From: an uncultured Sulfurospirillum sp.
GTDB taxonomy: Bacteria > Campylobacterota > Campylobacteria > Campylobacterales > Sulfurospirillaceae
DNA: 64,000 bases
Direction of reading: 5' to 3'
NCBI GenBank assembly: GCA_965306065.1
Contig: CBDLTN010000001.1
Location: forward strand, 1,955 to 65,954
Below are positions 1-64,000 of this stretch, one piece after another (the stretch's first letter is position 1; each line of letters opens with the position of its first letter). A program made the translations under genes and the position numbers. The notes beneath the pieces were generated by a model. The model was not told the origin of the DNA and searched no databases. It saw nothing but the letters and a program-made list of their open reading frames with translations.

Positions 1-78
1 TTGCAAGAAGATAACCAGTAACACAACCAGCTAATCCACCACCTACGATAATCGCATCAAATTTTTCTTCAGCCATAA
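1..78 (-). CDS. FAD-dependent oxidoreductase, FixC / ETF-quinone oxidoreductase-like (5' end only; the gene runs off the window)
   Basis: The reverse strand from 78 reads MAEEKFDAIIVGGGLAGCVTGYLLA, a GxGxxG dinucleotide-binding N-terminus. An AAGGTAG RBS lies upstream, and the start is 24 nt after the etfA stop. Confidence 0.6.
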
Positions 79-102
79 TCTACCTTAAATGAAATTTATC
101 TA

Positions 103-1044
103 TTACTGCTTAAGAGCATTTATTACTGCAGGTAAAATCGTATAAAGATCCCCTACAATGCCATAATCAGCATAGTCAAATATTGGTGCATTTTTATCTT
201 TATTAACAGCTACAATTATCTGTGAATCTTTAGCACCTACCATATGTTGAATTTGTCCTGAGATACCAACTGCAAAATAGATTTCAGGTTTAGCCATTAC
301 ACTTGATATTCCAATGTAACGCTCGTGTTCCATCCATTTTTCACCTTCTGCAATTGGACGTGAACAACCAAGCTCAGCTTCCATAGCAGAACAAAGTTCT
401 TCTGCAATTTTTATATCTTCTTCTTTAGCAATACCACGACCAATAGCAACGATACGCTTAGCTTTGTTTAAATCAACACTACTTCCCTCTTTAGGACGAC
501 GATCAATACACTTAATACTATTAGTAGTTTCTTCAAAATCTACAGATTTTGCCTCACCAGTTTTTGAGCTATCAGCTTCGCTTCCTTCATATACACCACC
601 TGCAATTACAGTAATAGCTACATCTGTTTTGATTAACTCTTCACTAATAGCAAGTCCACCATAAGCCATATGCTTACACTTAACGCCATCATCGTTTACT
701 TCGATATTAGATACTTCTGTAACAACACCAGCATCCAACTTAGCTCCAAGTAAAGAAGCTAATGCTTTACAACGTCTAGTTCCTGGCATCAATACTAGTG
801 ATTTCCCCTCACCCATAGCGATGACTTTTGCAATTGTATTAACATAACTCTCTACTATTTTAGAAGAATCATATTCTCCTAAACAATAAACTTCAGTAGC
901 TCCTAAAGCATATGCATTTGTTACCTCATCAGAACCAATGACAAAAGCAGAAACTTTTTCGCCTAATTCTAAACCACCAGCAATAACTTCAGCTAAACGT
1001 GAAGAAGCATCACTAAAAACCCATACATTAGATAATTTATTCAT
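103..1044 (-). CDS. etfA: Electron transfer flavoprotein, alpha subunit
   Basis: 313 aa. The C-terminal FAD-binding region (GISGQIQHMVGAKDSQIIVAVNKDKNAPIF) is typical of EtfA, and the gene directly follows etfB. Confidence 0.9.
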   Translation of the reverse strand: MNKLSNVWVFSDASSRLAEVIAGGLELGEKVSAFVIGSDEVTNAYALGATEVYCLGEYDSSKIVESYVNTIAKVIAMGEGKSLVLMPGTRRCKALASLLGAKLDAGVVTEVSNIEVNDDGVKCKHMAYGGLAISEELIKTDVAITVIAGGVYEGSEADSSKTGEAKSVDFEETTNSIKCIDRRPKEGSSVDLNKAKRIVAIGRGIAKEEDIKIAEELCSAMEAELGCSRPIAEGEKWMEHERYIGISSVMAKPEIYFAVGISGQIQHMVGAKDSQIIVAVNKDKNAPIFDYADYGIVGDLYTILPAVINALKQ

Positions 1045-1059
1045 TTTATGCTCCTACTA

Positions 1060-1818
1060 CTAAATGATTTTACGTAAATGGCTAACAAACTCAGCAATCT
1101 TATCATCAGCATCGCCTTCAATAATAATGTGTTGTCGCTCTTTTTTCTTAGGTGCTTTTATATCAACTAACTCTACTAAATTTGCAGCTTCTTCATCGAT
1201 ACTTATAGCATTAACAGGTTTCTTACCTGCTCCAATAATTGCCTTCATTCCAGGAATCGTAGGCTCATTGATATCAGCAGAAACTGATATAACGGCAGGG
1301 AAAGGAACTTCTAAAACTTCTATTTCATTTTCTAAAGCTCTTTCTACAACTAACTTATCACTCTCAATAGAGACAATTTTACTTACACCATTAAGCGTTG
1401 CTACATTTAATAGAGCTCCTAGTCTTACACCTGTTTGCTGTGCGTAAATATCACCCGATCCATCTCCACAAATAACAAGGTCAAAACCAATATCTTTTGC
1501 AGTATCTGCTAATACCTTCGCAGTTTGATGTGGTAAAATATTTTCATACTTTTCATCTGCAACTACAACTAATTCATCAGGTCCACGAGATAGCATATCT
1601 TTACGTGATTTTACATTCTCCAAAGATTTACCTCCCACACTTACTGCAGTGATAGTAACTTCTGGATTAACTTTTTTGATTTCAACTGCTGTTTCAATAG
1701 CGTTAAGATCAAATTGACTAATCTTTGGTGCTGCCTTACTCATATCTAAGTTACCATCAGATTTAACTGTGATATCTTGATCTTCTGGTACTAATTTACA
1801 ACCAACTAAAATTTTCAT
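1060..1818 (-). CDS. etfB: Electron transfer flavoprotein, beta subunit
   Basis: 252 aa. MKILVGCKLVPE... is an EtfB-like N-terminus, and the gene is paired with etfA. Confidence 0.9.
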   Translation of the reverse strand: MKILVGCKLVPEDQDITVKSDGNLDMSKAAPKISQFDLNAIETAVEIKKVNPEVTITAVSVGGKSLENVKSRKDMLSRGPDELVVVADEKYENILPHQTAKVLADTAKDIGFDLVICGDGSGDIYAQQTGVRLGALLNVATLNGVSKIVSIESDKLVVERALENEIEVLEVPFPAVISVSADINEPTIPGMKAIIGAGKKPVNAISIDEEAANLVELVDIKAPKKKERQHIIIEGDADDKIAEFVSHLRKII

Positions 1819-1865
1819 TTAGATCTCCTTTCAATACTTATTTTCATAACTCAACCAGATTAAAA

Positions 1866-1878
1866 ATAATCATGATTT
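1866..1878. promoter_or_regulatory. Operator-like 13-mer AAATCATGATTAT (palindromic core AATCATGATT) in the etfB leader; identical copy at ribA
   Basis: The same 13-mer recurs at 3497-3509, in both cases just downstream of the -10. It resembles the ATAATCATTAT core of Fur-type boxes. Confidence 0.5.
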
Positions 1879-1891
1879 TTTTATAATCAAA

Positions 1892-1920
1892 ATAATACAT
1901 TAATCACGATTATTTGTCAA
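1892..1920 (-). promoter_or_regulatory. Sigma70-type promoter of etfBA(-fixC): TTGACA-17 nt-TATTAT
   Basis: The reverse strand reads gcTTGACAaataatcgtgattaatgTATTAT. The -35 is at 1915-1920, the -10 at 1892-1897, with a 17-nt spacer. Confidence 0.65.
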
Positions 1921-1988
1921 GCTTTTTAATTAATTTTTTTTAATTTTCTCTAAGTATTGAAATATTTTTTTATTTATTAAATGTATTG

Positions 1989-2867
1989 TTATCTATTTAA
2001 AATGGCAAAGTACATAGCAGCACCTAATATTTTATGTGTAGCTCTGCTAAAATGCCATTCATCCCAAAAATAATAAGTATCAGGATCTCCACTATTTGTT
2101 AAAATCTCTGGATATGTACTTTGGTACTCTTTACTTAATTGAGAAATTCCATACTTTTTTGGGTTACTCACAATATCGTTACTTACTATAGTATGATCAA
2201 ACAACACTATTGATATATCCAAATTTTTTTCAAGGTTGGAAAGAGTTCTTGGAAGAGTTTCATTTATTGTATCAACAAATATTTTTGCAAAATCAGTTCT
2301 CTTCATAATTATCTCATATGGAACAAGAGACAAGTCACTACTATTAACAACAAAGAAATTTTTTGCTCCTAGCTTTACTAACCTTTTTATAGCAATATTT
2401 ATATTACTAACTACATTATTTGCCAACTTTTCAATTGTGCCTGTCTTGTTAAAATCCATATGAGCAAAATAATCATTTTCACTTGCAAATATAAAATACA
2501 ATGCATTAGTATCTATTTGGTTTACATGTAAACTATTTTCAAATTTATCAACTTGTCCTAACAGCCCTGTATTTCCAAGATAATCCATCCATGTAGAATA
2601 ATTTTTATCTCCTGAAGTGGCACCACCAGTTGCATAGTTTATTAATCTTGTACCTAATTTTTTTGCCATAACTTCAACTGCTGTGTATCCATTAGAGTAT
2701 CTATTGTTCCAGTACAATCCTTCAGTGGGTTTTATAAATGAATCTTTTGGACTATTTTTGTGCTCAACGATAGCTGAAGATGTTTTTCTTGCTTCCCCGT
2801 TATCTGAATAACTATTTCCAAATGCAACTATTTGAGTTATTTTTTTTACATTATTGATTGCCGACAT
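1989..2867 (-). CDS. SGNH/GDSL-family lipase/esterase
   Basis: Block I is FGNSYSDNG (a GDSL variant) and the C-terminal FWDEWHFS supplies the DxxH catalytic block. The gene starts 20 nt after the ribA stop, so it is probably co-transcribed. Confidence 0.7.
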   Translation of the reverse strand: MSAINNVKKITQIVAFGNSYSDNGEARKTSSAIVEHKNSPKDSFIKPTEGLYWNNRYSNGYTAVEVMAKKLGTRLINYATGGATSGDKNYSTWMDYLGNTGLLGQVDKFENSLHVNQIDTNALYFIFASENDYFAHMDFNKTGTIEKLANNVVSNINIAIKRLVKLGAKNFFVVNSSDLSLVPYEIIMKRTDFAKIFVDTINETLPRTLSNLEKNLDISIVLFDHTIVSNDIVSNPKKYGISQLSKEYQSTYPEILTNSGDPDTYYFWDEWHFSRATHKILGAAMYFAILNR

Positions 2868-2887
2868 GTTATTTCCTATATAGTAAA

Positions 2888-3463
2888 TTAAAAAAGATGG
2901 CCCATTTGCTCTTTTTTTATTTTTAAATAATTTGCATTGTATTTATTAACCGGCATTATAATAGGCATTCTCTCAACAATATCTACTCCATTAAGTGACT
3001 CTATTTTTTTAGGGTTGTTAGTTAATAATTTAATTTTTTTAATTTTGAAATGTGCTAGTATAAATTCAACTGCTTCATAACTACGTTCATCCGTTTGAAA
3101 GCCAAGTTGATGATTAGCCTCGATAGTATCATATCCTTGATCTTGTAGTGCATAAGCATTTACTTTATTTAATAAACCAATATTCCTTCCCTCTTGTCTT
3201 AAATAAATAACCATTCCACCAGATTTACCAATTATCTTTAAAGAGTGTTCTAGCTGATCTCTGCAATCGCATTTTAAAGAACCTATAGCATCACCTGTTA
3301 AACATTCACTGTGAACTCTTACTATTGGTATTTCATTAAGGTGTTCACTAAAAATAACTAAATGTTCTTTTACTCCCTCTTGAAACACTTGAATTTTAAA
3401 TTGCCCAAACTGGGAAGGGAGCTTTGAAACGTTTGAAATATTAATTCTCATTTTATTATCCAA
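2888..3463 (-). CDS. ribA: GTP cyclohydrolase II
   Basis: VRVHSECLTGDAIGSLKCDCRDQL carries the zinc-binding Cys triad, and YLRQEGRNIGL is a classic RibA motif. Confidence 0.9.
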   Translation of the reverse strand: MDNKMRINISNVSKLPSQFGQFKIQVFQEGVKEHLVIFSEHLNEIPIVRVHSECLTGDAIGSLKCDCRDQLEHSLKIIGKSGGMVIYLRQEGRNIGLLNKVNAYALQDQGYDTIEANHQLGFQTDERSYEAVEFILAHFKIKKIKLLTNNPKKIESLNGVDIVERMPIIMPVNKYNANYLKIKKEQMGHLF

Positions 3464-3496
3464 TCTTCATTCAAAAATAAACATCGTGTTTATTTT

Positions 3497-3509
3497 ATAA
3501 TCATGATTT
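3497..3509. promoter_or_regulatory. Operator-like 13-mer AAATCATGATTAT in the ribA leader (identical to 1866-1878)
   Basis: Exact 13-nt identity with the etfB leader element, located 9 nt downstream of the -10. Confidence 0.5.
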
Positions 3510-3518
3510 ATTTTTTGA

Positions 3519-3547
3519 ATATTACAACTTTTCGAATAAATTGTCAA
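3519..3547 (-). promoter_or_regulatory. Sigma70-type promoter of ribA: TTGACA-17 nt-TAATAT
   Basis: The reverse strand reads gcTTGACAatttattcgaaaagttgTAATAT. The -35 is at 3542-3547 and the -10 at 3519-3524. It shares the GCTTGACAA context with the etfB promoter. Confidence 0.65.
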
Positions 3548-3558
3548 GCAAGAGTTTA

Positions 3559-3624
3559 TTGATATAAATACTATTTATTATTGATATAAATACTATTTAT
3601 TATTGATATAAATACTATTTATTA
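3559..3624. repeat. Perfect 3 x 22 bp tandem repeat (TTGATATAAATACTATTTATTA); each unit holds a 7-1-7 dyad ATAAATA-C-TATTTAT
   Basis: Units are at 3559-3580, 3581-3602 and 3603-3624. The array ends 12 bp upstream of the ribA -35, and the last unit overlaps the stop of the Cys-rich ORF. Confidence 0.9.
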
Positions 3625-4019
3625 AAGAATACATCTTTCATAATTAGCTTCCAGTCTTTATTAAAAACTTTTTTTATATATTTATTTCTATGTGGTAAAA
3701 GGCATTTTGTACAATCTTGATGTATCTCATTTCCAGCTTTATATGCAGAACCAAACTTCGAGTTTATAAAACAATAACTTTTTATATCTGAATCATTTTG
3801 AAGCCTAAATTCTGGACAAGCACAAAGATAGCAATTAAGATTTTTCATATCATGACATTTTTTATTTTCTTTATATAATAAACAAAAATAAGGTTCATTT
3901 TTTTGCATATTTTCATATAAAAAGTATTCTATTAATTCATTTTCACTTAATGAGTAAAGTTTTTGAACAAGCTTTTGATGCTTTTTTGAATGATTTTCAA
4001 TCCAAGATATATATGTCAT
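3615..4019 (-). CDS. Cysteine-rich hypothetical protein (putative metal-binding)
   Basis: 134 aa. It has a CHDMKNLNCYLCACPEF cluster plus a later C...C..C group. I recognise no confident family. Confidence 0.5.
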   Translation of the reverse strand: MTYISWIENHSKKHQKLVQKLYSLSENELIEYFLYENMQKNEPYFCLLYKENKKCHDMKNLNCYLCACPEFRLQNDSDIKSYCFINSKFGSAYKAGNEIHQDCTKCLLPHRNKYIKKVFNKDWKLIMKDVFFNK

Positions 4020-4102
4020 TTTATTACCTAATATAAGTTTTTTATAGAATTATAATAATATTATAGTATAATTCTTAATATTTATCTACGAAAGTACTTA
4101 CA

Positions 4103-5251
4103 ATGAACACCAAAAAATTTAGAAAACCAGAAGTATTTACAATTTCTATTGCACACTTTATGCACGATATATACTCATCTTTTTTAGCACCACTTCTACC
4201 TCTTCTTATAGAAAAGCTTGGTATGAGCCTTTTTATGACAGCTTTTTTAGATATAGCCCGTCGTATTCCTTTTCTTCTTAATCCATTTTTAGGTCTACTT
4301 GCAGAAAAAACTGGACTAAAATACTTTGTTATTCTAACACCTGCAATAACGGCTATTTCAATGAGCCTTGTAGGACTTGCAAACTCATACATTGCCCTTG
4401 TTATACTGATTTTTGTTGCAGGTATTAGTGCTGCTTTATTCCATGTCCCATCTCCTACTATGATAAAAGAAGCCAGTGGTGATAGAGTAGGAACTGGTAT
4501 GAGCTTTTTTATGGTTGGAGGAGAGAGTGCAAGAACACTTGGTCCTCTTATTGTAACAGCTGCTGTTTCATTATGGGGACTTGAAGGAATTTATAAACTT
4601 ATGCCATTAGGTATCTTAGCTTCTGTTATCTTATATATAAAACTAAAAGATTTTGATACAAATAGACCTCTTCAAAAACCAAAAGAAAAAGGTGATACAA
4701 AAAAACTTCTGAAAACCTTTAAACCTTTTTTCTTAGTTCTTGGAGGATTTTTGCTTTTTCAATCAGCTATGAAAAGTGCTCTTACACTTTATCTACCAGT
4801 CTATCTTGTAAACCAAGGTGAATCTCTGTGGTATGCTGGTATTTCTATCTCTGTACTTCAACTTTTTGGTGTTATTGGAACACTTATTGCAGGAAATATA
4901 TCAGATAAAATTGGAAGAAAAACTACTCTTGTAATAGCTAGTTTTGGTATGGTTATAAGCATGGCTCTTTTTATTCTTTTTAATACTATTTTTATTCTAC
5001 CTCTTGTTGGTCTGTTTTTATTTGCTACAGGACCAGTTCTTATGGCAACTGTTCAAAGTACAAGCTCACATATGCCTACTTTTATGAACAGCATGTATAT
5101 GTCCATAAACTTTGGGGTTAGTGCAAGTATAGTTTTTGGAGTTGGTTTTTTAGGCGATTATTTAGGACTTTATTCAACTTATATTATCTGTAATATTATG
5201 GCATTAGGTTGTATACCTATGGCTTTTTTACTTACTAATTATATTCGTTAA
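4103..5251 (+). CDS. MFS transporter
   Basis: 382 aa with about 12 predicted hydrophobic helices and an MFS-like loop (DKIGRKTT). Confidence 0.75.
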   Translation: MNTKKFRKPEVFTISIAHFMHDIYSSFLAPLLPLLIEKLGMSLFMTAFLDIARRIPFLLNPFLGLLAEKTGLKYFVILTPAITAISMSLVGLANSYIALVILIFVAGISAALFHVPSPTMIKEASGDRVGTGMSFFMVGGESARTLGPLIVTAAVSLWGLEGIYKLMPLGILASVILYIKLKDFDTNRPLQKPKEKGDTKKLLKTFKPFFLVLGGFLLFQSAMKSALTLYLPVYLVNQGESLWYAGISISVLQLFGVIGTLIAGNISDKIGRKTTLVIASFGMVISMALFILFNTIFILPLVGLFLFATGPVLMATVQSTSSHMPTFMNSMYMSINFGVSASIVFGVGFLGDYLGLYSTYIICNIMALGCIPMAFLLTNYIR

Positions 5252-7149
5252 GTTATTTTTGTTGCAATTTCTTTAAACTTATCTTTTAACACTATAAAAG
5301 CATCAACAAGAACAGGGTCAAAATGAGTTCCTCTTGCGTCTATTATAATTTGTTCTGATTTTTCATATGAGATAGAATCTTTATAAACCCTTTTACTTAT
5401 AAGTGCATCATATACATCAGCCAGTGCCATCATCCTTGCTTCTAGTGGTATCTCTTCACCTTTTAAGCCATTGGGATAACCTTCTCCATTCCATTTTTCA
5501 TGATGATAATAAGATATACGCAATGCTGTTTTTAAAAACTCATTGTCTTCATGCTCTCCTAAAGCATTTTCTAAAACCTCTTTACCTATTTTTGGATGTT
5601 CTTTCATTATTTCAAACTCTTCTTCTGTCAATTTTCCCGGTTTTTTCAAAATGTTATCAGGAATAGCGACTTTCCCAATATCGTGAAGAGGACTTGCTCT
5701 ATATACAAGAGAGATAAACTCTCTTGTTACTACGTCTTTATATATCTTATTTTCATATAAATATTCACTCAAACAATTAACATACTCTTTTGTTCTTTTA
5801 ATATGTGCTCCAGTTTCTGTATCTCTACTCTCTACAACTAATGCCATACTATCAATAGCACTTGAGTGTGCTTTAGTTAACTCTTTATAAAAAATCTGTT
5901 TTTCTGTGTAATTGATAACTACCAATATAATATTGATTGTAAAAAAAACTATTCCAAAAGGAATTAAAAAATATGCTGATGATATATATACATTTTGGCT
6001 CAACATTACTAATGATAATGCGAAAAAAGAAGTGATTACTGATATAAAAACCACTATAATTTTTATTTGATTTTTTATGTACATGTAAAAAAGAAGAATT
6101 ATAGAAAACAAGATAGAGAGTAAAATATTTACTTTTTTCATAGTAGGTAGCTCATACCTTAAAACATCGTTTAATATATTATCTACTAAAGTTGCATGAA
6201 TCTTAACACCTGATAGATTATCTCCACTTGAAACTATATATCTATCATGAAGACCCACTGCTGATGTTCCAACAAAAACAAACTTTCCTTGTAATATTTT
6301 TTTATCTACTTTACCCAAAAGCAAATCAACTGCTGAAACAGTTTTATACCAACTTTTATCATAAAATTTTAATAAAACTTCTTTATTCTCACCCGTTTGT
6401 ATCACATGGTCTAGTATAGAGACACTTTTTTTATCTATTGTTACTTTATCTATACTCATAAGACTAGCAAGTCCAAGAGTTGGAACTATATTATCTTTGT
6501 ATTTCATGAAAAGTGGTAATCTTCTAAATACTCCATCTGAGTCTTGTGAAGAATTTATAAACCCTATATTAGCACTGTTTTTTTGAATTTTTTGGATATT
6601 ACATAATATATTTTTTGCTTCATATCCTATATTTGAACTATCATTTACTTGAATATTTTGTTTTGGCAGTATACATTGTGAATGTTTTTTAATAGTATTA
6701 CTTAAATAAACAGCAAGTGTAGTTTTTGAATTACTTAATACTCTTGTAAATACCTCATCACTATCAAGTAAGTTTTTGGGTAAACCCTTTACACTTACAT
6801 TTGTTCCAAAATATTTTTTATAAAACTCTATCATGTTATTTGGAGATGTTTTATCAGTTTCCGGAAAAATAATATCTAGCCCGATAGATGAAGGGTTTGC
6901 ACTGTTTATATTATGAATAAGCTTTGCTAGTATAACTCTAGACCAAGGCCACTGCCCCATATAATCTAAACTCTTTTCATCAATATCAACTACTACAACA
7001 GAACTTTTTGAATTTTCCTCACTTGCAATAATATTGCTAGAGAAGTCATATATTTTATAATCAAGCTGTTCTATAATCTCGCTTCTAAATAAAAGAAGAT
7101 TAAATCCAACTATTAAAAAAAATCCAAAAAGTGCTTTTGAATATTTCAT
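5248..7149 (-). CDS. CHASE2 sensor domain / HD-GYP c-di-GMP phosphodiesterase
   Basis: The N-terminal periplasmic CHASE2-like region (DIDEKSLDYMGQWPWSR) is followed by TM helices. The C-terminus carries HDIGK...HHEKWNGEGYP...GTHFDP, the HD-GYP signature. Confidence 0.85.
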   Translation of the reverse strand: MKYSKALFGFFLIVGFNLLLFRSEIIEQLDYKIYDFSSNIIASEENSKSSVVVVDIDEKSLDYMGQWPWSRVILAKLIHNINSANPSSIGLDIIFPETDKTSPNNMIEFYKKYFGTNVSVKGLPKNLLDSDEVFTRVLSNSKTTLAVYLSNTIKKHSQCILPKQNIQVNDSSNIGYEAKNILCNIQKIQKNSANIGFINSSQDSDGVFRRLPLFMKYKDNIVPTLGLASLMSIDKVTIDKKSVSILDHVIQTGENKEVLLKFYDKSWYKTVSAVDLLLGKVDKKILQGKFVFVGTSAVGLHDRYIVSSGDNLSGVKIHATLVDNILNDVLRYELPTMKKVNILLSILFSIILLFYMYIKNQIKIIVVFISVITSFFALSLVMLSQNVYISSAYFLIPFGIVFFTINIILVVINYTEKQIFYKELTKAHSSAIDSMALVVESRDTETGAHIKRTKEYVNCLSEYLYENKIYKDVVTREFISLVYRASPLHDIGKVAIPDNILKKPGKLTEEEFEIMKEHPKIGKEVLENALGEHEDNEFLKTALRISYYHHEKWNGEGYPNGLKGEEIPLEARMMALADVYDALISKRVYKDSISYEKSEQIIIDARGTHFDPVLVDAFIVLKDKFKEIATKIT

Positions 7150-7151
7150 AA

Positions 7152-7751
7152 CTATTTTATAAATATCTCAACACGGCGATTTTTTGCTTCTGCTACATTA
7201 TCTTTAGTCGGAACCAACAAATCACTCTCACCGTATGATTTAACTTTTAGGTTAGTTAAATCTACATTTGAAGAAAGCACCCAACTTTTTACATACTTTG
7301 CACGTTCAAGTGCCAATTTCGTATTGTATTGACTTGAACCTTTTGTATCTGTATGCCCTATTATATTCACATCACAAGGCATTCTTTTTTTTATTTGTAT
7401 CAAAATATACGGCAATTTTTCTTTTGAGGCATCAGTGAGTTCATTTGAATTATTTTTAAAATATAAGTTTACATGTATAGGTTCTAAAGGCATTGCTTCG
7501 ATTGCACTTTTAAACTTTTTGTCAATCTCTTCTTGACTCATTGTCTTAATTTTACTTGGAGCTTCCCTTTTTGAAGTTAAACTTACATATTGCCCTGCTT
7601 TATATATAGTAGTTGAGCCAGCTTCTGTCTGAACCACTATTGCATTTTGTTTATCTCCACTATCAGCTAAAACTATAGTTGTTGTAGTTTGTGTATTCAT
7701 TAAAGAAGCCACAAACATAATAACCCATGTGGCAATTACAGCTACTTCCAT
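7152..7751 (-). CDS. OmpA-family peptidoglycan-binding protein
   Basis: C-terminal OmpA_C motif: IIGHTDTKGSSQYNTKLALERAKYV...NRRVEIFI. Confidence 0.8.
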   Translation of the reverse strand: MEVAVIATWVIMFVASLMNTQTTTTIVLADSGDKQNAIVVQTEAGSTTIYKAGQYVSLTSKREAPSKIKTMSQEEIDKKFKSAIEAMPLEPIHVNLYFKNNSNELTDASKEKLPYILIQIKKRMPCDVNIIGHTDTKGSSQYNTKLALERAKYVKSWVLSSNVDLTNLKVKSYGESDLLVPTKDNVAEAKNRRVEIFIK

Positions 7752-8173
7752 TACTTCACCTCCACATAAAACTTAGTCCCACGAATACCAATAGTACCCT
7801 CAGGAATTCTGAACCTTACAGATTCAGGCGAAAGCTTTCCTATTTTTCCAGATTCAAATGTAGCTAAACCTTTTGACATATCAATATCAAATGAAAACTC
7901 CTTTTGGGAAGGTCTAAAAAGATATTTATTTATAGATAAAACACTGTTTTCTCCAAGAGAGATTATAGTTCCATCATCAAATATCATACCAACACTACTA
8001 TTTTTTTTAGTAATGATAATATCACTCTCTTTAATTTTTTTTCCAGCAAATAGTTTTTGTATATTCTCCGATCTTTTAACAAAAACTTCACCAGAAACTT
8101 TTTTAACTATTGCAACATCACTAGCAAAAACAAATGATAACAATACTGACATGATAAAAAAAATACGAAACAT
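7751..8173 (-). CDS. FecR-domain periplasmic protein
   Basis: 140 aa with a signal peptide and a FecR-like beta-rich domain (DGTIISLGENSVLSI...GTKF). Its stop and start overlap the ompA-like gene. Confidence 0.7.
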   Translation of the reverse strand: MFRIFFIMSVLLSFVFASDVAIVKKVSGEVFVKRSENIQKLFAGKKIKESDIIITKKNSSVGMIFDDGTIISLGENSVLSINKYLFRPSQKEFSFDIDMSKGLATFESGKIGKLSPESVRFRIPEGTIGIRGTKFYVEVK

Positions 8174-8216
8174 ATTAGCTCCTTTTAATATTATGTTACT
8201 CTTTTGTCTCTTAAGT

Positions 8217-9248
8217 TTAACTCAATACTAAGCTTTGTCCTTCAAATTTTTTTACTTCTGCTACGATGTTACTATATTCATAACCAATGTTTTTCAACCT
8301 TTTTACAAGCCTAGTAGAATCACACTCTTTTACAGCTATTAACAACCCACCAGAAGTTTGTGCATCATAGAAAAATATTTCGTTTTTGTACTCTTTTTTT
8401 GCATTTACATGTAAAGAGATATAGTCTTTATTATTATATGTTCCAGCTGGAATTATTCCCATATTTGCCAACTCTATAGCTTCATCCATAATTGGAATAG
8501 CATCAAAATCAAATTCTAATGTAAAATTTTTGCCACTCATCTCATAAGCATGTCCTGCAAGACCAAAACCTGTTATATCAGTACAAGCACTCACATCAAA
8601 TTCTCTCATAATTACTGATGCTTTATGGTTTAGTTGGGCTAATATATCCGCTGTTTTACGAACAGATTTTTCCTCTAACATATCTGCTTTTATAGCAGTT
8701 GTTAAAACTCCCATCCCAATTGGTTTTGTTAGTATTAAAACATCTCCAACTCTAGGAGTATTGTTTCTATAAATCTTTTTTGGATGTACAAAACCACTAA
8801 CGCTAAGACCATAAGTCATCTCAGGAGTCTCTATAGTATGCCCGCCAACAATAAGTCCACCACACTCTTTTACTTTACTAAGTCCGCCTTGAAGAATCTC
8901 TCCTAAAACTTCTTTTGGATGATTGCACCCATCAAAACCTACAAGATTAAGTGCAGTTGTTACATCGGCTCCCATTGCAAATACATCACTAAGAGAGTTT
9001 GCAGCAGCAATTTGACCATATATATAAGGGTCATCCACCACAGGAGTTATATAATCTACTGTTTGTACTAATGCTTTAGTATCATCTATTTTATATACGC
9101 TTGCATCATCACTACTATCAATTCCTACTAAAAGATTTTCATCTTTACATGTAAGAGTACTAATAACTTTTGTAAGCTCACCCGGAGCCAGTTTAGCAGC
9201 TCAACCTGCAGCTTTTACATACTTAGTTAATTTGTGTTTATTGTTCAT
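8217..9248 (-). CDS. selD: Selenide, water dikinase (selenophosphate synthetase), selenocysteine-containing
   Basis: The track ORF 8217-9041 extends in frame through TGA at 9201-9203 to the ATG at 9248. The N-terminus is MNNKHKLTKYVKAAG-U-AAKLAPGEL, matching the SelD G(C/U)xxK active-site loop. Confidence 0.9.
9176..9188 (-). ncRNA. Candidate SECIS upper hairpin of selD (GCUC-CGGGU-GAGC)
   Basis: The stem starts 12 nt after the UGA and has a G/U-containing apical loop, with spacing like the fdhA element. Confidence 0.45.
9201..9203 (-). other. In-frame UGA recoded as selenocysteine (codon 16 of selD)
   Basis: The frame is continuous on both sides with SelD homology. The position equals the catalytic Cys/Sec of SelD. 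Confidence 0.85.
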
Positions 9249-9850
9249 TATAGTGTTATGGTTCCTTCTGAATTCAAGAGTGAATCAACTGTACCGTAAG
9301 CATTACCTACCATACCAACTTTCAATTCATCACCTAATTTATAAAAATCTAAACATATACCACAAGAAAATATTTCAACTCCTCTATCTTCAAGCATCTT
9401 TAAAACTCCAATTACATCAGAATCTTCTGCAGCAGTAGTTAAAAATACAGCTCTGTTTACACATAATATAGTTTTAGGCAGTTGTGGAAGTTCTAATATA
9501 GTCTTTAAAAAACCAACTATTAGCATTGCTCCTAGTTCATTATCACCAACTTTATCATCTTTTAGAAAAAGAACTTTATTTAAAAAATTCTCATCTTTTT
9601 TAGGTGTTGCAACTTCACAAGCAAAACCTTTTACTATAGTTATTTTTATTGAACCATCTTCTACAATCTCATCACTTACATTAAAACCTTCATTTTTTGC
9701 AAATCTTATCACGTTTTCTTTTGAAGCATTTGAATTTACTAATACTTCTAATATAGAGTCATCTTCTAAGAGCTCAAGTGATTTTTTTGTATTTATAACT
9801 GGTTCTGGACACGCCAAATCTCGGCAATCTATTTTCATTATTATCTCCAT
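9248..9850 (-). CDS. yedF: Selenium metabolism protein YedF-like (TusA/SirA N-domain plus DsrE-like C-domain)
   Basis: DCRDLACPEPV is the TusA CPxP motif. The stop overlaps the selD start (TAATG). Confidence 0.8.
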   Translation of the reverse strand: MEIIMKIDCRDLACPEPVINTKKSLELLEDDSILEVLVNSNASKENVIRFAKNEGFNVSDEIVEDGSIKITIVKGFACEVATPKKDENFLNKVLFLKDDKVGDNELGAMLIVGFLKTILELPQLPKTILCVNRAVFLTTAAEDSDVIGVLKMLEDRGVEIFSCGICLDFYKLGDELKVGMVGNAYGTVDSLLNSEGTITL

Positions 9851-10002
9851 TATTTATTGTTTTTTATTTAAGTGTGACAGATAACTCTCTGAGCAAGAGT
9901 TTTAGCTAGTGTAAAATTGTTTTCACTAGTTTTGTGTAGAAAATTATTGTCTGCCTAAACCTTAGGCCTCTTTGTATGTAGAGGTAGTTAAAAAACTACC
10001 TT

Positions 10003-10185
10003 TTATTTCATGTTTTCATTTATCCATGCAGTAGCATCTTCTACTGTTGGAAATTTATGAGATTTTGCAACTTGAACTGAACCTTCGTAAAAACGAATTC
10101 TTATTCCATCTTGAACCTCATCAATTTTTATACGAGTAATTCTTCCCGCATTTAGATATACTCTATCGTTTAACTTAACAAACAT
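10003..10185 (-). CDS. Small hypothetical protein (60 aa)
   Basis: It has its own near-consensus promoter and an AGGAG RBS (10191-10195). I recognise no family. Confidence 0.5.
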   Translation of the reverse strand: MFVKLNDRVYLNAGRITRIKIDEVQDGIRIRFYEGSVQVAKSHKFPTVEDATAWINENMK

Positions 10186-10215
10186 ATTTTCTCCTTTTTT
10201 AAATTTATAAAATGT

Positions 10216-10244
10216 ATTGTAGCACTATTTTATAAATCTTGCAA
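10216..10244 (-). promoter_or_regulatory. Sigma70-type promoter TTGCAA-17 nt-TACAAT for the 60-aa gene
   Basis: The reverse strand reads TTGCAAgatttataaaatagtgcTACAAT. The -35 is at 10239-10244 and the -10 at 10216-10221. Confidence 0.6.
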
Positions 10245-10272
10245 ACCCCTTAAATGTGCAGTTTTGGCACAT

Positions 10273-11313
10273 TTACAGTGTCCACCAACGAACATTGGTT
10301 GTATCAATGTTAACATAAATTTTATCACCAGGTAAAAATCTCTGTTTTTGCATTACTTCTTTACATATACGACTATTAAAATTTACTCCACCTATAGTAA
10401 ATTCTATATAAAGATCATCAAAAGAGTGTTGCTTTCCAATAGAAGAGACTACTCCTTCTAAAGACTCATCATTTACCATATCTTCATAGTTCTCTCTACA
10501 AATACTAATTGCACTTGAATCTATCATTACTACAGAATCTCTTTTTTTAGATGCGCTATTTTTTATTGTTAATGATTGCCCGTCTAAAAAGTACTTAACT
10601 AAATTTTTATTCTCATCTTTTTTCCAAGGGGCAAAAAGAAGATTTACATTACCACTCTCTATCAAGTTTCCTTGAAACAGTGCCACACGTTTATCACAAA
10701 TTTGATTAAGCCACTTATGATCATGACTAGAGATAAAAATAGTGGTATTCCATTTTTGTTTAGCAATAAGTATAGCCTCTTTAATCAACTGAGCAGAATT
10801 TGTATCTACACCAGTAGTAGGTTCATCTAAAATTAAAACCTTTGGACGCAAAATAAGCCTAGCAGCTAATGCTACTCGTTGTGCTTCACCACCTGAGAGT
10901 TGACTCCATTTACGTTTTGCAAAAGATAGATCAAGCCCAACAATACTTAGAGCTTCATCTATTTTTTCTTTTAAATTACATGTATCTTTTCTAAGTTTTA
11001 ATCCATAGGCAATATTCTCAAATACAGATCGTTTTAATAAATATGGATTTTGAGGAACCATTATGACATCTTGCCTCATTTTAGTGTCAATTTTTTTAGT
11101 ATTTATACCATTGAATGTTAAATCACCAACAGTTGGTTTATCAATAAATGAAAGCAACGAAAAAAGCGTTGATTTTCCACTTCCATTAGGTCCAAAAAAA
11201 CCAATAATCTGATTTTCTTCTAAAGCCAAATTTTCAATTCCAAGAACTTTTTTTCCATCATAGTGCTGTTCTACATTGTTTAATTCATAAAGTTTATTCA
11301 TTATTGTGTCCAC
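10273..11313 (-). CDS. tupC: Tungstate/molybdate ABC transporter ATP-binding protein with a C-terminal TOBE-like domain
   Basis: Walker A GPNGSGKST, signature LSGGEAQR and Walker B LILDEP are present, with an about 110-aa C-terminal extension. The gene lies in a tupABC arrangement. Confidence 0.8.
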   Translation of the reverse strand: MDTIMNKLYELNNVEQHYDGKKVLGIENLALEENQIIGFFGPNGSGKSTLFSLLSFIDKPTVGDLTFNGINTKKIDTKMRQDVIMVPQNPYLLKRSVFENIAYGLKLRKDTCNLKEKIDEALSIVGLDLSFAKRKWSQLSGGEAQRVALAARLILRPKVLILDEPTTGVDTNSAQLIKEAILIAKQKWNTTIFISSHDHKWLNQICDKRVALFQGNLIESGNVNLLFAPWKKDENKNLVKYFLDGQSLTIKNSASKKRDSVVMIDSSAISICRENYEDMVNDESLEGVVSSIGKQHSFDDLYIEFTIGGVNFNSRICKEVMQKQRFLPGDKIYVNIDTTNVRWWTL

Positions 11314-11996
11314 CTTCTTTTAAGCATAGATAATGCAATATTAACAGATAACGCTACACTAAATAATACAAGACCAAGAGCAATTCCTGTAACAAATTCA
11401 CCTTTTCCTGTTTCAAGTGCAATAGCCGTTGTAACAGTTCTTGTGTGATACTTAATATTACCACCTACCATCATGGATATACCTATCTCAGTTACTACTC
11501 TTCCATAGGCTGTCATCGCTGCTGTCATTAAACCAAATCTAGCTTCTACCAATGTTGCTAAAAGTATTTGATACTGGTGAGCACCAAAGCCTTTTAAAGA
11601 TATATATAACCTCTTATCTACCGCTTCAATTTGTGCTGCAGTAAGAGCTATTACAATAGGTAAAGCCAAAACAACCTGTCCTATAATTATCGCTTTTTGC
11701 GAAAATAATAAACCATATTCGCCAAATGCTCCTGCTTGAGAAAGCATTGTATAAGCAATCAAGCCTATTACTACAGTTGGTAAAGCCAATAAAGTATCCA
11801 CCATTGTCCTTACAATAGCTTTTCCCGGGAAATTATAGTATCCCAGAAAAAAGCCTAAAGGAAGTCCAATTAGTAGACTGATAAATAAAGACCAAGAAGA
11901 AACTGTTATAGTAGCACTAATAGCAGAATAAACACTTTCATTGCCTGATAACAGTAACTCTATAGCTTCATGAAAACCATCACTAAATAGATTCAT
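11301..11996 (-). CDS. tupB: Tungstate ABC transporter permease
   Basis: 231-aa polytopic membrane protein lying between the binding protein and the ATPase. Confidence 0.8.
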   Translation of the reverse strand: MNLFSDGFHEAIELLLSGNESVYSAISATITVSSWSLFISLLIGLPLGFFLGYYNFPGKAIVRTMVDTLLALPTVVIGLIAYTMLSQAGAFGEYGLLFSQKAIIIGQVVLALPIVIALTAAQIEAVDKRLYISLKGFGAHQYQILLATLVEARFGLMTAAMTAYGRVVTEIGISMMVGGNIKYHTRTVTTAIALETGKGEFVTGIALGLVLFSVALSVNIALSMLKRRWTQ

Positions 11997-12009
11997 TATT
12001 TATTATTTT

Positions 12010-12825
12010 CTACTTTTGCGCATTTGGGATAAAAAGTGCTTGTCCAAGTAGTCTAAAATCTGCAATAACTTTTTGAGTTGCTGGAGATACTACCCAGTTA
12101 GTAAACTTTTTAGCAAGTTTTGGTTGTACGTTTGAGCATTTGTCTTTGTTAATTGAAACAACAGAATATTGATTAAATAAAGACTTATCTCCCTCTACAA
12201 CTACTTTCATAGTATTTGCATCACCTTTTTGAGACATATACTTAATCCAAGTACCACGATCAGTCATTGTATATCCACCCTTCTCAGAAGCCATGTTAAT
12301 TGTTCTTAGCATTCCTTGTCCAGTTTGTACATACCAACTAGAAGCTGATTTTGCATCTACATTTGCATTTTTCCATAAAGAAAGCTCTTTTTTGTTTGTT
12401 CCAGAGTTGTCACCACGTGAAAAGAATTTTGCATTTTTATCTTTTATTGTTTGAAGTGCAGCACTTGGAGCCATACCAGAAACTGCAGCAGGATCTTTTT
12501 TAGGTCCAATTACGATAAAATCATTATACATTACTTGTTGTCTATCACCACCAAATCCAGTTGCAATAAATTTTTTCTCAGAAGCAGGAGCGTGAACAAA
12601 AAGAATATCAACATCACAATTTCCACCCATTTTAAGAGCCTTACCTGTACCTGTTGCAACCCATTTAAGCGTTACACCTGTATCTTTTTGAAATTTTGGC
12701 GCTAAATAATCTAATAAACCTGTGTTATCTGTACTTGTTGTAGTTGCCATCATAAGTTCGCTCTTTGCCATTATCGAAGATGCTACTAATGCTGATAATC
12801 CTAATGCTATTAATGCTTTTTTCAT
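12010..12825 (-). CDS. tupA: Tungstate-binding periplasmic protein
   Basis: It has a signal peptide, and the ATTTSTDNTGLLD motif is characteristic of the TupA family. Confidence 0.8.
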   Translation of the reverse strand: MKKALIALGLSALVASSIMAKSELMMATTTSTDNTGLLDYLAPKFQKDTGVTLKWVATGTGKALKMGGNCDVDILFVHAPASEKKFIATGFGGDRQQVMYNDFIVIGPKKDPAAVSGMAPSAALQTIKDKNAKFFSRGDNSGTNKKELSLWKNANVDAKSASSWYVQTGQGMLRTINMASEKGGYTMTDRGTWIKYMSQKGDANTMKVVVEGDKSLFNQYSVVSINKDKCSNVQPKLAKKFTNWVVSPATQKVIADFRLLGQALFIPNAQK

Positions 12826-12921
12826 TATTTATCCTAATTGAAATTTTTACTTTGTAATATGCTATTTTTACATATTAATATGTTCACGTATACACGCACC
12901 TAAGGGTCGTTATCTGTTTTT

Positions 12922-13659
12922 TTACTTAAATTCTTTTTTGTTTCTTGGTTTTAAGAAAAGTTCTTTAAAACGTTCATTTGCATACTCTTCTATCTCTTTT
13001 TGTAATAACTTATAACTATTAATAAATTCATCTGCTTTAGGAGTCAATTTACTTCCTCCTTGCTCTCCTCCACCTTTATGTGATTCGACTAAAACATCAT
13101 CTAGATTTTTTTGTAATATTTTTACATGAGTCCATGCTTTTTTATAATTCATTCCAAGTTTTTCAGCTGCTTTTGCAATTGAGCCTTCTTGTTCTATAAG
13201 CTCTAATACTTCTGTTTTACCTTTACCAAAAAGAAGCTCCCCATTTTCATTCTCTATCCATGTTTTTGTTTTTAAATGAAGTCTTGAACGTTTTTTTTCT
13301 TTAAAACATCCTAGTTCACAGTAAGTAACATCTATTTTTTTCTCTTTTAGGGTTCCTCTTATCTTTTTAAGACCAATTCCACCTGCTTGATCTCTAGCAT
13401 CTTTACATGTAACACGATTTTTATCATCTAGAAATGGCACTAGCTTATCTTCCGCAGCTTTACTATACTCACCAGTTCCCTTTAGATTTCCAAACTGTCC
13501 AAGTTCACATCCTGATATACGAACACCTATATCCTTAGCATATTGACCAACTTCATCTATAGGAGTTTTCGTTTTTGCGGAAATTTTAAAAGCATCCTTG
13601 CAATCAAGTTTGCCTTGTTCATTTAAGTACTCATTAATAGTATTTTTTAAATCAGTCAT
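12922..13659 (-). CDS. ModE-family HTH regulator with an atypical N-terminal duplicated Cys-containing domain
   Basis: Residues ~150-215 (GSIAKAAEKLGMNYKKAWTHVKILQKNL...LVESHKGGGEQGGSKLT) match the ModE N-terminal wHTH. The N-terminal half holds two CKDA...CELGxF repeats, and no Mop domain is present. Confidence 0.7.
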   Translation of the reverse strand: MTDLKNTINEYLNEQGKLDCKDAFKISAKTKTPIDEVGQYAKDIGVRISGCELGQFGNLKGTGEYSKAAEDKLVPFLDDKNRVTCKDARDQAGGIGLKKIRGTLKEKKIDVTYCELGCFKEKKRSRLHLKTKTWIENENGELLFGKGKTEVLELIEQEGSIAKAAEKLGMNYKKAWTHVKILQKNLDDVLVESHKGGGEQGGSKLTPKADEFINSYKLLQKEIEEYANERFKELFLKPRNKKEFK

Positions 13660-14450
13660 TTTAATTTTATCCTTTGTGCATTACGATAAATATTCATCTT
13701 ATCACCTCTTACAAAACCTATTAGAGTTAAACCAAATTTATCGGCTATATTAACTCCTCTACAAGTTGATGCTGTACGTGATGCTAATATTGGTATCTGA
13801 TGCATTACTGCTTTTGCCACCATCTCTGAGCTTAATCTTCCACTCACCATTAAAAAACATTTTGTAATGTCAACTCCTGCAAGTCGAGCTTTTCCAACTG
13901 CTTTGTCTATTGTATTGTGCTGAGCTATATCTTCACCTATAAAATAAGTATCATCATCATAATACACTTTAGCTGTATGAACACATCCAGTTTGTTCGTA
14001 CAATGGACATTGTGTATAAAATTTTCCCATCTCTTCAAAAAGTAAAGTTGAATCTATATTAAAATTATCTCTCATAACAGCTGCGTCTATTGCAATTTTC
14101 GATATCTGAGTACTTACTGCACGTCCACAACCACTAACAATTACACCCTCTAAATCCAGCCTGTCTATATTTTTTTCTAATACTTTTGCACCAATATGTA
14201 CTTGAAATGTTTTAGTATCTACATCATATGTTTCTATTTTATCTATGTCTTTTATATCTTCTATGATGTCTTCGCTCATAAGATAACCAACAGCTAACTC
14301 TTCTAAGTCAACTGGTACTGCCATTAATGCACCAACATTTTTGCCATTTACTATTATCTCTAATTTTACTTCACGAATTACAGTATCTTCCATACTGAAT
14401 TTCTCACTACCTTTTACTTTGGTAGTTTTTATTGGCAATATCTGATCCAT
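13656..14450 (-). CDS. fdhD: Formate dehydrogenase accessory sulfurtransferase FdhD
   Basis: 264 aa with FdhD-like blocks (VSGCGR..., ASRTASTC). It is located beside fdhABC. Confidence 0.85.
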   Translation of the reverse strand: MDQILPIKTTKVKGSEKFSMEDTVIREVKLEIIVNGKNVGALMAVPVDLEELAVGYLMSEDIIEDIKDIDKIETYDVDTKTFQVHIGAKVLEKNIDRLDLEGVIVSGCGRAVSTQISKIAIDAAVMRDNFNIDSTLLFEEMGKFYTQCPLYEQTGCVHTAKVYYDDDTYFIGEDIAQHNTIDKAVGKARLAGVDITKCFLMVSGRLSSEMVAKAVMHQIPILASRTASTCRGVNIADKFGLTLIGFVRGDKMNIYRNAQRIKLK

Positions 14451-14608
14451 TATCTGTCCTAAAAAATTTATTTAAGAATATGTAATTTTTGCACATTATT
14501 AAATAAATTTATTTTAAAGGAATGATATTATATTTAACCTTAAAAAATGATTTTAATATATATTTTAAGAATCTATAGTACATTACATACTATAGATTTT
14601 ATTTAAAA

Positions 14609-15508
14609 CTAGATTTTACCCTGTTTTTTAAGTTTTTTATACCAAGAACTATGTAAGTATTCAACTTCTTGTTCTTCTTTATATCCAGTTATAATACTGT
14701 GAATTGCACCTTTAATTGCAAATACAGCCATATAAATATGAACAAAGAAAAGTATTGTTACACCAAATCCTACAACATTATGTAAAATTGCTGATGCTCT
14801 AAGTAAATCAATTTGACTCAATCCTGTCATTTCAGTTAACATTGGAATATTAAAATCCATAAAGTACATTGCTGCACCTGTTAAAATCATAACTGCACCA
14901 CCAAGTGTTGCCATCCAATACCAAGTCTTTTGACCTGCATTAAACTTGCCTGCTGGAACTGGACGTTTTGTTTTTGATAAGTATCCACCTACAATTACCA
15001 ACCATTTTATATCATCCCAATGTATAAACATGTTTTTCAACCATACTAAAAACATAGGAATAATAACTATTGCAAATGGTATTGTAGCAATCCCATGTAA
15101 GTCTTTCATTAACGTTACAAATGTTCCACCACCAAAATACGATCCAAATACCATTATAAAACCTGTCGGGACAAGTACTATAAAAGAGATTGCTGCAATT
15201 TGGTGAATTATCCTACTATACAAACTAAATGCATAAATTGGCGTCCCATCATGTGAAAAAACTTTTGGTCCTATTATCACATAATGTAGAACAAACCCTG
15301 CTGGAATTACTACTAGTATAAATAAAAAGATTTGAGCAAAATAATTTGCTTGTAGCATCGTAAATATTTGTCCTAGTTTCAACGTACTCTCTTGTCCATA
15401 TCCTAAGATGTTTTGTACCCTCATAGCATCCCAAATCTGGCTATCAGCTGCAAATGCAGCTGATGCCAAAAATAGGCTTGCGATAAACAATAATAGATAT
15501 TTTTTCAT
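14609..15508 (-). CDS. fdhC: Formate dehydrogenase cytochrome b (gamma) subunit
   Basis: Polytopic membrane protein with conserved His residues. I prefer the start at 15508 (AAGGAA RBS, MKKYLL...); an alternative ATG at 15523 overlaps the fdhB stop. Confidence 0.8.
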   Translation of the reverse strand: MKKYLLLFIASLFLASAAFAADSQIWDAMRVQNILGYGQESTLKLGQIFTMLQANYFAQIFLFILVVIPAGFVLHYVIIGPKVFSHDGTPIYAFSLYSRIIHQIAAISFIVLVPTGFIMVFGSYFGGGTFVTLMKDLHGIATIPFAIVIIPMFLVWLKNMFIHWDDIKWLVIVGGYLSKTKRPVPAGKFNAGQKTWYWMATLGGAVMILTGAAMYFMDFNIPMLTEMTGLSQIDLLRASAILHNVVGFGVTILFFVHIYMAVFAIKGAIHSIITGYKEEQEVEYLHSSWYKKLKKQGKI

Positions 15509-15522
15509 CACAAATTCCTTCA

Positions 15523-16128
15523 TTATCCGTTATACGCTTTACTCCAGCCATAAGGAGCAGATTGAACACCTTTGCCTTTAGAAGCTATACGAGCACGGTA
15601 AATGTTCGCAACATCCTGAGCATCACCAACTATAAGTGCTTTAGTAGCACACATAGCAGCACATACAGGAACTTTTCCTTCAGAAATTAGGTTTTGACCA
15701 TAAATTTCTCTCTCATGAACTGAGTTAGTCTCAGCAGGACCACCTGCACACATAGTACATTTATCCATTGCACCTTTTGTTCCAAATGCACCATCTCTTG
15801 GGAACTGTGGAGCTCCAAAAGGACATGCATATAAACAATAACCACAACCTATACATGTCTCTTTATCATGAAGAACAATTCCGTCCTCTCTGATATAGAA
15901 ACAATCTACTGGACATACTTGCTCACATGGAGCATCTGTACAATGCATACAAGCTACTGAAGTTGAAAATTCTTTCCCTTCAATACCTTCATTAAGAGTA
16001 ACAACTTTTCTTCTGCTTACACCTGTTGGAAGCTCATGTGCTTCTGCACAAGCTACAGTACAACCGTCACACTCTATACATCTTTGATCATCACAATAAA
16101 ATTTCATTCTTGACATTTCACTACTCAT
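15523..16128 (-). CDS. fdhB: Formate dehydrogenase iron-sulfur (beta) subunit
   Basis: It has several CxxCxxCxxxCP ferredoxin motifs and follows fdhA. Confidence 0.9.
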   Translation of the reverse strand: MSSEMSRMKFYCDDQRCIECDGCTVACAEAHELPTGVSRRKVVTLNEGIEGKEFSTSVACMHCTDAPCEQVCPVDCFYIREDGIVLHDKETCIGCGYCLYACPFGAPQFPRDGAFGTKGAMDKCTMCAGGPAETNSVHEREIYGQNLISEGKVPVCAAMCATKALIVGDAQDVANIYRARIASKGKGVQSAPYGWSKAYNG

Positions 16129-16138
16129 TTCTCACCCC

Positions 16139-18976
16139 CTACGCTTTTTCTATGCGGCATAATCCGCCTTTAGTTTCAGGAATCTGAGTAATAATATCAT
16201 AACCATAATTTGTAACTGTATTCGCACTCTCACCAACTGCATATGGCTTAGTTCCTTCTGGATACATTGCTGATCTATCTTCACCTTGGAAGTGTCCAGC
16301 ATAGTGAAATGGAAGGAATACTCTATCTTCAGGAACACTAAATGAATACTTAGCCTTAACTTTGATTTTAGTACCTTCTGGCGCATGTACCCACATCATA
16401 GCACCATTTCTGATTCCATGTTGTGCTGCTAAACCTGGGTTTATGTCACAGAACATTTCAGGATCAAGAGCTGCAAGATATTTAGATGCTCTATTTTCCA
16501 TACCAGCACCATTCATACTAACTAGTCTACCTGTAACTAAGTTAATAGGGAATTCTTTACTCCAATCTTTCTCAGCTTGCTTAGAAACATACTTAGTATC
16601 TACTCTATAATGATTTGCTTTATCTTTGTACGATGGGTACTTCTTAGCTAAATCTTGACGAGGAGAATGCAATGGCTCTCTATGAATTGGAATTGGATCA
16701 GGGAATGTCCATACTTTTGCTCTTGCTTTTGCATTACCATATGGTGCTATTCCAGCTTCCATACATTTATTTGCAATTATATGAGAAGTATCAACTTTCC
16801 AGTTTTTACCAATCTTTTTCTTTTCAGCAGAAGTGAGTTTTATACCAAGAACTTTTTCAATATTCTTAGCTGTAATCTCTGGATAACCATTTTTGTTAGC
16901 AGAGTCTTTTGGTGCTGAACCAGCCCCAGCAAGAAGATCATGTCCATCATGCTCAAGACCAAATCTATTTCTAAAGCCCATACCACCTTCTTTAACACTT
17001 CTATTAATGTTATATAGAATTGGACTACCACCATGAGTTTCTGTCCATACAGGCCAAGGAAGTCCGTAGTACTCACCTTTCATAGGACCATGTCCTCTAA
17101 GGCTAACTTCGTCAAACATATGCCAGTTATCAGTATGGTTTTTAAGTCTTTTATGAGTCCAACCAGTTAAACCGATTGTCTTAATAATTCTTGCGATTTC
17201 ATCAGTTGCATCTTCAGGGAATTTGTAAGATTTTTTGTTTTCTTTAATAAGCATACCTTTTGTATACTCTTTATGGAAACCTAATCTCTTAGAAAATTCT
17301 ATCATGATTTCATGATCTGGTTTTGATTCATATAATGGCTCAACAACTTGATATCTCCATTGAGCTGAACGATTTGTAGCAGTAACAGAACCACTAGTTT
17401 CAAATTGTGTTGCAGCAGGAAGGATAAATATATCATCTTGTTTGTCAGTAAGAACTGCTGCTTCATTTACAAATGGATCAGCAAGTACTATTAACTCTAA
17501 GTTATCAAGAGCTTCTTTTACTTTTGCTTGTTGAGCAATAGATGTTATACCATTACCCATAACAAAAAGTGCTTTTAGATTTGTTCCAGCATTATGAATT
17601 TTATCTTCACCTGGTTTACCAGCTAATACACCAGCATACCATCTTGAAAGAGTAAAACCTTTTGCACTCATCATTTTTTTATCTTTAAATCTTCCAGCTA
17701 ACCACTCATAATCAACTCCCCAAGATTTTGCGAAGTATTTCCATGAACCAGCACTAAGACCATAATAACCAGGAAGTGTATGTGAAAGACAACACATATC
17801 TGTCGCGCCCTGAACATTATCATGACCACGAAGGATATTAGTTCCACCACCTTCTTCACCCATGTTACCAAGACAAAGTTGAACGATTGGAGCTAAACGT
17901 GTGTTTGATGAACCAATTGTGTGTTGAGTAAGACCCATAGCCCATATTAATGTACCTGGAGTTGACTTAGCGTAAACTCTAGTGATTTGCATTAATTTCT
18001 CAACTGAAACACCTGTAACGTCAGATACTTTTTCTGGTGTCCATTTTGCAGCTTCTTTTCTAATATCATCTATTCCATAAACACGGTCATTAATAAATTT
18101 CTTATCTTCCCAACCATTTTTAAAGATGATATTTAACATACCATACATAAAAGGAATATCAGTACCAGGTCTGATTTGTGCATAGAAATCTGCTTTTGCA
18201 GCAGTTTTTGTAAATCTAGGATCTACAACGATAATTTGAGCATTATTTCTCTCTTTTGCTTTTAAGAAATGCTGAAAACCAACTGGGTGGTTAACTGCAG
18301 GATTTGCACCAAAGATGATAATTGCTTTTGAGTTTTGGATATCTCCAAGTGAGTTAGTCATAGCGCCATAACCCCATGTATTCGCCACACCGGCGACTGT
18401 TGCACTATGTCAAATTCTTGCTTGATGATCTATATTATTTGTTCCATACATTGCAGCAAATTTTCTAAAATAATATGCTTGCTCTGTGCTCATTTTTGCA
18501 GAACCTAAAAATATTGTTGAATCAGGTCCACTTTTCTCTCTTAAGCTCGATAGTTTCTTAGAGATTCTGTCATAAGCTGTATCCCAACTGATACGCTTCC
18601 ATTGACCACCCTCTTTAACCATAGGATACTTAAGTCTTACCTCTGATCTGACCATATCGATCATATCAGCACCCTTACAACAATGTCCACCTAAACTTAC
18701 TGGGTGGTCTTGTGCTACCTCTTGTCTAACCCAAACACCATTTTGAACCTCAGCAGTAATACCACAACCAACTGAACATGCAGTACAGATTGTTCTTACT
18801 TTCTTTGATCCAGGAAATGGGTTTTTAACCTCATCTTCTGTTGCTGCTCTTGTTACGTTTCCACTTGCAAATGAACTAGTTGCACCGAATGCACCAGCTA
18901 CAGCTGCCATTTTAAGAAACGAACGACGACCTATTTTAGTCGTTAGAGCATTTTGAGTAGTATTAGTCATACTCAA
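16139..18976 (-). CDS. fdhA: Formate dehydrogenase catalytic (alpha) subunit, Tat-exported, selenocysteine-containing
   Basis: Track ORFs 18410-18976 and 16139-18388 are one frame joined through TGA at 18410-18412: ...DHQARI-U-HSATVAGVANTWGYGAMTN, the canonical FDH Sec site. The Tat signal is RRSFLKMAAVAG. Confidence 0.92.
18382..18396 (-). ncRNA. Candidate SECIS upper hairpin of fdhA (UCGCC-GGUGU-GGCGA)
   Basis: A 5-bp GC-rich stem starts 13 nt after the UGA, with a GGU-containing loop. Confidence 0.5.
18410..18412 (-). other. In-frame UGA recoded as selenocysteine (codon 189 of fdhA)
   Basis: FDH homology is continuous across the codon, and the following His (U-H) is the conserved pair. 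Confidence 0.9.
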
Positions 18977-18988
18977 CTTCTCCTTTTT

Positions 18989-19186
18989 CTATAAAGCTGA
19001 ACGATAAAAATCATCCCAAGCTTTAGTTTTCTTGTAAGTAATCTCTTTTTTTGGAGATTTCCCTACAACAACGCCATTTGAACTGTATGAGTTACCCGTA
19101 CTTGCTGTTGCTGCTACTGAACCTACTGCGGCTACTGTACCAACTACTGCGGCTTTCTTTAGAAAATTTCTTCTACTTTCTGCCAT
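18989..19186 (-). CDS. Small twin-arginine-signal protein of the formate dehydrogenase region
   Basis: 65 aa. MAESRRNFLKKAAVVGTVAAV is a Tat signal, and the gene lies immediately upstream of fdhA, as in other Campylobacterota fdh loci. Confidence 0.65.
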   Translation of the reverse strand: MAESRRNFLKKAAVVGTVAAVGSVAATASTGNSYSSNGVVVGKSPKKEITYKKTKAWDDFYRSAL

Positions 19187-19221
19187 ACAATCCTCCTTGC
19201 TTAGATTTACCTCTTGACACC

Positions 19222-19266
19222 AAGAAGTTTATAAAATAGACTTTTTATCTACTTTATAAACTTCTT
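19222..19266. promoter_or_regulatory. 19-bp inverted repeat (one mismatch) between the chaperone gene and the fdh structural genes
   Basis: AAGAAGTTTATAAAATAGA-7 nt-TCTACTTTATAAACTTCTT. It is an intercistronic stem-loop with no U-tract. Confidence 0.5.
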
Positions 19267-19281
19267 CAAGAGTGAGACCCT

Positions 19282-20064
19282 CTAAAGGTCTCCTTCTTCT
19301 TCTTTCCCTGCAAATGCTTCTTCAGGAATACTACAAGCTTTTATTATTGAATCTGCTGCTTTTGCCTCACGATTACGTTTTCTTCTAGCTGCTTCTTCAT
19401 CACTTATATATTCACAAGCTTCCGTTTCTTTTTTAATTGGTTTCTCTTTTGGAGCTGGTTTAGCTACATCAAAATAGAGTCTCTCAAACTCTATAAAAGC
19501 ATTTAAAACCACAGCCAAAGATTTATAAGCATTTGACTTGTCATTTTCATAAAGCGATTCTATGTATTCATCTATAAATTCGTTAATTATTTCTGTAAAA
19601 AGACAATGTTGTAAAGTATCATAAGACTTTTCTCCTTTTATAATTAACTCAATTAGTTCATGCATAAAAGTCACTAAAAAGCCAACACTATCTTCACTCT
19701 CTTTAAAGTTTTGCTCATCTCTTCTAATTTTTGTTTTTGCTAAAAAGTTTTTTACTTCTAGTCTCTTTTTTCCACTTTCAATTTGTTCATCATAATATGA
19801 AGCTGTATTTCTTACAACTTTACTTTCAGGATTGTGAAAAACATCATCATACTCTTGAATAAGCGCATCAACTCCCCCTAAATTTATAATCTCTCTTATG
19901 TCCTTTAGTGCCTCTGCTGAATTCTCATCCATAGGATTTGCTATCATGATGTCTAATGCTTCTTCTACACCATCAAATCTATCTTTACCTTCACTAAAAA
20001 CTAACATTTTGCTAAAAAAACCGTAATATACCGATCTTGCTGGGTTAACTGCCTCTTTATTCAT
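19282..20064 (-). CDS. TorD-like redox-enzyme maturation chaperone (FDH-specific, putative) with an acidic/basic C-terminal tail
   Basis: 260 aa, helical. Its position in the fdh accessory cluster fits a TorD/DmsD-family assignment. This assignment is weak. Confidence 0.55.
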   Translation of the reverse strand: MNKEAVNPARSVYYGFFSKMLVFSEGKDRFDGVEEALDIMIANPMDENSAEALKDIREIINLGGVDALIQEYDDVFHNPESKVVRNTASYYDEQIESGKKRLEVKNFLAKTKIRRDEQNFKESEDSVGFLVTFMHELIELIIKGEKSYDTLQHCLFTEIINEFIDEYIESLYENDKSNAYKSLAVVLNAFIEFERLYFDVAKPAPKEKPIKKETEACEYISDEEAARRKRNREAKAADSIIKACSIPEEAFAGKEEEGDL

Positions 20065-21749
20065 TATAATCCATTCCTTTCATCCATATGAGCCTGTAAC
20101 ATAACTTTAGGTTTACAATCAGCACAACAATAAAGTGTTTTAACTCTTAGCTCATCATCTCCAAATATTGGTTTCATTACATTTGCTATTTTTTCTACTG
20201 ATTTGTGTGTTGCAAATCCTACTCCACACTCTACGCAGTTAAATATCTCATCTGTTGCTTTTACATTTTGTTTAAAGTAGTCTGGGTTTAAATTTATCTC
20301 ATCTTTTATTACAGTTAAACAGTTTGTTTCTGGACATACTACTTCACAGTATGTACAATTAGTACAAATTGATGGATTAAATCTTAGTGTATTATCTTCT
20401 GGGTGTGCTGTTAGTGCTCTTACATTACATGCTCCAACACAGCTTAAACAAAGTGTACATGCATCTGTATTTATATTTATATTTCCATAGTGAACGTGTT
20501 CACCTGTTTTTACAACTCCCAAATCATCCTCACCTACAAGATGTGAAAGACGAGCTGAGAAAACCTCTCTTTTACTCAGTCCGTCTTCGTTTATCCCGTA
20601 CACACACTCTTTTATTGGGATTATATTTGATAAAGCACTCTTTAACTCTTCTTCGTTCTTACATGTAAAGATTGCTTGTTTACCATACTTTTTCTCAAAG
20701 ATTTCATTTATGATGCGTATTACATCACCTGTTCCTTTTGAAATGAAGTCTGTATAAAAAACTATTGGGTTTCCACTTGTTTGAAGAAGGCTCATCATAT
20801 GAGCTTCATGTAAGTATTTTTCTCCCTCTGTTGCTAATGGTAAAACACCTTTTGGAAGTTCTACATGTAAAGAGTCTAATTCCATTTTTCTTGGTATTAT
20901 TAGTGCTACACTATCCTTATAAAAATCTGTTACTTCTTTAAATGCAACTCTTGGCATTTGAGAGTAGTCTAATGCTCCACTTGGACATACACTTATACAG
21001 CCACCACAACCATGACAATCAACATGAGAAAAGTCTAGATGTTTAGTCTCATCTATTTTCAATATTGCTACAGTTGGGCAAACTTCTGCACACTTTCCAC
21101 ATATCTCTGTATTTCTCTCATGGTACTGACAAATACTAGAATCATACTTGATAAAGTTTTTGTATTTATACGTTCCTTGATTTGTTTTTACTGTTTTTAT
21201 AGTTTTTTCTAATCCTATGATATTAGGATCATAAGTTCCACTTTGTTTCATTGCAAACTGCGGTGCATCTTCCCAGATGATTTGGTCAGTTTCCAAATCT
21301 ATTAATTCTTCTTCTTTTCTGATAGTCAATATCAGTTGACCAATATGTCCATTTACGTCTACTATATTCATTGAGTTTAGTACTATACATGTAAAGCCTA
21401 AACTTTTTAACTCTTCTACTAGTTTATCTTCATTTTCATTTGAAACAATTACTAGTTTATTACCTACTGGTTCTTCATAATCCATATCTTGTGCTAAATC
21501 ATATGCTGATGCCCTAATATCATATAGTTTCTTTACATTTGTTATTCTTTGGCTTATATCATCTTGTGTGTTTTTTATATAGAAATTTATCTCTGGTGCA
21601 TATATCTGTGCATTATCATTCTCTATATTTGATACTATATATTCTTTATTATCCAACCCTTTTAACACCTCTATACTCTCGTCTAATGGATACTCTAGTG
21701 TTGTTTGGTCACAATATATATACTCTTTGTTCATCTTTACATCCCACAT
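20064..21749 (-). CDS. Multi-cluster 4Fe-4S ferredoxin-domain protein (fdh-associated)
   Basis: It has at least four CxxCxxCxxxCP-type motifs. An alternative start is at 21734. Confidence 0.7.
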   Translation of the reverse strand: MWDVKMNKEYIYCDQTTLEYPLDESIEVLKGLDNKEYIVSNIENDNAQIYAPEINFYIKNTQDDISQRITNVKKLYDIRASAYDLAQDMDYEEPVGNKLVIVSNENEDKLVEELKSLGFTCIVLNSMNIVDVNGHIGQLILTIRKEEELIDLETDQIIWEDAPQFAMKQSGTYDPNIIGLEKTIKTVKTNQGTYKYKNFIKYDSSICQYHERNTEICGKCAEVCPTVAILKIDETKHLDFSHVDCHGCGGCISVCPSGALDYSQMPRVAFKEVTDFYKDSVALIIPRKMELDSLHVELPKGVLPLATEGEKYLHEAHMMSLLQTSGNPIVFYTDFISKGTGDVIRIINEIFEKKYGKQAIFTCKNEEELKSALSNIIPIKECVYGINEDGLSKREVFSARLSHLVGEDDLGVVKTGEHVHYGNININTDACTLCLSCVGACNVRALTAHPEDNTLRFNPSICTNCTYCEVVCPETNCLTVIKDEINLNPDYFKQNVKATDEIFNCVECGVGFATHKSVEKIANVMKPIFGDDELRVKTLYCCADCKPKVMLQAHMDERNGL

Positions 21750-21873
21750 CGGTCAAATCTTATTTACCGTATTGTAGATTTATTTAGTTTAAACTACTCT
21801 TAAAAATTTATTTTGAAATACCAATATATAGTCTTTCTAAAGTGTATTTGGACTAAAAAAGTTAATATTCTCT

Positions 21874-21884
21874 AATTGGTAAAG
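21874..21884 (+). repeat. Member of the TACAATTTGGTAAAGTC-related repeat family (AATTGGTAAAG)
   Basis: The same 11-mer is found at 28279-28289. Confidence 0.5.
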
Positions 21885-22072
21885 ATATCTTTTCTATCTC
21901 TTTTTGTTATTAAAGTAAATTTTATTTTTTATTACATTGCCTTTTTTTCGATATTGTAAAAATATGCTAATTTTGCATATTAGTACTTTTTAATTTCAAT
22001 AAAATTATTTTTATCACTCTTGAAAAATATTTGAAATTAAATTTAGTAAAAATTTAAAATTTTTCTATTTGT

Positions 22073-22083
22073 TACAATTTGGT
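22073..22083 (+). repeat. Member of the TACAATTTGGTAAAGTC-related repeat family (TACAATTTGGT)
   Basis: The same 11-mer is found at 27841-27851. Confidence 0.5.
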
Positions 22084-22217
22084 CAGTTTTTTGAATTTTT
22101 CTATCAAAACTTATGTAAATATTTAACTTAATGAAAAAAGCGAGTGCTTAAATCATTCTTTTTTATACCTTTTTTAAAAAGTTTATTAATATGCAAGTCC
22201 ACCTATAAAAAGATGCC

Positions 22218-22745
22218 CTATATTTTATGAGCATCTTTAATTGGTGTTATTTTGAAGTTTTCATCGAGTTTTATTAGTTTTTCATTTAAAATTTTTAAAA
22301 TCTCTTCCATTTTACTCTCCAAACAAGAAGTTAGTCCTACTCCTGCATCAAGTGATTTAGGAACAATTGTAATATATTCTATCTTTTTTGGAGCTTTTAT
22401 ATTTGCAAAGCTATTTAAAGTTATAATATCCGAAAGACCTACTTGATGGGCTGATAAACTAGATTGTATATTTTTAGCTGTTATCTCTTCATGGTTAAAT
22501 AAATATATATCTCCTGGTTCTGAGTCTATATTTACTACATCTATTATAAAAATACTCTCTTTAGCCTCTACAAACGATGAGAGCATAATCCCTGCAGTTC
22601 CACCATCTATAATCTCAATTTCATCACTATATACATAGTTTTTCTCAAGATACTTTACAAAATGAGGGCCAAAGCCCTCATCACTCAAAAGAATATTACC
22701 TACTCCTAATATTCCTACTTTTTTATCTTCTTGATAGTCTATCAT
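22218..22745 (-). CDS. hybD: [NiFe] hydrogenase maturation endopeptidase
   Basis: GILGVGNILLSDEGFG is the HyaD/HybD motif. The start at 22745 forms an ATGA overlap with the large-subunit stop. The longer track ORF (to 22814) overlaps hybC and is unlikely. Confidence 0.85.
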   Translation of the reverse strand: MIDYQEDKKVGILGVGNILLSDEGFGPHFVKYLEKNYVYSDEIEIIDGGTAGIMLSSFVEAKESIFIIDVVNIDSEPGDIYLFNHEEITAKNIQSSLSAHQVGLSDIITLNSFANIKAPKKIEYITIVPKSLDAGVGLTSCLESKMEEILKILNEKLIKLDENFKITPIKDAHKI

Positions 22746-24454
22746 CCAAGAATCTTTACTTTTGAATACTCTTTTCCTTTTGGATCTAACATATGACAAG
22801 CACAAGCCATACATGGATCATAAGAGTGTATAACCCTCACTACCTCTAGTGGTTTTTTCTCATCAGCAATTTTTAAACCAATCAAGGCCCCTTCATAAGC
22901 ACCACGTTCTCCATTGTGAGCTCTTGGAGATGCTAGCCAAGTTGTTGGTATTGTAGCAGCATATCCTGTAATTCTACCATCTTTTATTGTACTCCAATGC
23001 ACCATAGCACCTCTTGGAGCACTGTGAACACCCATACCTTTTGTCTCTTTATCTGTAAAAACTGGCTTATTAAAAGTGTCGAAATCGCCTTTTTTGATAT
23101 TTTCTAATAGTGCTTGCCACTGTTTTTTCAATCCATCGTGCATAACTGTTGCTCTTATTGATTTAGAAACAAATCTACCTATTGTAGAGTCTAATTTTTC
23201 TATTGTATAGCGAGTCCCACCAATAGATTCGATCTTATCAAAAACTCTGTCTATTGTTTCTAATGCTGGCTTATATTGGCTAAAATACATAGCATATACA
23301 TCTGCAGTTGGTCCAGGTTCAGCAGTTTTATTTTTAAAATATGGTGCTTTTACCCAAGAGTATTTTTCTGCATTGTTCTCATCATATGCTGATTCTAACT
23401 GATCATTGTTTTGTACATATGGGTGTCTTAACCAGTCACCTTTAAAGTAAGAATGTTTAATAGATTCTTTTACATTCTCTTCAATAAACTCATCTCTAAG
23501 AGAATCAACTTTTCTAAATGTTGAAAAATCATATCCTTCAATATATCCACCAGGAATCATACAGTTACTACTATCTTCAGCCATTGGCATCTCTGGAAAA
23601 CTTAGATAATTTCCCTGTCCTCTACCAATTTCACTCCATTTTGGATAATAAGAAGCAAGAAGGGCAACATCATAGTTATATACTTCTTTCATAAACTCTT
23701 CTAATTCATCTATCAAAGTCTTTACATACTCAAGTCTTTCTAATGTTAAAACAGCTTGAGAATCCGGATTTATAGGGTTTGCTACTCCACCAACCGCAAG
23801 ATTTTGTACATGTGGTGTTTTTGAACCAAGTATAGTTACAATTTTGTTTGCTTTTCTTTGATAGTGAAGTGACTCAAAGTAGTGAGTTGCAAGTATAAGA
23901 TTTACTTCTGGTGGTAGTGTCATTTCAGGGTGACCAGAGTAACCATCACTAAAAACTCCTAGCTGTTTTGACTCAATCAGTTTTTTCAGTTTATCTTGTG
24001 TCTCTTTCATAGTAGCATAACTGTTATTTTTCCAAGTAGATTGTGACTCCGCTAAATCGGCTGCTTTTTGCGGGTCAGCATCAAATGCAGCAGACTTAAG
24101 GTCAAACCAATCCAATAAAGACAATACATAAAAATGTATTACATTATCAACCACAGAGTGTGCGCCTATCATCATGTTTCTAATATATTGAGCATTCACA
24201 GGTATCTTCATATCCAAAGCATGCTCAGCAGCTCTGACTGATCCCATCGCATGTGAGATTGTACAAACACCACAAATTCTTTGAGAAATCATCCATGCAT
24301 CTCTTGCATCTCTTCCTTTTAAGATAGCCTCTATTCCTCTCCAAAGTGTCCCTGCTGACCATGCATCTGTCACTTTTCCATTATCTATCGTACACTCAAT
24401 TTTTAGATGACCCTCAATTCTAGTTATTGGATCTATTACTATTCTTTTCGCCAT
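22742..24454 (-). CDS. hybC: [NiFe] hydrogenase large subunit
   Basis: N-terminal RIEGH...RICGVCT and C-terminal DPCMACACH Ni-binding motifs are present. I prefer the start at 24454 (AGGA RBS). Confidence 0.92.
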   Translation of the reverse strand: MAKRIVIDPITRIEGHLKIECTIDNGKVTDAWSAGTLWRGIEAILKGRDARDAWMISQRICGVCTISHAMGSVRAAEHALDMKIPVNAQYIRNMMIGAHSVVDNVIHFYVLSLLDWFDLKSAAFDADPQKAADLAESQSTWKNNSYATMKETQDKLKKLIESKQLGVFSDGYSGHPEMTLPPEVNLILATHYFESLHYQRKANKIVTILGSKTPHVQNLAVGGVANPINPDSQAVLTLERLEYVKTLIDELEEFMKEVYNYDVALLASYYPKWSEIGRGQGNYLSFPEMPMAEDSSNCMIPGGYIEGYDFSTFRKVDSLRDEFIEENVKESIKHSYFKGDWLRHPYVQNNDQLESAYDENNAEKYSWVKAPYFKNKTAEPGPTADVYAMYFSQYKPALETIDRVFDKIESIGGTRYTIEKLDSTIGRFVSKSIRATVMHDGLKKQWQALLENIKKGDFDTFNKPVFTDKETKGMGVHSAPRGAMVHWSTIKDGRITGYAATIPTTWLASPRAHNGERGAYEGALIGLKIADEKKPLEVVRVIHSYDPCMACACHMLDPKGKEYSKVKILG

Positions 24455-24467
24455 TTCTTTTCCTCTT

Positions 24468-25613
24468 TTATTTATGCTTTGTAAAAACTGCAAAATATTT
24501 TACAAAAAATGTATATGCTGCAATCTCTGCTGCAACTAATCCGTATGATACTATCTGTTCTGCTATAGATGGAAAGTAACTCCACTCACTAATAATAGGA
24601 GTATATGCTATTAAATAAACATTAAATCTAAATAGCGATGAACCTAATAATATAAGTACTGCTCCTATAAAAAGATACCTAGGAGAAGTCCTGAGCTTCT
24701 TAAAAAGCAGTATCACTAGCCCTGAAGTCATTAATAGCATCTCCATAATAAATGTAATAGAGGCACTATCAAATCTAAATATATCTGCAAATACTTTGTT
24801 TAAAAAAATATTTTGTATACGTAGCAAGATAAAGATAGTTAGTATGATAGCTGCGGCTTTTGCCATTTTTGAAAGTATTGTTGTCTCATCGCCAAGTTTG
24901 TATGCTTTTGATACTATACTTCCCTCAAATACTACCATTGAAAAACCCATAAACAGAGCTGAAAGTAAGAAAAATATTGGTAACATCTGTGTTTGCCATA
25001 AAGGGTGTAGCTTGTTACCAGCTATTATCATCATAGTTCCTAGTGATGATTGATGCATCATAGGAAGTGTTACTCCTAAAGCAATAAAGAAAAATGCTGT
25101 TTTTTCAAGCCATTTCGTTAACTTATCAAGTTTAAATTTACTCGTTATAGCAGGTGCAAACTCTATCCATAGAACTATAATATAAGTTGTAACACACAGT
25201 GCAACTTCAAGCATAACAGAGGTATAATTTATCTTCCATGGTATAAAAAGATTATATGCATGAAAATATCTTCCTATATCGAACATAACTGAAGCACCAG
25301 CTAATGTATATCCAAACATTGAAGCAAGCAGTGCTGGTCTAACCAATGGATGATACTTTCCTTTATTAAATACATATACTGTTAAAGCCATCGCATACCC
25401 ACCACATGCAAAAGCACTTCCAACTACAACATCATAAGCAATCCAGATACCCCAAGGATAACCATCACTCATATTTGAGACTGCTCCAAGTCCAAGAATA
25501 AATCTAAAGCCAAGAGCTATAACCATCAACCCTACAATCGTTGACATACCTATAAATACAGGAGTAAATATTTTACCTCCTAAAGCTACCTCTTTATGCA
25601 TCTTTATCTCCAT
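24468..25613 (-). CDS. hybB: Hydrogenase integral membrane subunit, HybB/NrfD-like
   Basis: 381 aa with about 10 TM helices, lying between hybA and hybC as in E. coli hybOABC. Confidence 0.8.
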   Translation of the reverse strand: MEIKMHKEVALGGKIFTPVFIGMSTIVGLMVIALGFRFILGLGAVSNMSDGYPWGIWIAYDVVVGSAFACGGYAMALTVYVFNKGKYHPLVRPALLASMFGYTLAGASVMFDIGRYFHAYNLFIPWKINYTSVMLEVALCVTTYIIVLWIEFAPAITSKFKLDKLTKWLEKTAFFFIALGVTLPMMHQSSLGTMMIIAGNKLHPLWQTQMLPIFFLLSALFMGFSMVVFEGSIVSKAYKLGDETTILSKMAKAAAIILTIFILLRIQNIFLNKVFADIFRFDSASITFIMEMLLMTSGLVILLFKKLRTSPRYLFIGAVLILLGSSLFRFNVYLIAYTPIISEWSYFPSIAEQIVSYGLVAAEIAAYTFFVKYFAVFTKHK

Positions 25614-26610
25614 TTTCTTTGAGTTTTTCCGAGAGTCTTTTTTCCTCTTCTTTCTCTGCTATAATGTTTTTTCGTACATAAAATGAGTATGTTGCAAGAA
25701 CTGCAACAGGAATAATCATACTAGAATATACACCTACTTGTTTTGCATTACTCACACTAGCGTAAGATTTATTAGGATATTTTGGAAGACCAAGCTTTTG
25801 AAAAGGTACTGCACTAAGATATGTAACTTGTGTGCCACCAAGTTCTCTCTCTCCATATTGGTGTTTGATATATTTTGCTGCTTTATGCTCTAGTGTATAT
25901 CCTGAATCAAGCGAGAATACAGGGTATTTGTATCTTTTTCCCTCTTGTGTTTGCAATCTTTTGCTTGCTTCATCTCTTAATTTAGTCAAAGGACCAAAAA
26001 GTGACGCACCAGTAGGACAGGTTGAACAACATCCTGGAAGCTTTCCAGCCTCTAACAAATGGTCGCAAAGTTGACACTTCACAATTTCAGGATACCACTC
26101 ATCCCACTCAAATTTTGGTATATCATAAGGACAACCTATTTGACAATATCTACAACCAATACAGTCATCTTTTTCATACTTTACAACTCCTGTTAAAACA
26201 TCTTTATTTAGTGCTGAAGTCGGACAAGCAGATACGCAACCAGGCTCAAGACAATGCAGGCATTGACCTTTAATAAAAGAATAACCATCTTTTTCTTCAT
26301 TTTTTGTCTTAGCAGTACCGTCTTGATACTTTCTAATAATATTTCTTGTATCAGCAGTTAAATCATATGGTTTATCCCAAGCTTTTTGACCATTAAATAT
26401 TTCTTGTGGATCAGAGTTTGATTTTTTACATCCAGCAACACAGGCATTACAACCTACACATATAGTAGCATCATATAGAATACCAACTGTTTTGTCTGTT
26501 AGATGATATTTTTTTACTTCATAAGCCTCGAGAGGAGACACACTAGCAGTAGCTACAACAGCAGCTCCTTTTAAAGTGCTTTTAAAAAACTCACGCCTTT
26601 TCATCTTCAT
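25594..26610 (-). CDS. hybA: Hydrogenase Fe-S electron-transfer subunit, HybA-like, Tat-exported
   Basis: It has a Tat signal (RREFFKSTLKGAAVVA), four ferredoxin-type Cys clusters and a C-terminal TM anchor. Confidence 0.85.
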   Translation of the reverse strand: MKMKRREFFKSTLKGAAVVATASVSPLEAYEVKKYHLTDKTVGILYDATICVGCNACVAGCKKSNSDPQEIFNGQKAWDKPYDLTADTRNIIRKYQDGTAKTKNEEKDGYSFIKGQCLHCLEPGCVSACPTSALNKDVLTGVVKYEKDDCIGCRYCQIGCPYDIPKFEWDEWYPEIVKCQLCDHLLEAGKLPGCCSTCPTGASLFGPLTKLRDEASKRLQTQEGKRYKYPVFSLDSGYTLEHKAAKYIKHQYGERELGGTQVTYLSAVPFQKLGLPKYPNKSYASVSNAKQVGVYSSMIIPVAVLATYSFYVRKNIIAEKEEEKRLSEKLKENGDKDA

Positions 26611-27718
26611 TTTCCTCTACAGACTCCGATTTTAAACCAGATACAAAAACAGCTCCTGCACCTAAAGCAGCTCCTGCAACTCCTGCCATCAAGGCAGCTT
26701 CTCCTGCACCAATTGATTTTTTATGATTTGGTTTTACAGGTGGATGATAAGCTGGTGGAGTAGCATGTTTAATATCACATACTTCAAATTGTTCTACTGC
26801 AAAACCTACTCCCTCTTCAGTACATCCAAAACATGGGTGACCAACAGCAACAGGCCAACAACCTGAACCTGCATCTCCAAAATTAAGTGTTGGGCAGTTT
26901 GCATGAGTAACAGGACCTTTACAACCTAAATGATAAAGACAGTGCCCTAATCTATGAGCTTCGTCTCCAAACTCTTTTGCAAATCTTCCATTATCAAAGT
27001 GTCCTCTTCTCTCACAGTGATCGTGAATAAGTCTATCAAAAATAAATAGTGGTCTATTTTGATCATCAAGTTTTGGAAATTTTTTAAATGTGATATAGTG
27101 AATTATAGTTGAGAGTAGATTATATGGATTTGGTGGACATCCTGGTATATTAATAATTTGCTGAGTCTTTAAAACATCTCTAGTACCAACACAGCCCGTA
27201 ATATTTGGTTCTGATTTTAAAAAGCCACCCCACACAGCACATGAGCCTACTGCTATAATACCTCCTGCTTTCTTACCTAATTTTTGCACAAGGTCAACAA
27301 AATTAACTCCACCACTTCTACAATATATTCCGCCATCTTTAAGAGGGATTGCTCCTTCTATTACAAGTAAAAACTTACCTTCATACTTCTCAATTGCTTC
27401 ATATACAGAATTTTTAGCCTCTTTGCCTGAAGAGTTTTGAAGTGCATTATGATATTCTAAAGAGATGGTATCAAAAATAAGACTTTCTATACTTTGATGA
27501 TCTGTTCTAAACAAAGACATAGTACACCCAGTACACTCCGCTCCACTAATCCATACAACCGGCAATCTTTCTGGGTTTGAGATACCTTTTGCAACTTCTG
27601 CTGTCATATTACTTGGTAGTGCTAGAGTCGCTGTAATTGCACTACAAAACTTTAAAAAGTCTCTTCTATTGTGATTTGGTAAAGAGCCTTTTATATTGTC
27701 AAAACCTGTTAAATCCAT
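26591..27718 (-). CDS. hybO: [NiFe] hydrogenase small subunit, Tat-exported
   Basis: It has a Tat signal (RRDFLKFCSAITA), the small-subunit blocks ECTGC and GCPPNP, and a C-terminal anchor. Confidence 0.9.
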   Translation of the reverse strand: MDLTGFDNIKGSLPNHNRRDFLKFCSAITATLALPSNMTAEVAKGISNPERLPVVWISGAECTGCTMSLFRTDHQSIESLIFDTISLEYHNALQNSSGKEAKNSVYEAIEKYEGKFLLVIEGAIPLKDGGIYCRSGGVNFVDLVQKLGKKAGGIIAVGSCAVWGGFLKSEPNITGCVGTRDVLKTQQIINIPGCPPNPYNLLSTIIHYITFKKFPKLDDQNRPLFIFDRLIHDHCERRGHFDNGRFAKEFGDEAHRLGHCLYHLGCKGPVTHANCPTLNFGDAGSGCWPVAVGHPCFGCTEEGVGFAVEQFEVCDIKHATPPAYHPPVKPNHKKSIGAGEAALMAGVAGAALGAGAVFVSGLKSESVEENEDEKA

Positions 27719-27840
27719 CTAAACACCTTTTTAGTTTATTATATTATTCATATATAATAATATATTATAATTAATTAGATGTATTGTACTATTTTAATTT
27801 TATCTCCCTCTTAAAAAGGTAAAATTTTACTAGCTTATCG

Positions 27841-27857
27841 TACAATTTGGTAAAGTC
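27841..27857 (+). repeat. Full 17-mer TACAATTTGGTAAAGTC in the hybO upstream intergenic region
   Basis: It shares 11-13-nt blocks with 21874, 22073 and 28279. All four copies are in the same orientation. Confidence 0.5.
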
Positions 27858-28278
27858 ATTAAACTTTTTCCTTCCCTTTAGCTTATAATAGTGTGTACTA
27901 TAGTAACTTTTAATAAAACTTTAATAAATGCCTCATTTCTTGTAAATATAATTATCTTCCTTTTTATTTGCTAAATAACTTGTGAGATGATTTCTAATGG
28001 AAAATACACCAGACAAAATTGTTATTTTATTTTTAATTAAGATTTATAATTCTTCTATGTAAGTATTTAATTCGTCATATTATTTTTTAAATTGCTATTT
28101 CTTTTACCATTTGTTTTTTCTAAAAATTATTGTAGGTTAAAAACTTTTTCTAATTTTTACCCCTATATAATAGGTACGAGTTTTTTTGTTTTATCAGATA
28201 TATTTTTACAAAAAAATATTCTCTTTTCATCAATATTTCTTAGGTGGTTAATTATCATTGACCTGCTATAAAGCCAAT

Positions 28279-28291
28279 AATTGGTAAAGTC
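28279..28291 (+). repeat. Member of the TACAATTTGGTAAAGTC-related repeat family (AATTGGTAAAGTC)
   Basis: It shares TTGGTAAAGTC with 27847-27857. Confidence 0.5.
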
Positions 28292-28411
28292 TCTTTTATT
28301 TTGAAGCAATATATAAAATTCATACATTAAGTTAATCCCCATGATATAAGCGTTGATTATATTTTAAAGTTACTTATAGTATAATCCAAAGATTTTATTA
28401 AAGGTTTTATA

Positions 28412-29566
28412 ATGGTAAAGAGATTTTTTCTGCTCTTTTTTGTAGTTATTGTTATGTTATCTGTTTTTATAAATATTTTTTTGTCTAAGGTAAATAACAA
28501 AGATACTATATTGTTTGGAACATCCCTTCCTTTGAGTGGAATTAATAAAGAATTAGGTAGAGAAGTAATTCAAGGCGCGAATACTTATTTTAGCCATGTA
28601 AATGCAAGAGGTGGTATTGATGGAAAACTTATCAGCCTTATTTTTTATGATGATAAATACGAGCCACAAAATACACTTACAAATATAAATACTCTTATAA
28701 ATAAAGATAATGTTTTTTCACTATTTGGTTTTGTGGGAACACCCACAACAAAAAAAGTACTTCCTATTATTATCAATGAAAACATTCCTTTTATAGCACC
28801 TTTTACAGGAGCATCCTTTTTAAGAAACTCAAATTTTGAAAATATAGTCAATTTTAGAAGCTCTTATAAAGAGGAGATTGAAGGAATTATAAATCATCTT
28901 TATAAGACAAAACAGATAACAAAGTTTGCTATATTTTATCAAAATGATGATTATGGAGAAGAAGGATATATAGCAACTATTGAAGCACTAAAAAAAAGAA
29001 ATTTAACACTAGTAAGTGAAGGAACTTATAAAAGAAACACTCTATCTATTAGACATGCTCTACATGAAATAAAGTCAACAAAACCTGAAGCTATCATCAT
29101 TGTTGGAGCCTATAAACCAAGTGCACATTTTATTAAAAAAGCTAGAGAGTGTTGTTTTAATGATGTAATTTTTACACCTATCTCTTTTGTAAATGCCAAT
29201 GCTCTTATAGATGAGTTAAATGGAGATGGAACAAACATACTTTTTTCCCAAACAGTTCCATCTTATGATGACAACTCTTTAAAAGTTGTAAAAGAGTACG
29301 CTGAACTTCTAAATTTTTACTACCCAAAACAAAAACCAAGTTACGCTTCATTTGAATCATTTTTAACTGCCAAACTAGTAGTCAATGCTATAAGAAATAC
29401 GCAAGGACCTTTAAATAGAAAAAACTTTTTATATAATATTAAAAAACTTCCCAATAACAGCCTAGGGGAGATTCCTATAAAATATAAAAATACTCAACTG
29501 CTCAATGTTACTTACTTATCAACATACAAAAATGGTAAATTTGAATCAGTTAAAATGGTAAAATAA
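28412..29566 (+). CDS. Periplasmic type-1 solute-binding protein (Leu/Ile/Val-binding-protein fold), membrane-anchored
   Basis: 384 aa with an N-terminal TM/signal segment and LIVBP-like blocks (GTSLPLSG...GGIDGK...YDDKYEP). The kinase follows 1 nt later. Confidence 0.75.
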   Translation: MVKRFFLLFFVVIVMLSVFINIFLSKVNNKDTILFGTSLPLSGINKELGREVIQGANTYFSHVNARGGIDGKLISLIFYDDKYEPQNTLTNINTLINKDNVFSLFGFVGTPTTKKVLPIIINENIPFIAPFTGASFLRNSNFENIVNFRSSYKEEIEGIINHLYKTKQITKFAIFYQNDDYGEEGYIATIEALKKRNLTLVSEGTYKRNTLSIRHALHEIKSTKPEAIIIVGAYKPSAHFIKKARECCFNDVIFTPISFVNANALIDELNGDGTNILFSQTVPSYDDNSLKVVKEYAELLNFYYPKQKPSYASFESFLTAKLVVNAIRNTQGPLNRKNFLYNIKKLPNNSLGEIPIKYKNTQLLNVTYLSTYKNGKFESVKMVK

Positions 29567-29567
29567 A

Positions 29568-31184
29568 ATGGAATTTTACAATTTATTAAACAGGTTTTTA
29601 GATCGGGTAGAGTTTTCAAATAAAACAAAAATTCTTATTGCAATTATTGCTTTTAGTATGATGACAATTGGGTTTTTAATGATGATTTCTATCTTTGCAC
29701 TAAAATTTGACTATGAAACACTCTATCAAAAAAGAACGATTCCTCAAGTTGGGCTTGAAGAGATAAAAGATATATATACTGTAAATATATATGATACCCT
29801 CTATGATATTAAAGAGGAAAATATAGATATACATAATGCAGCAGAAGTAATATCCTTGGCAAAGCAGATTATAAAAGCACAATGGAAAAACTATAATGGT
29901 TCCATAAATTACAAAATAGGTGGTTTTACTGAATTTGCAAGTAATTGGTTGAACTTTTTTTTACTGAGTGAAAACTTTCCTGAAAAAAACTATTATCAAA
30001 AAGGTCTAATATCAAAAGTTGAAGATAAAATGAAAAGGGTTGATACCCAAACTAATAAAATAGTGGCTTTATTAAAACAGGAAAAATTAACACAAGCCGA
30101 TATAATTATGGATGGAATATTTTTAGAAATAAACTCTTTAAACATCTATCTCTCAAGTCTAATCACTTCACACCTAAAAAAAGCAGTCGCAGAAAAAATC
30201 AGAAATGATAAAATATTTAAAACTAGTATATACATGTTGTTTTTACTAATAGGATTAGTTTTTTTCCTAAGTATAATCATATCACTTGTCTTGATTAACA
30301 ATTTTAAAATGCTGCATAACTCTCTTGAAATCAAAGTTAATAACAAAACAAAAGAGTTAAGGTCATTAAATGATTCGCTAGAACGTAAAATCAAAACTGA
30401 AGTAGAAAACAGTCGTAAAAAAGACCAAATTATGTTTGCCCAAGCACGACTTGCAAGTCTTGGTGAAATGCTTCAAAACATTGCTCATCAATGGAGACAA
30501 CCACTTGGAGCATTAACAATGATAATACAAAGCTTTCAATCAAAATTTCTTTCAGGCAAACTGAATGAAGAGTTTATTGAATCAAGAGTAGAAGATGCTG
30601 GAGTATTAGCAAAGAACATGTCTGATACATTAGAAGACTTTAGAACATTTTTTGATCCAAATAAAAGCCATAAAAAATTCTCTATCAAAAAGGTTATAGA
30701 AAAATCTATAGATTTAACAAAATATCAACTTGAAAAAGAGGGGATAGATGTATTTTTTGTTATGAATGAAGATATAGAAATTTATGGTTTTGAAAATGAA
30801 CTTACTCATGTAATTTTAAATCTAATCAACAACTCAAATGATGCATTATGCGAAAACAGTATTGATGAAAAAAGTATAAGAATTATTGTTAAACAAAAAG
30901 ATCAAAACGTCATCATAAACGTTATAGATAACGCCGGTGGCATAAATAGTGATATAATGGCAAAAGTTTTTGACCCGTACTTTACAACTAAACATAAGAG
31001 TGTAGGAACAGGAATTGGTCTTTATATGTCAAAACAAATGGTCGAAAAACATATGAATGGAAAAATAAGTTGCAAAAATATGCAACATAAAATGGGAAAA
31101 AGTGAACTCAATGATTGTGCAATGTTTACCATAGAAATACCCATAATTATTGTAGATAAGGAACAAAAATATGAACAAACGTGA
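29568..31184 (+). CDS. Sensor histidine kinase (two TM helices, periplasmic sensor)
   Basis: It has the H-box IAHQWRQPL and the N/G boxes NLINNSNDAL and GTGIGLYMS. Confidence 0.85.
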   Translation: MEFYNLLNRFLDRVEFSNKTKILIAIIAFSMMTIGFLMMISIFALKFDYETLYQKRTIPQVGLEEIKDIYTVNIYDTLYDIKEENIDIHNAAEVISLAKQIIKAQWKNYNGSINYKIGGFTEFASNWLNFFLLSENFPEKNYYQKGLISKVEDKMKRVDTQTNKIVALLKQEKLTQADIIMDGIFLEINSLNIYLSSLITSHLKKAVAEKIRNDKIFKTSIYMLFLLIGLVFFLSIIISLVLINNFKMLHNSLEIKVNNKTKELRSLNDSLERKIKTEVENSRKKDQIMFAQARLASLGEMLQNIAHQWRQPLGALTMIIQSFQSKFLSGKLNEEFIESRVEDAGVLAKNMSDTLEDFRTFFDPNKSHKKFSIKKVIEKSIDLTKYQLEKEGIDVFFVMNEDIEIYGFENELTHVILNLINNSNDALCENSIDEKSIRIIVKQKDQNVIINVIDNAGGINSDIMAKVFDPYFTTKHKSVGTGIGLYMSKQMVEKHMNGKISCKNMQHKMGKSELNDCAMFTIEIPIIIVDKEQKYEQT

Positions 31185-31839
31185 TTTTGATTTATTAAAT
31201 GGATTTAATATACTCTATCTTGAAGATGAAGCAGATTTACTAAAACATACAACAGCAGTTTTAGAAGATTTTGCAAAAAATATATTTGCAGTACAGAGTT
31301 GTGATGAAGCTTTGGAAATTTTGCAAAACAACCATGTAGATGTTATTATCTCTGATATCCTTTTAAAAAATGAAAATGGCATCGAGTTCTTAAGACATAT
31401 CAAAGATGACCTAAATATAACTATTCCAGCTATACTTACAACAGCTCATACTGATACTGAACATCTCTTAGATGCAATAAAATTAAAAGTAGAAAATTAT
31501 ATTGTAAAGCCTATTAACATAAAAGAACTTTTAAATGCACTTCATGATGTACTTATGCCAAAAATACAACAAAAAGAGATAGACAGGTCATACAACATCA
31601 TAAAAACAATTTCTGCAGTAACAGATGGTAAACAGGTTGACTTAATACGATTTATAATCAAAAATTTAGATGATGAAAATATTTTAAACTACTCCTATAC
31701 AGATATAATGGAAAAAGTTGATGTAAGTAAGCCAACTGTTATAAAACTTTTTAAATCACTTAGTGACCAAGGGATACTAACAAAAGTACAAAATGGTAAA
31801 TACCGCTTTTTTGAAACCAAATTGCCTATACCAGAATAA
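31171..31839 (+). CDS. Response regulator with a C-terminal winged-helix (MarR/Crp-like) DNA-binding domain
   Basis: The REC domain has an LYLEDE...DVIISD phospho-acceptor region. The C-terminus carries an HTH (VSKPTVIKLFKSLSDQGIL). Confidence 0.8.
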   Translation: MNKRDFDLLNGFNILYLEDEADLLKHTTAVLEDFAKNIFAVQSCDEALEILQNNHVDVIISDILLKNENGIEFLRHIKDDLNITIPAILTTAHTDTEHLLDAIKLKVENYIVKPINIKELLNALHDVLMPKIQQKEIDRSYNIIKTISAVTDGKQVDLIRFIIKNLDDENILNYSYTDIMEKVDVSKPTVIKLFKSLSDQGILTKVQNGKYRFFETKLPIPE

Positions 31840-31851
31840 GGAATCCTATAA

Positions 31852-33186
31852 ATGAATGTTTTACGAAAATTACCAAAAATAGATAAACTCATACTAAATC
31901 CTCTTTTTAAAGGTCTTAACTCTTCTCGTTTAGCTGAGATAGCAAGAGAAAAAATAGAAAATCTAAGAGAAAATATACTAAGCAAAAAAATAGAAGATTT
32001 TGATGACGAAGAGTTGCTTAAAGAGATAAAATATAGCTATGAGAGGCTATTTGAACCATCTTTAAAACCTCTTGTCAATGCAACTGGAGTAATCTTACAT
32101 ACGAATATGGGAAGAAGTTTAATAAGCGAACATATACTTAGTGCTGCTTCAAAAGTAATCACAAATTACTCCAACCTAGAATATAACCAAGAAAAAGGAT
32201 GTCGTGGTGAGAGATACGAGCATGTTAGTGAGCATCTAAAAAACCTTTTACATGTAGAAGATGTTCTAGTTGTAAACAATAATGCAAGTGCAGTTTTTTT
32301 AATACTAAATACATTTGCAAAAAATAAAGAAGCTATTGTATCTCGTGGGGAGTTAGTTGAGATAGGTGGAAGCTTTAGAATCCCAGAAGTTATGAGCCAA
32401 AGTGGAGCAATCTTACATGAAGTTGGTGCAACTAACAAAACAAAAGCAAAAGATTATGAAAATGCTATAAATGAAAATACAGCGATGCTTATGAAAGTAC
32501 ATCAATCAAATTTTAGTATTGAAGGTTTTAGCGAAGATACAAACTATACAGACATAAAAGAGCTTTGTGATAAAAACAACTTGATAGACTATTATGATTT
32601 AGGAAGTGGTTATATTCCTGAACTTCCTTACAATCTAGGAAACAATGAACCTTCATTAAAAACTATATTAGAAGATGAGCCATCTTTGATAAGTTTTAGT
32701 GGAGACAAACTTTTTGGAAGTGTTCAAGCGGGCATTATTGCTGGGAAAAAAGAGTTAATAGCAAAATTAAAAGATAACCAACTTTTAAGAATGTTAAGAG
32801 TAGATAAAATCACACTTAGTATTCTTGAAGAGACAATCAAAGCTTATCTAAAAGAAGATTATAAATCTATCCCAACTTTATGGATGTTATTTCAAAGCCA
32901 AGAGGATTTAGAAAAAAGAGCAACTAATATGCAAGAAATTATTGGTGAGTCTATATGTAGTGTAATTAAAAGTAAAACTGTTATGGGAGGAGGAACTCTA
33001 CCTAATAGAGAATTTCCTACAGTAGCTTTACATGTAAAAGGAAAAGCTACAACTCTAGAGAGAAGTTTTAGAAAAGCAAATATTATAGGACGTATAGAAA
33101 ACGATATGTTTTTGATAGATTTTAGAAGCATCCTACCTGAATTTGAAGAACAAATAATACAAACAATAAAAGAGATTATAAAATGA
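31852..33186 (+). CDS. selA: L-seryl-tRNA(Sec) selenium transferase
   Basis: FSGDKLFGSVQAGIIAGKK is the PLP-lysine region. The gene is translationally coupled to selB (ATGA). Confidence 0.9.
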   Translation: MNVLRKLPKIDKLILNPLFKGLNSSRLAEIAREKIENLRENILSKKIEDFDDEELLKEIKYSYERLFEPSLKPLVNATGVILHTNMGRSLISEHILSAASKVITNYSNLEYNQEKGCRGERYEHVSEHLKNLLHVEDVLVVNNNASAVFLILNTFAKNKEAIVSRGELVEIGGSFRIPEVMSQSGAILHEVGATNKTKAKDYENAINENTAMLMKVHQSNFSIEGFSEDTNYTDIKELCDKNNLIDYYDLGSGYIPELPYNLGNNEPSLKTILEDEPSLISFSGDKLFGSVQAGIIAGKKELIAKLKDNQLLRMLRVDKITLSILEETIKAYLKEDYKSIPTLWMLFQSQEDLEKRATNMQEIIGESICSVIKSKTVMGGGTLPNREFPTVALHVKGKATTLERSFRKANIIGRIENDMFLIDFRSILPEFEEQIIQTIKEIIK

Positions 33187-35015
33187 AACATATAATAGTT
33201 GGAACAGCAGGTCACGTTGACCACGGAAAAACTGCACTTATTGAAGCACTAAGCGGATATGCAGGAGATACACTAGAAGAAGAAAAACGAAGAGGAATCA
33301 CTATAAATCTTAGTTTTTCAAACCTGCAAAATGCAGATACGAATGTAGCTTTTATTGATGTACCAGGACATGAAAAACTCTTAAAAAATATGATAGCAGG
33401 TGCTTTTGGTTTTGATGCGTGTATGGTTGTAATTGATGCAAATGAAGGTGTTATGCCTCAAACTAATGAGCATTTGGAAATTTTAAATCTCTTACATGTA
33501 AAGAGTATAATTATAGCTTTGACAAAAAGTGACTTGGTAAGTAAAGAAAAAATCAATGAGAGAAAAGAAGAGATTAGTGCATACTTTAAAACTTTTTCTC
33601 ACCTAAATCTTAAATCTATAATTCCTGTTAGTATATATGAACCTGATTCAATTGACAATCTAAGAAATGAATTATTTTCAATCCCAATCATAGAAAAACC
33701 AAGCAATGGACTTTTTAGATATTATATAGATCGTTCTTTCTCACTTGCCGGTGTTGGAACAGTTGTAACAGGAACTGTGCTTGATGGAACTGTAAAAGTT
33801 GGAGAAAAAGTCTTTGCACCAGAACTTGGTAAGGAGATAATGGTAAGAAACTTACAAGTTCATGAAAAAGATGAAATGCAAGCACTTAGCAGCCAACGAA
33901 CTGCTATTAACCTGCAAAATGCAAAAGTTGCTCTTAAAAAAGGCACCCTTCTTTGTAAAAAAGGATTTATTCGTGGTTTTGAAAGTGTTGATGTTTGGGT
34001 TGAAGGAATATCAAATCAAAAAATAAAACACAACACAAATGTGATGCTTTTTATAGGAACAAAACAAGTAGAAACAAAAATTCTTTTATATGGAAATCAA
34101 GAAGAAACTTCTGGAGGTTTTGCAAAACTACAATTTAGTAAAAAGATATTTTTAGTTCATAATGAACCATTTATACTATGTTCTAGTGGTAGAACTATTG
34201 GTGGTGGTCGTATACTTAACCCTATAAATGATCCTATCAAGAAAAAAACAAAAATGCCTCTTTTAGAAGCTCTTAAAATTGATGACTTTAAAACTGCTTT
34301 TGAAATACTTGTAGGAACACATAAAAGAGGATTTGGTATCATATCTTCAAATCAAAGATTTGGACTAAATCATAGTGAAGCCTTAAAAATAGCACATGAA
34401 ATGGAAAATGTTTTTGTAGACGAAAAAGGTTTAGTACTCTATCCAATTGAGATAAAAAAAGAATTAGAAAATAAAATAAATCTAATCTATGAAAAAAATG
34501 AATATGCTCTACTCTCTGCAAATTCACTATCAATAAAAATCAAATGGGCAAGTGAAACTCTTTTAAGTGATGTTTTAAAAGATATTGTAAAAAGCGGTAA
34601 ACTTGAATTCAAAGATGGTATTTATAAAAACCCAAACATAGATGTTAACAATGTAGATAAAGTTATTGAAGATAAAATGCATTCAATTTTACAAAAAGAG
34701 GGATTTACTCCAACTGCTCCATATAATATCTACGACGAATTGGACATTGACAGAAAAATGGGTGATGATGCTCTTAAACGTCTAACTAAATCAAGAAAAG
34801 TAGTTCGACTTGCACATAATCTTTTTGTAACAACAGAGAACTTGAGTATAATTATGACAAGACTAAGAGAAATCATGAAAAATGAAGGTTCAGTTGATAT
34901 TACTTCATTTAGAAAATTTTATGATATGAGTAGAAAATATCTTGTTGCTTATCTTGATTATCTTGACCAATACGATGATGTCAAAAAAGATGGAATGAAA
35001 AGAGTTTTAATATAA
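33183..35015 (+). CDS. selB: Selenocysteine-specific translation elongation factor
   Basis: GTPase motifs GHVDHGKT, DVPGH and TKSD are present, with a long C-terminal winged-helix SECIS-binding extension. Confidence 0.9.
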   Translation: MKHIIVGTAGHVDHGKTALIEALSGYAGDTLEEEKRRGITINLSFSNLQNADTNVAFIDVPGHEKLLKNMIAGAFGFDACMVVIDANEGVMPQTNEHLEILNLLHVKSIIIALTKSDLVSKEKINERKEEISAYFKTFSHLNLKSIIPVSIYEPDSIDNLRNELFSIPIIEKPSNGLFRYYIDRSFSLAGVGTVVTGTVLDGTVKVGEKVFAPELGKEIMVRNLQVHEKDEMQALSSQRTAINLQNAKVALKKGTLLCKKGFIRGFESVDVWVEGISNQKIKHNTNVMLFIGTKQVETKILLYGNQEETSGGFAKLQFSKKIFLVHNEPFILCSSGRTIGGGRILNPINDPIKKKTKMPLLEALKIDDFKTAFEILVGTHKRGFGIISSNQRFGLNHSEALKIAHEMENVFVDEKGLVLYPIEIKKELENKINLIYEKNEYALLSANSLSIKIKWASETLLSDVLKDIVKSGKLEFKDGIYKNPNIDVNNVDKVIEDKMHSILQKEGFTPTAPYNIYDELDIDRKMGDDALKRLTKSRKVVRLAHNLFVTTENLSIIMTRLREIMKNEGSVDITSFRKFYDMSRKYLVAYLDYLDQYDDVKKDGMKRVLI

Positions 35016-35027
35016 AACAACTAAAGT

Positions 35028-35058
35028 AAGAGTTATGCTATTTATAAGCATAACTCTT
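35028..35058. terminator. Hairpin between convergent selB and the EAL/HDOD gene (AAGAGTTATGC-9 nt-GCATAACTCTT)
   Basis: An 11-bp perfect stem that overlaps the last codons of the minus-strand gene. Confidence 0.6.
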
Positions 35059-36273
35059 CTGTAAAATATCGCTTAATTCTATATTAGTTATGCGTAGTTC
35101 ATCTAAAAGAGTATCTGTTTTAGTCATGTCAAATTTTTCTATAGCAACAACTAAATCTAAAAGCTTTCCTAACTCCCCACTTCTTTTTAAAAGTGCTTCT
35201 TTAACATCTGCATCTACATTTATCTCATTAAGTACAATATCTATAGGAACTCTTAAAAGAGCATCTACAAGTGATAAAATACCAACAAAAGATGCTTCAT
35301 GACTATCATAACTTGTACTTCTCATTTTTTTTGCAAGTTCGGCCATGATTTTGGATCTATTTTGTGCTAGTTCTAACATAGGGTTTTTTGTCATCTTTGC
35401 TTCACCCTCCATTGACTTTGAAAATGCTATCAAAAGAAGCCACTGTTTAAGAGGTTTTTTACCAAGCATCATTACTACTTGTTGTACTGATTTTACATCT
35501 TTTCTAAGTCCTACATAACCTGAATTTATAAATCTTAAAAGTTGTATTGTAAGTTCTATTTCAGTTTCAAGTTCAAGTACTATATCTTTCATCTCAGTAT
35601 ATTCATTATCCAAAAGGTTAATTAATTGAAATATCTTTTTATATGCTGGATCGATTGATTCTTTTTGAACTATGCTAGGTTTTGCAAAAAAGTAACCTTG
35701 AAATAGTTCACACCCATAAGACTTATACTTCTCAAAATCTTCTTTTGTCTCTACTTTCTCTGCTAGCATTTTAAAGTCGTACTTCTTAAAATGATCCAAA
35801 TGTTTTTCTAAAGTATTCTCTTTTATTAATGAAACATCAAGTTTTAGTATATCCATATATGGAAATATTGGAGTAAATCTCTCTATAAAACCATCGTTAC
35901 AATGAGCATCATCAAGGGCAAAATAATACCCTATCTCTTTTAACTGCTTTATTCGATTTATTGTTCTTTCATCTACAACAATATCTTCTAATATCTCCAA
36001 AACAAAACGTTCTTTGGGAATATTTAATATAATAGGGTCTAAAAGAAACTCTTGATCTATATTTACAAACGCTAAATTATCATCAACTAAAGAGTGCATT
36101 CCAAAGTGATTAAGTGCATTTACTAAAACCTTTGCTGTTGCTAAAAGTTCATCTTTAAATACTGCTTTTAACTGCCCTGTATCATCAAGTGCCCTAAAGA
36201 GTAATTCATAGCCAAAAGTCTCCTCTTTTAAATTAACAATAGGTTGTTTTGCTATATAAAAATCTTGTATCAT
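35038..36273 (-). CDS. EAL-domain plus HDOD-domain signalling protein
   Basis: The N-terminal EAL-like domain (ELLFR...LEILE...ALDD) is followed by a C-terminal HDOD-like helical domain. Confidence 0.8.
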   Translation of the reverse strand: MIQDFYIAKQPIVNLKEETFGYELLFRALDDTGQLKAVFKDELLATAKVLVNALNHFGMHSLVDDNLAFVNIDQEFLLDPIILNIPKERFVLEILEDIVVDERTINRIKQLKEIGYYFALDDAHCNDGFIERFTPIFPYMDILKLDVSLIKENTLEKHLDHFKKYDFKMLAEKVETKEDFEKYKSYGCELFQGYFFAKPSIVQKESIDPAYKKIFQLINLLDNEYTEMKDIVLELETEIELTIQLLRFINSGYVGLRKDVKSVQQVVMMLGKKPLKQWLLLIAFSKSMEGEAKMTKNPMLELAQNRSKIMAELAKKMRSTSYDSHEASFVGILSLVDALLRVPIDIVLNEINVDADVKEALLKRSGELGKLLDLVVAIEKFDMTKTDTLLDELRITNIELSDILQKSYAYK

Positions 36274-36343
36274 TATGCATTCCTATGCTTACCATATCCT
36301 TTTATATTATTACATATATAATCTAAAAGTCAAATAATTTATA

Positions 36344-36538
36344 CTATTTGCAAAGTTCTTGAAACCACTCTTCATTTTGTTCGCTTCTTGTCTCTTTTGA
36401 TTTATAAAGGTTTTTTAAAACCGATATTAAATCTTCTTCACTTAAAAACTCTAACATTGTAGGCTCCATTGGAGTTGCATTGGGGTCAGATTCTATTAGT
36501 TTAGCAATCTCTTGAATTATTTCTTTCTTATCTGCCAT
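36344..36538 (-). CDS. Small acidic hypothetical protein (64 aa)
   Basis: I prefer the internal Met start at 36538 (MADKKEIIQEI...). The longer 117-aa track ORF would overlap the divergent dsb-like gene. Confidence 0.4.
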   Translation of the reverse strand: MADKKEIIQEIAKLIESDPNATPMEPTMLEFLSEEDLISVLKNLYKSKETRSEQNEEWFQELCK

Positions 36539-36611
36539 TTTACTCTCTTGTTTAAAAAATATTTGGTAAACGTATTGTATAATATTTTTAGTAAATCCTA
36601 AAGGCGAACCA

Positions 36612-37322
36612 ATGACAAAAAAACTAATGTTAACGACATCAATTCTGGCAACTTCTGTTTTTGCTGCAACTGATATACAAATACAAGAGTACTTCAAAGC
36701 TCAGATTCCAGTTCCTTCTGTAAAAGTGACAGTTACTTCTAGAGTATCTATAAATGAAATAAAAGGAATGGACTATATTTCAGTAGATATCAGCGATGGA
36801 AACCGTGTTCAAAAGATATCTGTTTTTACTCAAGGTGACCTAATATTTCCTGATGTAATTAGCGTAAATGACGGTAGCATTAAAGAAAAACTAGATAAAC
36901 AAAAACTTATTAAAGAGCTCTCTAGTTTGTATAAAAATGAGGATAAACAAAATATCTTAGTTTTAGGAAATGATCCTAAAAAAGAGACTCTTGTGAAATT
37001 TACTGACCCAGAGTGTCCATTTTGTGGAAAAGAAGTTGCACAAATAGAAGAAAAACTAAAAAATTACAATCTTAAGTATATATTTACACCGGTACATGAT
37101 AGAAGTTCGCTAGAAAAATCGATTCTTATATATAAACTTGCAAGTGCAGCAAAAACACTTGATGAAAAAGTAAAAATTGTTAAAAAGTATTTTAGCTCTG
37201 ATGTAGATGCTGAAGTAAGCGATGAAGAAGTTCAAAGAGTCGAAGATTTAAGAAAAAAATACTTTGCTGCAGGACTAAAAGGTGTTCCATTTTACGTAAA
37301 TGAAAAAGAGTTACTTAACTAA
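36612..37322 (+). CDS. Periplasmic thiol:disulfide interchange protein, DsbC/DsbG-like
   Basis: It has a signal peptide and the thioredoxin-fold active site CPFC. Confidence 0.7.
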   Translation: MTKKLMLTTSILATSVFAATDIQIQEYFKAQIPVPSVKVTVTSRVSINEIKGMDYISVDISDGNRVQKISVFTQGDLIFPDVISVNDGSIKEKLDKQKLIKELSSLYKNEDKQNILVLGNDPKKETLVKFTDPECPFCGKEVAQIEEKLKNYNLKYIFTPVHDRSSLEKSILIYKLASAAKTLDEKVKIVKKYFSSDVDAEVSDEEVQRVEDLRKKYFAAGLKGVPFYVNEKELLN

Positions 37323-37513
37323 ATTATATATTTAAAATAGACTCATACAAATCATTAAAAGTGAAAGACATGAGTCTATTTAGAAAAATATTCTAAGCAA
37401 AATAGTAGCAAATACGCATAAATAAATAAAAAAAACACTCACTATAACTTCTTCTATGTATATTTCATTTTAATACTGATATAATAAATATTATTCTTTA
37501 GATAGGAGCTTTT

Positions 37514-39520
37514 ATGATTAGTATTGTAATTCTGCTTTTTTTATTATTTGTATCACTAATTATAATCATAAAAAAAACAGCTCAAATTAAAAAACTCTCC
37601 TCTACATGTAAAGAAAAATCTGATCTCTTAGATGCCATAAGTATTCCTATTTTTTATAAAGACAAACAAAATAAATTTACAGGTTGCAATAAAGCTTTTG
37701 ACCAAAGCTTTAAAAATTTCAAACGTCAAGCCATAGATGAGCTCAAAGAGTTTAAAACAACTTGTACTAAAGAGATAAAACTTACTTATGACAATGACAT
37801 TGAAAAATATACTTTGGTAAACTTTACTAATTATCTTAATGGCTCCGTTGGGATTCTTTTTGACATAAGTGAAATGAAAAAAGATAAGATAGCAGCCTTA
37901 CACAAGAAAGATTCTCTAGCACTTGCTTTAAAAGGTTCACTTGAAGGTCATTTAGAATGGAATGTAAACACTAATGCACTCATATTATCTAAGCAGGCGA
38001 AAAAAATTCTAGGTTATAAGAAGAGTGATAAAGAACCAGATAATTTAACTGACTGGATGAACCTAGTTGAGTCTTATGATATTGCTAAAACAAATGAAGC
38101 CTTGTCTTTACATGTAAAAGGTCAAAGTGAATTTATAGATATAGACCACCGTTTAAAAACTTCTCTTCAAGATGTATGGGTGAATTTTAGAGGAAAAGGT
38201 ATATATAACTCAAACAATGAAATAACAAAGGTCTATGGAACACTAAGAGATATAAGCCAACAAAAAAAGGAACTAACACGCATTACTAAACAAAGAGATC
38301 TTTTTATGACTTTTATGGATAATCTTCCTGCTTTAAGTTTTATAAAAAATAAAAATGGAGAATACCTCTATATAAATAATTTTTTTCAAAAACTTCTTGG
38401 ATTTAAAAAATGGAAAAATAAGAAAACAGAAGATATTTTTGAGAAAGATATTAGCTCTGTTATTGTAAATAGTGATAGAGAGGCATTCTATGAAGCTAAA
38501 TACAAACATGAAGAATTCATACCAAATGAAGTAGGAATAAAAAAACTATTTGAGACTTATAAATTCCCAATAGATAGTGAAAATGAAAAAGTCCTTTGTG
38601 GTTTTGGATTAGATATAACTCAAGAAAAAACTTACCAAGAAAAAATAGAACTATATTCAAAAATATTTGACAATACAAATGAAGCTATATTGCTTACTGA
38701 TAAAAATGCTATTACAATTGCAATAAATACAGCATTTAAAAAAATAACTGGTTACAAAGACGAAGACATCATAGGTAAAAATCCAAGTATAAGACAATCA
38801 GGAAAGCATAATGAAGAGTTTTACAAAAACATGTGGGATGAGTTACTTACTAAAGGCTCATGGACAGGTGAAATGTTTAACAAACATCAAGACGGAACAA
38901 TTTATCCAGAACTAATGAACATAAGCTCTATAAAAAATGAAAAAAAAGAGATAACAAATTTTGTAGGAATTTTTCAAAGTATTGAATATCAAAAAGTCAT
39001 TGAGGCAAAACTAACAAAAATGGCTCATTATGATGCTCTTACAGGCTTACCAAATCGAACTCTTTTTAATGATAGACTTGCAAAAGCAATACAAAGGGCC
39101 CATAGAGATAAAACTATGCTTAGTTTGATTTTTCTTGATTTAGATGATTTTAAAATAATAAACGATACTTTGGGTCACTATTCTGGCGATATTGTACTTT
39201 GTGAAGTTGCTAAAAGAATATCAAAAATAATTCGTGACAGCGACACCGTTGCAAGGCTTGGTGGAGATGAGTTTACTATAATACTTGAAAAAATAAATCA
39301 AGTATCTGATGTTTCATATATTGCTGATAAAATCATTAAGGAGATACAAGTACCAATAAAACTAAAAAACTCACAAGAGTGCAATGTCGGAATAAGCTTA
39401 GGTATAAGTGTCTATCCTGACCAAACAGTAAATAAAAAAGATTTGTTAGAATTTGCAGACAATGCTATGTATGAAGCCAAAAAAAGCGGTAAAAATTGCT
39501 ATAAAATATATGCTAATTAA
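37514..39520 (+). CDS. PAS-domain diguanylate cyclase (GGDEF)
   Basis: It has an N-terminal TM segment, several PAS-like repeats and a C-terminal GGDEF motif (RLGGDEFTI). Confidence 0.85.
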   Translation: MISIVILLFLLFVSLIIIIKKTAQIKKLSSTCKEKSDLLDAISIPIFYKDKQNKFTGCNKAFDQSFKNFKRQAIDELKEFKTTCTKEIKLTYDNDIEKYTLVNFTNYLNGSVGILFDISEMKKDKIAALHKKDSLALALKGSLEGHLEWNVNTNALILSKQAKKILGYKKSDKEPDNLTDWMNLVESYDIAKTNEALSLHVKGQSEFIDIDHRLKTSLQDVWVNFRGKGIYNSNNEITKVYGTLRDISQQKKELTRITKQRDLFMTFMDNLPALSFIKNKNGEYLYINNFFQKLLGFKKWKNKKTEDIFEKDISSVIVNSDREAFYEAKYKHEEFIPNEVGIKKLFETYKFPIDSENEKVLCGFGLDITQEKTYQEKIELYSKIFDNTNEAILLTDKNAITIAINTAFKKITGYKDEDIIGKNPSIRQSGKHNEEFYKNMWDELLTKGSWTGEMFNKHQDGTIYPELMNISSIKNEKKEITNFVGIFQSIEYQKVIEAKLTKMAHYDALTGLPNRTLFNDRLAKAIQRAHRDKTMLSLIFLDLDDFKIINDTLGHYSGDIVLCEVAKRISKIIRDSDTVARLGGDEFTIILEKINQVSDVSYIADKIIKEIQVPIKLKNSQECNVGISLGISVYPDQTVNKKDLLEFADNAMYEAKKSGKNCYKIYAN

Positions 39521-39554
39521 CAAATCATTGACATAAGAAGAGTAATATTACAAC

Positions 39555-40235
39555 ATGAATCCAAATATAATAATGATAGAAGACGATATAGAATTAGCAC
39601 AAATTTTAACAGATTTTCTTAAAAAGTATAATGTAACGGTAGAGAATTATGATGATCCATATCTTGGGATTAGTGCTTTGAGCCTAAAAAGATATGACTT
39701 ACTTATACTAGACCTCTCACTTCCTGGTATGGATGGACTTGAGATATGTAAAGAAGTTAGAACTAAAAGTGATATACCAATAATCATATCTAGTGCAAGA
39801 AGTGATGTAGAAGATAAAATCATAGGACTAGAGCTTGGAGCTGATGACTATCTTCCAAAGCCATATGAACCCAAAGAGCTATATGCAAGGATAATGAGCG
39901 TTTTAAGACGCTTTAAAAGAGGCTTAAACCCAAAAGAAATCGAAAAAAACCATGACTTAAAGATAAGTAATGATAATGGATTTATTCTCTTTAAAGAAAA
40001 AGAACTATCTCTTACAAGAGCTGAATTTGAAGTACTATCATATATGATTAAAAAAGACAACTGCGTGATTCCAAGAAGTGAACTTATAGGTAATGCTCCT
40101 TCATTAAATAATGAAAATGATAGCAGAAGTCTTGATGTTCTTATAAGTCGTATAAGAACAAAACTAGGTGAAAGCTCAAAAGAGCAAAGACATATTGTCT
40201 CAATACGCGGAATAGGATATAGACTTCAACCATGA
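39555..40235 (+). CDS. OmpR/PhoB-family response regulator
   Basis: REC domain (LLILDLSLPGMDG) plus a winged-helix C-terminus (RGIGYRL). Confidence 0.9.
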   Translation: MNPNIIMIEDDIELAQILTDFLKKYNVTVENYDDPYLGISALSLKRYDLLILDLSLPGMDGLEICKEVRTKSDIPIIISSARSDVEDKIIGLELGADDYLPKPYEPKELYARIMSVLRRFKRGLNPKEIEKNHDLKISNDNGFILFKEKELSLTRAEFEVLSYMIKKDNCVIPRSELIGNAPSLNNENDSRSLDVLISRIRTKLGESSKEQRHIVSIRGIGYRLQP

Positions 40236-41455
40236 AATGGTACAATTCACTAATAATCAAAATTACTCTTATATTTGCACTAGCTCTTATTGGGGTTGGA
40301 GCAGTTTTATATATAATACATACTCAGATAAAAAAAACTGAAACAATAAATATACACCGATTTACAAGAGTAGTTTTACAAAATTCATATCATGACAATA
40401 AACTTGACCTTAAGCAACTTCAAGAAGCTGGGTTTTCTATAGTTACTGATGAGAACCTTAAACAAGAGATCTTGGCAAAAAGAAGATTCTCACAACCAAT
40501 AAGGCAGATGAGAAATTTTCATAATAAAAAAAGAGGCAGATTCAAAGTTATTGAACACAAAAAAGATTTTTTTATAATGATTGCTGGAAGTTTAGTTTTA
40601 AAAGCTCCTCATGAAAAAGATATGTTCCCAAAAATGATATTCCCTCTTAGTGCTATTCTTTTCATCATTTTTTTATATATAGCAACCATTAGAAGTATCT
40701 TGCCACTTTATAGTTTAAGACAAAAAGTCAAAGAGTTTGCAAATGGTAATTATGATATTGATTGTAAAAGTACAAAAAAAGATGAAATAGGAATACTATC
40801 TAACGAATTTGACAAAAGTGTCAAAAAAATAAAAAAACTTAGAGATTCAAGACAGCTATTTTTACGTAACATCATGCATGAACTTAAAACCCCTATAACT
40901 AAAGGTAAACTGTCTTGCGAAATGATAGAAGAATCATCCTATCAAGAAATATTAAAAAATGTTTTTAGAAGACAAGAAACACTTCTTGAAGAGTTTGCTA
41001 GAATAGAAAAACTCAGTGCAAATGAACTTGATATAAATACAAAAGAGTATCTTCTTCAAGATATAGTCGATTTTTCTTTAGATATATTAAACTATGAAAA
41101 AAACAATGTTACATGTAAAATAAAACCTATGGTTTTACAAGTAGATTTTGAACTTTTTGGAACAGCAATAAAGAATCTATTAGATAATGGCATAAACTAC
41201 TCTTTAGATAAACATGTCTTAATAGAGTCAAATGAAAACCAAATTATAATATCAAATAGTGGTAAAGAATTGGAATTTCCACTAGAAAATTATGCCCAAC
41301 CTTACTTTTTAGATTCACAAAAAGCGCAAAACTCTCAAGGACTTGGTTTTGGTCTTTTTATCACACTACATGTAATAAGATTACATAAAATGAAAATAGA
41401 GTATAATAGGGAAAAAGATAGGAATATTTTCACAATAGATGTTAAGACGAGTTGA
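40232..41455 (+). CDS. Sensor histidine kinase
   Basis: It has two TM helices, a HAMP-like segment, the H-box IMHELKTPIT and the G-box GLGFGLF. Confidence 0.85.
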   Translation: MKWYNSLIIKITLIFALALIGVGAVLYIIHTQIKKTETINIHRFTRVVLQNSYHDNKLDLKQLQEAGFSIVTDENLKQEILAKRRFSQPIRQMRNFHNKKRGRFKVIEHKKDFFIMIAGSLVLKAPHEKDMFPKMIFPLSAILFIIFLYIATIRSILPLYSLRQKVKEFANGNYDIDCKSTKKDEIGILSNEFDKSVKKIKKLRDSRQLFLRNIMHELKTPITKGKLSCEMIEESSYQEILKNVFRRQETLLEEFARIEKLSANELDINTKEYLLQDIVDFSLDILNYEKNNVTCKIKPMVLQVDFELFGTAIKNLLDNGINYSLDKHVLIESNENQIIISNSGKELEFPLENYAQPYFLDSQKAQNSQGLGFGLFITLHVIRLHKMKIEYNREKDRNIFTIDVKTS

Positions 41456-42044
41456 TAAAAATGAAAAAAAGAGAGCAATTGCCCTAGCAGCAATTCCACT
41501 TTTAGCAGAATTTGGACTAGCTAAAACTTCAGTAGAGTCCATTGCAAAAGAAGCAAATGTAGCTAAAGGTACTGTGTACCTATATTTTAAAACAAAAGAA
41601 GAGATAGTTTTAGAAATATGGAGTTATGCAAATGAACTTTTAGATAAAAATAGAGTAGAAAAATTCACTAAAGATTCATCTGCAAGCCAAAAAATAACTC
41701 ACTACTTTGATTTTTCTATTCTCGAGGAAGAACAGTCTATGAATATCCTTCTAAAACTTTTAGCAATGAACATGTCAACGATACTTAATTTCTCTCATGA
41801 AGGCTTGGTAAAGCATTTTAAACAAGAAAGAATTAAAGAAACAGATACTTTAGAGAGAATTCTCAGAGAAGGTGTAAATAGTGGAGAATTTAAACCAATA
41901 GATATAGAATTAACAGCAAGCTTATTTGCTAATAGTTTTCACGGAACTCTGTTAAACTCAATAGCAGTCAATAAAAACATAGATGAAATAAGAGCTATCC
42001 TACACCCTCAAATCAACTTTTTAATCAGCTCAATCAAAACTTAA
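41439..42044 (+). CDS. TetR-family transcriptional regulator
   Basis: N-terminal HTH: AAIPLLAEFGLAKTSVESIAKEANVAKGTVYLYF. Confidence 0.8.
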   Translation: MLRRVDKNEKKRAIALAAIPLLAEFGLAKTSVESIAKEANVAKGTVYLYFKTKEEIVLEIWSYANELLDKNRVEKFTKDSSASQKITHYFDFSILEEEQSMNILLKLLAMNMSTILNFSHEGLVKHFKQERIKETDTLERILREGVNSGEFKPIDIELTASLFANSFHGTLLNSIAVNKNIDEIRAILHPQINFLISSIKT

Positions 42045-42266
42045 GGAAACTTTAGATACAATCGGCTAAATTCAAAACTTCTTAAACGAAGTTAAAACTT
42101 ACTCAAGACTGACAAACGACTCTCAGCAAGCTAGTAGGTTTTTGCATACTAGTTGCTAGGTTTCTCAAACACATTTGAAAACTCACAAAATTTTTATGTA
42201 GTAGATAATTCTCTACGCTCACTTCATACCCGAAGTTTTGGAAAAACAAACATAATAGGAAACACA

Positions 42267-43847
42267 ATGGCAATTACATTTGAATCATTTGGACTAAGCG
42301 AAAACATCATGAAGGCTATCAAAGAAGCTGGATTTAGAGAACCAAGTCCAGTTCAAGAACAAGCAATACCTTTAGTATTAGAAGGTCATGATATAGTAGC
42401 ACAAGCACAAACAGGAACAGGAAAAACAGCAGCATTCGGGCTGCCAAGTATGAGTATGATAGATGCTCGTTCAAATAAAGTAGAAATTTTAGTAGTAACT
42501 CCAACAAGAGAGCTTGCAACACAAGTTAGTGATGAGCTTTTTACACTTGGTCGTGAAGCAGGAGTAAGAACAGTAACAGTATATGGTGGTAGTTCATACT
42601 CTCGCCAAATAGGACTTATAGAAAAAGGGGCTTCAGTAGTAGTAGCAACTCCTGGACGTCTTATAGATCTTCTAAAAAATAATAGACTAAAAGATTTTAC
42701 TCCAAAAATCATCGTTCTTGATGAAGCTGACGAGATGTTAGATATGGGATTTTTAGAAGACATTGAAGAGATTTTTTCATATATGCCAAAAGAGAGACAA
42801 ACTCTTCTTTTCTCAGCAACTATGCCTGAACCTATCAAAAGACTTGCAGGAAAAATCCTGAATGAGCCTAAATACGTAAGTGTAACTCCAAAAGACCATA
42901 CAACAAATGAAGATATTGATCAACAATACTACGTAATCAATGAGTACGAAAGAGATAGTGCAATGGTAAGACTACTTGATGCAACTGATCCTGTAAAATC
43001 AATCGTATTTTGTAGAACAAAAAGAGAAGTTGATCGTCTTTCAACTCACCTAATGGCTATAGGTTATACAGCTAAGGGACTTCATGGAGACATGGAACAA
43101 AATCAAAGAGAAACAACAATTAAAGCCTTTAGAAGTTCTCAACTTGAGATACTTGTAGCGACTGACGTTGCTGCTCGTGGACTTAATGTTACAGATATTT
43201 CTCATGTTTTTAACTACCATATGCCTTTTGATCCAGAGAGTTATGTTCACCGTATAGGAAGAACTGGCCGTGCTGGTAAAAAGGGGACTGCGATTACTTT
43301 AGTTACTCCAAATGAATACCACTCAATGCAAAGAATAGGTAAAAAAGTTGGTTCAAACTTAAACCAAAAACTAGTTCCTACTCTACTTGATGTAAGCAAA
43401 AGCAGACTTGAAAAGATGGCACATGACATCACAAGTGCACAATTAAATGATAATGCTCAAGAACTTCTTAACCTTCTTGAAGAAAATATGGATATGGCTC
43501 AAATAGCTCTAAAACTTATTTCAGTTATGATGGATAAGAATTCTCCTCAAGGACCTGATAAAATTGGATTTGATAAAAACTCATTAAGCGGTATCATTAA
43601 AAGACTTGCAGAAAAAGAGAGAAGTAAAGGTAACAGAAGATACGGAAGAAATTCAAGAGGCGGAAATGGCGGTGGATACCGTGGTGGACGTGGTGGAAGT
43701 GGTGGAAGCCGTAGTAGAGATGGCGGTGGAAACCGTGGTAGTAGAGATGGTGGTGGAAGCAGAGATGGCGGTGGAAATCGTGGCAAAAGTAGCGACAGTA
43801 GAAATAGTGGCAGAAGTGAAAGAACTTCAAGAAGAAGAAGAGACTAA
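42267..43847 (+). CDS. DEAD-box ATP-dependent RNA helicase with an RGG-rich C-terminal tail
   Basis: It has the Q motif, AQTGTGKT, DEAD, SAT and HRIGRTGRAG. I prefer the start at 42267 (MAITFESFGL, AGGA RBS) over the track start at 42153. Confidence 0.9.
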   Translation: MAITFESFGLSENIMKAIKEAGFREPSPVQEQAIPLVLEGHDIVAQAQTGTGKTAAFGLPSMSMIDARSNKVEILVVTPTRELATQVSDELFTLGREAGVRTVTVYGGSSYSRQIGLIEKGASVVVATPGRLIDLLKNNRLKDFTPKIIVLDEADEMLDMGFLEDIEEIFSYMPKERQTLLFSATMPEPIKRLAGKILNEPKYVSVTPKDHTTNEDIDQQYYVINEYERDSAMVRLLDATDPVKSIVFCRTKREVDRLSTHLMAIGYTAKGLHGDMEQNQRETTIKAFRSSQLEILVATDVAARGLNVTDISHVFNYHMPFDPESYVHRIGRTGRAGKKGTAITLVTPNEYHSMQRIGKKVGSNLNQKLVPTLLDVSKSRLEKMAHDITSAQLNDNAQELLNLLEENMDMAQIALKLISVMMDKNSPQGPDKIGFDKNSLSGIIKRLAEKERSKGNRRYGRNSRGGNGGGYRGGRGGSGGSRSRDGGGNRGSRDGGGSRDGGGNRGKSSDSRNSGRSERTSRRRRD

Positions 43848-43861
43848 AACTTACAAAAAAT

Positions 43862-43896
43862 CTTTACATGTAAAGGGAAAAACCTTTACATGTAAG
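43862..43896 (+). terminator. Terminator-like hairpin made of two copies of the iterated palindrome (TTTACATGTAAAGG-gaaaaa-CCTTTACATGTAA), followed by GTTTT
   Basis: A 13-bp stem located 15 nt after the helicase stop. Confidence 0.7.
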
Positions 43897-43958
43897 TTTT
43901 ACTTATAATTAATATAATCCTTGCTATAATTTGAACATATGTTCAATAAAGGATTAAA

Positions 43959-44324
43959 ATGAGACTTATTTACCCAACAGATGAAAACCAAGGTTACCTT
44001 AGCAAAAGAGGTGCACACTTTGGAAAAGCAAAATTTTACACAGTTATTACAACAAAAGATGGATCTATAGAAAATGTAGAAGCTATTGAGAATCCTGGTC
44101 ATTCAAAAGGATCTTGTGGTGGTGCAGTAACAAATATCATGTCACTAAAACCTGACGCTCTTATAGTTGGAGGAATTGGTGGTCGTCCAGCTGCTGGATT
44201 TGCAGATGCTGGCTTAGATGTTTTTTTTGACCAAACTAGTGACACAGTTGAAGATAGTTTAAAACTATTTTTTGATGGAAAACTTGAAAAAAGTAGTGGT
44301 CAAGGAACTTGTAGCCATCATTAA
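43959..44324 (+). CDS. NifB/NifX-family (dinitrogenase FeMo-cofactor-binding fold) small protein
   Basis: 121 aa. AHFGKAKFYTVI plus a later GGIGG...AG pattern is typical of this fold. No nif genes are nearby. Confidence 0.65.
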   Translation: MRLIYPTDENQGYLSKRGAHFGKAKFYTVITTKDGSIENVEAIENPGHSKGSCGGAVTNIMSLKPDALIVGGIGGRPAAGFADAGLDVFFDQTSDTVEDSLKLFFDGKLEKSSGQGTCSHH

Positions 44325-44328
44325 AAAT

Positions 44329-44358
44329 AGATATAGGCATTTTAAAATGCCTATATCT
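44329..44358. terminator. Bidirectional terminator: 30-bp perfect palindrome AGATATAGGCATTTT/AAAATGCCTATATCT
   Basis: It lies between the convergent nifX-like gene and nspC. Confidence 0.75.
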
Positions 44359-45461
44359 TAATTTCTTCTTTTATACTCTTCATATCCAAATGCTCTAATA
44401 GTTTGAATATCTCCATTTTCACGTAGAATTTTTAAATCTGGAAGTTTTATGCCGTTAAAAGTTGTATTTTTTACTATTGTATAGTGAATTTGGTCTTCAA
44501 AGATTATTTGATCTCCTACTTCTAAAGGCTCATCAAAACTATAATCCCCCATTATATCTCCTGCAAGACATGTATTGCCTGCTAGCCTATAAGTATATTT
44601 TTTCTCGTTTGGTTTTCCTGCACCTCTTACTTCTGCACGATATGGCATAGCAAGAGTATCTGGCATGTGTGCTTCTGCCGAGCTATCTAGTATGGCTATT
44701 TGCATACCATTGTCCACAACATCTAAAACTGTAGTAACTAGAGTCCCAGTCTCCCAACCTACAGCTTCTCCAGGTTCAATATAAACTTTTACATTATATT
44801 TTATTCTAAAATCATTTATTAGTTTTATTAGTTTTTCTACATCATAACCTTGTTTTGTGATGTGATGTCCACCACCAAAATTTACCCATTTACATGTAGA
44901 TATAATATCTCCAAATTTATCTTCAAAAGCTTTTAAAACCTCTTGCAATGCATCTGCATCTTGTTCACAAAGAGCATGAAAATGTAATCCTTCAACATCA
45001 TCTAAATTTGCTCTGTTAAAATTTTTATTTGTAATACCAAGACGACTATTCAACCCACAAGGATTATATAAATCAACAGGACTAGAAGATACTTCAGGGT
45101 TTACTCTTAATCCAATAGATACTTTATCTTTCACATAATCTCTATATTTTTCAAGTTGAGCGAATGAATTAAAAACTATATGGTTACTGAGCTTACTTAT
45201 TTCATCTATCTCTTGAACTTTAAAAGCAGGAGCATAAGTGTGAATTTCACCTTTAAAATACTCTTTAGCAAACTTGGCTTCATGTAAACCACTGCATGTA
45301 CATCCACTTAAATATTCACTCACTAAATCAGCAAAACCACTAAAAGCAAAACCTTTAAGAGCTAAAAGAACCTTTGCTCCACTCTTTTGTTCTATCATTT
45401 TTAATAGTTCTAAATTTTTGCGTAAAAGTCTCTCTTCACAGAGGTAATATGGCGTATTCAA
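44358..45461 (-). CDS. nspC: Carboxynorspermidine/carboxyspermidine decarboxylase
   Basis: 367 aa with an alanine-racemase-fold decarboxylase pattern (FGGGHH...EPGEA...CLAGD). Confidence 0.85.
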   Translation of the reverse strand: MNTPYYLCEERLLRKNLELLKMIEQKSGAKVLLALKGFAFSGFADLVSEYLSGCTCSGLHEAKFAKEYFKGEIHTYAPAFKVQEIDEISKLSNHIVFNSFAQLEKYRDYVKDKVSIGLRVNPEVSSSPVDLYNPCGLNSRLGITNKNFNRANLDDVEGLHFHALCEQDADALQEVLKAFEDKFGDIISTCKWVNFGGGHHITKQGYDVEKLIKLINDFRIKYNVKVYIEPGEAVGWETGTLVTTVLDVVDNGMQIAILDSSAEAHMPDTLAMPYRAEVRGAGKPNEKKYTYRLAGNTCLAGDIMGDYSFDEPLEVGDQIIFEDQIHYTIVKNTTFNGIKLPDLKILRENGDIQTIRAFGYEEYKRRN

Positions 45462-46276
45462 CCTGCACTCCGTAAAATTTTATCTAGTATCTTTGTACTT
45501 AAAACTCTTTTTAAAAACCAAAATAGCTTTGTTGGGAAAGTAACTCGGTATCTAGCTCTTGGCTTTTTTGCTGTTATTGCTTTTATAAGTGTATCATATA
45601 CAGCATCTTCTCCAAGAGTAAAAGGAGTATCACCTTTACCCTTTAACCTCTCTAGTGTCTTCTCATAAATCTTTACATGTACACTTTTTTTAATATCTAT
45701 ATTCTGCTCAAACTTCATTAAAGCATTTTTTCTAAAGTCACTACGAATTGGTCCAGGTTCAATCAAAACAACATCTACTCCACTCTTATCTAATTCTAGT
45801 CGTAAAGTATCACAAAGTCCTTCTATAGCGTATTTACTAGCATTATAAGCTCCTCGATATGCCATTGAAATGATACCAAGAACCGAAGAGTTATAAACAA
45901 CTCTTCCGTAACCTTTTTTTCTCATATAAGGTAAAACCATATTTGTTAACTCTTGTGTTCCAAAAACATTGGTCTCAAACTGCTCTTTTAAAACTTCACG
46001 ACTTAAATCTTCAACAGCTCCAGGTTGTCCGTAAGCTCCATTGTTAAAAAGAACATCTATCTTAGAATCCGTTTTTTCAACAGCCCAATCGAGTGCCTCT
46101 TTTATGCTTTTGGAACTTCTCAAATCAAGCTTATATACTTCAAGTCCCTCTTCTTTTAATCTTTTAACGTCTTTTTCATATCTGCATGTTGCTAAGACTC
46201 TATATCCATTTTTTGACAACTCCTTAGCACAAAAATATCCGATTCCAGTTGAACACCCTGTTATTAGTATATTCAT
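45458..46276 (-). CDS. Short-chain dehydrogenase/reductase (SDR)
   Basis: ITGCSTGIG cofactor motif and YNASK catalytic motif. Confidence 0.85.
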   Translation of the reverse strand: MNILITGCSTGIGYFCAKELSKNGYRVLATCRYEKDVKRLKEEGLEVYKLDLRSSKSIKEALDWAVEKTDSKIDVLFNNGAYGQPGAVEDLSREVLKEQFETNVFGTQELTNMVLPYMRKKGYGRVVYNSSVLGIISMAYRGAYNASKYAIEGLCDTLRLELDKSGVDVVLIEPGPIRSDFRKNALMKFEQNIDIKKSVHVKIYEKTLERLKGKGDTPFTLGEDAVYDTLIKAITAKKPRARYRVTFPTKLFWFLKRVLSTKILDKILRSAG

Positions 46277-46614
46277 TAAAAAGTCATCAAGGGCTTACCA
46301 CTTTTTGCCCAATCACTCAAAAGCTCACCAGTATAAAAAACTTCTACACTACACTCTTTTAAATGTTTTTCGATATACATATTTTCTGCACACTTCTTGC
46401 AAGCTACAATTTTTACACCTGCTTTAAACATCTCTTTGACTTTTTCTCTTATCTCTTTATCTTCACTAAGTATTTGTTGAGAAGCTCCCCAAACAAGAAT
46501 AGTCACTTCATCAAACCAGCCTTTAGTTTTTGCATTGAGAGCATATAGGCATATCATATTTAATATAGTATCTCTATTGTCTGTTGTCCAAACAATCATC
46601 AATTCATTTTTCAT
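46276..46614 (-). CDS. DsrE/DsrF-like small protein
   Basis: 112 aa. The size and pattern resemble the DsrE family. This assignment is weak. Confidence 0.5.
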   Translation of the reverse strand: MKNELMIVWTTDNRDTILNMICLYALNAKTKGWFDEVTILVWGASQQILSEDKEIREKVKEMFKAGVKIVACKKCAENMYIEKHLKECSVEVFYTGELLSDWAKSGKPLMTF

Positions 46615-46864
46615 TTTTTCTCCTTATAAATATAAAGATTTTATTTATTAAATTATACCACACTAATCAATATTAAATAGATTTAAAATATAAAATAATT
46701 AATTAAATATTTAAATTAATATTACTATGTGTTTATCGATATATCTGCCTATAATTGGGCTAATAACTCTAAATATTTTCAGAAAAATAATCTTTTAAAC
46801 TAAATATTTTTTAATATCTAAGATGAAATAATAATTCATATTAAAAAAATAATTTAATTCTTGA

Positions 46865-46879
46865 TAATAATCATTATTG
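46865..46879. promoter_or_regulatory. Fur-box-like dyad TAATAAT-C-ATTATTG upstream of the first MCP gene
   Basis: A perfect 6-1-6 palindrome (AATAATcATTATT) about 45 bp upstream of the start. It matches the 7-1-7 TAATAATnATTATTA type at 14 of 15 positions. Confidence 0.35.
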
Positions 46880-46921
46880 TTTATATTTTAAAAAGATATA
46901 CTGCGAAAATTTTTTAAGGAT

Positions 46922-48565
46922 ATGGATATGGATATAATTTCTAAAATTTCAATAAAAGTTAAGATTACTATTTTAATAATTTTTTTCAGTTGCTCATTTA
47001 TAGTTTTTGGGCTTTACTCACATGGAGAAATTTCTAATTTGCTAGATACTGCAGAAACAAGAAAACAAAGATTTGAGCAAATCTTGATAACAAAAAACAT
47101 CAATCACATCAATACTAATATTGCGTTGGTTGCAATGGATAGTATCATAGATAAAAATAGCGGTGAAATTTCTAAAGAGAGACTTGACGAGCTTGATTCT
47201 CTATTTAGTAAGTTTCATTCTTTAAAAAAAGGCTTTTTAGATGCAGCTGACACTCCTATAGAAAAAGAAAATTCTATTGCTGTTGTTATTGCTTTAGAAA
47301 ATCTTGAACCAATTATAAAAAACAAATTAAAACACCTTATAGAATCTGGTGCAAATGAAAAAACTTTTGAAGCATTAGATGATGAGATTGATAGTATAGC
47401 AGGAGATACAGACAGTCAAATTAAAAAGATAGTAGACTCTATTCAAGAAGAGGTAGATGAAGCGACACAAGATATGACTGTTAAGTCAAATTTATTAGTT
47501 AAAAGTCTTGTATTTGCCATAACTATAGCACTTATTTTGACTATCATTTTAGCAATACTGTTTTATATAAACATTATATCTTCTTTAAAAAATATTTTAA
47601 ATATTGCAGAAGATTTAGCTCAAGGTAATGGTGATTTAACTAAAAGAATAGTAACAAAAAACGATGATGAGACAAAAATGATTGCTCATCATATGAATAC
47701 TTTTATAGAAAAAGTACAACATAGCATTCAAGATGTAAAAACAGCAAGTACAGAAAATGCTTCTATTTCACATGAACTTTCAACAACAACTTTAGAAGTT
47801 GGTAAAAGAGTTGAACACTCTACTGAAATCATCACCGATACTACACAAACGTCACAAGGAATCAAAAAAGAGTTAGAAATCTCTGTAAAAGAGGCGAAAG
47901 AATCTAAAAAAGAAGTTGTAAAAGTAAACTTAGAACTTCGTGAAGCAAGTAAAGAAATACAAAAACTTACAAAACAAATCGAATCAGGTGCTGCAACTGA
48001 AGTTGAACTTGCACAAAGAATCAAACAATTAAGTGCAGATGCAGAACAAGTTAAAGATGTACTTACAGTTATATCTGACATAGCAGACCAAACAAATCTT
48101 CTTGCACTCAATGCTGCAATTGAAGCAGCAAGAGCAGGCGAACATGGTCGTGGCTTTGCAGTCGTTGCAGATGAAGTAAGAAAACTTGCAGAACGTACTC
48201 AAAAATCACTAGTTGAAATCAACTCAACTATAAGCGTTATAGTTCAATCAATAAATGATTCAAGTGATCAGATGGATTCAAATTCAAACAATATACAAGA
48301 GTTAACAAGTATTTCTCAAGGTGTTGAAGAAAAAATCAATCTAACTGTTGATGTTATGCAAATAGCTACAGATATGAGTGATAAAACTGTTGAAAATTAC
48401 ATTTTAACAGGTAAAAAAATTGATGACATTGTTCAAAAAATAGAAACAGTAAACAAAATATCAACTGAGAATACAAGAAGCATAGAGGAGATTGCTGGAG
48501 CGAGTGAGCATCTAAACTCACAAACTGAAAAACTAAACAGTGATTTAGACATGTTTAAAACATAA
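46922..48565 (+). CDS. Methyl-accepting chemotaxis protein (paralogue 1)
   Basis: It has two TM helices, HAMP, and the highly conserved signalling hairpin [38 protein letters not shown]. Confidence 0.9.
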
Positions 48566-48583
48566 GAGAGCGAAAAGCTCTCT
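48565..48583 (+). terminator. Hairpin AGAGAGC-gaaaa-GCTCTCT after MCP paralogue 1
   Basis: A 7-bp stem immediately after the stop, followed by a T-rich flank. Confidence 0.55.
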
Positions 48584-48713
48584 TATAATTACAGTAAAAA
48601 TTATTTTAATTCAATCGATTTTAAATATATATAACTTACTTTGATATATTAATTTTACTTTTTAATTTTTTTTGATAAGATAAACTAATATAAAATAAAA
48701 GGACAAGTGTATT

Positions 48714-50351
48714 ATGAATCCATTATCTCGATTAAGCATAAAGGCAAAACTTTTTGTACTAATTTCAATCGCTACCATCTCCACAATTTTTCTTGGTCAT
48801 TTTTCTTATACTCATTTAGAAGAAGTTCTAAAAAATGGAAATGATAGAAAAAACAATTTTGAAAGAATACTACTTGTTAGGGATATGCAGTTACTTCAAA
48901 CACAAATGGCTCTTTTAACTATGGAGATAATAGAAAACAGAGTTGATGGAGAAGTTTCTGATGAAAATAACAAACATTTAAATGAGCTCTTTAAAAGATA
49001 TGAAGAGATAAAAGAGCCTTTTTTAAACACTGCTATTACAGATGAAGAGATTAAAAATACAAAATATGTAATTGATGAGATAGAGATTATTAAACCTTTA
49101 CTAAAAAACAAATTACCATCTTTAATAAACAATCTAGCACCTCTTGAATATATTGATGCTCTTGATAAAACAATTGATAAAAATTTAGCAAAGACAGATA
49201 TAAAAATAAACCTATTAATAGAAGCAATATTAAAAGAGGTAAAGGTATCTACACAAGTCATGGAAGAAGTAGAATCAACCGTTCTTAAAGATTTAATACT
49301 TACAGTAGTTATTACTTTATTGATTCTTTTTATAATTGCATTTGTCTCTTTTAAAAGCATTAGTTATTCTATACAAAACATTACTATAGTCGCTAGTGAT
49401 TTAGCAGATGGTGAAGGAGATTTAACTAAAAGAATTACAACTAATACCAATGATGAACTTAAAAAAGTGGCTCAATACATAAATACATTTATTGAAAAAG
49501 TACAAAATAGTATAAATGTAGTAAAAACAGCAACTAACGAAAATGCCTCAATCTCTCACGAACTCTCAACAACATCACAAGAGGTAGGAACTAGAGTTGA
49601 AGAGTCTGTTGAGATTATAAATCATTCAACACAAATGACACAAGAGATAAACAATGAGATAGAGACTTCTATAGAAAAAGCAAAACACTCTAAAGATGAA
49701 ACTCTAAGAGCAAATAAAGAACTTACAAGTGCACGCATCGACATACAGAATTTGACATCACAAGTACAATCCAATGCAGCAACAGGCATAGAGTTAGCTG
49801 ACAAGATACAACAACTTAGTAGTGATGCAGAACAAGTAAAAGAAGTACTTACTGTTATATCTGATATAGCAGACCAAACAAATCTTCTTGCACTCAATGC
49901 GGCAATTGAAGCAGCGCGTGCAGGTGAACATGGACGTGGTTTTGCAGTTGTTGCTGATGAAGTTCGTCAACTAGCAGAACGTACACAAAAATCTCTAACA
50001 GAAATTAACTCTACTATTAACGTTATAGTTCAATCAATCTCTGATTCAAGTGAACAGATGAATAATAACTCTCAAGACATTCAAAAACTAACTGACATAT
50101 CACAAGATGTTCAAAACAAAATAGATACTACTGCTACTATTATGGATGAAGCTACAAAGATGAATGATGAAACAGTAAAAGATTATATAATTACAGGTAA
50201 AAAAGTAGAAGATATTGTTCATAAAATAGAGGAAATTCTTACAATCTCAACTGAAAATGCAAGAAGCATAGAAGAGATTGCAGGGGCAAGTGAACATCTA
50301 AATGAACAAACAACCAAACTCAACACCAACCTAGAAAAGTTCAAATCTTAG
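48714..50351 (+). CDS. Methyl-accepting chemotaxis protein (paralogue 2)
   Basis: Same architecture as paralogue 1. The C-terminal half is near-identical, and the periplasmic domain is diverged. Confidence 0.9.
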
Positions 50352-50354
50352 TAT

Positions 50355-50377
50355 AAAAGCCTCTTTATGAGGCTTTT
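50355..50377. terminator. Bidirectional terminator AAAAGCCTC-tttat-GAGGCTTTT
   Basis: It lies between the convergent MCP gene and the carboxynorspermidine dehydrogenase gene, with A/T runs on both sides. Confidence 0.8.
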
Positions 50378-50378
50378 A

Positions 50379-51593
50379 CTAACTTACTTCATAACTCTCA
50401 TCAGGTTGCATCTCAATAATCTTCCAAGGAAGTCCTTGGGTATTTAACTCATCCATAAAAGGTTTCGCATCAAAGTTTTCCATATTAAAAACTCCTTCAC
50501 CTTTCCATTTGCCTTCAAGTAACATTTTTGCACCTATCATCGCTGGAACGCCTGTTGTATAACTTACCGCCTGCGCTCCTGTTTCTTTATAACACTCCTG
50601 ATGATCACATGTATTGTAAATATATACTTTTTTTGCTTTACCATCTTTTATTCCTGTTATAACACAACCTATGTTAGTCTGTCCAACTGTTCTTGGTCCT
50701 AAGCTTGCTGGGTCTGGAAGGAGTTTGGCCAAAAGCTCCATTGGAACAACTTTAACGCCATTGACTTCTACCTCATCAATTCTAAGCATTCCTACATTTT
50801 CCAAACACTTCATATGAGTTAAATAGCTCTGCCCAAACGTCATAAAGAACCTAATACGTTTAAGCCCTTTTATATTTTGAACAAGACTCTCCATCTCTTC
50901 ATGATAAAGAAGATAACTATCCTTAACACCAATCTCAGGATAATCCCACTTCATCATGATCTCCATCGGTTTAGTCTCATACCACATACCTTCTTGCCAA
51001 TAACGTCCGTTTGAACTTACTTCTCTTAGGTTGATTTCAGGGTTAAAGTTTGTAGCAAATGGATAACCATGGTCACCTGCATTACAATCTAATATATCTA
51101 TATAATTTATCTCATCAAAAAGATACTGGTCGGCATAAGCACAAAATACATTTGTAACCCCTGGATCAAACCCACTTCCTAAAAGTGCCATAATACCTGC
51201 TTTTTTAAAATCTTCATCTTTTGCCCACTGCTCTTTGTACTCAAACTTTGCAGTATCAGGGTGTTCGTAGTTAGCAGTATCAAGATAATCTACACCTGTT
51301 TGTATACAAGCATCCATGATAGTCAAGTCTTGATAAGGAAGAGCAATATTTAAAACTAAATCTGGTTTTACTTTTTTTATAAGTTCTACAAGCTCAGGTA
51401 CATTATCTGCATCAACTTGTGCTGTTTTTATATCTACATGTAAAGACTCTTTTATCTCACTTGCTATCAAATCACACTTAGCTTTTGTTCTACTTGCTAA
51501 AGTTATCTCGCTAAAAATATCACTATTCATAGCACATTTTTTAGTAGCAACTCTACTAACACCACCTGCACCTATTATCAATACCTTACTCAT
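50379..51593 (-). CDS. Carboxynorspermidine synthase/dehydrogenase (saccharopine dehydrogenase family)
   Basis: It has an [10 protein letters not shown] Rossmann N-terminus. The 404-aa length and overall pattern fit CANSDH. Confidence 0.85.
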
Positions 51594-52180
51594 ACCACTG
51601 CCTTTAATAAAATCTTTGCTAATCCCAATGCTTTTGATCTATGAGAAAGCTCTTTTTTTACATTATCATCAAGTTCACCTAAAGTTCCCTCGAAACCACA
51701 AGGAATAAACATAGGATCATACCCAAATCCTTTATCACCCTTCTTCTCATCAATAACTTCACCATACATCCAACCATGTACACAAAATTCACCCTTCTCA
51801 CACACAATTGCAATCGCAGCAGTATAGTAAGCAGGTGTTCTTTTTATACCTTTGTCTTTTAATACATCTATTAATTTATCTAAGTTTTGTGTTGAAGTTG
51901 CACCAACTCCAGCGTATCTAGCGCTGTATATTCCAGGAGTGTGCTCTAGAGCATTTACACTTATACCACTATCATCACTCATAACTATAGCAGATTTGTC
52001 ATCCAGCGCTTTATAAACTGCTCTTGCTTTGATAAGAGCATTTTCTTTAAAACTATCCCCATCTTCTATAATTTCAAAAGGAGTAGTTACCTCACTAAAA
52101 GCATAGACTTCAAAGTCTTTCATCCAAGCCTTTAACTCTTTTAATTTTCCTTGATTTGAACTTGCTAAAATAATCTTCAC
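51590..52180 (-). CDS. rdgB: dITP/XTP pyrophosphatase (RdgB/HAM1 family)
   Basis: [12 protein letters not shown]...FGYDPMF...SHR motifs. GTG start at 52180, with an AAGGA RBS embedded in a copy of the iterated palindrome. Confidence 0.9.
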
Positions 52181-52189
52181 TTATTTTCC

Positions 52190-52200
52190 TTACATGTAAA
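52190..52200. repeat. Single intergenic copy of the iterated palindrome (TTACATGTAAA) fused to the rdgB Shine-Dalgarno
   Basis: The reverse strand reads cTTTACATGTAAGGAaaataaGTG. Confidence 0.8.
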
Positions 52201-52347
52201 GAGTTATTTTAGCTAGTTTTTGTTTAAGTTACAAAAGATTTTGACTATTTTTTTATATCAAAAGTTGCAATAACTGGTTTAGTTTTAAATGGTTTTCCTT
52301 TATATAGTGCTTATATTTTATTTACTAAATTTGGCTACAATACTTTT

Positions 52348-53004
52348 ATGAATATACTATTATTAGAAGATGATGAAATACTCAACGAGGTTATTGGTTC
52401 TTTTTTACTTAAAAAAGGTTATACAGTCTGTATGACATACGATGGTAGTGAAGCAGAAGATGCTATATATAAAAATAATTTTGATCTACTCTTACTTGAT
52501 GTAAATGTTCCTGGTTTAAATGGCTTTGAGCTTTTAAAGAACATAAGAGCAAACGATATAAATATTCCTGCAATATTTTTAACATCTCTTGATGACACTG
52601 AAGATCTTAAAAAAGGTTTTCTAAGTGGTTGTGATGATTATATTAAAAAACCTTTTGAATTTGAAGAATTAGACTTGAGAATAGAGAACATAAAAAGGCT
52701 CTACAAGATAGGAAGTTTACATGCAGAAAATATAAATGAAAATATATCATATGATTTTGATAATATGATTTTAAATGTAAAAGAAAAAAGTTATAATTTA
52801 TCAAAAAAAGAATCAAAAGTGCTAGAATATTTCTTAAAAAACAAGCACAGAATTATCTCTATTGATGAACTTGGGTTAAATGTCTGGTCATATGAAGACT
52901 GTCCAACTAACTCAACTATAAGAACTTATATAAAAAACCTGAGAAAACTTTTTGAAGAAGATGTAATTACTACTATAAAAGGAGTTGGTTATCGTTTTAA
53001 CTAA
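52348..53004 (+). CDS. OmpR/PhoB-family response regulator (CusR/CopR-like by context)
   Basis: REC plus winged helix (KGVGYRF). It lies immediately upstream of a kinase and the cus-type operon. Confidence 0.9.
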   Translation: MNILLLEDDEILNEVIGSFLLKKGYTVCMTYDGSEAEDAIYKNNFDLLLLDVNVPGLNGFELLKNIRANDINIPAIFLTSLDDTEDLKKGFLSGCDDYIKKPFEFEELDLRIENIKRLYKIGSLHAENINENISYDFDNMILNVKEKSYNLSKKESKVLEYFLKNKHRIISIDELGLNVWSYEDCPTNSTIRTYIKNLRKLFEEDVITTIKGVGYRFN

Positions 53005-54145
53005 AGAAGAAAAAAGAACTTTTTATAGCTTCTTAGCATTATATCTTGGTTCATCTTTGCTTCTTATTGCAATAATCTCATGGCTTTTTTACTCTTCTAG
53101 TTCAAAGCAACTTAAAGAGTTAACTATATCAAAAATGGAGATAACAGCTAGCGATATCTCTCATAAAATCATCCAAGCACATATGCAGGGTTTTAATTTG
53201 GACTTACAAAACTTAAAAACAGATATCAATTTTAAATATGCACTATTTGATAACAAACTCAAACCCATACACACGCAGTTCAATGCAAACTTAGATTTTT
53301 CTCAAAAAATTTTTAAAAAAAACGACTCTATGTTTTACATAGATAAAGGAACAACAGGACATCTAGCAGTCTCTTATGTAGTTATAAAAGAAAACTCTTT
53401 AAGTAACAATCTTCTTGAACTTAAAAAAAATATCATTTTTGCAACTATCATTATATATATCATCATCGCTATAATAGGTTTTTCATTAGCAAAACTTTTT
53501 ATCTATCCCATTCAAGCTCAAAGAGAAAAGTTAAATCGTTTTATAAAAGATACTACACATGAGTTAAACACTCCATTATCAGCCTTACTCTTATGCACTA
53601 GTGATGATAACTTTTTTAGTGAAACAAATAAAAAACATATAAAATTAAGTGCTAAAAAAATCTCTAATCTATATAAAGACCTTACATATCTAACACTACA
53701 AGATCATCAAAAAAATGCAACTAAAAAAATAGATATTTATAAAATTCTAAATGAAGAGTTATCTTACCACTCTCAACTTGCATCTAAAAAAAAGATAACT
53801 ATAAATCACTCTTTAGAAAAAACTCTTTATAAAATAGATAAAGAAGATTTCATAAGAATTACAAACAATTTACTCTCAAATGCAATAAAATATACAAAAA
53901 GAGATGGAGAGATAAACATAACTCTAAAAAATTCAATTCTTAGTATTCAAGATAACGGTATAGGCATAGAAAAAGACAAACTAAAAAAAATATACGAACG
54001 ATACTACAGAGCTACTCAAAGTGTAGGAGGTTTTGGCATAGGTTTAAATATCGTCTATACAATATGCAAAAGCTACAATATAAAAATATCTGTAAAATCA
54101 AAACCCGAAAAAGGAACAACTTTCGAATTAAATTTTAAAAATTAA
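52985..54145 (+). CDS. Sensor histidine kinase (CusS/CopS-like by context)
   Basis: TTG start overlapping the regulator gene. It has two TM helices, the H-box TTHELNTPLSA and the G-box GGFGIGLNI. Confidence 0.85.
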   Translation: MVIVLTKEEKRTFYSFLALYLGSSLLLIAIISWLFYSSSSKQLKELTISKMEITASDISHKIIQAHMQGFNLDLQNLKTDINFKYALFDNKLKPIHTQFNANLDFSQKIFKKNDSMFYIDKGTTGHLAVSYVVIKENSLSNNLLELKKNIIFATIIIYIIIAIIGFSLAKLFIYPIQAQREKLNRFIKDTTHELNTPLSALLLCTSDDNFFSETNKKHIKLSAKKISNLYKDLTYLTLQDHQKNATKKIDIYKILNEELSYHSQLASKKKITINHSLEKTLYKIDKEDFIRITNNLLSNAIKYTKRDGEINITLKNSILSIQDNGIGIEKDKLKKIYERYYRATQSVGGFGIGLNIVYTICKSYNIKISVKSKPEKGTTFELNFKN

Positions 54146-54155
54146 AATTATGCTT

Positions 54156-54189
54156 TTTACACGTTGTTTACACATTTAAGTAGTACACT
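54156..54189 (+). promoter_or_regulatory. Direct-repeat box 1 (TTTACACgttgTTTACACattt, 11-bp phasing) plus -10-like TACACT
   Basis: Half-sites start at 54156 and 54167. TACACT at 54184 lies 17 nt from the start of the second half-site, the same geometry as boxes 2 and 3. Confidence 0.5.
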
Positions 54190-54205
54190 TTTAAATAGAT
54201 TGTGG

Positions 54206-54238
54206 TTTACATGTAAGGATTTTATCCTTACATGTAAA
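54206..54238. repeat. 33-bp perfect palindrome built from two copies of the iterated motif (TTTACATGTAAGGAT-ttt-ATCCTTACATGTAAA)
   Basis: Read directly from the sequence. It lies between box 1 and box 2, upstream of the cus-type operon. Confidence 0.9.
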
Positions 54239-54265
54239 GACCCCTTATCTCTCAAACAAATTTTT

Positions 54266-54299
54266 TTTGCACATTCCTTACACATTAAAAGTATACAAT
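54266..54299 (+). promoter_or_regulatory. Direct-repeat box 2 (TTTGCACattcCTTACACatta) replacing the -35, plus -10 TACAAT; likely promoter of the cus-type operon
   Basis: Half-sites start at 54266 and 54277. The -10 is at 54294-54299, and the AGGAG RBS and ATG (54329) follow. Confidence 0.6.
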
Positions 54300-54328
54300 T
54301 CCTCTAAATTTATTTAGGAGAATTTACA

Positions 54329-54829
54329 ATGAGAAAACTTTCTACTTTAGTTTTGAGTTTAATAACAAGCAGTGTTCTACTTGCAGGACAAAATGACCAT
54401 ACAGGTAGTCATATGCATGATGGTAAAATGGCTAATCATGAAAAAGAAGTTACCACTATGAGTGGTATGGACCATTCAAGTCATGGAAGCAAATCAATGT
54501 CAAAAAATGCATATCACAACCAAATACATAAAAATGGATACGATATAACATTAATGTCAGAAAAACCAATGGTAAGTGGAAATAACAAAATCTCAGTTGT
54601 TCTACAAAAAGATGGTAAACCAGTTAATGGTGCTAAAGTAAGAGTAAAATTTTTCATGCCAGAGATGCCAGGTATGCCTTATATGGAGTACAAAGCAAAA
54701 GGTAAGCTAATCAAAAACACATACCACATGGAAATTAATCTAGGTATGGGTGGTACTTGGCAATATCATTTAGATTTTAAAACAAGTGATGGAAAAACAC
54801 ATAAAACAAGAGGCAGTGTAAATATATAA
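54329..54829 (+). CDS. Periplasmic Met/His-rich metal-binding protein (FixH/YtkA-like domain; CusF-like role by context)
   Basis: It has a signal peptide, an HTGSHMHDGKMANHEKEVTTMSGMDHSSHGSKSM tract and MPEMPGMPYM. It is the first gene of the efflux operon. Confidence 0.55.
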   Translation: MRKLSTLVLSLITSSVLLAGQNDHTGSHMHDGKMANHEKEVTTMSGMDHSSHGSKSMSKNAYHNQIHKNGYDITLMSEKPMVSGNNKISVVLQKDGKPVNGAKVRVKFFMPEMPGMPYMEYKAKGKLIKNTYHMEINLGMGGTWQYHLDFKTSDGKTHKTRGSVNI

Positions 54830-56028
54830 TGATTACAAAATCATTATTGATATCTTCGCTAATCATATCATCAGGCTTTTCACTTGGGCTTGATGATATA
54901 GTAAATGACGCTTTAAAAAACAGCTATGATTTACAAAAACTAAACAAAAACCTTCAAATAACAAATGAAGATATAAAACTTAGCGATAAATGGAATAATC
55001 CAACTATTTCAATTGGTGCAAATGACATTCATTTTGATACTCCATTTGCTAGAGACAAAGAAGCAATGCAATCTAATTATGTATCTATCAGTCAAGTCAT
55101 ACCAATAAATGGAAAACTAAAATATAAAAAAAACATAGCCATTCAAGATAACAACATAGCACACATGGACTTGGAAAACAAAAAACTACAACTCTCTTCT
55201 TTGATATATGAGTATGGTTATAAGATTTTAATAAACAAACAAAAATTAGCTCTTATAAATGAGTATCAAAAAAATACAAAAAAGCTACATGAGATTGGAC
55301 TAAGCCTATATGAGAGCGGGAAAGTTAATCAAATAGTTCCTCTTAAAACTGACCTTTTGAGTTCTAAATTAGAAATTCAAAAAGAAAATATCAAGTTTGA
55401 ACTAAAAAATTTAAATACCAAACTAGAACAGATTACCTATAAAGAAGTTTTAGGCTTAGATGATTCTATTGAGTTAAACGAAATTCATGCAATAAAAAGT
55501 GACATAAGCTCTCATCCGGTACTAGTATCAATTGAGTATAATAAAATAAAATTTAATAACCTTGCCCTTTTAGAAGAGTCAAAAAAATACTCCGATATAA
55601 AAGTAAACTTAGGATATTTTTCCAGAGATGATAAGTTTGAAGATTATGCCAACTTGTCTTTTTCTATGCCTCTTCCAATATATGGAAATGAAGAAGCAAA
55701 AGTTGCAAAAGCAAGATACCAAGCGTCTAAAACACAAGATGATTTAAAGATAATAAAAACGCAATTTGAAAAAAACTTCTCCACACTTAAAGAGGAGATG
55801 AAAAAATCTTTTATTAACTATCAAACTTTATCAATCAACATGATACCTCAAAGAGAATTTATACAAAAAAACATACACTCTCACTACCGCTTAGGACATA
55901 TGAAAAGTGTAGACTTGTTATCAAATATCAATGAAACTATATCCTTAGAGCTATTAGCCCTTGATGAGTTGTCCAAATATTATAGTGCTTATGCGAAAAG
56001 TAAATACTACACAGGAATAAAAAAATGA
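54829..56028 (+). CDS. cusC: TolC-family outer-membrane efflux protein
   Basis: 399 aa with two OEP-like repeats. It is translationally coupled to its neighbours. Confidence 0.75.
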   Translation: MITKSLLISSLIISSGFSLGLDDIVNDALKNSYDLQKLNKNLQITNEDIKLSDKWNNPTISIGANDIHFDTPFARDKEAMQSNYVSISQVIPINGKLKYKKNIAIQDNNIAHMDLENKKLQLSSLIYEYGYKILINKQKLALINEYQKNTKKLHEIGLSLYESGKVNQIVPLKTDLLSSKLEIQKENIKFELKNLNTKLEQITYKEVLGLDDSIELNEIHAIKSDISSHPVLVSIEYNKIKFNNLALLEESKKYSDIKVNLGYFSRDDKFEDYANLSFSMPLPIYGNEEAKVAKARYQASKTQDDLKIIKTQFEKNFSTLKEEMKKSFINYQTLSINMIPQREFIQKNIHSHYRLGHMKSVDLLSNINETISLELLALDELSKYYSAYAKSKYYTGIKK

Positions 56029-57029
56029 AATACTTTACTCTGCTCTTTTTTATGCTTATAAGTCTAAATGCGAAGATTATAGAAGTTGACCAACTCTTTA
56101 ATAAGTCTCTTATAAGTGTAAAAGAGAAAAACATAGAGATAAAAAAAAGTTTTTATGGAAAAACTGCAATAGATGAATCAAAAATTGTTGACATAACTAC
56201 TAGATTCGATGGTTTTATAGAAAGACTATACGCAAATAAATCTTTTATGTATATAGATAAAACAAAACCACTTTTTTCTGTATATTCAGATGAGATAGTC
56301 TCAGTTCAAGAAGAATTACTTCTTGCAAAAAAAATCAAAAATCAAAAATCTATTTATAAAAGTGCTTACAACAAACTAGCAAGTTTAGATTTACATGTAA
56401 AGACTCTAAATCAAATCAAATCAAGCAAAAAAGTAATACAAGATATAGCTGTTTACTCTCCAATAGATGGATATTTGATACAAAAAAACATAAATGATAA
56501 AGCCTTTATCAAAAAAGGTAATCTTATCATGAGAATTGCTGATTTTTCACAGCTTTGGTTTATAACCAAAGTATATCAACAAGACCTAGAATTTATCTCT
56601 AAAAACATGAAAGCTCTTTTACATGTAGATGGAGTTAATCTGCCTATAGAAGCAAGGGTTGATTATATATATCCCTCAGTTGATAAAAAAGAACAAACAG
56701 TTGATGTAAGAATTATTCTTGATAATAAAGATTTAAATCTTTTTCCAAATATGTTTGCAAAAGTTGAACTGTTTAAAACTCAAAGAAAAATGCTCACACT
56801 TCCTAAGAGTGCAGTTTTAACAAAAGGCGATAAACATTATGTTTTCAAACCTATTGATGAAAAAGAGTTTGAACCAATTGAGATTACTGCAAAAAGAATT
56901 AATAGCCAAGTATTTGAAATTATAGATGGTCTTAATAAAGGAGATAAGGTTATAGATAAAGTACTGTTTATGCTAGATAGTGATGCTCTTACTAATGGTC
57001 TTTACTCTTCTGATGATGAAGATTGGTAG
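56025..57029 (+). CDS. cusB: RND efflux periplasmic adaptor (membrane fusion protein)
   Basis: HlyD/CusB-like barrel-sandwich pattern, located upstream of the RND pump. Confidence 0.85.
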   Translation: MKYFTLLFFMLISLNAKIIEVDQLFNKSLISVKEKNIEIKKSFYGKTAIDESKIVDITTRFDGFIERLYANKSFMYIDKTKPLFSVYSDEIVSVQEELLLAKKIKNQKSIYKSAYNKLASLDLHVKTLNQIKSSKKVIQDIAVYSPIDGYLIQKNINDKAFIKKGNLIMRIADFSQLWFITKVYQQDLEFISKNMKALLHVDGVNLPIEARVDYIYPSVDKKEQTVDVRIILDNKDLNLFPNMFAKVELFKTQRKMLTLPKSAVLTKGDKHYVFKPIDEKEFEPIEITAKRINSQVFEIIDGLNKGDKVIDKVLFMLDSDALTNGLYSSDDEDW

Positions 57030-57038
57030 GGAGTTATA

Positions 57039-60000
57039 ATGGTAGAAAAGATAATAGACTTTAGTATAAAAAACATCTTTCTCGTACTTTTTAGTACAAT
57101 TATTCTTATAAGTGGTTCTATTTGGGCAGTTAAAAATACTGCTCTTGATGCACTCCCTGATTTATCTCCTCCACAAGTAATTGTACAGATAAAATGGAAA
57201 GGGCAATCTCCAACTACAATTGAAGAACAGATAAGTTATCCACTTATCTCAAATCTACTCTCTTTGCAAAACATTGATACAGTTCGTGCTATGAGTAGCT
57301 TTGAAAATGCTCTTATCTATATCATCTTTAAAGATAAGGCTGATATTTATGATGCAAGAACAAGAGTTTTAGAACAGCTATCTCAACTCTCTGCCACTTT
57401 TCCAAAGGGCTCTTCGGTAACAATTGGTCCTGATGCAACTGGTGTTGGTTGGGCTTATGAATATGCATTGAAATCAAAATCAAAAAGCTTAGAAGAGCTT
57501 AGAACTTTACAAGATTACTTTTATAAATATGGTCTTTTAGGAGTTGATGGGGTCAGTGATGTTGCCTCAATAGGTGGTTTTGTAAAAAATTATGAAATAA
57601 CTATAAATCAAGATAAGTTAGTACAACACAATTTAAACATAAATGATATAAAAAAGATAATATCAAATAGCAACGATGACAAAGGTGGAAGAATCATTTT
57701 AGAAAATGGTTTTGAACATATCATTCAAGCAAAAGGATACCTTAAAAGTGTTGTTGATATAGAAAATATAGTCATTAAAAACATTAATGCAACTCCTCTT
57801 AAAATCAAAGACATAGCAAGTGTCAATATTACATCTTCTAATAGACGTGGTATGGCTGATTTAGATGGTGAGGGAGAGAGTGTAGGTGGTATAGTTATCA
57901 TAAGATATGGAGAAAATACTTATGATGTTATCAAAAATGTAAAAAAGAAACTCGAAACTCTTAAAATCGACGATGTAGAGATAGTTGAAGTATATGATAG
58001 AAGTTCTCTTATTGATAAAGCAATTGATACACTAAGAAATACTCTTATCGAAGAGAGTGCCATAGTTATGATAATCTCTGGACTATTTTTGTTTCATTTT
58101 AGAAGTGCTCTTATCATCATCATAACTCTTCCTATAACTGTTCTTTTTACTTTTCTTTTTATGAAGTTTTTTGGACTTGGAAGTAATATTATGAGTCTTG
58201 GAGGAATTGCAATTGCAATTGGTGCTATGGTTGATGCAACAATTGTTATGGTTGAAAATGCCCACAAGTATATACACAAAGCTACACTAGAACATGGAGA
58301 AATTACAAATAAACAAAGAGTTGATATTATCATCAAATCTTCTAAACAAGTTGGTCGTCCTATATTCTTTGCTCTCATTCTTGTTGTGGTTTCATTTTTA
58401 CCTATCTTTGCACTAACCGGACAAGAAGGAAAACTTTTTTCACCCTTAGCATTTACTAAAACATTTGCTATGTTATCAGGTGCATTTTTATCTATAACAC
58501 TGGTTCCTATTTTGATGATATTTTTTATAAGAGGTAAGATTCTTCCAGAAAATAAAAACTGGTTAAATAAATTTTTTACTATCCTTTATGTACCATTTTT
58601 AAAGCTTTCATTGAAAATTAGATACTTTGTTATTTTAGGCTCAATTGCAATGGTTGTTCTAACTTATCCAATTTATAAAAAACAAAATTGGGAATTTATG
58701 CCTATGATAAATGAGCAAACTTTTATGTATATGCCAGTAACACCTTATGGAATTGGTGTAGATTTTGCTAAAGAGTTAACTCAAAAAACAAATAAAATTA
58801 TAAAAAGCTTTCCAGAAGTAGAAACAGCATTTGGTAAAGCTGGACGAGCAGATTCTGCAACTGATCCAGCTCCACTTGCTATGATAGAAACTATCATACA
58901 ATTCAAACCAAAAGAGCAGTGGCGTGAAGGAATGACTCATGAAAAATTAATGCTTGAAATGGATAAAAAACTTCAAGTTGCAGGACTCATCAACTCATGG
59001 ACTTATCCAATAAGAGGTCGTATAGATATGCTTCTAACTGGTATTAGAACGCCTCTTGGAATCAAGCTGTATGGAAACGACCATCAGAAACTAGAAGATA
59101 CCGCATTTTCAATTGAGACAAAATTAAAAGAGTTAAAAAACTATACTCTTTCAGTATCATCAGATAAAATCAATAGCGGATACTATCTAAATATAGACAT
59201 TGATGATGAAAAGATTTCACGTTTTGGAATCACAAAAGATGACATATTAAAAGTTGTTCAACTAAGTATTGGTGGTGGTAAAATTAGTACTATGATAAAA
59301 GGCCTTGAAAGATACCCAATCAGTTTAAGGCTAGAAAATCAACAAAGAGCTGATCTTACAAGCGTTAAAAGAATACAGATAAAAACAAACCTTGGGTTTT
59401 ATCCATTAGAGACTTTTGCAAATATCTATTACAAAGAGGGTCCTAGTGTCATAAAATCTGAAAAAGGTATGAATGTAAACTTTGTTTATATAACACCTAA
59501 AACAGGAATTTCCTCTAAACAGTATAAAGACATAGCTCAAGAAGCACTAAAAGATATAAAACTTCCTGATGGTTTTTATTTTGAATGGGCTGGACAAAGT
59601 GAATATCTAGAAAGTGCTATGGAAAAACTAGCATACATAATACCTCTTACTTTCATGATAATCTTTGTGCTTATTCTTATGGCATTAAAAAACTTTTTAT
59701 ATACTTGTATCATTTTTTTCACTCTTCCATTTGCAATAACTGGAGGAATTTGGTATCTTGATTTTCTAAATTTCAACATCAGTATAGCTGTTATAGTTGG
59801 TTTTTTAGCTCTGCTTGGAGTTGCTGCTGAGACTTCTATAGTAATGATAGTTTATCTCGATGAAGCCTTAAAAGAGTTAAGAGAAAAAGGTTTGAAATTC
59901 AATAAAAAGAATATATATTCTGCTGTTTATAATGGTGCCGCTTTAAGATTAAGACCAAAACTAATGACGCTATTTGCCATTATGGGAGGATTAATCCCTA

Positions 60001-60155
60001 TAATGTACATAAATGGCGTGGGAAGTGAAGTTATGCAGAGAATTGCTGCACCTATGATAGGAGGTATGTTAACTTCTGCCCTACTCACACTTATAGTCAT
60101 CCCTTCTATTTTCTATATGATTGCTTTAAATAGAAAAGAAAAACTACTAAACTAA
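57039..60155 (+). CDS. cusA: Heavy-metal (Cu/Ag) efflux RND transporter, CusA/CzcA family
   Basis: 1038 aa, 12 TM helices. GGIAIAIGAMVDATIVMVEN is an HME-RND signature. Confidence 0.92.
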   Translation: MVEKIIDFSIKNIFLVLFSTIILISGSIWAVKNTALDALPDLSPPQVIVQIKWKGQSPTTIEEQISYPLISNLLSLQNIDTVRAMSSFENALIYIIFKDKADIYDARTRVLEQLSQLSATFPKGSSVTIGPDATGVGWAYEYALKSKSKSLEELRTLQDYFYKYGLLGVDGVSDVASIGGFVKNYEITINQDKLVQHNLNINDIKKIISNSNDDKGGRIILENGFEHIIQAKGYLKSVVDIENIVIKNINATPLKIKDIASVNITSSNRRGMADLDGEGESVGGIVIIRYGENTYDVIKNVKKKLETLKIDDVEIVEVYDRSSLIDKAIDTLRNTLIEESAIVMIISGLFLFHFRSALIIIITLPITVLFTFLFMKFFGLGSNIMSLGGIAIAIGAMVDATIVMVENAHKYIHKATLEHGEITNKQRVDIIIKSSKQVGRPIFFALILVVVSFLPIFALTGQEGKLFSPLAFTKTFAMLSGAFLSITLVPILMIFFIRGKILPENKNWLNKFFTILYVPFLKLSLKIRYFVILGSIAMVVLTYPIYKKQNWEFMPMINEQTFMYMPVTPYGIGVDFAKELTQKTNKIIKSFPEVETAFGKAGRADSATDPAPLAMIETIIQFKPKEQWREGMTHEKLMLEMDKKLQVAGLINSWTYPIRGRIDMLLTGIRTPLGIKLYGNDHQKLEDTAFSIETKLKELKNYTLSVSSDKINSGYYLNIDIDDEKISRFGITKDDILKVVQLSIGGGKISTMIKGLERYPISLRLENQQRADLTSVKRIQIKTNLGFYPLETFANIYYKEGPSVIKSEKGMNVNFVYITPKTGISSKQYKDIAQEALKDIKLPDGFYFEWAGQSEYLESAMEKLAYIIPLTFMIIFVLILMALKNFLYTCIIFFTLPFAITGGIWYLDFLNFNISIAVIVGFLALLGVAAETSIVMIVYLDEALKELREKGLKFNKKNIYSAVYNGAALRLRPKLMTLFAIMGGLIPIMYINGVGSEVMQRIAAPMIGGMLTSALLTLIVIPSIFYMIALNRKEKLLN

Positions 60156-60186
60156 TTTACATGTAAGGAATTTCCTTACATGTAAA
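60156..60186. repeat. 31-bp perfect palindrome built from two copies of the iterated motif (TTTACATGTAAGGAA-t-TTCCTTACATGTAAA), starting 1 nt after the cusA stop
   Basis: Read directly from the sequence. It probably forms a terminator/processing hairpin. Confidence 0.9.
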
Positions 60187-60201
60187 TACATTTTATGTAA
60201 A

Positions 60202-60235
60202 CTTCCACATTATCTACACACTAAAGTGATAATAT
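60202..60235 (+). promoter_or_regulatory. Direct-repeat box 3 (CTTCCACattaTCTACACacta) plus -10 TAATAT; likely promoter of the cytochrome c / copG-like pair
   Basis: Half-sites start at 60202 and 60213. The -10 at 60230 lies 17 nt from the start of the second half-site. Confidence 0.55.
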
Positions 60236-60260
60236 ACTTTATACAAACAAAGGGAATGAA

Positions 60261-60554
60261 ATGAAGTACATAACTATTTTAATGCTTTTTACATTAACAC
60301 TTTTTGCAGAAGTTAAAGGTTCCACTTTATATAACTCTTGCCAATACTGTCATGGAATAAAGGCAGATAAAGTTTATGCAGACCAAGTACCTGCTATAAA
60401 CAATATGGATGCTAAAACGCTACAAGCAGTATTAGAATTATATAAAAAAGGCGAAATAGATACTTATGGCTTTGGCCCTATTATGAAAACTCAAATGAAA
60501 AATATACCAACTGATAAAATATCAATATTAGCTGAGTATATAGCAAACTTATAA
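60261..60554 (+). CDS. Monohaem class I c-type cytochrome (periplasmic)
   Basis: It has a signal peptide, a single CQYCH haem site and a downstream Met ligand region (PIMKTQM). Confidence 0.75.
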   Translation: MKYITILMLFTLTLFAEVKGSTLYNSCQYCHGIKADKVYADQVPAINNMDAKTLQAVLELYKKGEIDTYGFGPIMKTQMKNIPTDKISILAEYIANL

Positions 60555-60563
60555 AGGATTAAA

Positions 60564-60995
60564 ATGAAAAAAATATTAATTTTATTGGCAATATCATTGT
60601 CGTTTAGTTATGCCCAAATGGCAAAAGATATGGTTGTTTATAAAACACCTTACTGTGGATGTTGTACTAACTGGATAGAACAGATGAAAGACAAAGGATT
60701 TAACATCAAAACTATCGTTCAAGACAATTTTGATAAGATGAAAATGTCAAAAGGCATCACACCACAAACTGCTTCTTGTCATACTGCTTTGATTGATGGT
60801 TATGTTATAGAAGGACATGTAAATTACTCAGCAATTAAAAAATTATTGACTGAAAAACCAAAAGATATAAAAGCTTTAAGTGTTCCTGGTATGGTAGTAG
60901 GAAGCCCTGGTATGGAAATGGGTAACAAAAAAATGCCTTATAATATCATCGCAATCAAAAAAGATGGTTCAACTGAAGTTTACGAGAAACATTAA
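60564..60995 (+). CDS. DUF411 / CopG-like periplasmic copper-binding protein
   Basis: It has a signal peptide, a CGCC (CxCC) motif, and later SCH...EGHV and PGME(M) blocks typical of the family. Confidence 0.75.
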   Translation: MKKILILLAISLSFSYAQMAKDMVVYKTPYCGCCTNWIEQMKDKGFNIKTIVQDNFDKMKMSKGITPQTASCHTALIDGYVIEGHVNYSAIKKLLTEKPKDIKALSVPGMVVGSPGMEMGNKKMPYNIIAIKKDGSTEVYEKH

Positions 60996-60998
60996 TAT

Positions 60999-62201
60999 CT
61001 ATTTGTTTTTTTGACTTCTTTTTTCTAGATACTCTAACAAATCAAACAACTCCTTATTTTCTCGAGTTAGTTTTGATTTGTTGAGTGACTTTAAATAGTA
61101 TCTTAAAAAAGTCAAACAACTATATGGATAATCTATCCCTGCTTCTTTAAAATGACGACTAATTATCATTGAAGAGCTAGCTTTTTCCCACATCATCCTA
61201 TCAAATAAAAATGCCATAGAATCTAAAATTTTTACCAAATTACCAATATTTTTTTCATAAGATGATTCAAATTTTTTCTTAAACTCTTCAAAGAAAAGTT
61301 CAAAATACTCATTAGTGATAGGCAGAAGCATTTCATTCTCTTCACGCAAAGTTCCTACTCTATCAATCGCATCAACATAAAGTCTTTTTACATGTTTTAT
61401 ACTCTGTTTTAAAGGAACAATACTCTCATCATCTTTCTTTAAATGGCTCAAATCTTTCATCTTCTGTTTTATTTCGCTCTCCATTACAGATAGATTTGTT
61501 TTTATACTAGCCATTTCAGAGATATTTTTTTCTAATCGTCTTTTTGCCTCTTTATATCTTGTTTGCTTTAAAAAAATCGTAGAAAAAGCAATCTTAGGAT
61601 ACATAAAACTTTTTTTATAGATATCATGAATACTATTTATCTCTTGGATATTTCTATACATCTCAGTCAAACTTCCATCAGCTAAAGAGATGTCGATTTC
61701 AAGTAAATTATTATATGCAGTAAACAAGAAACGTTTCATTTTTAAGTAATCCAACTCTTCTTCATCAGATTGGAGTTGATAGTCTTTATACTTACTTACT
61801 GTATCTTGCAATGAAGAGAAAAACTTTGTCATAGTAGCTTCTATAAAACCACGCGGTACATTTTTTGCTGAATAAGAATCAGTGTCCAGTTTACTTTTCT
61901 CTAAATCTTCTTCACAAGAGCCAAACATATCAGTTGCTATAATCATCCTTGCTGCTTCTTCTATAGAAGTAGGTACATCTTTTTTATCTTTTTGAATATC
62001 TTCTACGACAATTGGTTCTTTAAACTTTATAACACTTTTTATTTTATTCTCTTCAAGTTCTAAATAAACCTTAAGACCAATGCCAGGCATATTATCAAGG
62101 TCATCCCACATTTCAATATTAAATTTGTATTTTTGCTTATCTTGTGAAAGTATCAAGCCTGAGCCATCATCAAGATTATAAAAGATTATAGTACCGTTCA
62201 T
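60999..62201 (-). CDS. Hypothetical protein, 400 aa: small N-terminal beta-rich domain plus a long helical/coiled region
   Basis: A long ORF with ordinary codon usage. No recognisable motif or TM segment. It lies downstream of the arginine kinase gene. Confidence 0.6.
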   Translation of the reverse strand: MNGTIIFYNLDDGSGLILSQDKQKYKFNIEMWDDLDNMPGIGLKVYLELEENKIKSVIKFKEPIVVEDIQKDKKDVPTSIEEAARMIIATDMFGSCEEDLEKSKLDTDSYSAKNVPRGFIEATMTKFFSSLQDTVSKYKDYQLQSDEEELDYLKMKRFLFTAYNNLLEIDISLADGSLTEMYRNIQEINSIHDIYKKSFMYPKIAFSTIFLKQTRYKEAKRRLEKNISEMASIKTNLSVMESEIKQKMKDLSHLKKDDESIVPLKQSIKHVKRLYVDAIDRVGTLREENEMLLPITNEYFELFFEEFKKKFESSYEKNIGNLVKILDSMAFLFDRMMWEKASSSMIISRHFKEAGIDYPYSCLTFLRYYLKSLNKSKLTRENKELFDLLEYLEKRSQKNK

Positions 62202-62254
62202 ACACTCTTTCCTTTTAATTATGATAGCACAATACTTTTAAAAAATATATTTAT

Positions 62255-63256
62255 TTATTGTCTATATAGGTTCTTATCCTCTTTCAACAAAACTTTTACA
62301 CCATCAATTACATCTTGAATACACTCAACTTCGCTCACTCCCAACCTACGCTTATTGCTTATATCAAAGATATTTTCTTCGCTTTTAGAATGCTCTCCAT
62401 GTATGCCTCTTATCTGCAGATGATATTCCTTGCATATTTCTTCAAGTTTAAACATGTTTTTTGAAAGATTTGGAAGTTTTAGGTGTACACTTGCACGCAT
62501 TGCTGTGCCTAAGTTAGTTGGGCAACTTGTTATATATCCTAGATTATCATTATATAAAAAATCTAAACTCTTCTCTAATTCAATTAAAAATTTAACCAAA
62601 CGAGAAAAAACTTCTTTAATATCTCCACCTTTTTGCATAGATATAATACGAAGCTGGTCTTCTTCATTTACCCAAACTAAAAATGTCTTCTCTTCATTAT
62701 GATAAATTCCACGACCACTTGGCCAGTCTCGATTAAGTCCTGCTGCTTCAAGAAATCTATCTCCCTCTTTAAATAGAAAATGCTCTTTTATCAAAGAGTT
62801 TTTTTCTTCTTTGCTTAAAGATTCAAGTGAATAGTATTTTCCTTTACATGTAAGAGATTTTATAGCTGATATAACTCTTCTTTCAACTTCAGATCTTTGT
62901 TTTTTAGAGATATTTGTTCCAAGTGGAAAATCTCTTAAATTTCTACCTACTCTTATTCTTGTTGAGATGATTTTATCTTCATCAATAACTGCATCTTTCA
63001 AACCCTTTACATGTAAAAATGTTCTATGTTTATCTTCTTTGTCAAATCCATGATACTCTTTAATAATAGGAGAAAAAACTTTAGCAAAAAGCTCATAAGA
63101 CTCTTCATCTCCTGCATATATTCCTATACTGCTATCTGGGTTTTTCACACCAGAGTTTATAGCCATATCTAAAGTGTATCCTGATTTGGTTTTTAAACTT
63201 TTTAACTCTTGATAAATCTCATCTTTTAGGTTCTTTTTCATTAATGATGTTTCCAT
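62255..63256 (-). CDS. Phosphagen (arginine) kinase, eukaryote-type ATP:guanido phosphotransferase
   Basis: CPTNLGT active-site signature; NEEDQLRIISMQKGGD; HFLFKEGDRFLEAAG..RDWPSGRGIYHN; IRGIHGEHS...IFDISNKRRLG. These blocks closely resemble invertebrate arginine kinases. Confidence 0.88.
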   Translation of the reverse strand: METSLMKKNLKDEIYQELKSLKTKSGYTLDMAINSGVKNPDSSIGIYAGDEESYELFAKVFSPIIKEYHGFDKEDKHRTFLHVKGLKDAVIDEDKIISTRIRVGRNLRDFPLGTNISKKQRSEVERRVISAIKSLTCKGKYYSLESLSKEEKNSLIKEHFLFKEGDRFLEAAGLNRDWPSGRGIYHNEEKTFLVWVNEEDQLRIISMQKGGDIKEVFSRLVKFLIELEKSLDFLYNDNLGYITSCPTNLGTAMRASVHLKLPNLSKNMFKLEEICKEYHLQIRGIHGEHSKSEENIFDISNKRRLGVSEVECIQDVIDGVKVLLKEDKNLYRQ

Positions 63257-63325
63257 AACGATATTATACCCCTTAAAGCTTAATTAGGGTAATATTTATC
63301 CTAATTAAATAAATAGGATTTTTTA

Positions 63326-64000
63326 ATGTTAAAAACAATTATGCCATTAAATCTCATAATATCTTTACGATTTTTTGGTCTTTTCATAGTTCTACCGGTT
63401 TTATCGGTTTATGCTCTAAAATTTGAAAATGCGAATGAGCTTCTTATAGGTATTGCTATTGGTGGATATGCTGCAACTCAAATGCTATTACAAGTCCCTT
63501 TTGGTATGCTCTCAGATAAAATTGGTCGCAAAATAACTATAACTATAGGACTTATTATCTTTATTATAGGTTCATTAATATGTGCTTTTTCAACTGATAT
63601 ATACATGCTTATTCTAGGAAGATTACTTCAAGGAGCAGGAGCGATTGGAGCTGTTGCGGTGGCTATGATAAGTGATATGATAAAAGAAGAAATACGAGCA
63701 AAAGCCATGGCTATTATGGGTGGAAGTATCGCAATAACATTTGCCCTATCTATGGTTTTAGGACCACTTATAAGTGGCTTTTGGGGAATTGATAAACTAT
63801 TTCTTATAACTGCAATCTGTGCTGCAATTGCTATTATTGTACTTCTAACAAAAGTGCAAAATCCTCCAAAAATAACTCATGATTACGAAAGTAATAAAAA
63901 AGATATAATTAAAATTTTAAAAGATAAAAATCTATTCAAAATGAATATAACAAATATGCTTCAAAAGGGCATGATGACTCTAGCATTTTTAACAATCCCA
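63326..64000 (+). CDS. MFS transporter (3' end beyond the window)
   Basis: The open frame from ATG 63326 reads MLKTIMPLNLIISLRFFGLFIVLPVLSVYAL...GMLSDKIGRK, an MFS loop motif, with several TM segments. Confidence 0.75.
   Translation, partial: MLKTIMPLNLIISLRFFGLFIVLPVLSVYALKFENANELLIGIAIGGYAATQMLLQVPFGMLSDKIGRKITITIGLIIFIIGSLICAFSTDIYMLILGRLLQGAGAIGAVAVAMISDMIKEEIRAKAMAIMGGSIAITFALSMVLGPLISGFWGIDKLFLITAICAAIAIIVLLTKVQNPPKITHDYESNKKDIIKILKDKNLFKMNITNMLQKGMMTLAFLTIP

Follow-up and report, generated by a model that had tools for sequence, protein, structure and literature searches.

Sulfurospirillum genomes carry a lineage-specific, highly iterated palindrome with a possible role in natural transformation

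We have identified the 8-base palindrome TACATGTA as a highly iterated and lineage-specific word of Sulfurospirillum/Sulfurospirillaceae, extending to TTACATGTAA, TTTACATGTAAA and cTTTACATGTAAAg. In the 64-kb stretch of genomic DNA analysed here (the window), the octamer occurs in 31 exact copies, where dinucleotide-preserving shuffles predict 1.53 and never yield more than 6; the 10-mer TTACATGTAA is present 19 times (0.21 expected) and the 12-mer TTTACATGTAAA seven times (0.04 expected). An initial annotation had listed 30 octamers, all of which exist, although 8-, 10- and 12-mer coordinates were mixed among its motif starts and the copy at 44891 was missed. Its counts of nineteen 10-mers and seven 12-mers agree with ours, the latter at exactly the claimed coordinates. 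The observation is thereby confirmed, and is stronger than first claimed.

In an order-3 Markov ranking TACATGTA was the top 8-mer of the window by a wide margin (31 vs 1.56), and the word is 20–90 times above chance both here and in all pieces of Sulfurospirillum genomes that were sampled. Codon-aware nulls, a check proposed by the initial annotation, showed the excess to be genuine: the called ORFs contain 23 copies, against 1.6 (largest 6) when codons were permuted within genes and 6.3 (largest 13 of 500) when proteins were fixed and synonymous codons permuted. AT-rich genomes do raise the counts of AT-rich words, and fixing the proteins does lift the expectation from 1.6 to 6.3, as would suit an origin of the copies in chance, codon usage, conservation of LHV/TCK peptides or remnants of mobile elements, with no DNA-level feature involved. 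We give this explanation hardly any credence. Chance and codon usage are rejected, as none of the 100 or 500 shuffles run per null approached the observed counts. Small mobile elements are rejected too: beyond ~14 bp nothing is conserved around the copies and no element body was found. Peptide conservation is at odds with the use of two frames, with the intergenic copies and with out-group orthologues that have neither the peptides nor the word.

Twenty-four copies lie within 16 CDSs on both strands; the genic placement had been recognised initially, with 23 copies in 15 CDSs, and the gene names given then hold up. Fourteen copies are read as x-H-V, nine as T-C-x and one as Y-M-Y, in agreement with the earlier statement that the two stop-free frames are used with a single exception at 6080. 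The cores, given here without strand, are found in a GDSL lipase ORF, 1989-2867(-) (2523..2530, 12-mer 2521-2532; S-L-H-V-N), a c-di-GMP phosphodiesterase/response-regulator ORF, 5248-7149(-) (6080..6087, the sole Y-M-Y copy), and an OmpA-like ORF, 7152-7751(-) (7470..7477; I-H-V). SelD carries one copy at 8406..8413 (12-mer 8404-8415; L-H-V) and another at 9146..9153 (T-C-K) in its N-terminal part, which has an in-frame UGA (Sec) codon and lies 5' of the called ORF start; in the ORF list the latter copy appears 'intergenic'. Further copies are in a TupC-like ABC ATPase ORF, 10273-11313(-) (10977..10984; T-C-N), a ModE-domain ORF, 12922-13659(-) (13404..13411; T-C-K), a histidine kinase ORF, 40232-41455(+) (41110..41117, T-C-K; 41367..41374, L-H-V), carboxynorspermidine decarboxylase, 44358-45461(-) (44891..44898; T-C-K), and a short-chain dehydrogenase ORF, 45458-46276(-) (45674..45681; V-H-V). 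A CusB/HlyD-type ORF, 56025-57029(+), contains two L-H-V copies (56392..56399, 12-mer 56390-56401; 56620..56627), and an arginine-kinase-type ORF, 62255-63256(-), one in each frame (62845..62852, T-C-K; 63008..63015, 12-mer 63006-63017, L-H-V). The density of the word between genes is ~3 times that in genes. A lone intergenic copy (52191..52198) adjoins the ribosome-binding site of a Ham1-like gene, 51590-52180(-), 11 nt ahead of its GTG start. No competence gene and no DNA methyltransferase were found in the gene content of the window.

The sites are conserved among relatives. The word was kept in 32 of 46 site-by-genome comparisons (70%, vs 24% for other 8-mers), and mean retention per site was 0.60 vs 0.23, a result matched by 20 of 20,000 random site sets, with only 10 independent sites behind these figures. 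Retention was complete for the L-H-V copies in SelB (33493..33500; 5/5 relatives), in SelA at 33029..33036 (12-mer 33027-33038; 8/8) and in the Fe-S protein ORF 20064-21749(-) at 20862..20869 (6/6 aligned relatives). The same Fe-S protein has a T-C-I copy at 21386..21393 (kept in 3/7) and a T-C-K copy at 20660..20667 (2/6 aligned). A PAS-GGDEF ORF, 37514-39520(+), contains a T-C-K copy at 37603..37610 and an L-H-V copy at 38109..38116 (12-mer 38107-38118), the latter kept in 0/2 aligned relatives. The second L-H-V site of SelA (32249..32256) was kept in 6/8 relatives; in loci L003 and L008 the peptide LLHVE persists although synonymous changes have removed the word. In place of H-V, out-groups carry N-V, G-C or A-C at this site, and H-I, S-I, S-L or T-I at the other. 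In carboxynorspermidine dehydrogenase, 50379-51593(-), the S-L-H-V copy (51435..51442) is shared, at the same site, with S. diekertiae and S. arsenophilum and is thus retained genus-wide; the protein loop holding it varies among solved homologues (KGYGE, KTSTK or KGL-GE). Out-group orthologues thus carry different residues together with different DNA at the word positions, and the initial annotation's orthologue check for protein-level conservation speaks against such conservation. The proteins concerned are unrelated, and the word occupies variable positions in them, using the two stop-free frames. Since it is over-represented in Sulfurospirillum and absent from the neighbouring families sampled, it is the DNA word itself that is maintained and not the encoded peptide.

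All 15 protein-anchored Sulfurospirillum-type loci contain the word, at 0.14–1.0 copies per kb and GC of 30–42%. The source of the window is a relative of Sulfurospirillum arcachonense; in the S. arcachonense clade 8/8 loci have 0.26–0.78 copies per kb, vs 0–1 copies for 47 other loci. S. diekertiae has 11 copies (0.12 expected), S. arsenophilum nine in 21 kb, and five further loci anchored on carboxynorspermidine decarboxylase 3–20 per ~20 kb. Motif seeding also picked out a word-rich metagenome locus of GC 51% that was assigned to S. tamanense, and loci rich in extra copies either map to Sulfurospirillum sp. or S. tamanense or are syntenic with the window. The word has thus persisted through a drift of genome GC from ~30% to ~51%. 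Extrapolating from the sampled densities, a genome of 2.5–3 Mb would hold roughly 1,000–1,500 copies. The ~138 kb of DNA sampled among Arcobacteraceae and other Campylobacterales contained no copy; the word is therefore not Campylobacterota-wide. Some phage contigs contain tight arrays of the 14-mer cTTTACATGTAAAg in regulatory regions. We found no published description of the word.

The core is sharp. Neither CATG overall nor ACATGT outside TACATGTA is enriched in the window, and one-off variants of the octamer stay at background. Among 12-mers with at most one mismatch the core is intact in all but one, and all copies other than the 10-mers retain TTACATG or CATGTAA, as had been noted before. 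The flanks are palindromic as well, widening the palindrome to ~14 bp (cTTTACATGTAAAg).

Besides the genic copies, three intergenic pairs after stop codons, arranged as TTACATGTAAGG-loop-CCTTACATGTAA, fold at -18 to -21 kcal/mol (z ~-6.3), and this design was found again in other Sulfurospirillum contigs. The pair at 43863..43896 (+) (cores 43865 and 43887; 14-bp stem, -18.4 kcal/mol) begins 16 nt past the stop of a DEAD-box helicase gene; that at 54206..54238 (+) (cores 54208 and 54229; -21.1 kcal/mol) follows another histidine kinase gene, 52985-54145, ~60 nt past its stop; and that at 60156..60186 (+) (cores 60158 and 60177; -18.5 kcal/mol) begins 1 nt after an AcrB/CusA-type gene, 57039-60155, has ended with its stop codon. 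Strongly folding pairs directly past stop codons might indicate that the word is mainly a terminator building block, or that it forms an array of binding sites for some abundant protein, whether nucleoid-associated or regulatory, the copies in CDSs being spill-over. A 12–14-bp palindrome is the typical footprint of dimeric helix-turn-helix proteins, and the phage arrays suggest that reader proteins probably exist. Nevertheless, 77% of the copies are singletons within genes, one-off variants that a binding protein could tolerate are not enriched, and only one pair in three is followed by a T-run, a short one (TTTT after 43887). Moreover, the word is 10–50 times denser than known palindromic chromosome-marking sites, e.g., those of Noc, SlmA and MatP. 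We regard this explanation as quite improbable.

The word is missing from newly acquired DNA. A strain-specific 6.5-kb [NiFe]-hydrogenase operon (21836..28357, minus strand; GC 0.34–0.36), missing from all seven relatives spanning the junction, has no copy vs ~3 expected at window density (P ~0.04), which alone is weak evidence. Absence from foreign DNA would also suit biased repair, of a site-specific nicking or very-short-patch type tied to a methyltransferase, that converts near-cognates into the word as a functionless by-product. Such repair would prefer the exact core over all its neighbours, as observed, and would likewise imitate site conservation; the most depleted one-off variant with a meaningful expected count is indeed the transition neighbour TATATGTA/TACATATA (8 observed vs 18 expected, pooled). 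However, very-short-patch effects, as known for E. coli Vsr, alter word frequencies by less than ~2-fold, against the 20–90-fold excess seen here. This excess holds over GC of 30–51%, the flanks are shaped out to 14 bp, the changes seen where orthologous sites vary are not chiefly C/T transitions, and intergenic copies are arranged as hairpin pairs. All this makes biased repair an unlikely source of the word.

The centre of the word, CATG, was proposed initially as a methylation target, which is borne out for the congener S. barnesii: in its published methylome 99.1% of CATG sites are m6A-methylated by M.Sba3II, for which no partner endonuclease is listed. CATG methylation is also present in Sulfurimonas, so methylation alone is insufficient to explain a word of 8–14 bp. 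The arrangement resembles the cyanobacterial HIP1, methylated at its central GATC. Like HIP1, the word is an octamer that is palindromic both in itself and in its extensions; its sites are conserved, and it occurs in 20–90-fold excess at ~0.5 per kb, in CDSs and intergenic DNA alike. The word might accordingly be a HIP-type methylated chromosome mark, its sites kept by selection for a housekeeping role other than transformation, e.g., nucleoid or domain organisation, timing of replication or segregation, global epigenetic regulation, or the discrimination of strands during repair. It shares every sequence-level HIP1 trait reported, an apparently orphan m6A enzyme methylates its centre in a congener, and an all-or-none core suits an enzyme site. 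On the other side, the gene-end pairs and the absence from new DNA are compatible with a role in transformation as well, and recent work on HIP1 points to transformation. A housekeeping mark therefore seems possible, if rather doubtful.

DUS and USS are the two proven uptake sequences; both are asymmetric, and their own one-off variants are somewhat enriched. The Sulfurospirillum word resembles them in lineage specificity, in hairpin pairs after genes and in the use of permissive reading frames. Unlike them, it is perfectly palindromic with variants at background, and in this respect looks more like the recognition site of an enzyme. The initial comparison with DUS, USS and HIP1 is hence partly supported: enrichment and sequence-level likeness stand, for a word of Sulfurospirillum/Sulfurospirillaceae type and not of Campylobacterota at large. 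In Campylobacter jejuni uptake is restricted to DNA methylated at RAATTY, and in cyanobacteria methylated HIP1, itself proposed as an uptake sequence, raises transformation. In the literature we came across no account of natural competence in Sulfurospirillum.

Overall, we tentatively prefer a HIP1-like or DUS-like self-DNA word that serves natural transformation; this role is our leading guess. A symmetric, dimeric recognition protein would read the word as double-stranded DNA, its central CATG probably carrying N6-methyladenine, judging by the measurement in S. barnesii. Parallel to the DUS of Neisseria, the USS of Pasteurellaceae, methylated RAATTY in C. jejuni and HIP1 as now proposed, the word may act as a watermark of 'self' during natural transformation. 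Uptake or recombination would favour fragments that bear it, probably methylated, and repeated uptake and recombination would spread and maintain the copies over the resident genome.

A lineage-specific, highly iterated palindrome is present in this DNA and is maintained at the level of the DNA itself. The 64-kb window contains 31 copies of its 8-mer core, TACATGTA, where dinucleotide-preserving shuffles predict 1.53 and reach 6 at most. Nineteen copies extend to the 10-mer TTACATGTAA (0.21 expected) and seven to the 12-mer TTTACATGTAAA (0.04 expected). An order-3 Markov model puts TACATGTA well ahead of every other 8-mer in over-representation (31 against 1.56); this model and the shuffles were used in place of a maximal-order Markov ranking, which carries no information here, the sub-words being enriched too. 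The initial annotation, made by reading the sequence alone, had listed 30 octamers. The enrichment it described is real and its seven 12-mer coordinates match exactly, with one octamer, at 44891, overlooked. GC-rich k-mers flagged in the Markov ranking as a possible island turned out to be scattered singletons, and tRNA and Rfam scans of the window gave no matches.

The flanks of the 31 window copies mirror each other, with T/A at -1/+8 (25 copies on either side), T/A at -2/+9 (23 on either side) and C/G at -3/+10 (15 and 14). The resulting consensus is cTTTACATGTAAAg, the extensions keep the palindrome, and no conservation was found across these copies outside the ~14 bp. All 12-mers with at most one mismatch, except one, have an intact 8-mer, which marks a sharp core. 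One-off variants of the 8-mer, in twelve classes, stay at background level (observed/expected 0.4-3.5), the exception being a class with zero copies where 0.6-1.6 were expected; ACATGT outside the 8-mer is not enriched in the window. A restriction-modification target avoided by its host was rejected, given that the word is enriched and that CATG overall occurs at expectation in the window (169 against 155-166). So was a mobile repeat of the REP/MITE type, as there is no conserved body beyond ~14 bp and 77% of copies are in-frame parts of genes. The depletion of the neighbouring TATATGTA/TACATATA (8 copies against 18) is a hint of biased repair, of which the word would be a functionless product; the 20-90-fold excess is hard to reconcile with such an origin, and we regard it as improbable.

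The ORF map of the window comprises 56 genes, and the gene names proposed initially are correct. Called ORFs hold 23 copies, and a 24th coding copy (9146) lies at the N-terminus of SelD, in a stretch that the ORF caller truncates at an in-frame UGA (Sec) codon. The initial annotation had suggested weighing the excess against a codon-aware null; run on the window, permutation of codons within genes gave 1.6 expected copies (largest 6), and permutation of synonymous codons with proteins fixed gave 6.3 (largest 13 of 500). Since the 23 observed copies exceed both, the excess lies in amino-acid choice and also in synonymous-codon choice. Coding copies are read as x-H-V (14), T-C-x (9) and Y-M-Y (1).

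In-frame UGA codons cause ORF callers to break up two selenoprotein genes of the window: SelD (8217-9248, minus strand; …KAAG-U-AAKL…, UGA at ~9201-9203) and the formate-dehydrogenase catalytic subunit (16139-18976, minus strand; …HQARI-U-HSATVAG…, TGA at 18410-18412). With SelA, SelB and a TusA-domain gene in the same window, they delineate a selenium-utilisation neighbourhood. The C-terminal region of a response-regulator ORF (31171-31839, plus strand) weakly matches RepL (PF05732, E = 1.5e-6) and is probably just a winged-helix DNA-binding domain.

Non-coding DNA (~5.4 kb) holds seven copies against 24 in ~58.6 kb of coding DNA, a density about threefold higher. Six of the seven form three pairs directly after the stop codons of genes, one for a DEAD-box helicase (pair starting 16 nt past the stop), one for a histidine kinase (~60 nt) and one for an AcrB/CusA-type pump (1 nt). 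Folding of the pairs predicts hairpins of 13-16 bp (-18.4, -21.1 and -18.5 kcal/mol, z ~ -6.3 each), and the paired-copy hairpin design was found again in other loci. Placement of this kind brings to mind a nucleoid-protein or terminator array. We consider such an array very unlikely here. Short words that selection keeps across the chromosome are familiar from Chi, Noc NBS, SlmA SBS and MatP matS, each recognised by a protein that processes or binds DNA. Chi, however, lacks symmetry, shows strand skew and is enriched only a few-fold, and NBS, SBS and matS are degenerate sites restricted to certain regions, with tens of copies in a genome. A Chi-like role has been suggested for HIP1, the iterated palindrome of cyanobacteria.

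The distribution of the word was surveyed in the ~64 kb window and ~250 kb of protein-anchored loci. A SelA-anchored scan with one genome per species places the window next to Sulfurospirillum arcachonense (83-89% SelA identity). The word is present in all eight loci of the S. arcachonense clade at 0.26-0.78 copies per kb, and the 47 remaining SelA-anchored loci have 0 or 1 copy each. Among the latter, five Arcobacteraceae and three other Campylobacterales loci, 138 kb in total, contain no copy. With carboxynorspermidine decarboxylase as anchor, the 21-kb locus of S. diekertiae (CP023275.1) yields 11 copies where 0.12 are expected, that of S. arsenophilum yields nine, and five more lineages at 67-76% identity have 11, 8, 20, 14 and 3 copies per ~20 kb. 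Densities in Sulfurospirillum-type loci thus range from 0.14 to 1.0 copies per kb. The 10-mer accounts for 19/31 copies in the window, 3/10 in the comparison locus L003 and 18/20 in S. diekertiae and S. arsenophilum together, where 14/20 are 12-mers.

At the upper end of this range is a locus of GCA_047974135.1 (JBKECC010000156.1, GC 0.34) with 20 copies over 19 kb (~1 per kb), of which 19 extend to the 10-mer and 13 to the 12-mer. The lowest TACATGTA density belongs to a locus of GCA_031270285.1, a MAG labelled 'Campylobacteraceae bacterium', with three copies in 21 kb and no 10-mer. At the contig edge of the latter (1-480), GTCTAGAC is repeated eight times; it was considered as a replacement palindrome and rejected, looking instead like a CRISPR-type array with ~65 bp spacing.

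A metagenome pattern scan for paired copies recovered many contigs with additional dispersed copies. Word-rich contigs fall into three GC classes (~0.30-0.35, 0.38-0.45 and 0.47-0.55), and those that can be placed are Sulfurospirillum: one (L180) groups with Sulfurospirillum sp., another (L144, GC 0.51) with S. tamanense, and two (L148 and L182) share synteny with the formate-dehydrogenase and ModE regions of the window at 60-79% amino-acid identity. Metagenome and viral loci were seeded with the motif and are therefore a biased sample. As the loci span named species and three GC classes, the word is a genus or family trait, retained despite a large change in base composition, its boundary being drawn from a thin sample of neighbouring lineages (five Arcobacteraceae and three other Campylobacterales loci).

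Occurrences of TTACATGTAA inside tandem repeats were excluded (L123 2397-2861, L160 27-155, L216 279-439, L234 5207-5411, L176 2453-2563, L142 3401-3882 and L137 747-1027); these metagenomic arrays, with periods of 21-52 bp, are unrelated repeats caught by the pair pattern. Viral contigs were likewise rejected as evidence on the host: their copies are not dispersed and cluster in tight ~200-bp arrays in phage regulatory regions. Such arrays pack four to six copies of (C)TTTACATGTAAA(G) into ~200 bp of non-coding sequence and were located in L072 (358-545), in L095 (11430-11657, equal to L086 1204-1431, one IMG/VR contig) and in L087 (9480-9518). L072 encodes a phage sigma factor, has TTGACA-like boxes between the array copies and contains one GCGATCGC; L087 encodes a portal protein. 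The arrays resemble operators or promoters on which a DNA-binding protein acts, and a connection with the host-wide word is improbable.

Conservation of the encoded peptides had been named at the outset as a competing source of the repeated word, and comparison of orthologues refutes it, for out-groups carry other residues. The two SelA sites read LL-HV-E and AL-HV-K in the clade. In out-group SelA proteins the first shows N-V, G-C, A-C, N-C, K-C, G-T or G-A, and the second H-I, S-I, S-L, T-I, A-F, F-I, E-I or K-L. The S-L-H-V site of carboxynorspermidine dehydrogenase is retained in the window, S. diekertiae and S. arsenophilum; solved homologues (4ina, 4rl6, 8h4z) have KGYGE, KTSTK or KGL-GE there, and this variation identifies the position as a variable loop. 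In L003 and L008, comparison loci orthologous to the window site 32249, the SelA peptide LLHVE is kept and the word has been lost by synonymous changes (TTCACGTT, TTCATGTT). The peptide thus looks like a fossil of the lost word and not its cause.

In relatives of ~80% identity, the exact 8-mer is retained in 32/46 site-by-genome comparisons (70%), whereas other 8-mers are retained in 24% of cases overall and in 20% when matched for composition. Mean retention per site is 0.60 against 0.23, matched by 20 of 20,000 random 10-site sets, the sample being 10 independent sites in phylogenetically related genomes. Sites 20862, 33029 and 33493 are fixed; 20660, 21386, 32909, 32952, 38109 and 41367 were gained or lost within the clade. 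Chance, an artefact of codons or peptides, or remnants of mobile elements as the source of the copies are refuted and retain practically no probability.

The [NiFe]-hydrogenase operon of the window (21836-28357, 6.5 kb; small subunit, Fe-S subunit, NrfD-like membrane subunit, large subunit and HycI protease) contains no copy against ~3 expected. It is missing from 7/7 S. arcachonense-clade relatives spanning the junction, has a GC content of 0.34-0.36 against ~0.30 in its surroundings, and is probably a recent, strain-specific acquisition. Its lack of copies fits a model in which the word accumulates slowly and in resident DNA only; taken alone, this is weak evidence.

CATG, at the centre of the word, had been put forward initially as a common methyltransferase target in the phylum, and the published methylome of the congener S. 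barnesii SES-3 agrees, with m6A at cATg in 99.1% of sites (Blow et al. 2016, supplement). The modification is assigned to M.Sba3II (Sulba_2268), a Type II methyltransferase that, unlike its neighbours in the table, has no partner endonuclease listed (Blow et al. 2016). In at least one congener, both strands of the word are therefore expected to bear N6-methyladenine at the central CATG, methylation being taken from S. barnesii and the word from other species. CATG is methylated in Sulfurimonas denitrificans as well (44.9%), so the mark alone cannot specify a word of 8-14 bp. No methyltransferase, restriction or competence gene was found among the window genes.

Hyper-abundant genomic words are rare, the well-studied cases being DUS, USS and HIP1, whose role has been disputed for 30 years. 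HIP1 (GCGATCGC) and the word are both exact palindromic octamers whose extensions, to 10-14 bp, keep the symmetry; they are 15-300-fold in excess at ~0.3-2.7 copies per kb, in coding and intergenic DNA alike. Both are conserved at orthologous sites and vary in density and extension by lineage ('dialects'). In HIP1 the central tetranucleotide, GATC, is methylated to m6A by an apparently orphan enzyme, and the central CATG of the word may be marked likewise, as CATG sites are in S. barnesii. An exact palindromic octamer more than ~15-fold above its composition expectation (31 against 1.5; in S. diekertiae 11 against 0.12), extensions that preserve the palindrome (mirror-image flank counts) and site conservation above background (70% against 24% at 10 independent sites) were all observed, and at sequence level the anatomy of the word matches the HIP class point for point. 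It is not HIP1 proper, the word and the phylum being different: it is AT-rich, belongs to Campylobacterota and occupies one genus or family in place of a whole phylum, has no known second, 6-mer-specific methyltransferase, and its one-off variants, common for HIP1, are unenriched. That the word is a HIP-type mark with a housekeeping role is a possibility to which we attach a rather low probability.

DUS of Neisseriaceae and USS of Pasteurellaceae are gene-embedded words of ~10-12 bp, often paired as post-gene hairpins and rare in newly acquired DNA. The word resembles them as a hyper-abundant, lineage-specific word with dialects, ~10-12 bp long at ~0.5-1 per kb, which occupies permissive gene positions, is enriched between genes (7 in ~5.4 kb against 24 in ~58.6 kb), forms inverted-pair hairpins past genes and is sparse in new DNA. 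The likeness to DUS and HIP1 asserted in the initial annotation accordingly holds for specificity, dialects, frames, hairpins and HIP anatomy; it fails for the asymmetry of DUS/USS and for the variants and sequence of HIP1 itself. We class the word as a HIP/DUS-like genomic word in a new phylum and as a candidate uptake signal.

The most economical role, which we favour tentatively and short of calling it likely, would be that of a self-DNA watermark in natural transformation. A symmetric protein would read the word, probably in its methylated form, and uptake with recombination would drive and maintain the copies. The watermark model is made plausible by two precedents. Campylobacter jejuni, of the same phylum, imports only DNA methylated at the palindromic RAATTY, where adenine methylation by CtsM marks self DNA for uptake, so Campylobacterota are able to discriminate transforming DNA via a methylated palindrome. 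In cyanobacteria, methylation of HIP1 increases transformation by as much as 100-fold, and a function as uptake sequence is now proposed for it. RAATTY itself, a degenerate 6-mer, is common by composition and not hyper-enriched, whereas the word spans 8-14 bp and is 20-90-fold over-represented, which implies recognition beyond the CATG methyl mark. Against the watermark model, proven uptake sequences are asymmetric, with an uptake bias shown by experiment, whereas the word is a perfect palindrome, and its one-off variants at background are more like those of an enzyme site. DUS has the ComP receptor; no candidate for a dedicated receptor of the ComP minor pilin type was found within the window, and a literature search found no competence reports for Sulfurospirillum.

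A wider reading, which we hold to be unlikely as a whole, is that TTACATGTAA is the first sequence-specific self-recognition or DNA-uptake signal in Campylobacterota and that, with it, the HIP1-type 'methylated palindromic watermark' arose independently a second time. The m6A-marked word on incoming DNA would then be recognised by a dimeric receptor or processing enzyme, and a drive of uptake and recombination would have written more than 1,000 copies per Sulfurospirillum genome, reshaping protein sequences meanwhile.

A full-text literature search found no published description of the word, or of an uptake sequence or iterated palindrome, in Sulfurospirillum. Raw word sequences appear there only as unrelated primers and sites, and the word is absent from comparative-genomics and restriction-site-avoidance papers that mention the genus. 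The novelty is a HIP/DUS-like word in a new phylum, with the methyl mark of its centre measured in S. barnesii. It would be the second, unrelated methylated iterated palindrome, and in a culturable genus, whose span of 30-51% GC and natural density variants (0.14-1.0 copies per kb) offer an independent system for studying function and spread. Selection at the DNA level overwrites amino acids with H-V and T-C dipeptides across unrelated proteins of these organisms. The word is also a ready marker for binning Sulfurospirillum contigs and detecting foreign islands and, if it affects transformation, better genetic tools may become possible for organohalide-respiring Sulfurospirillum.
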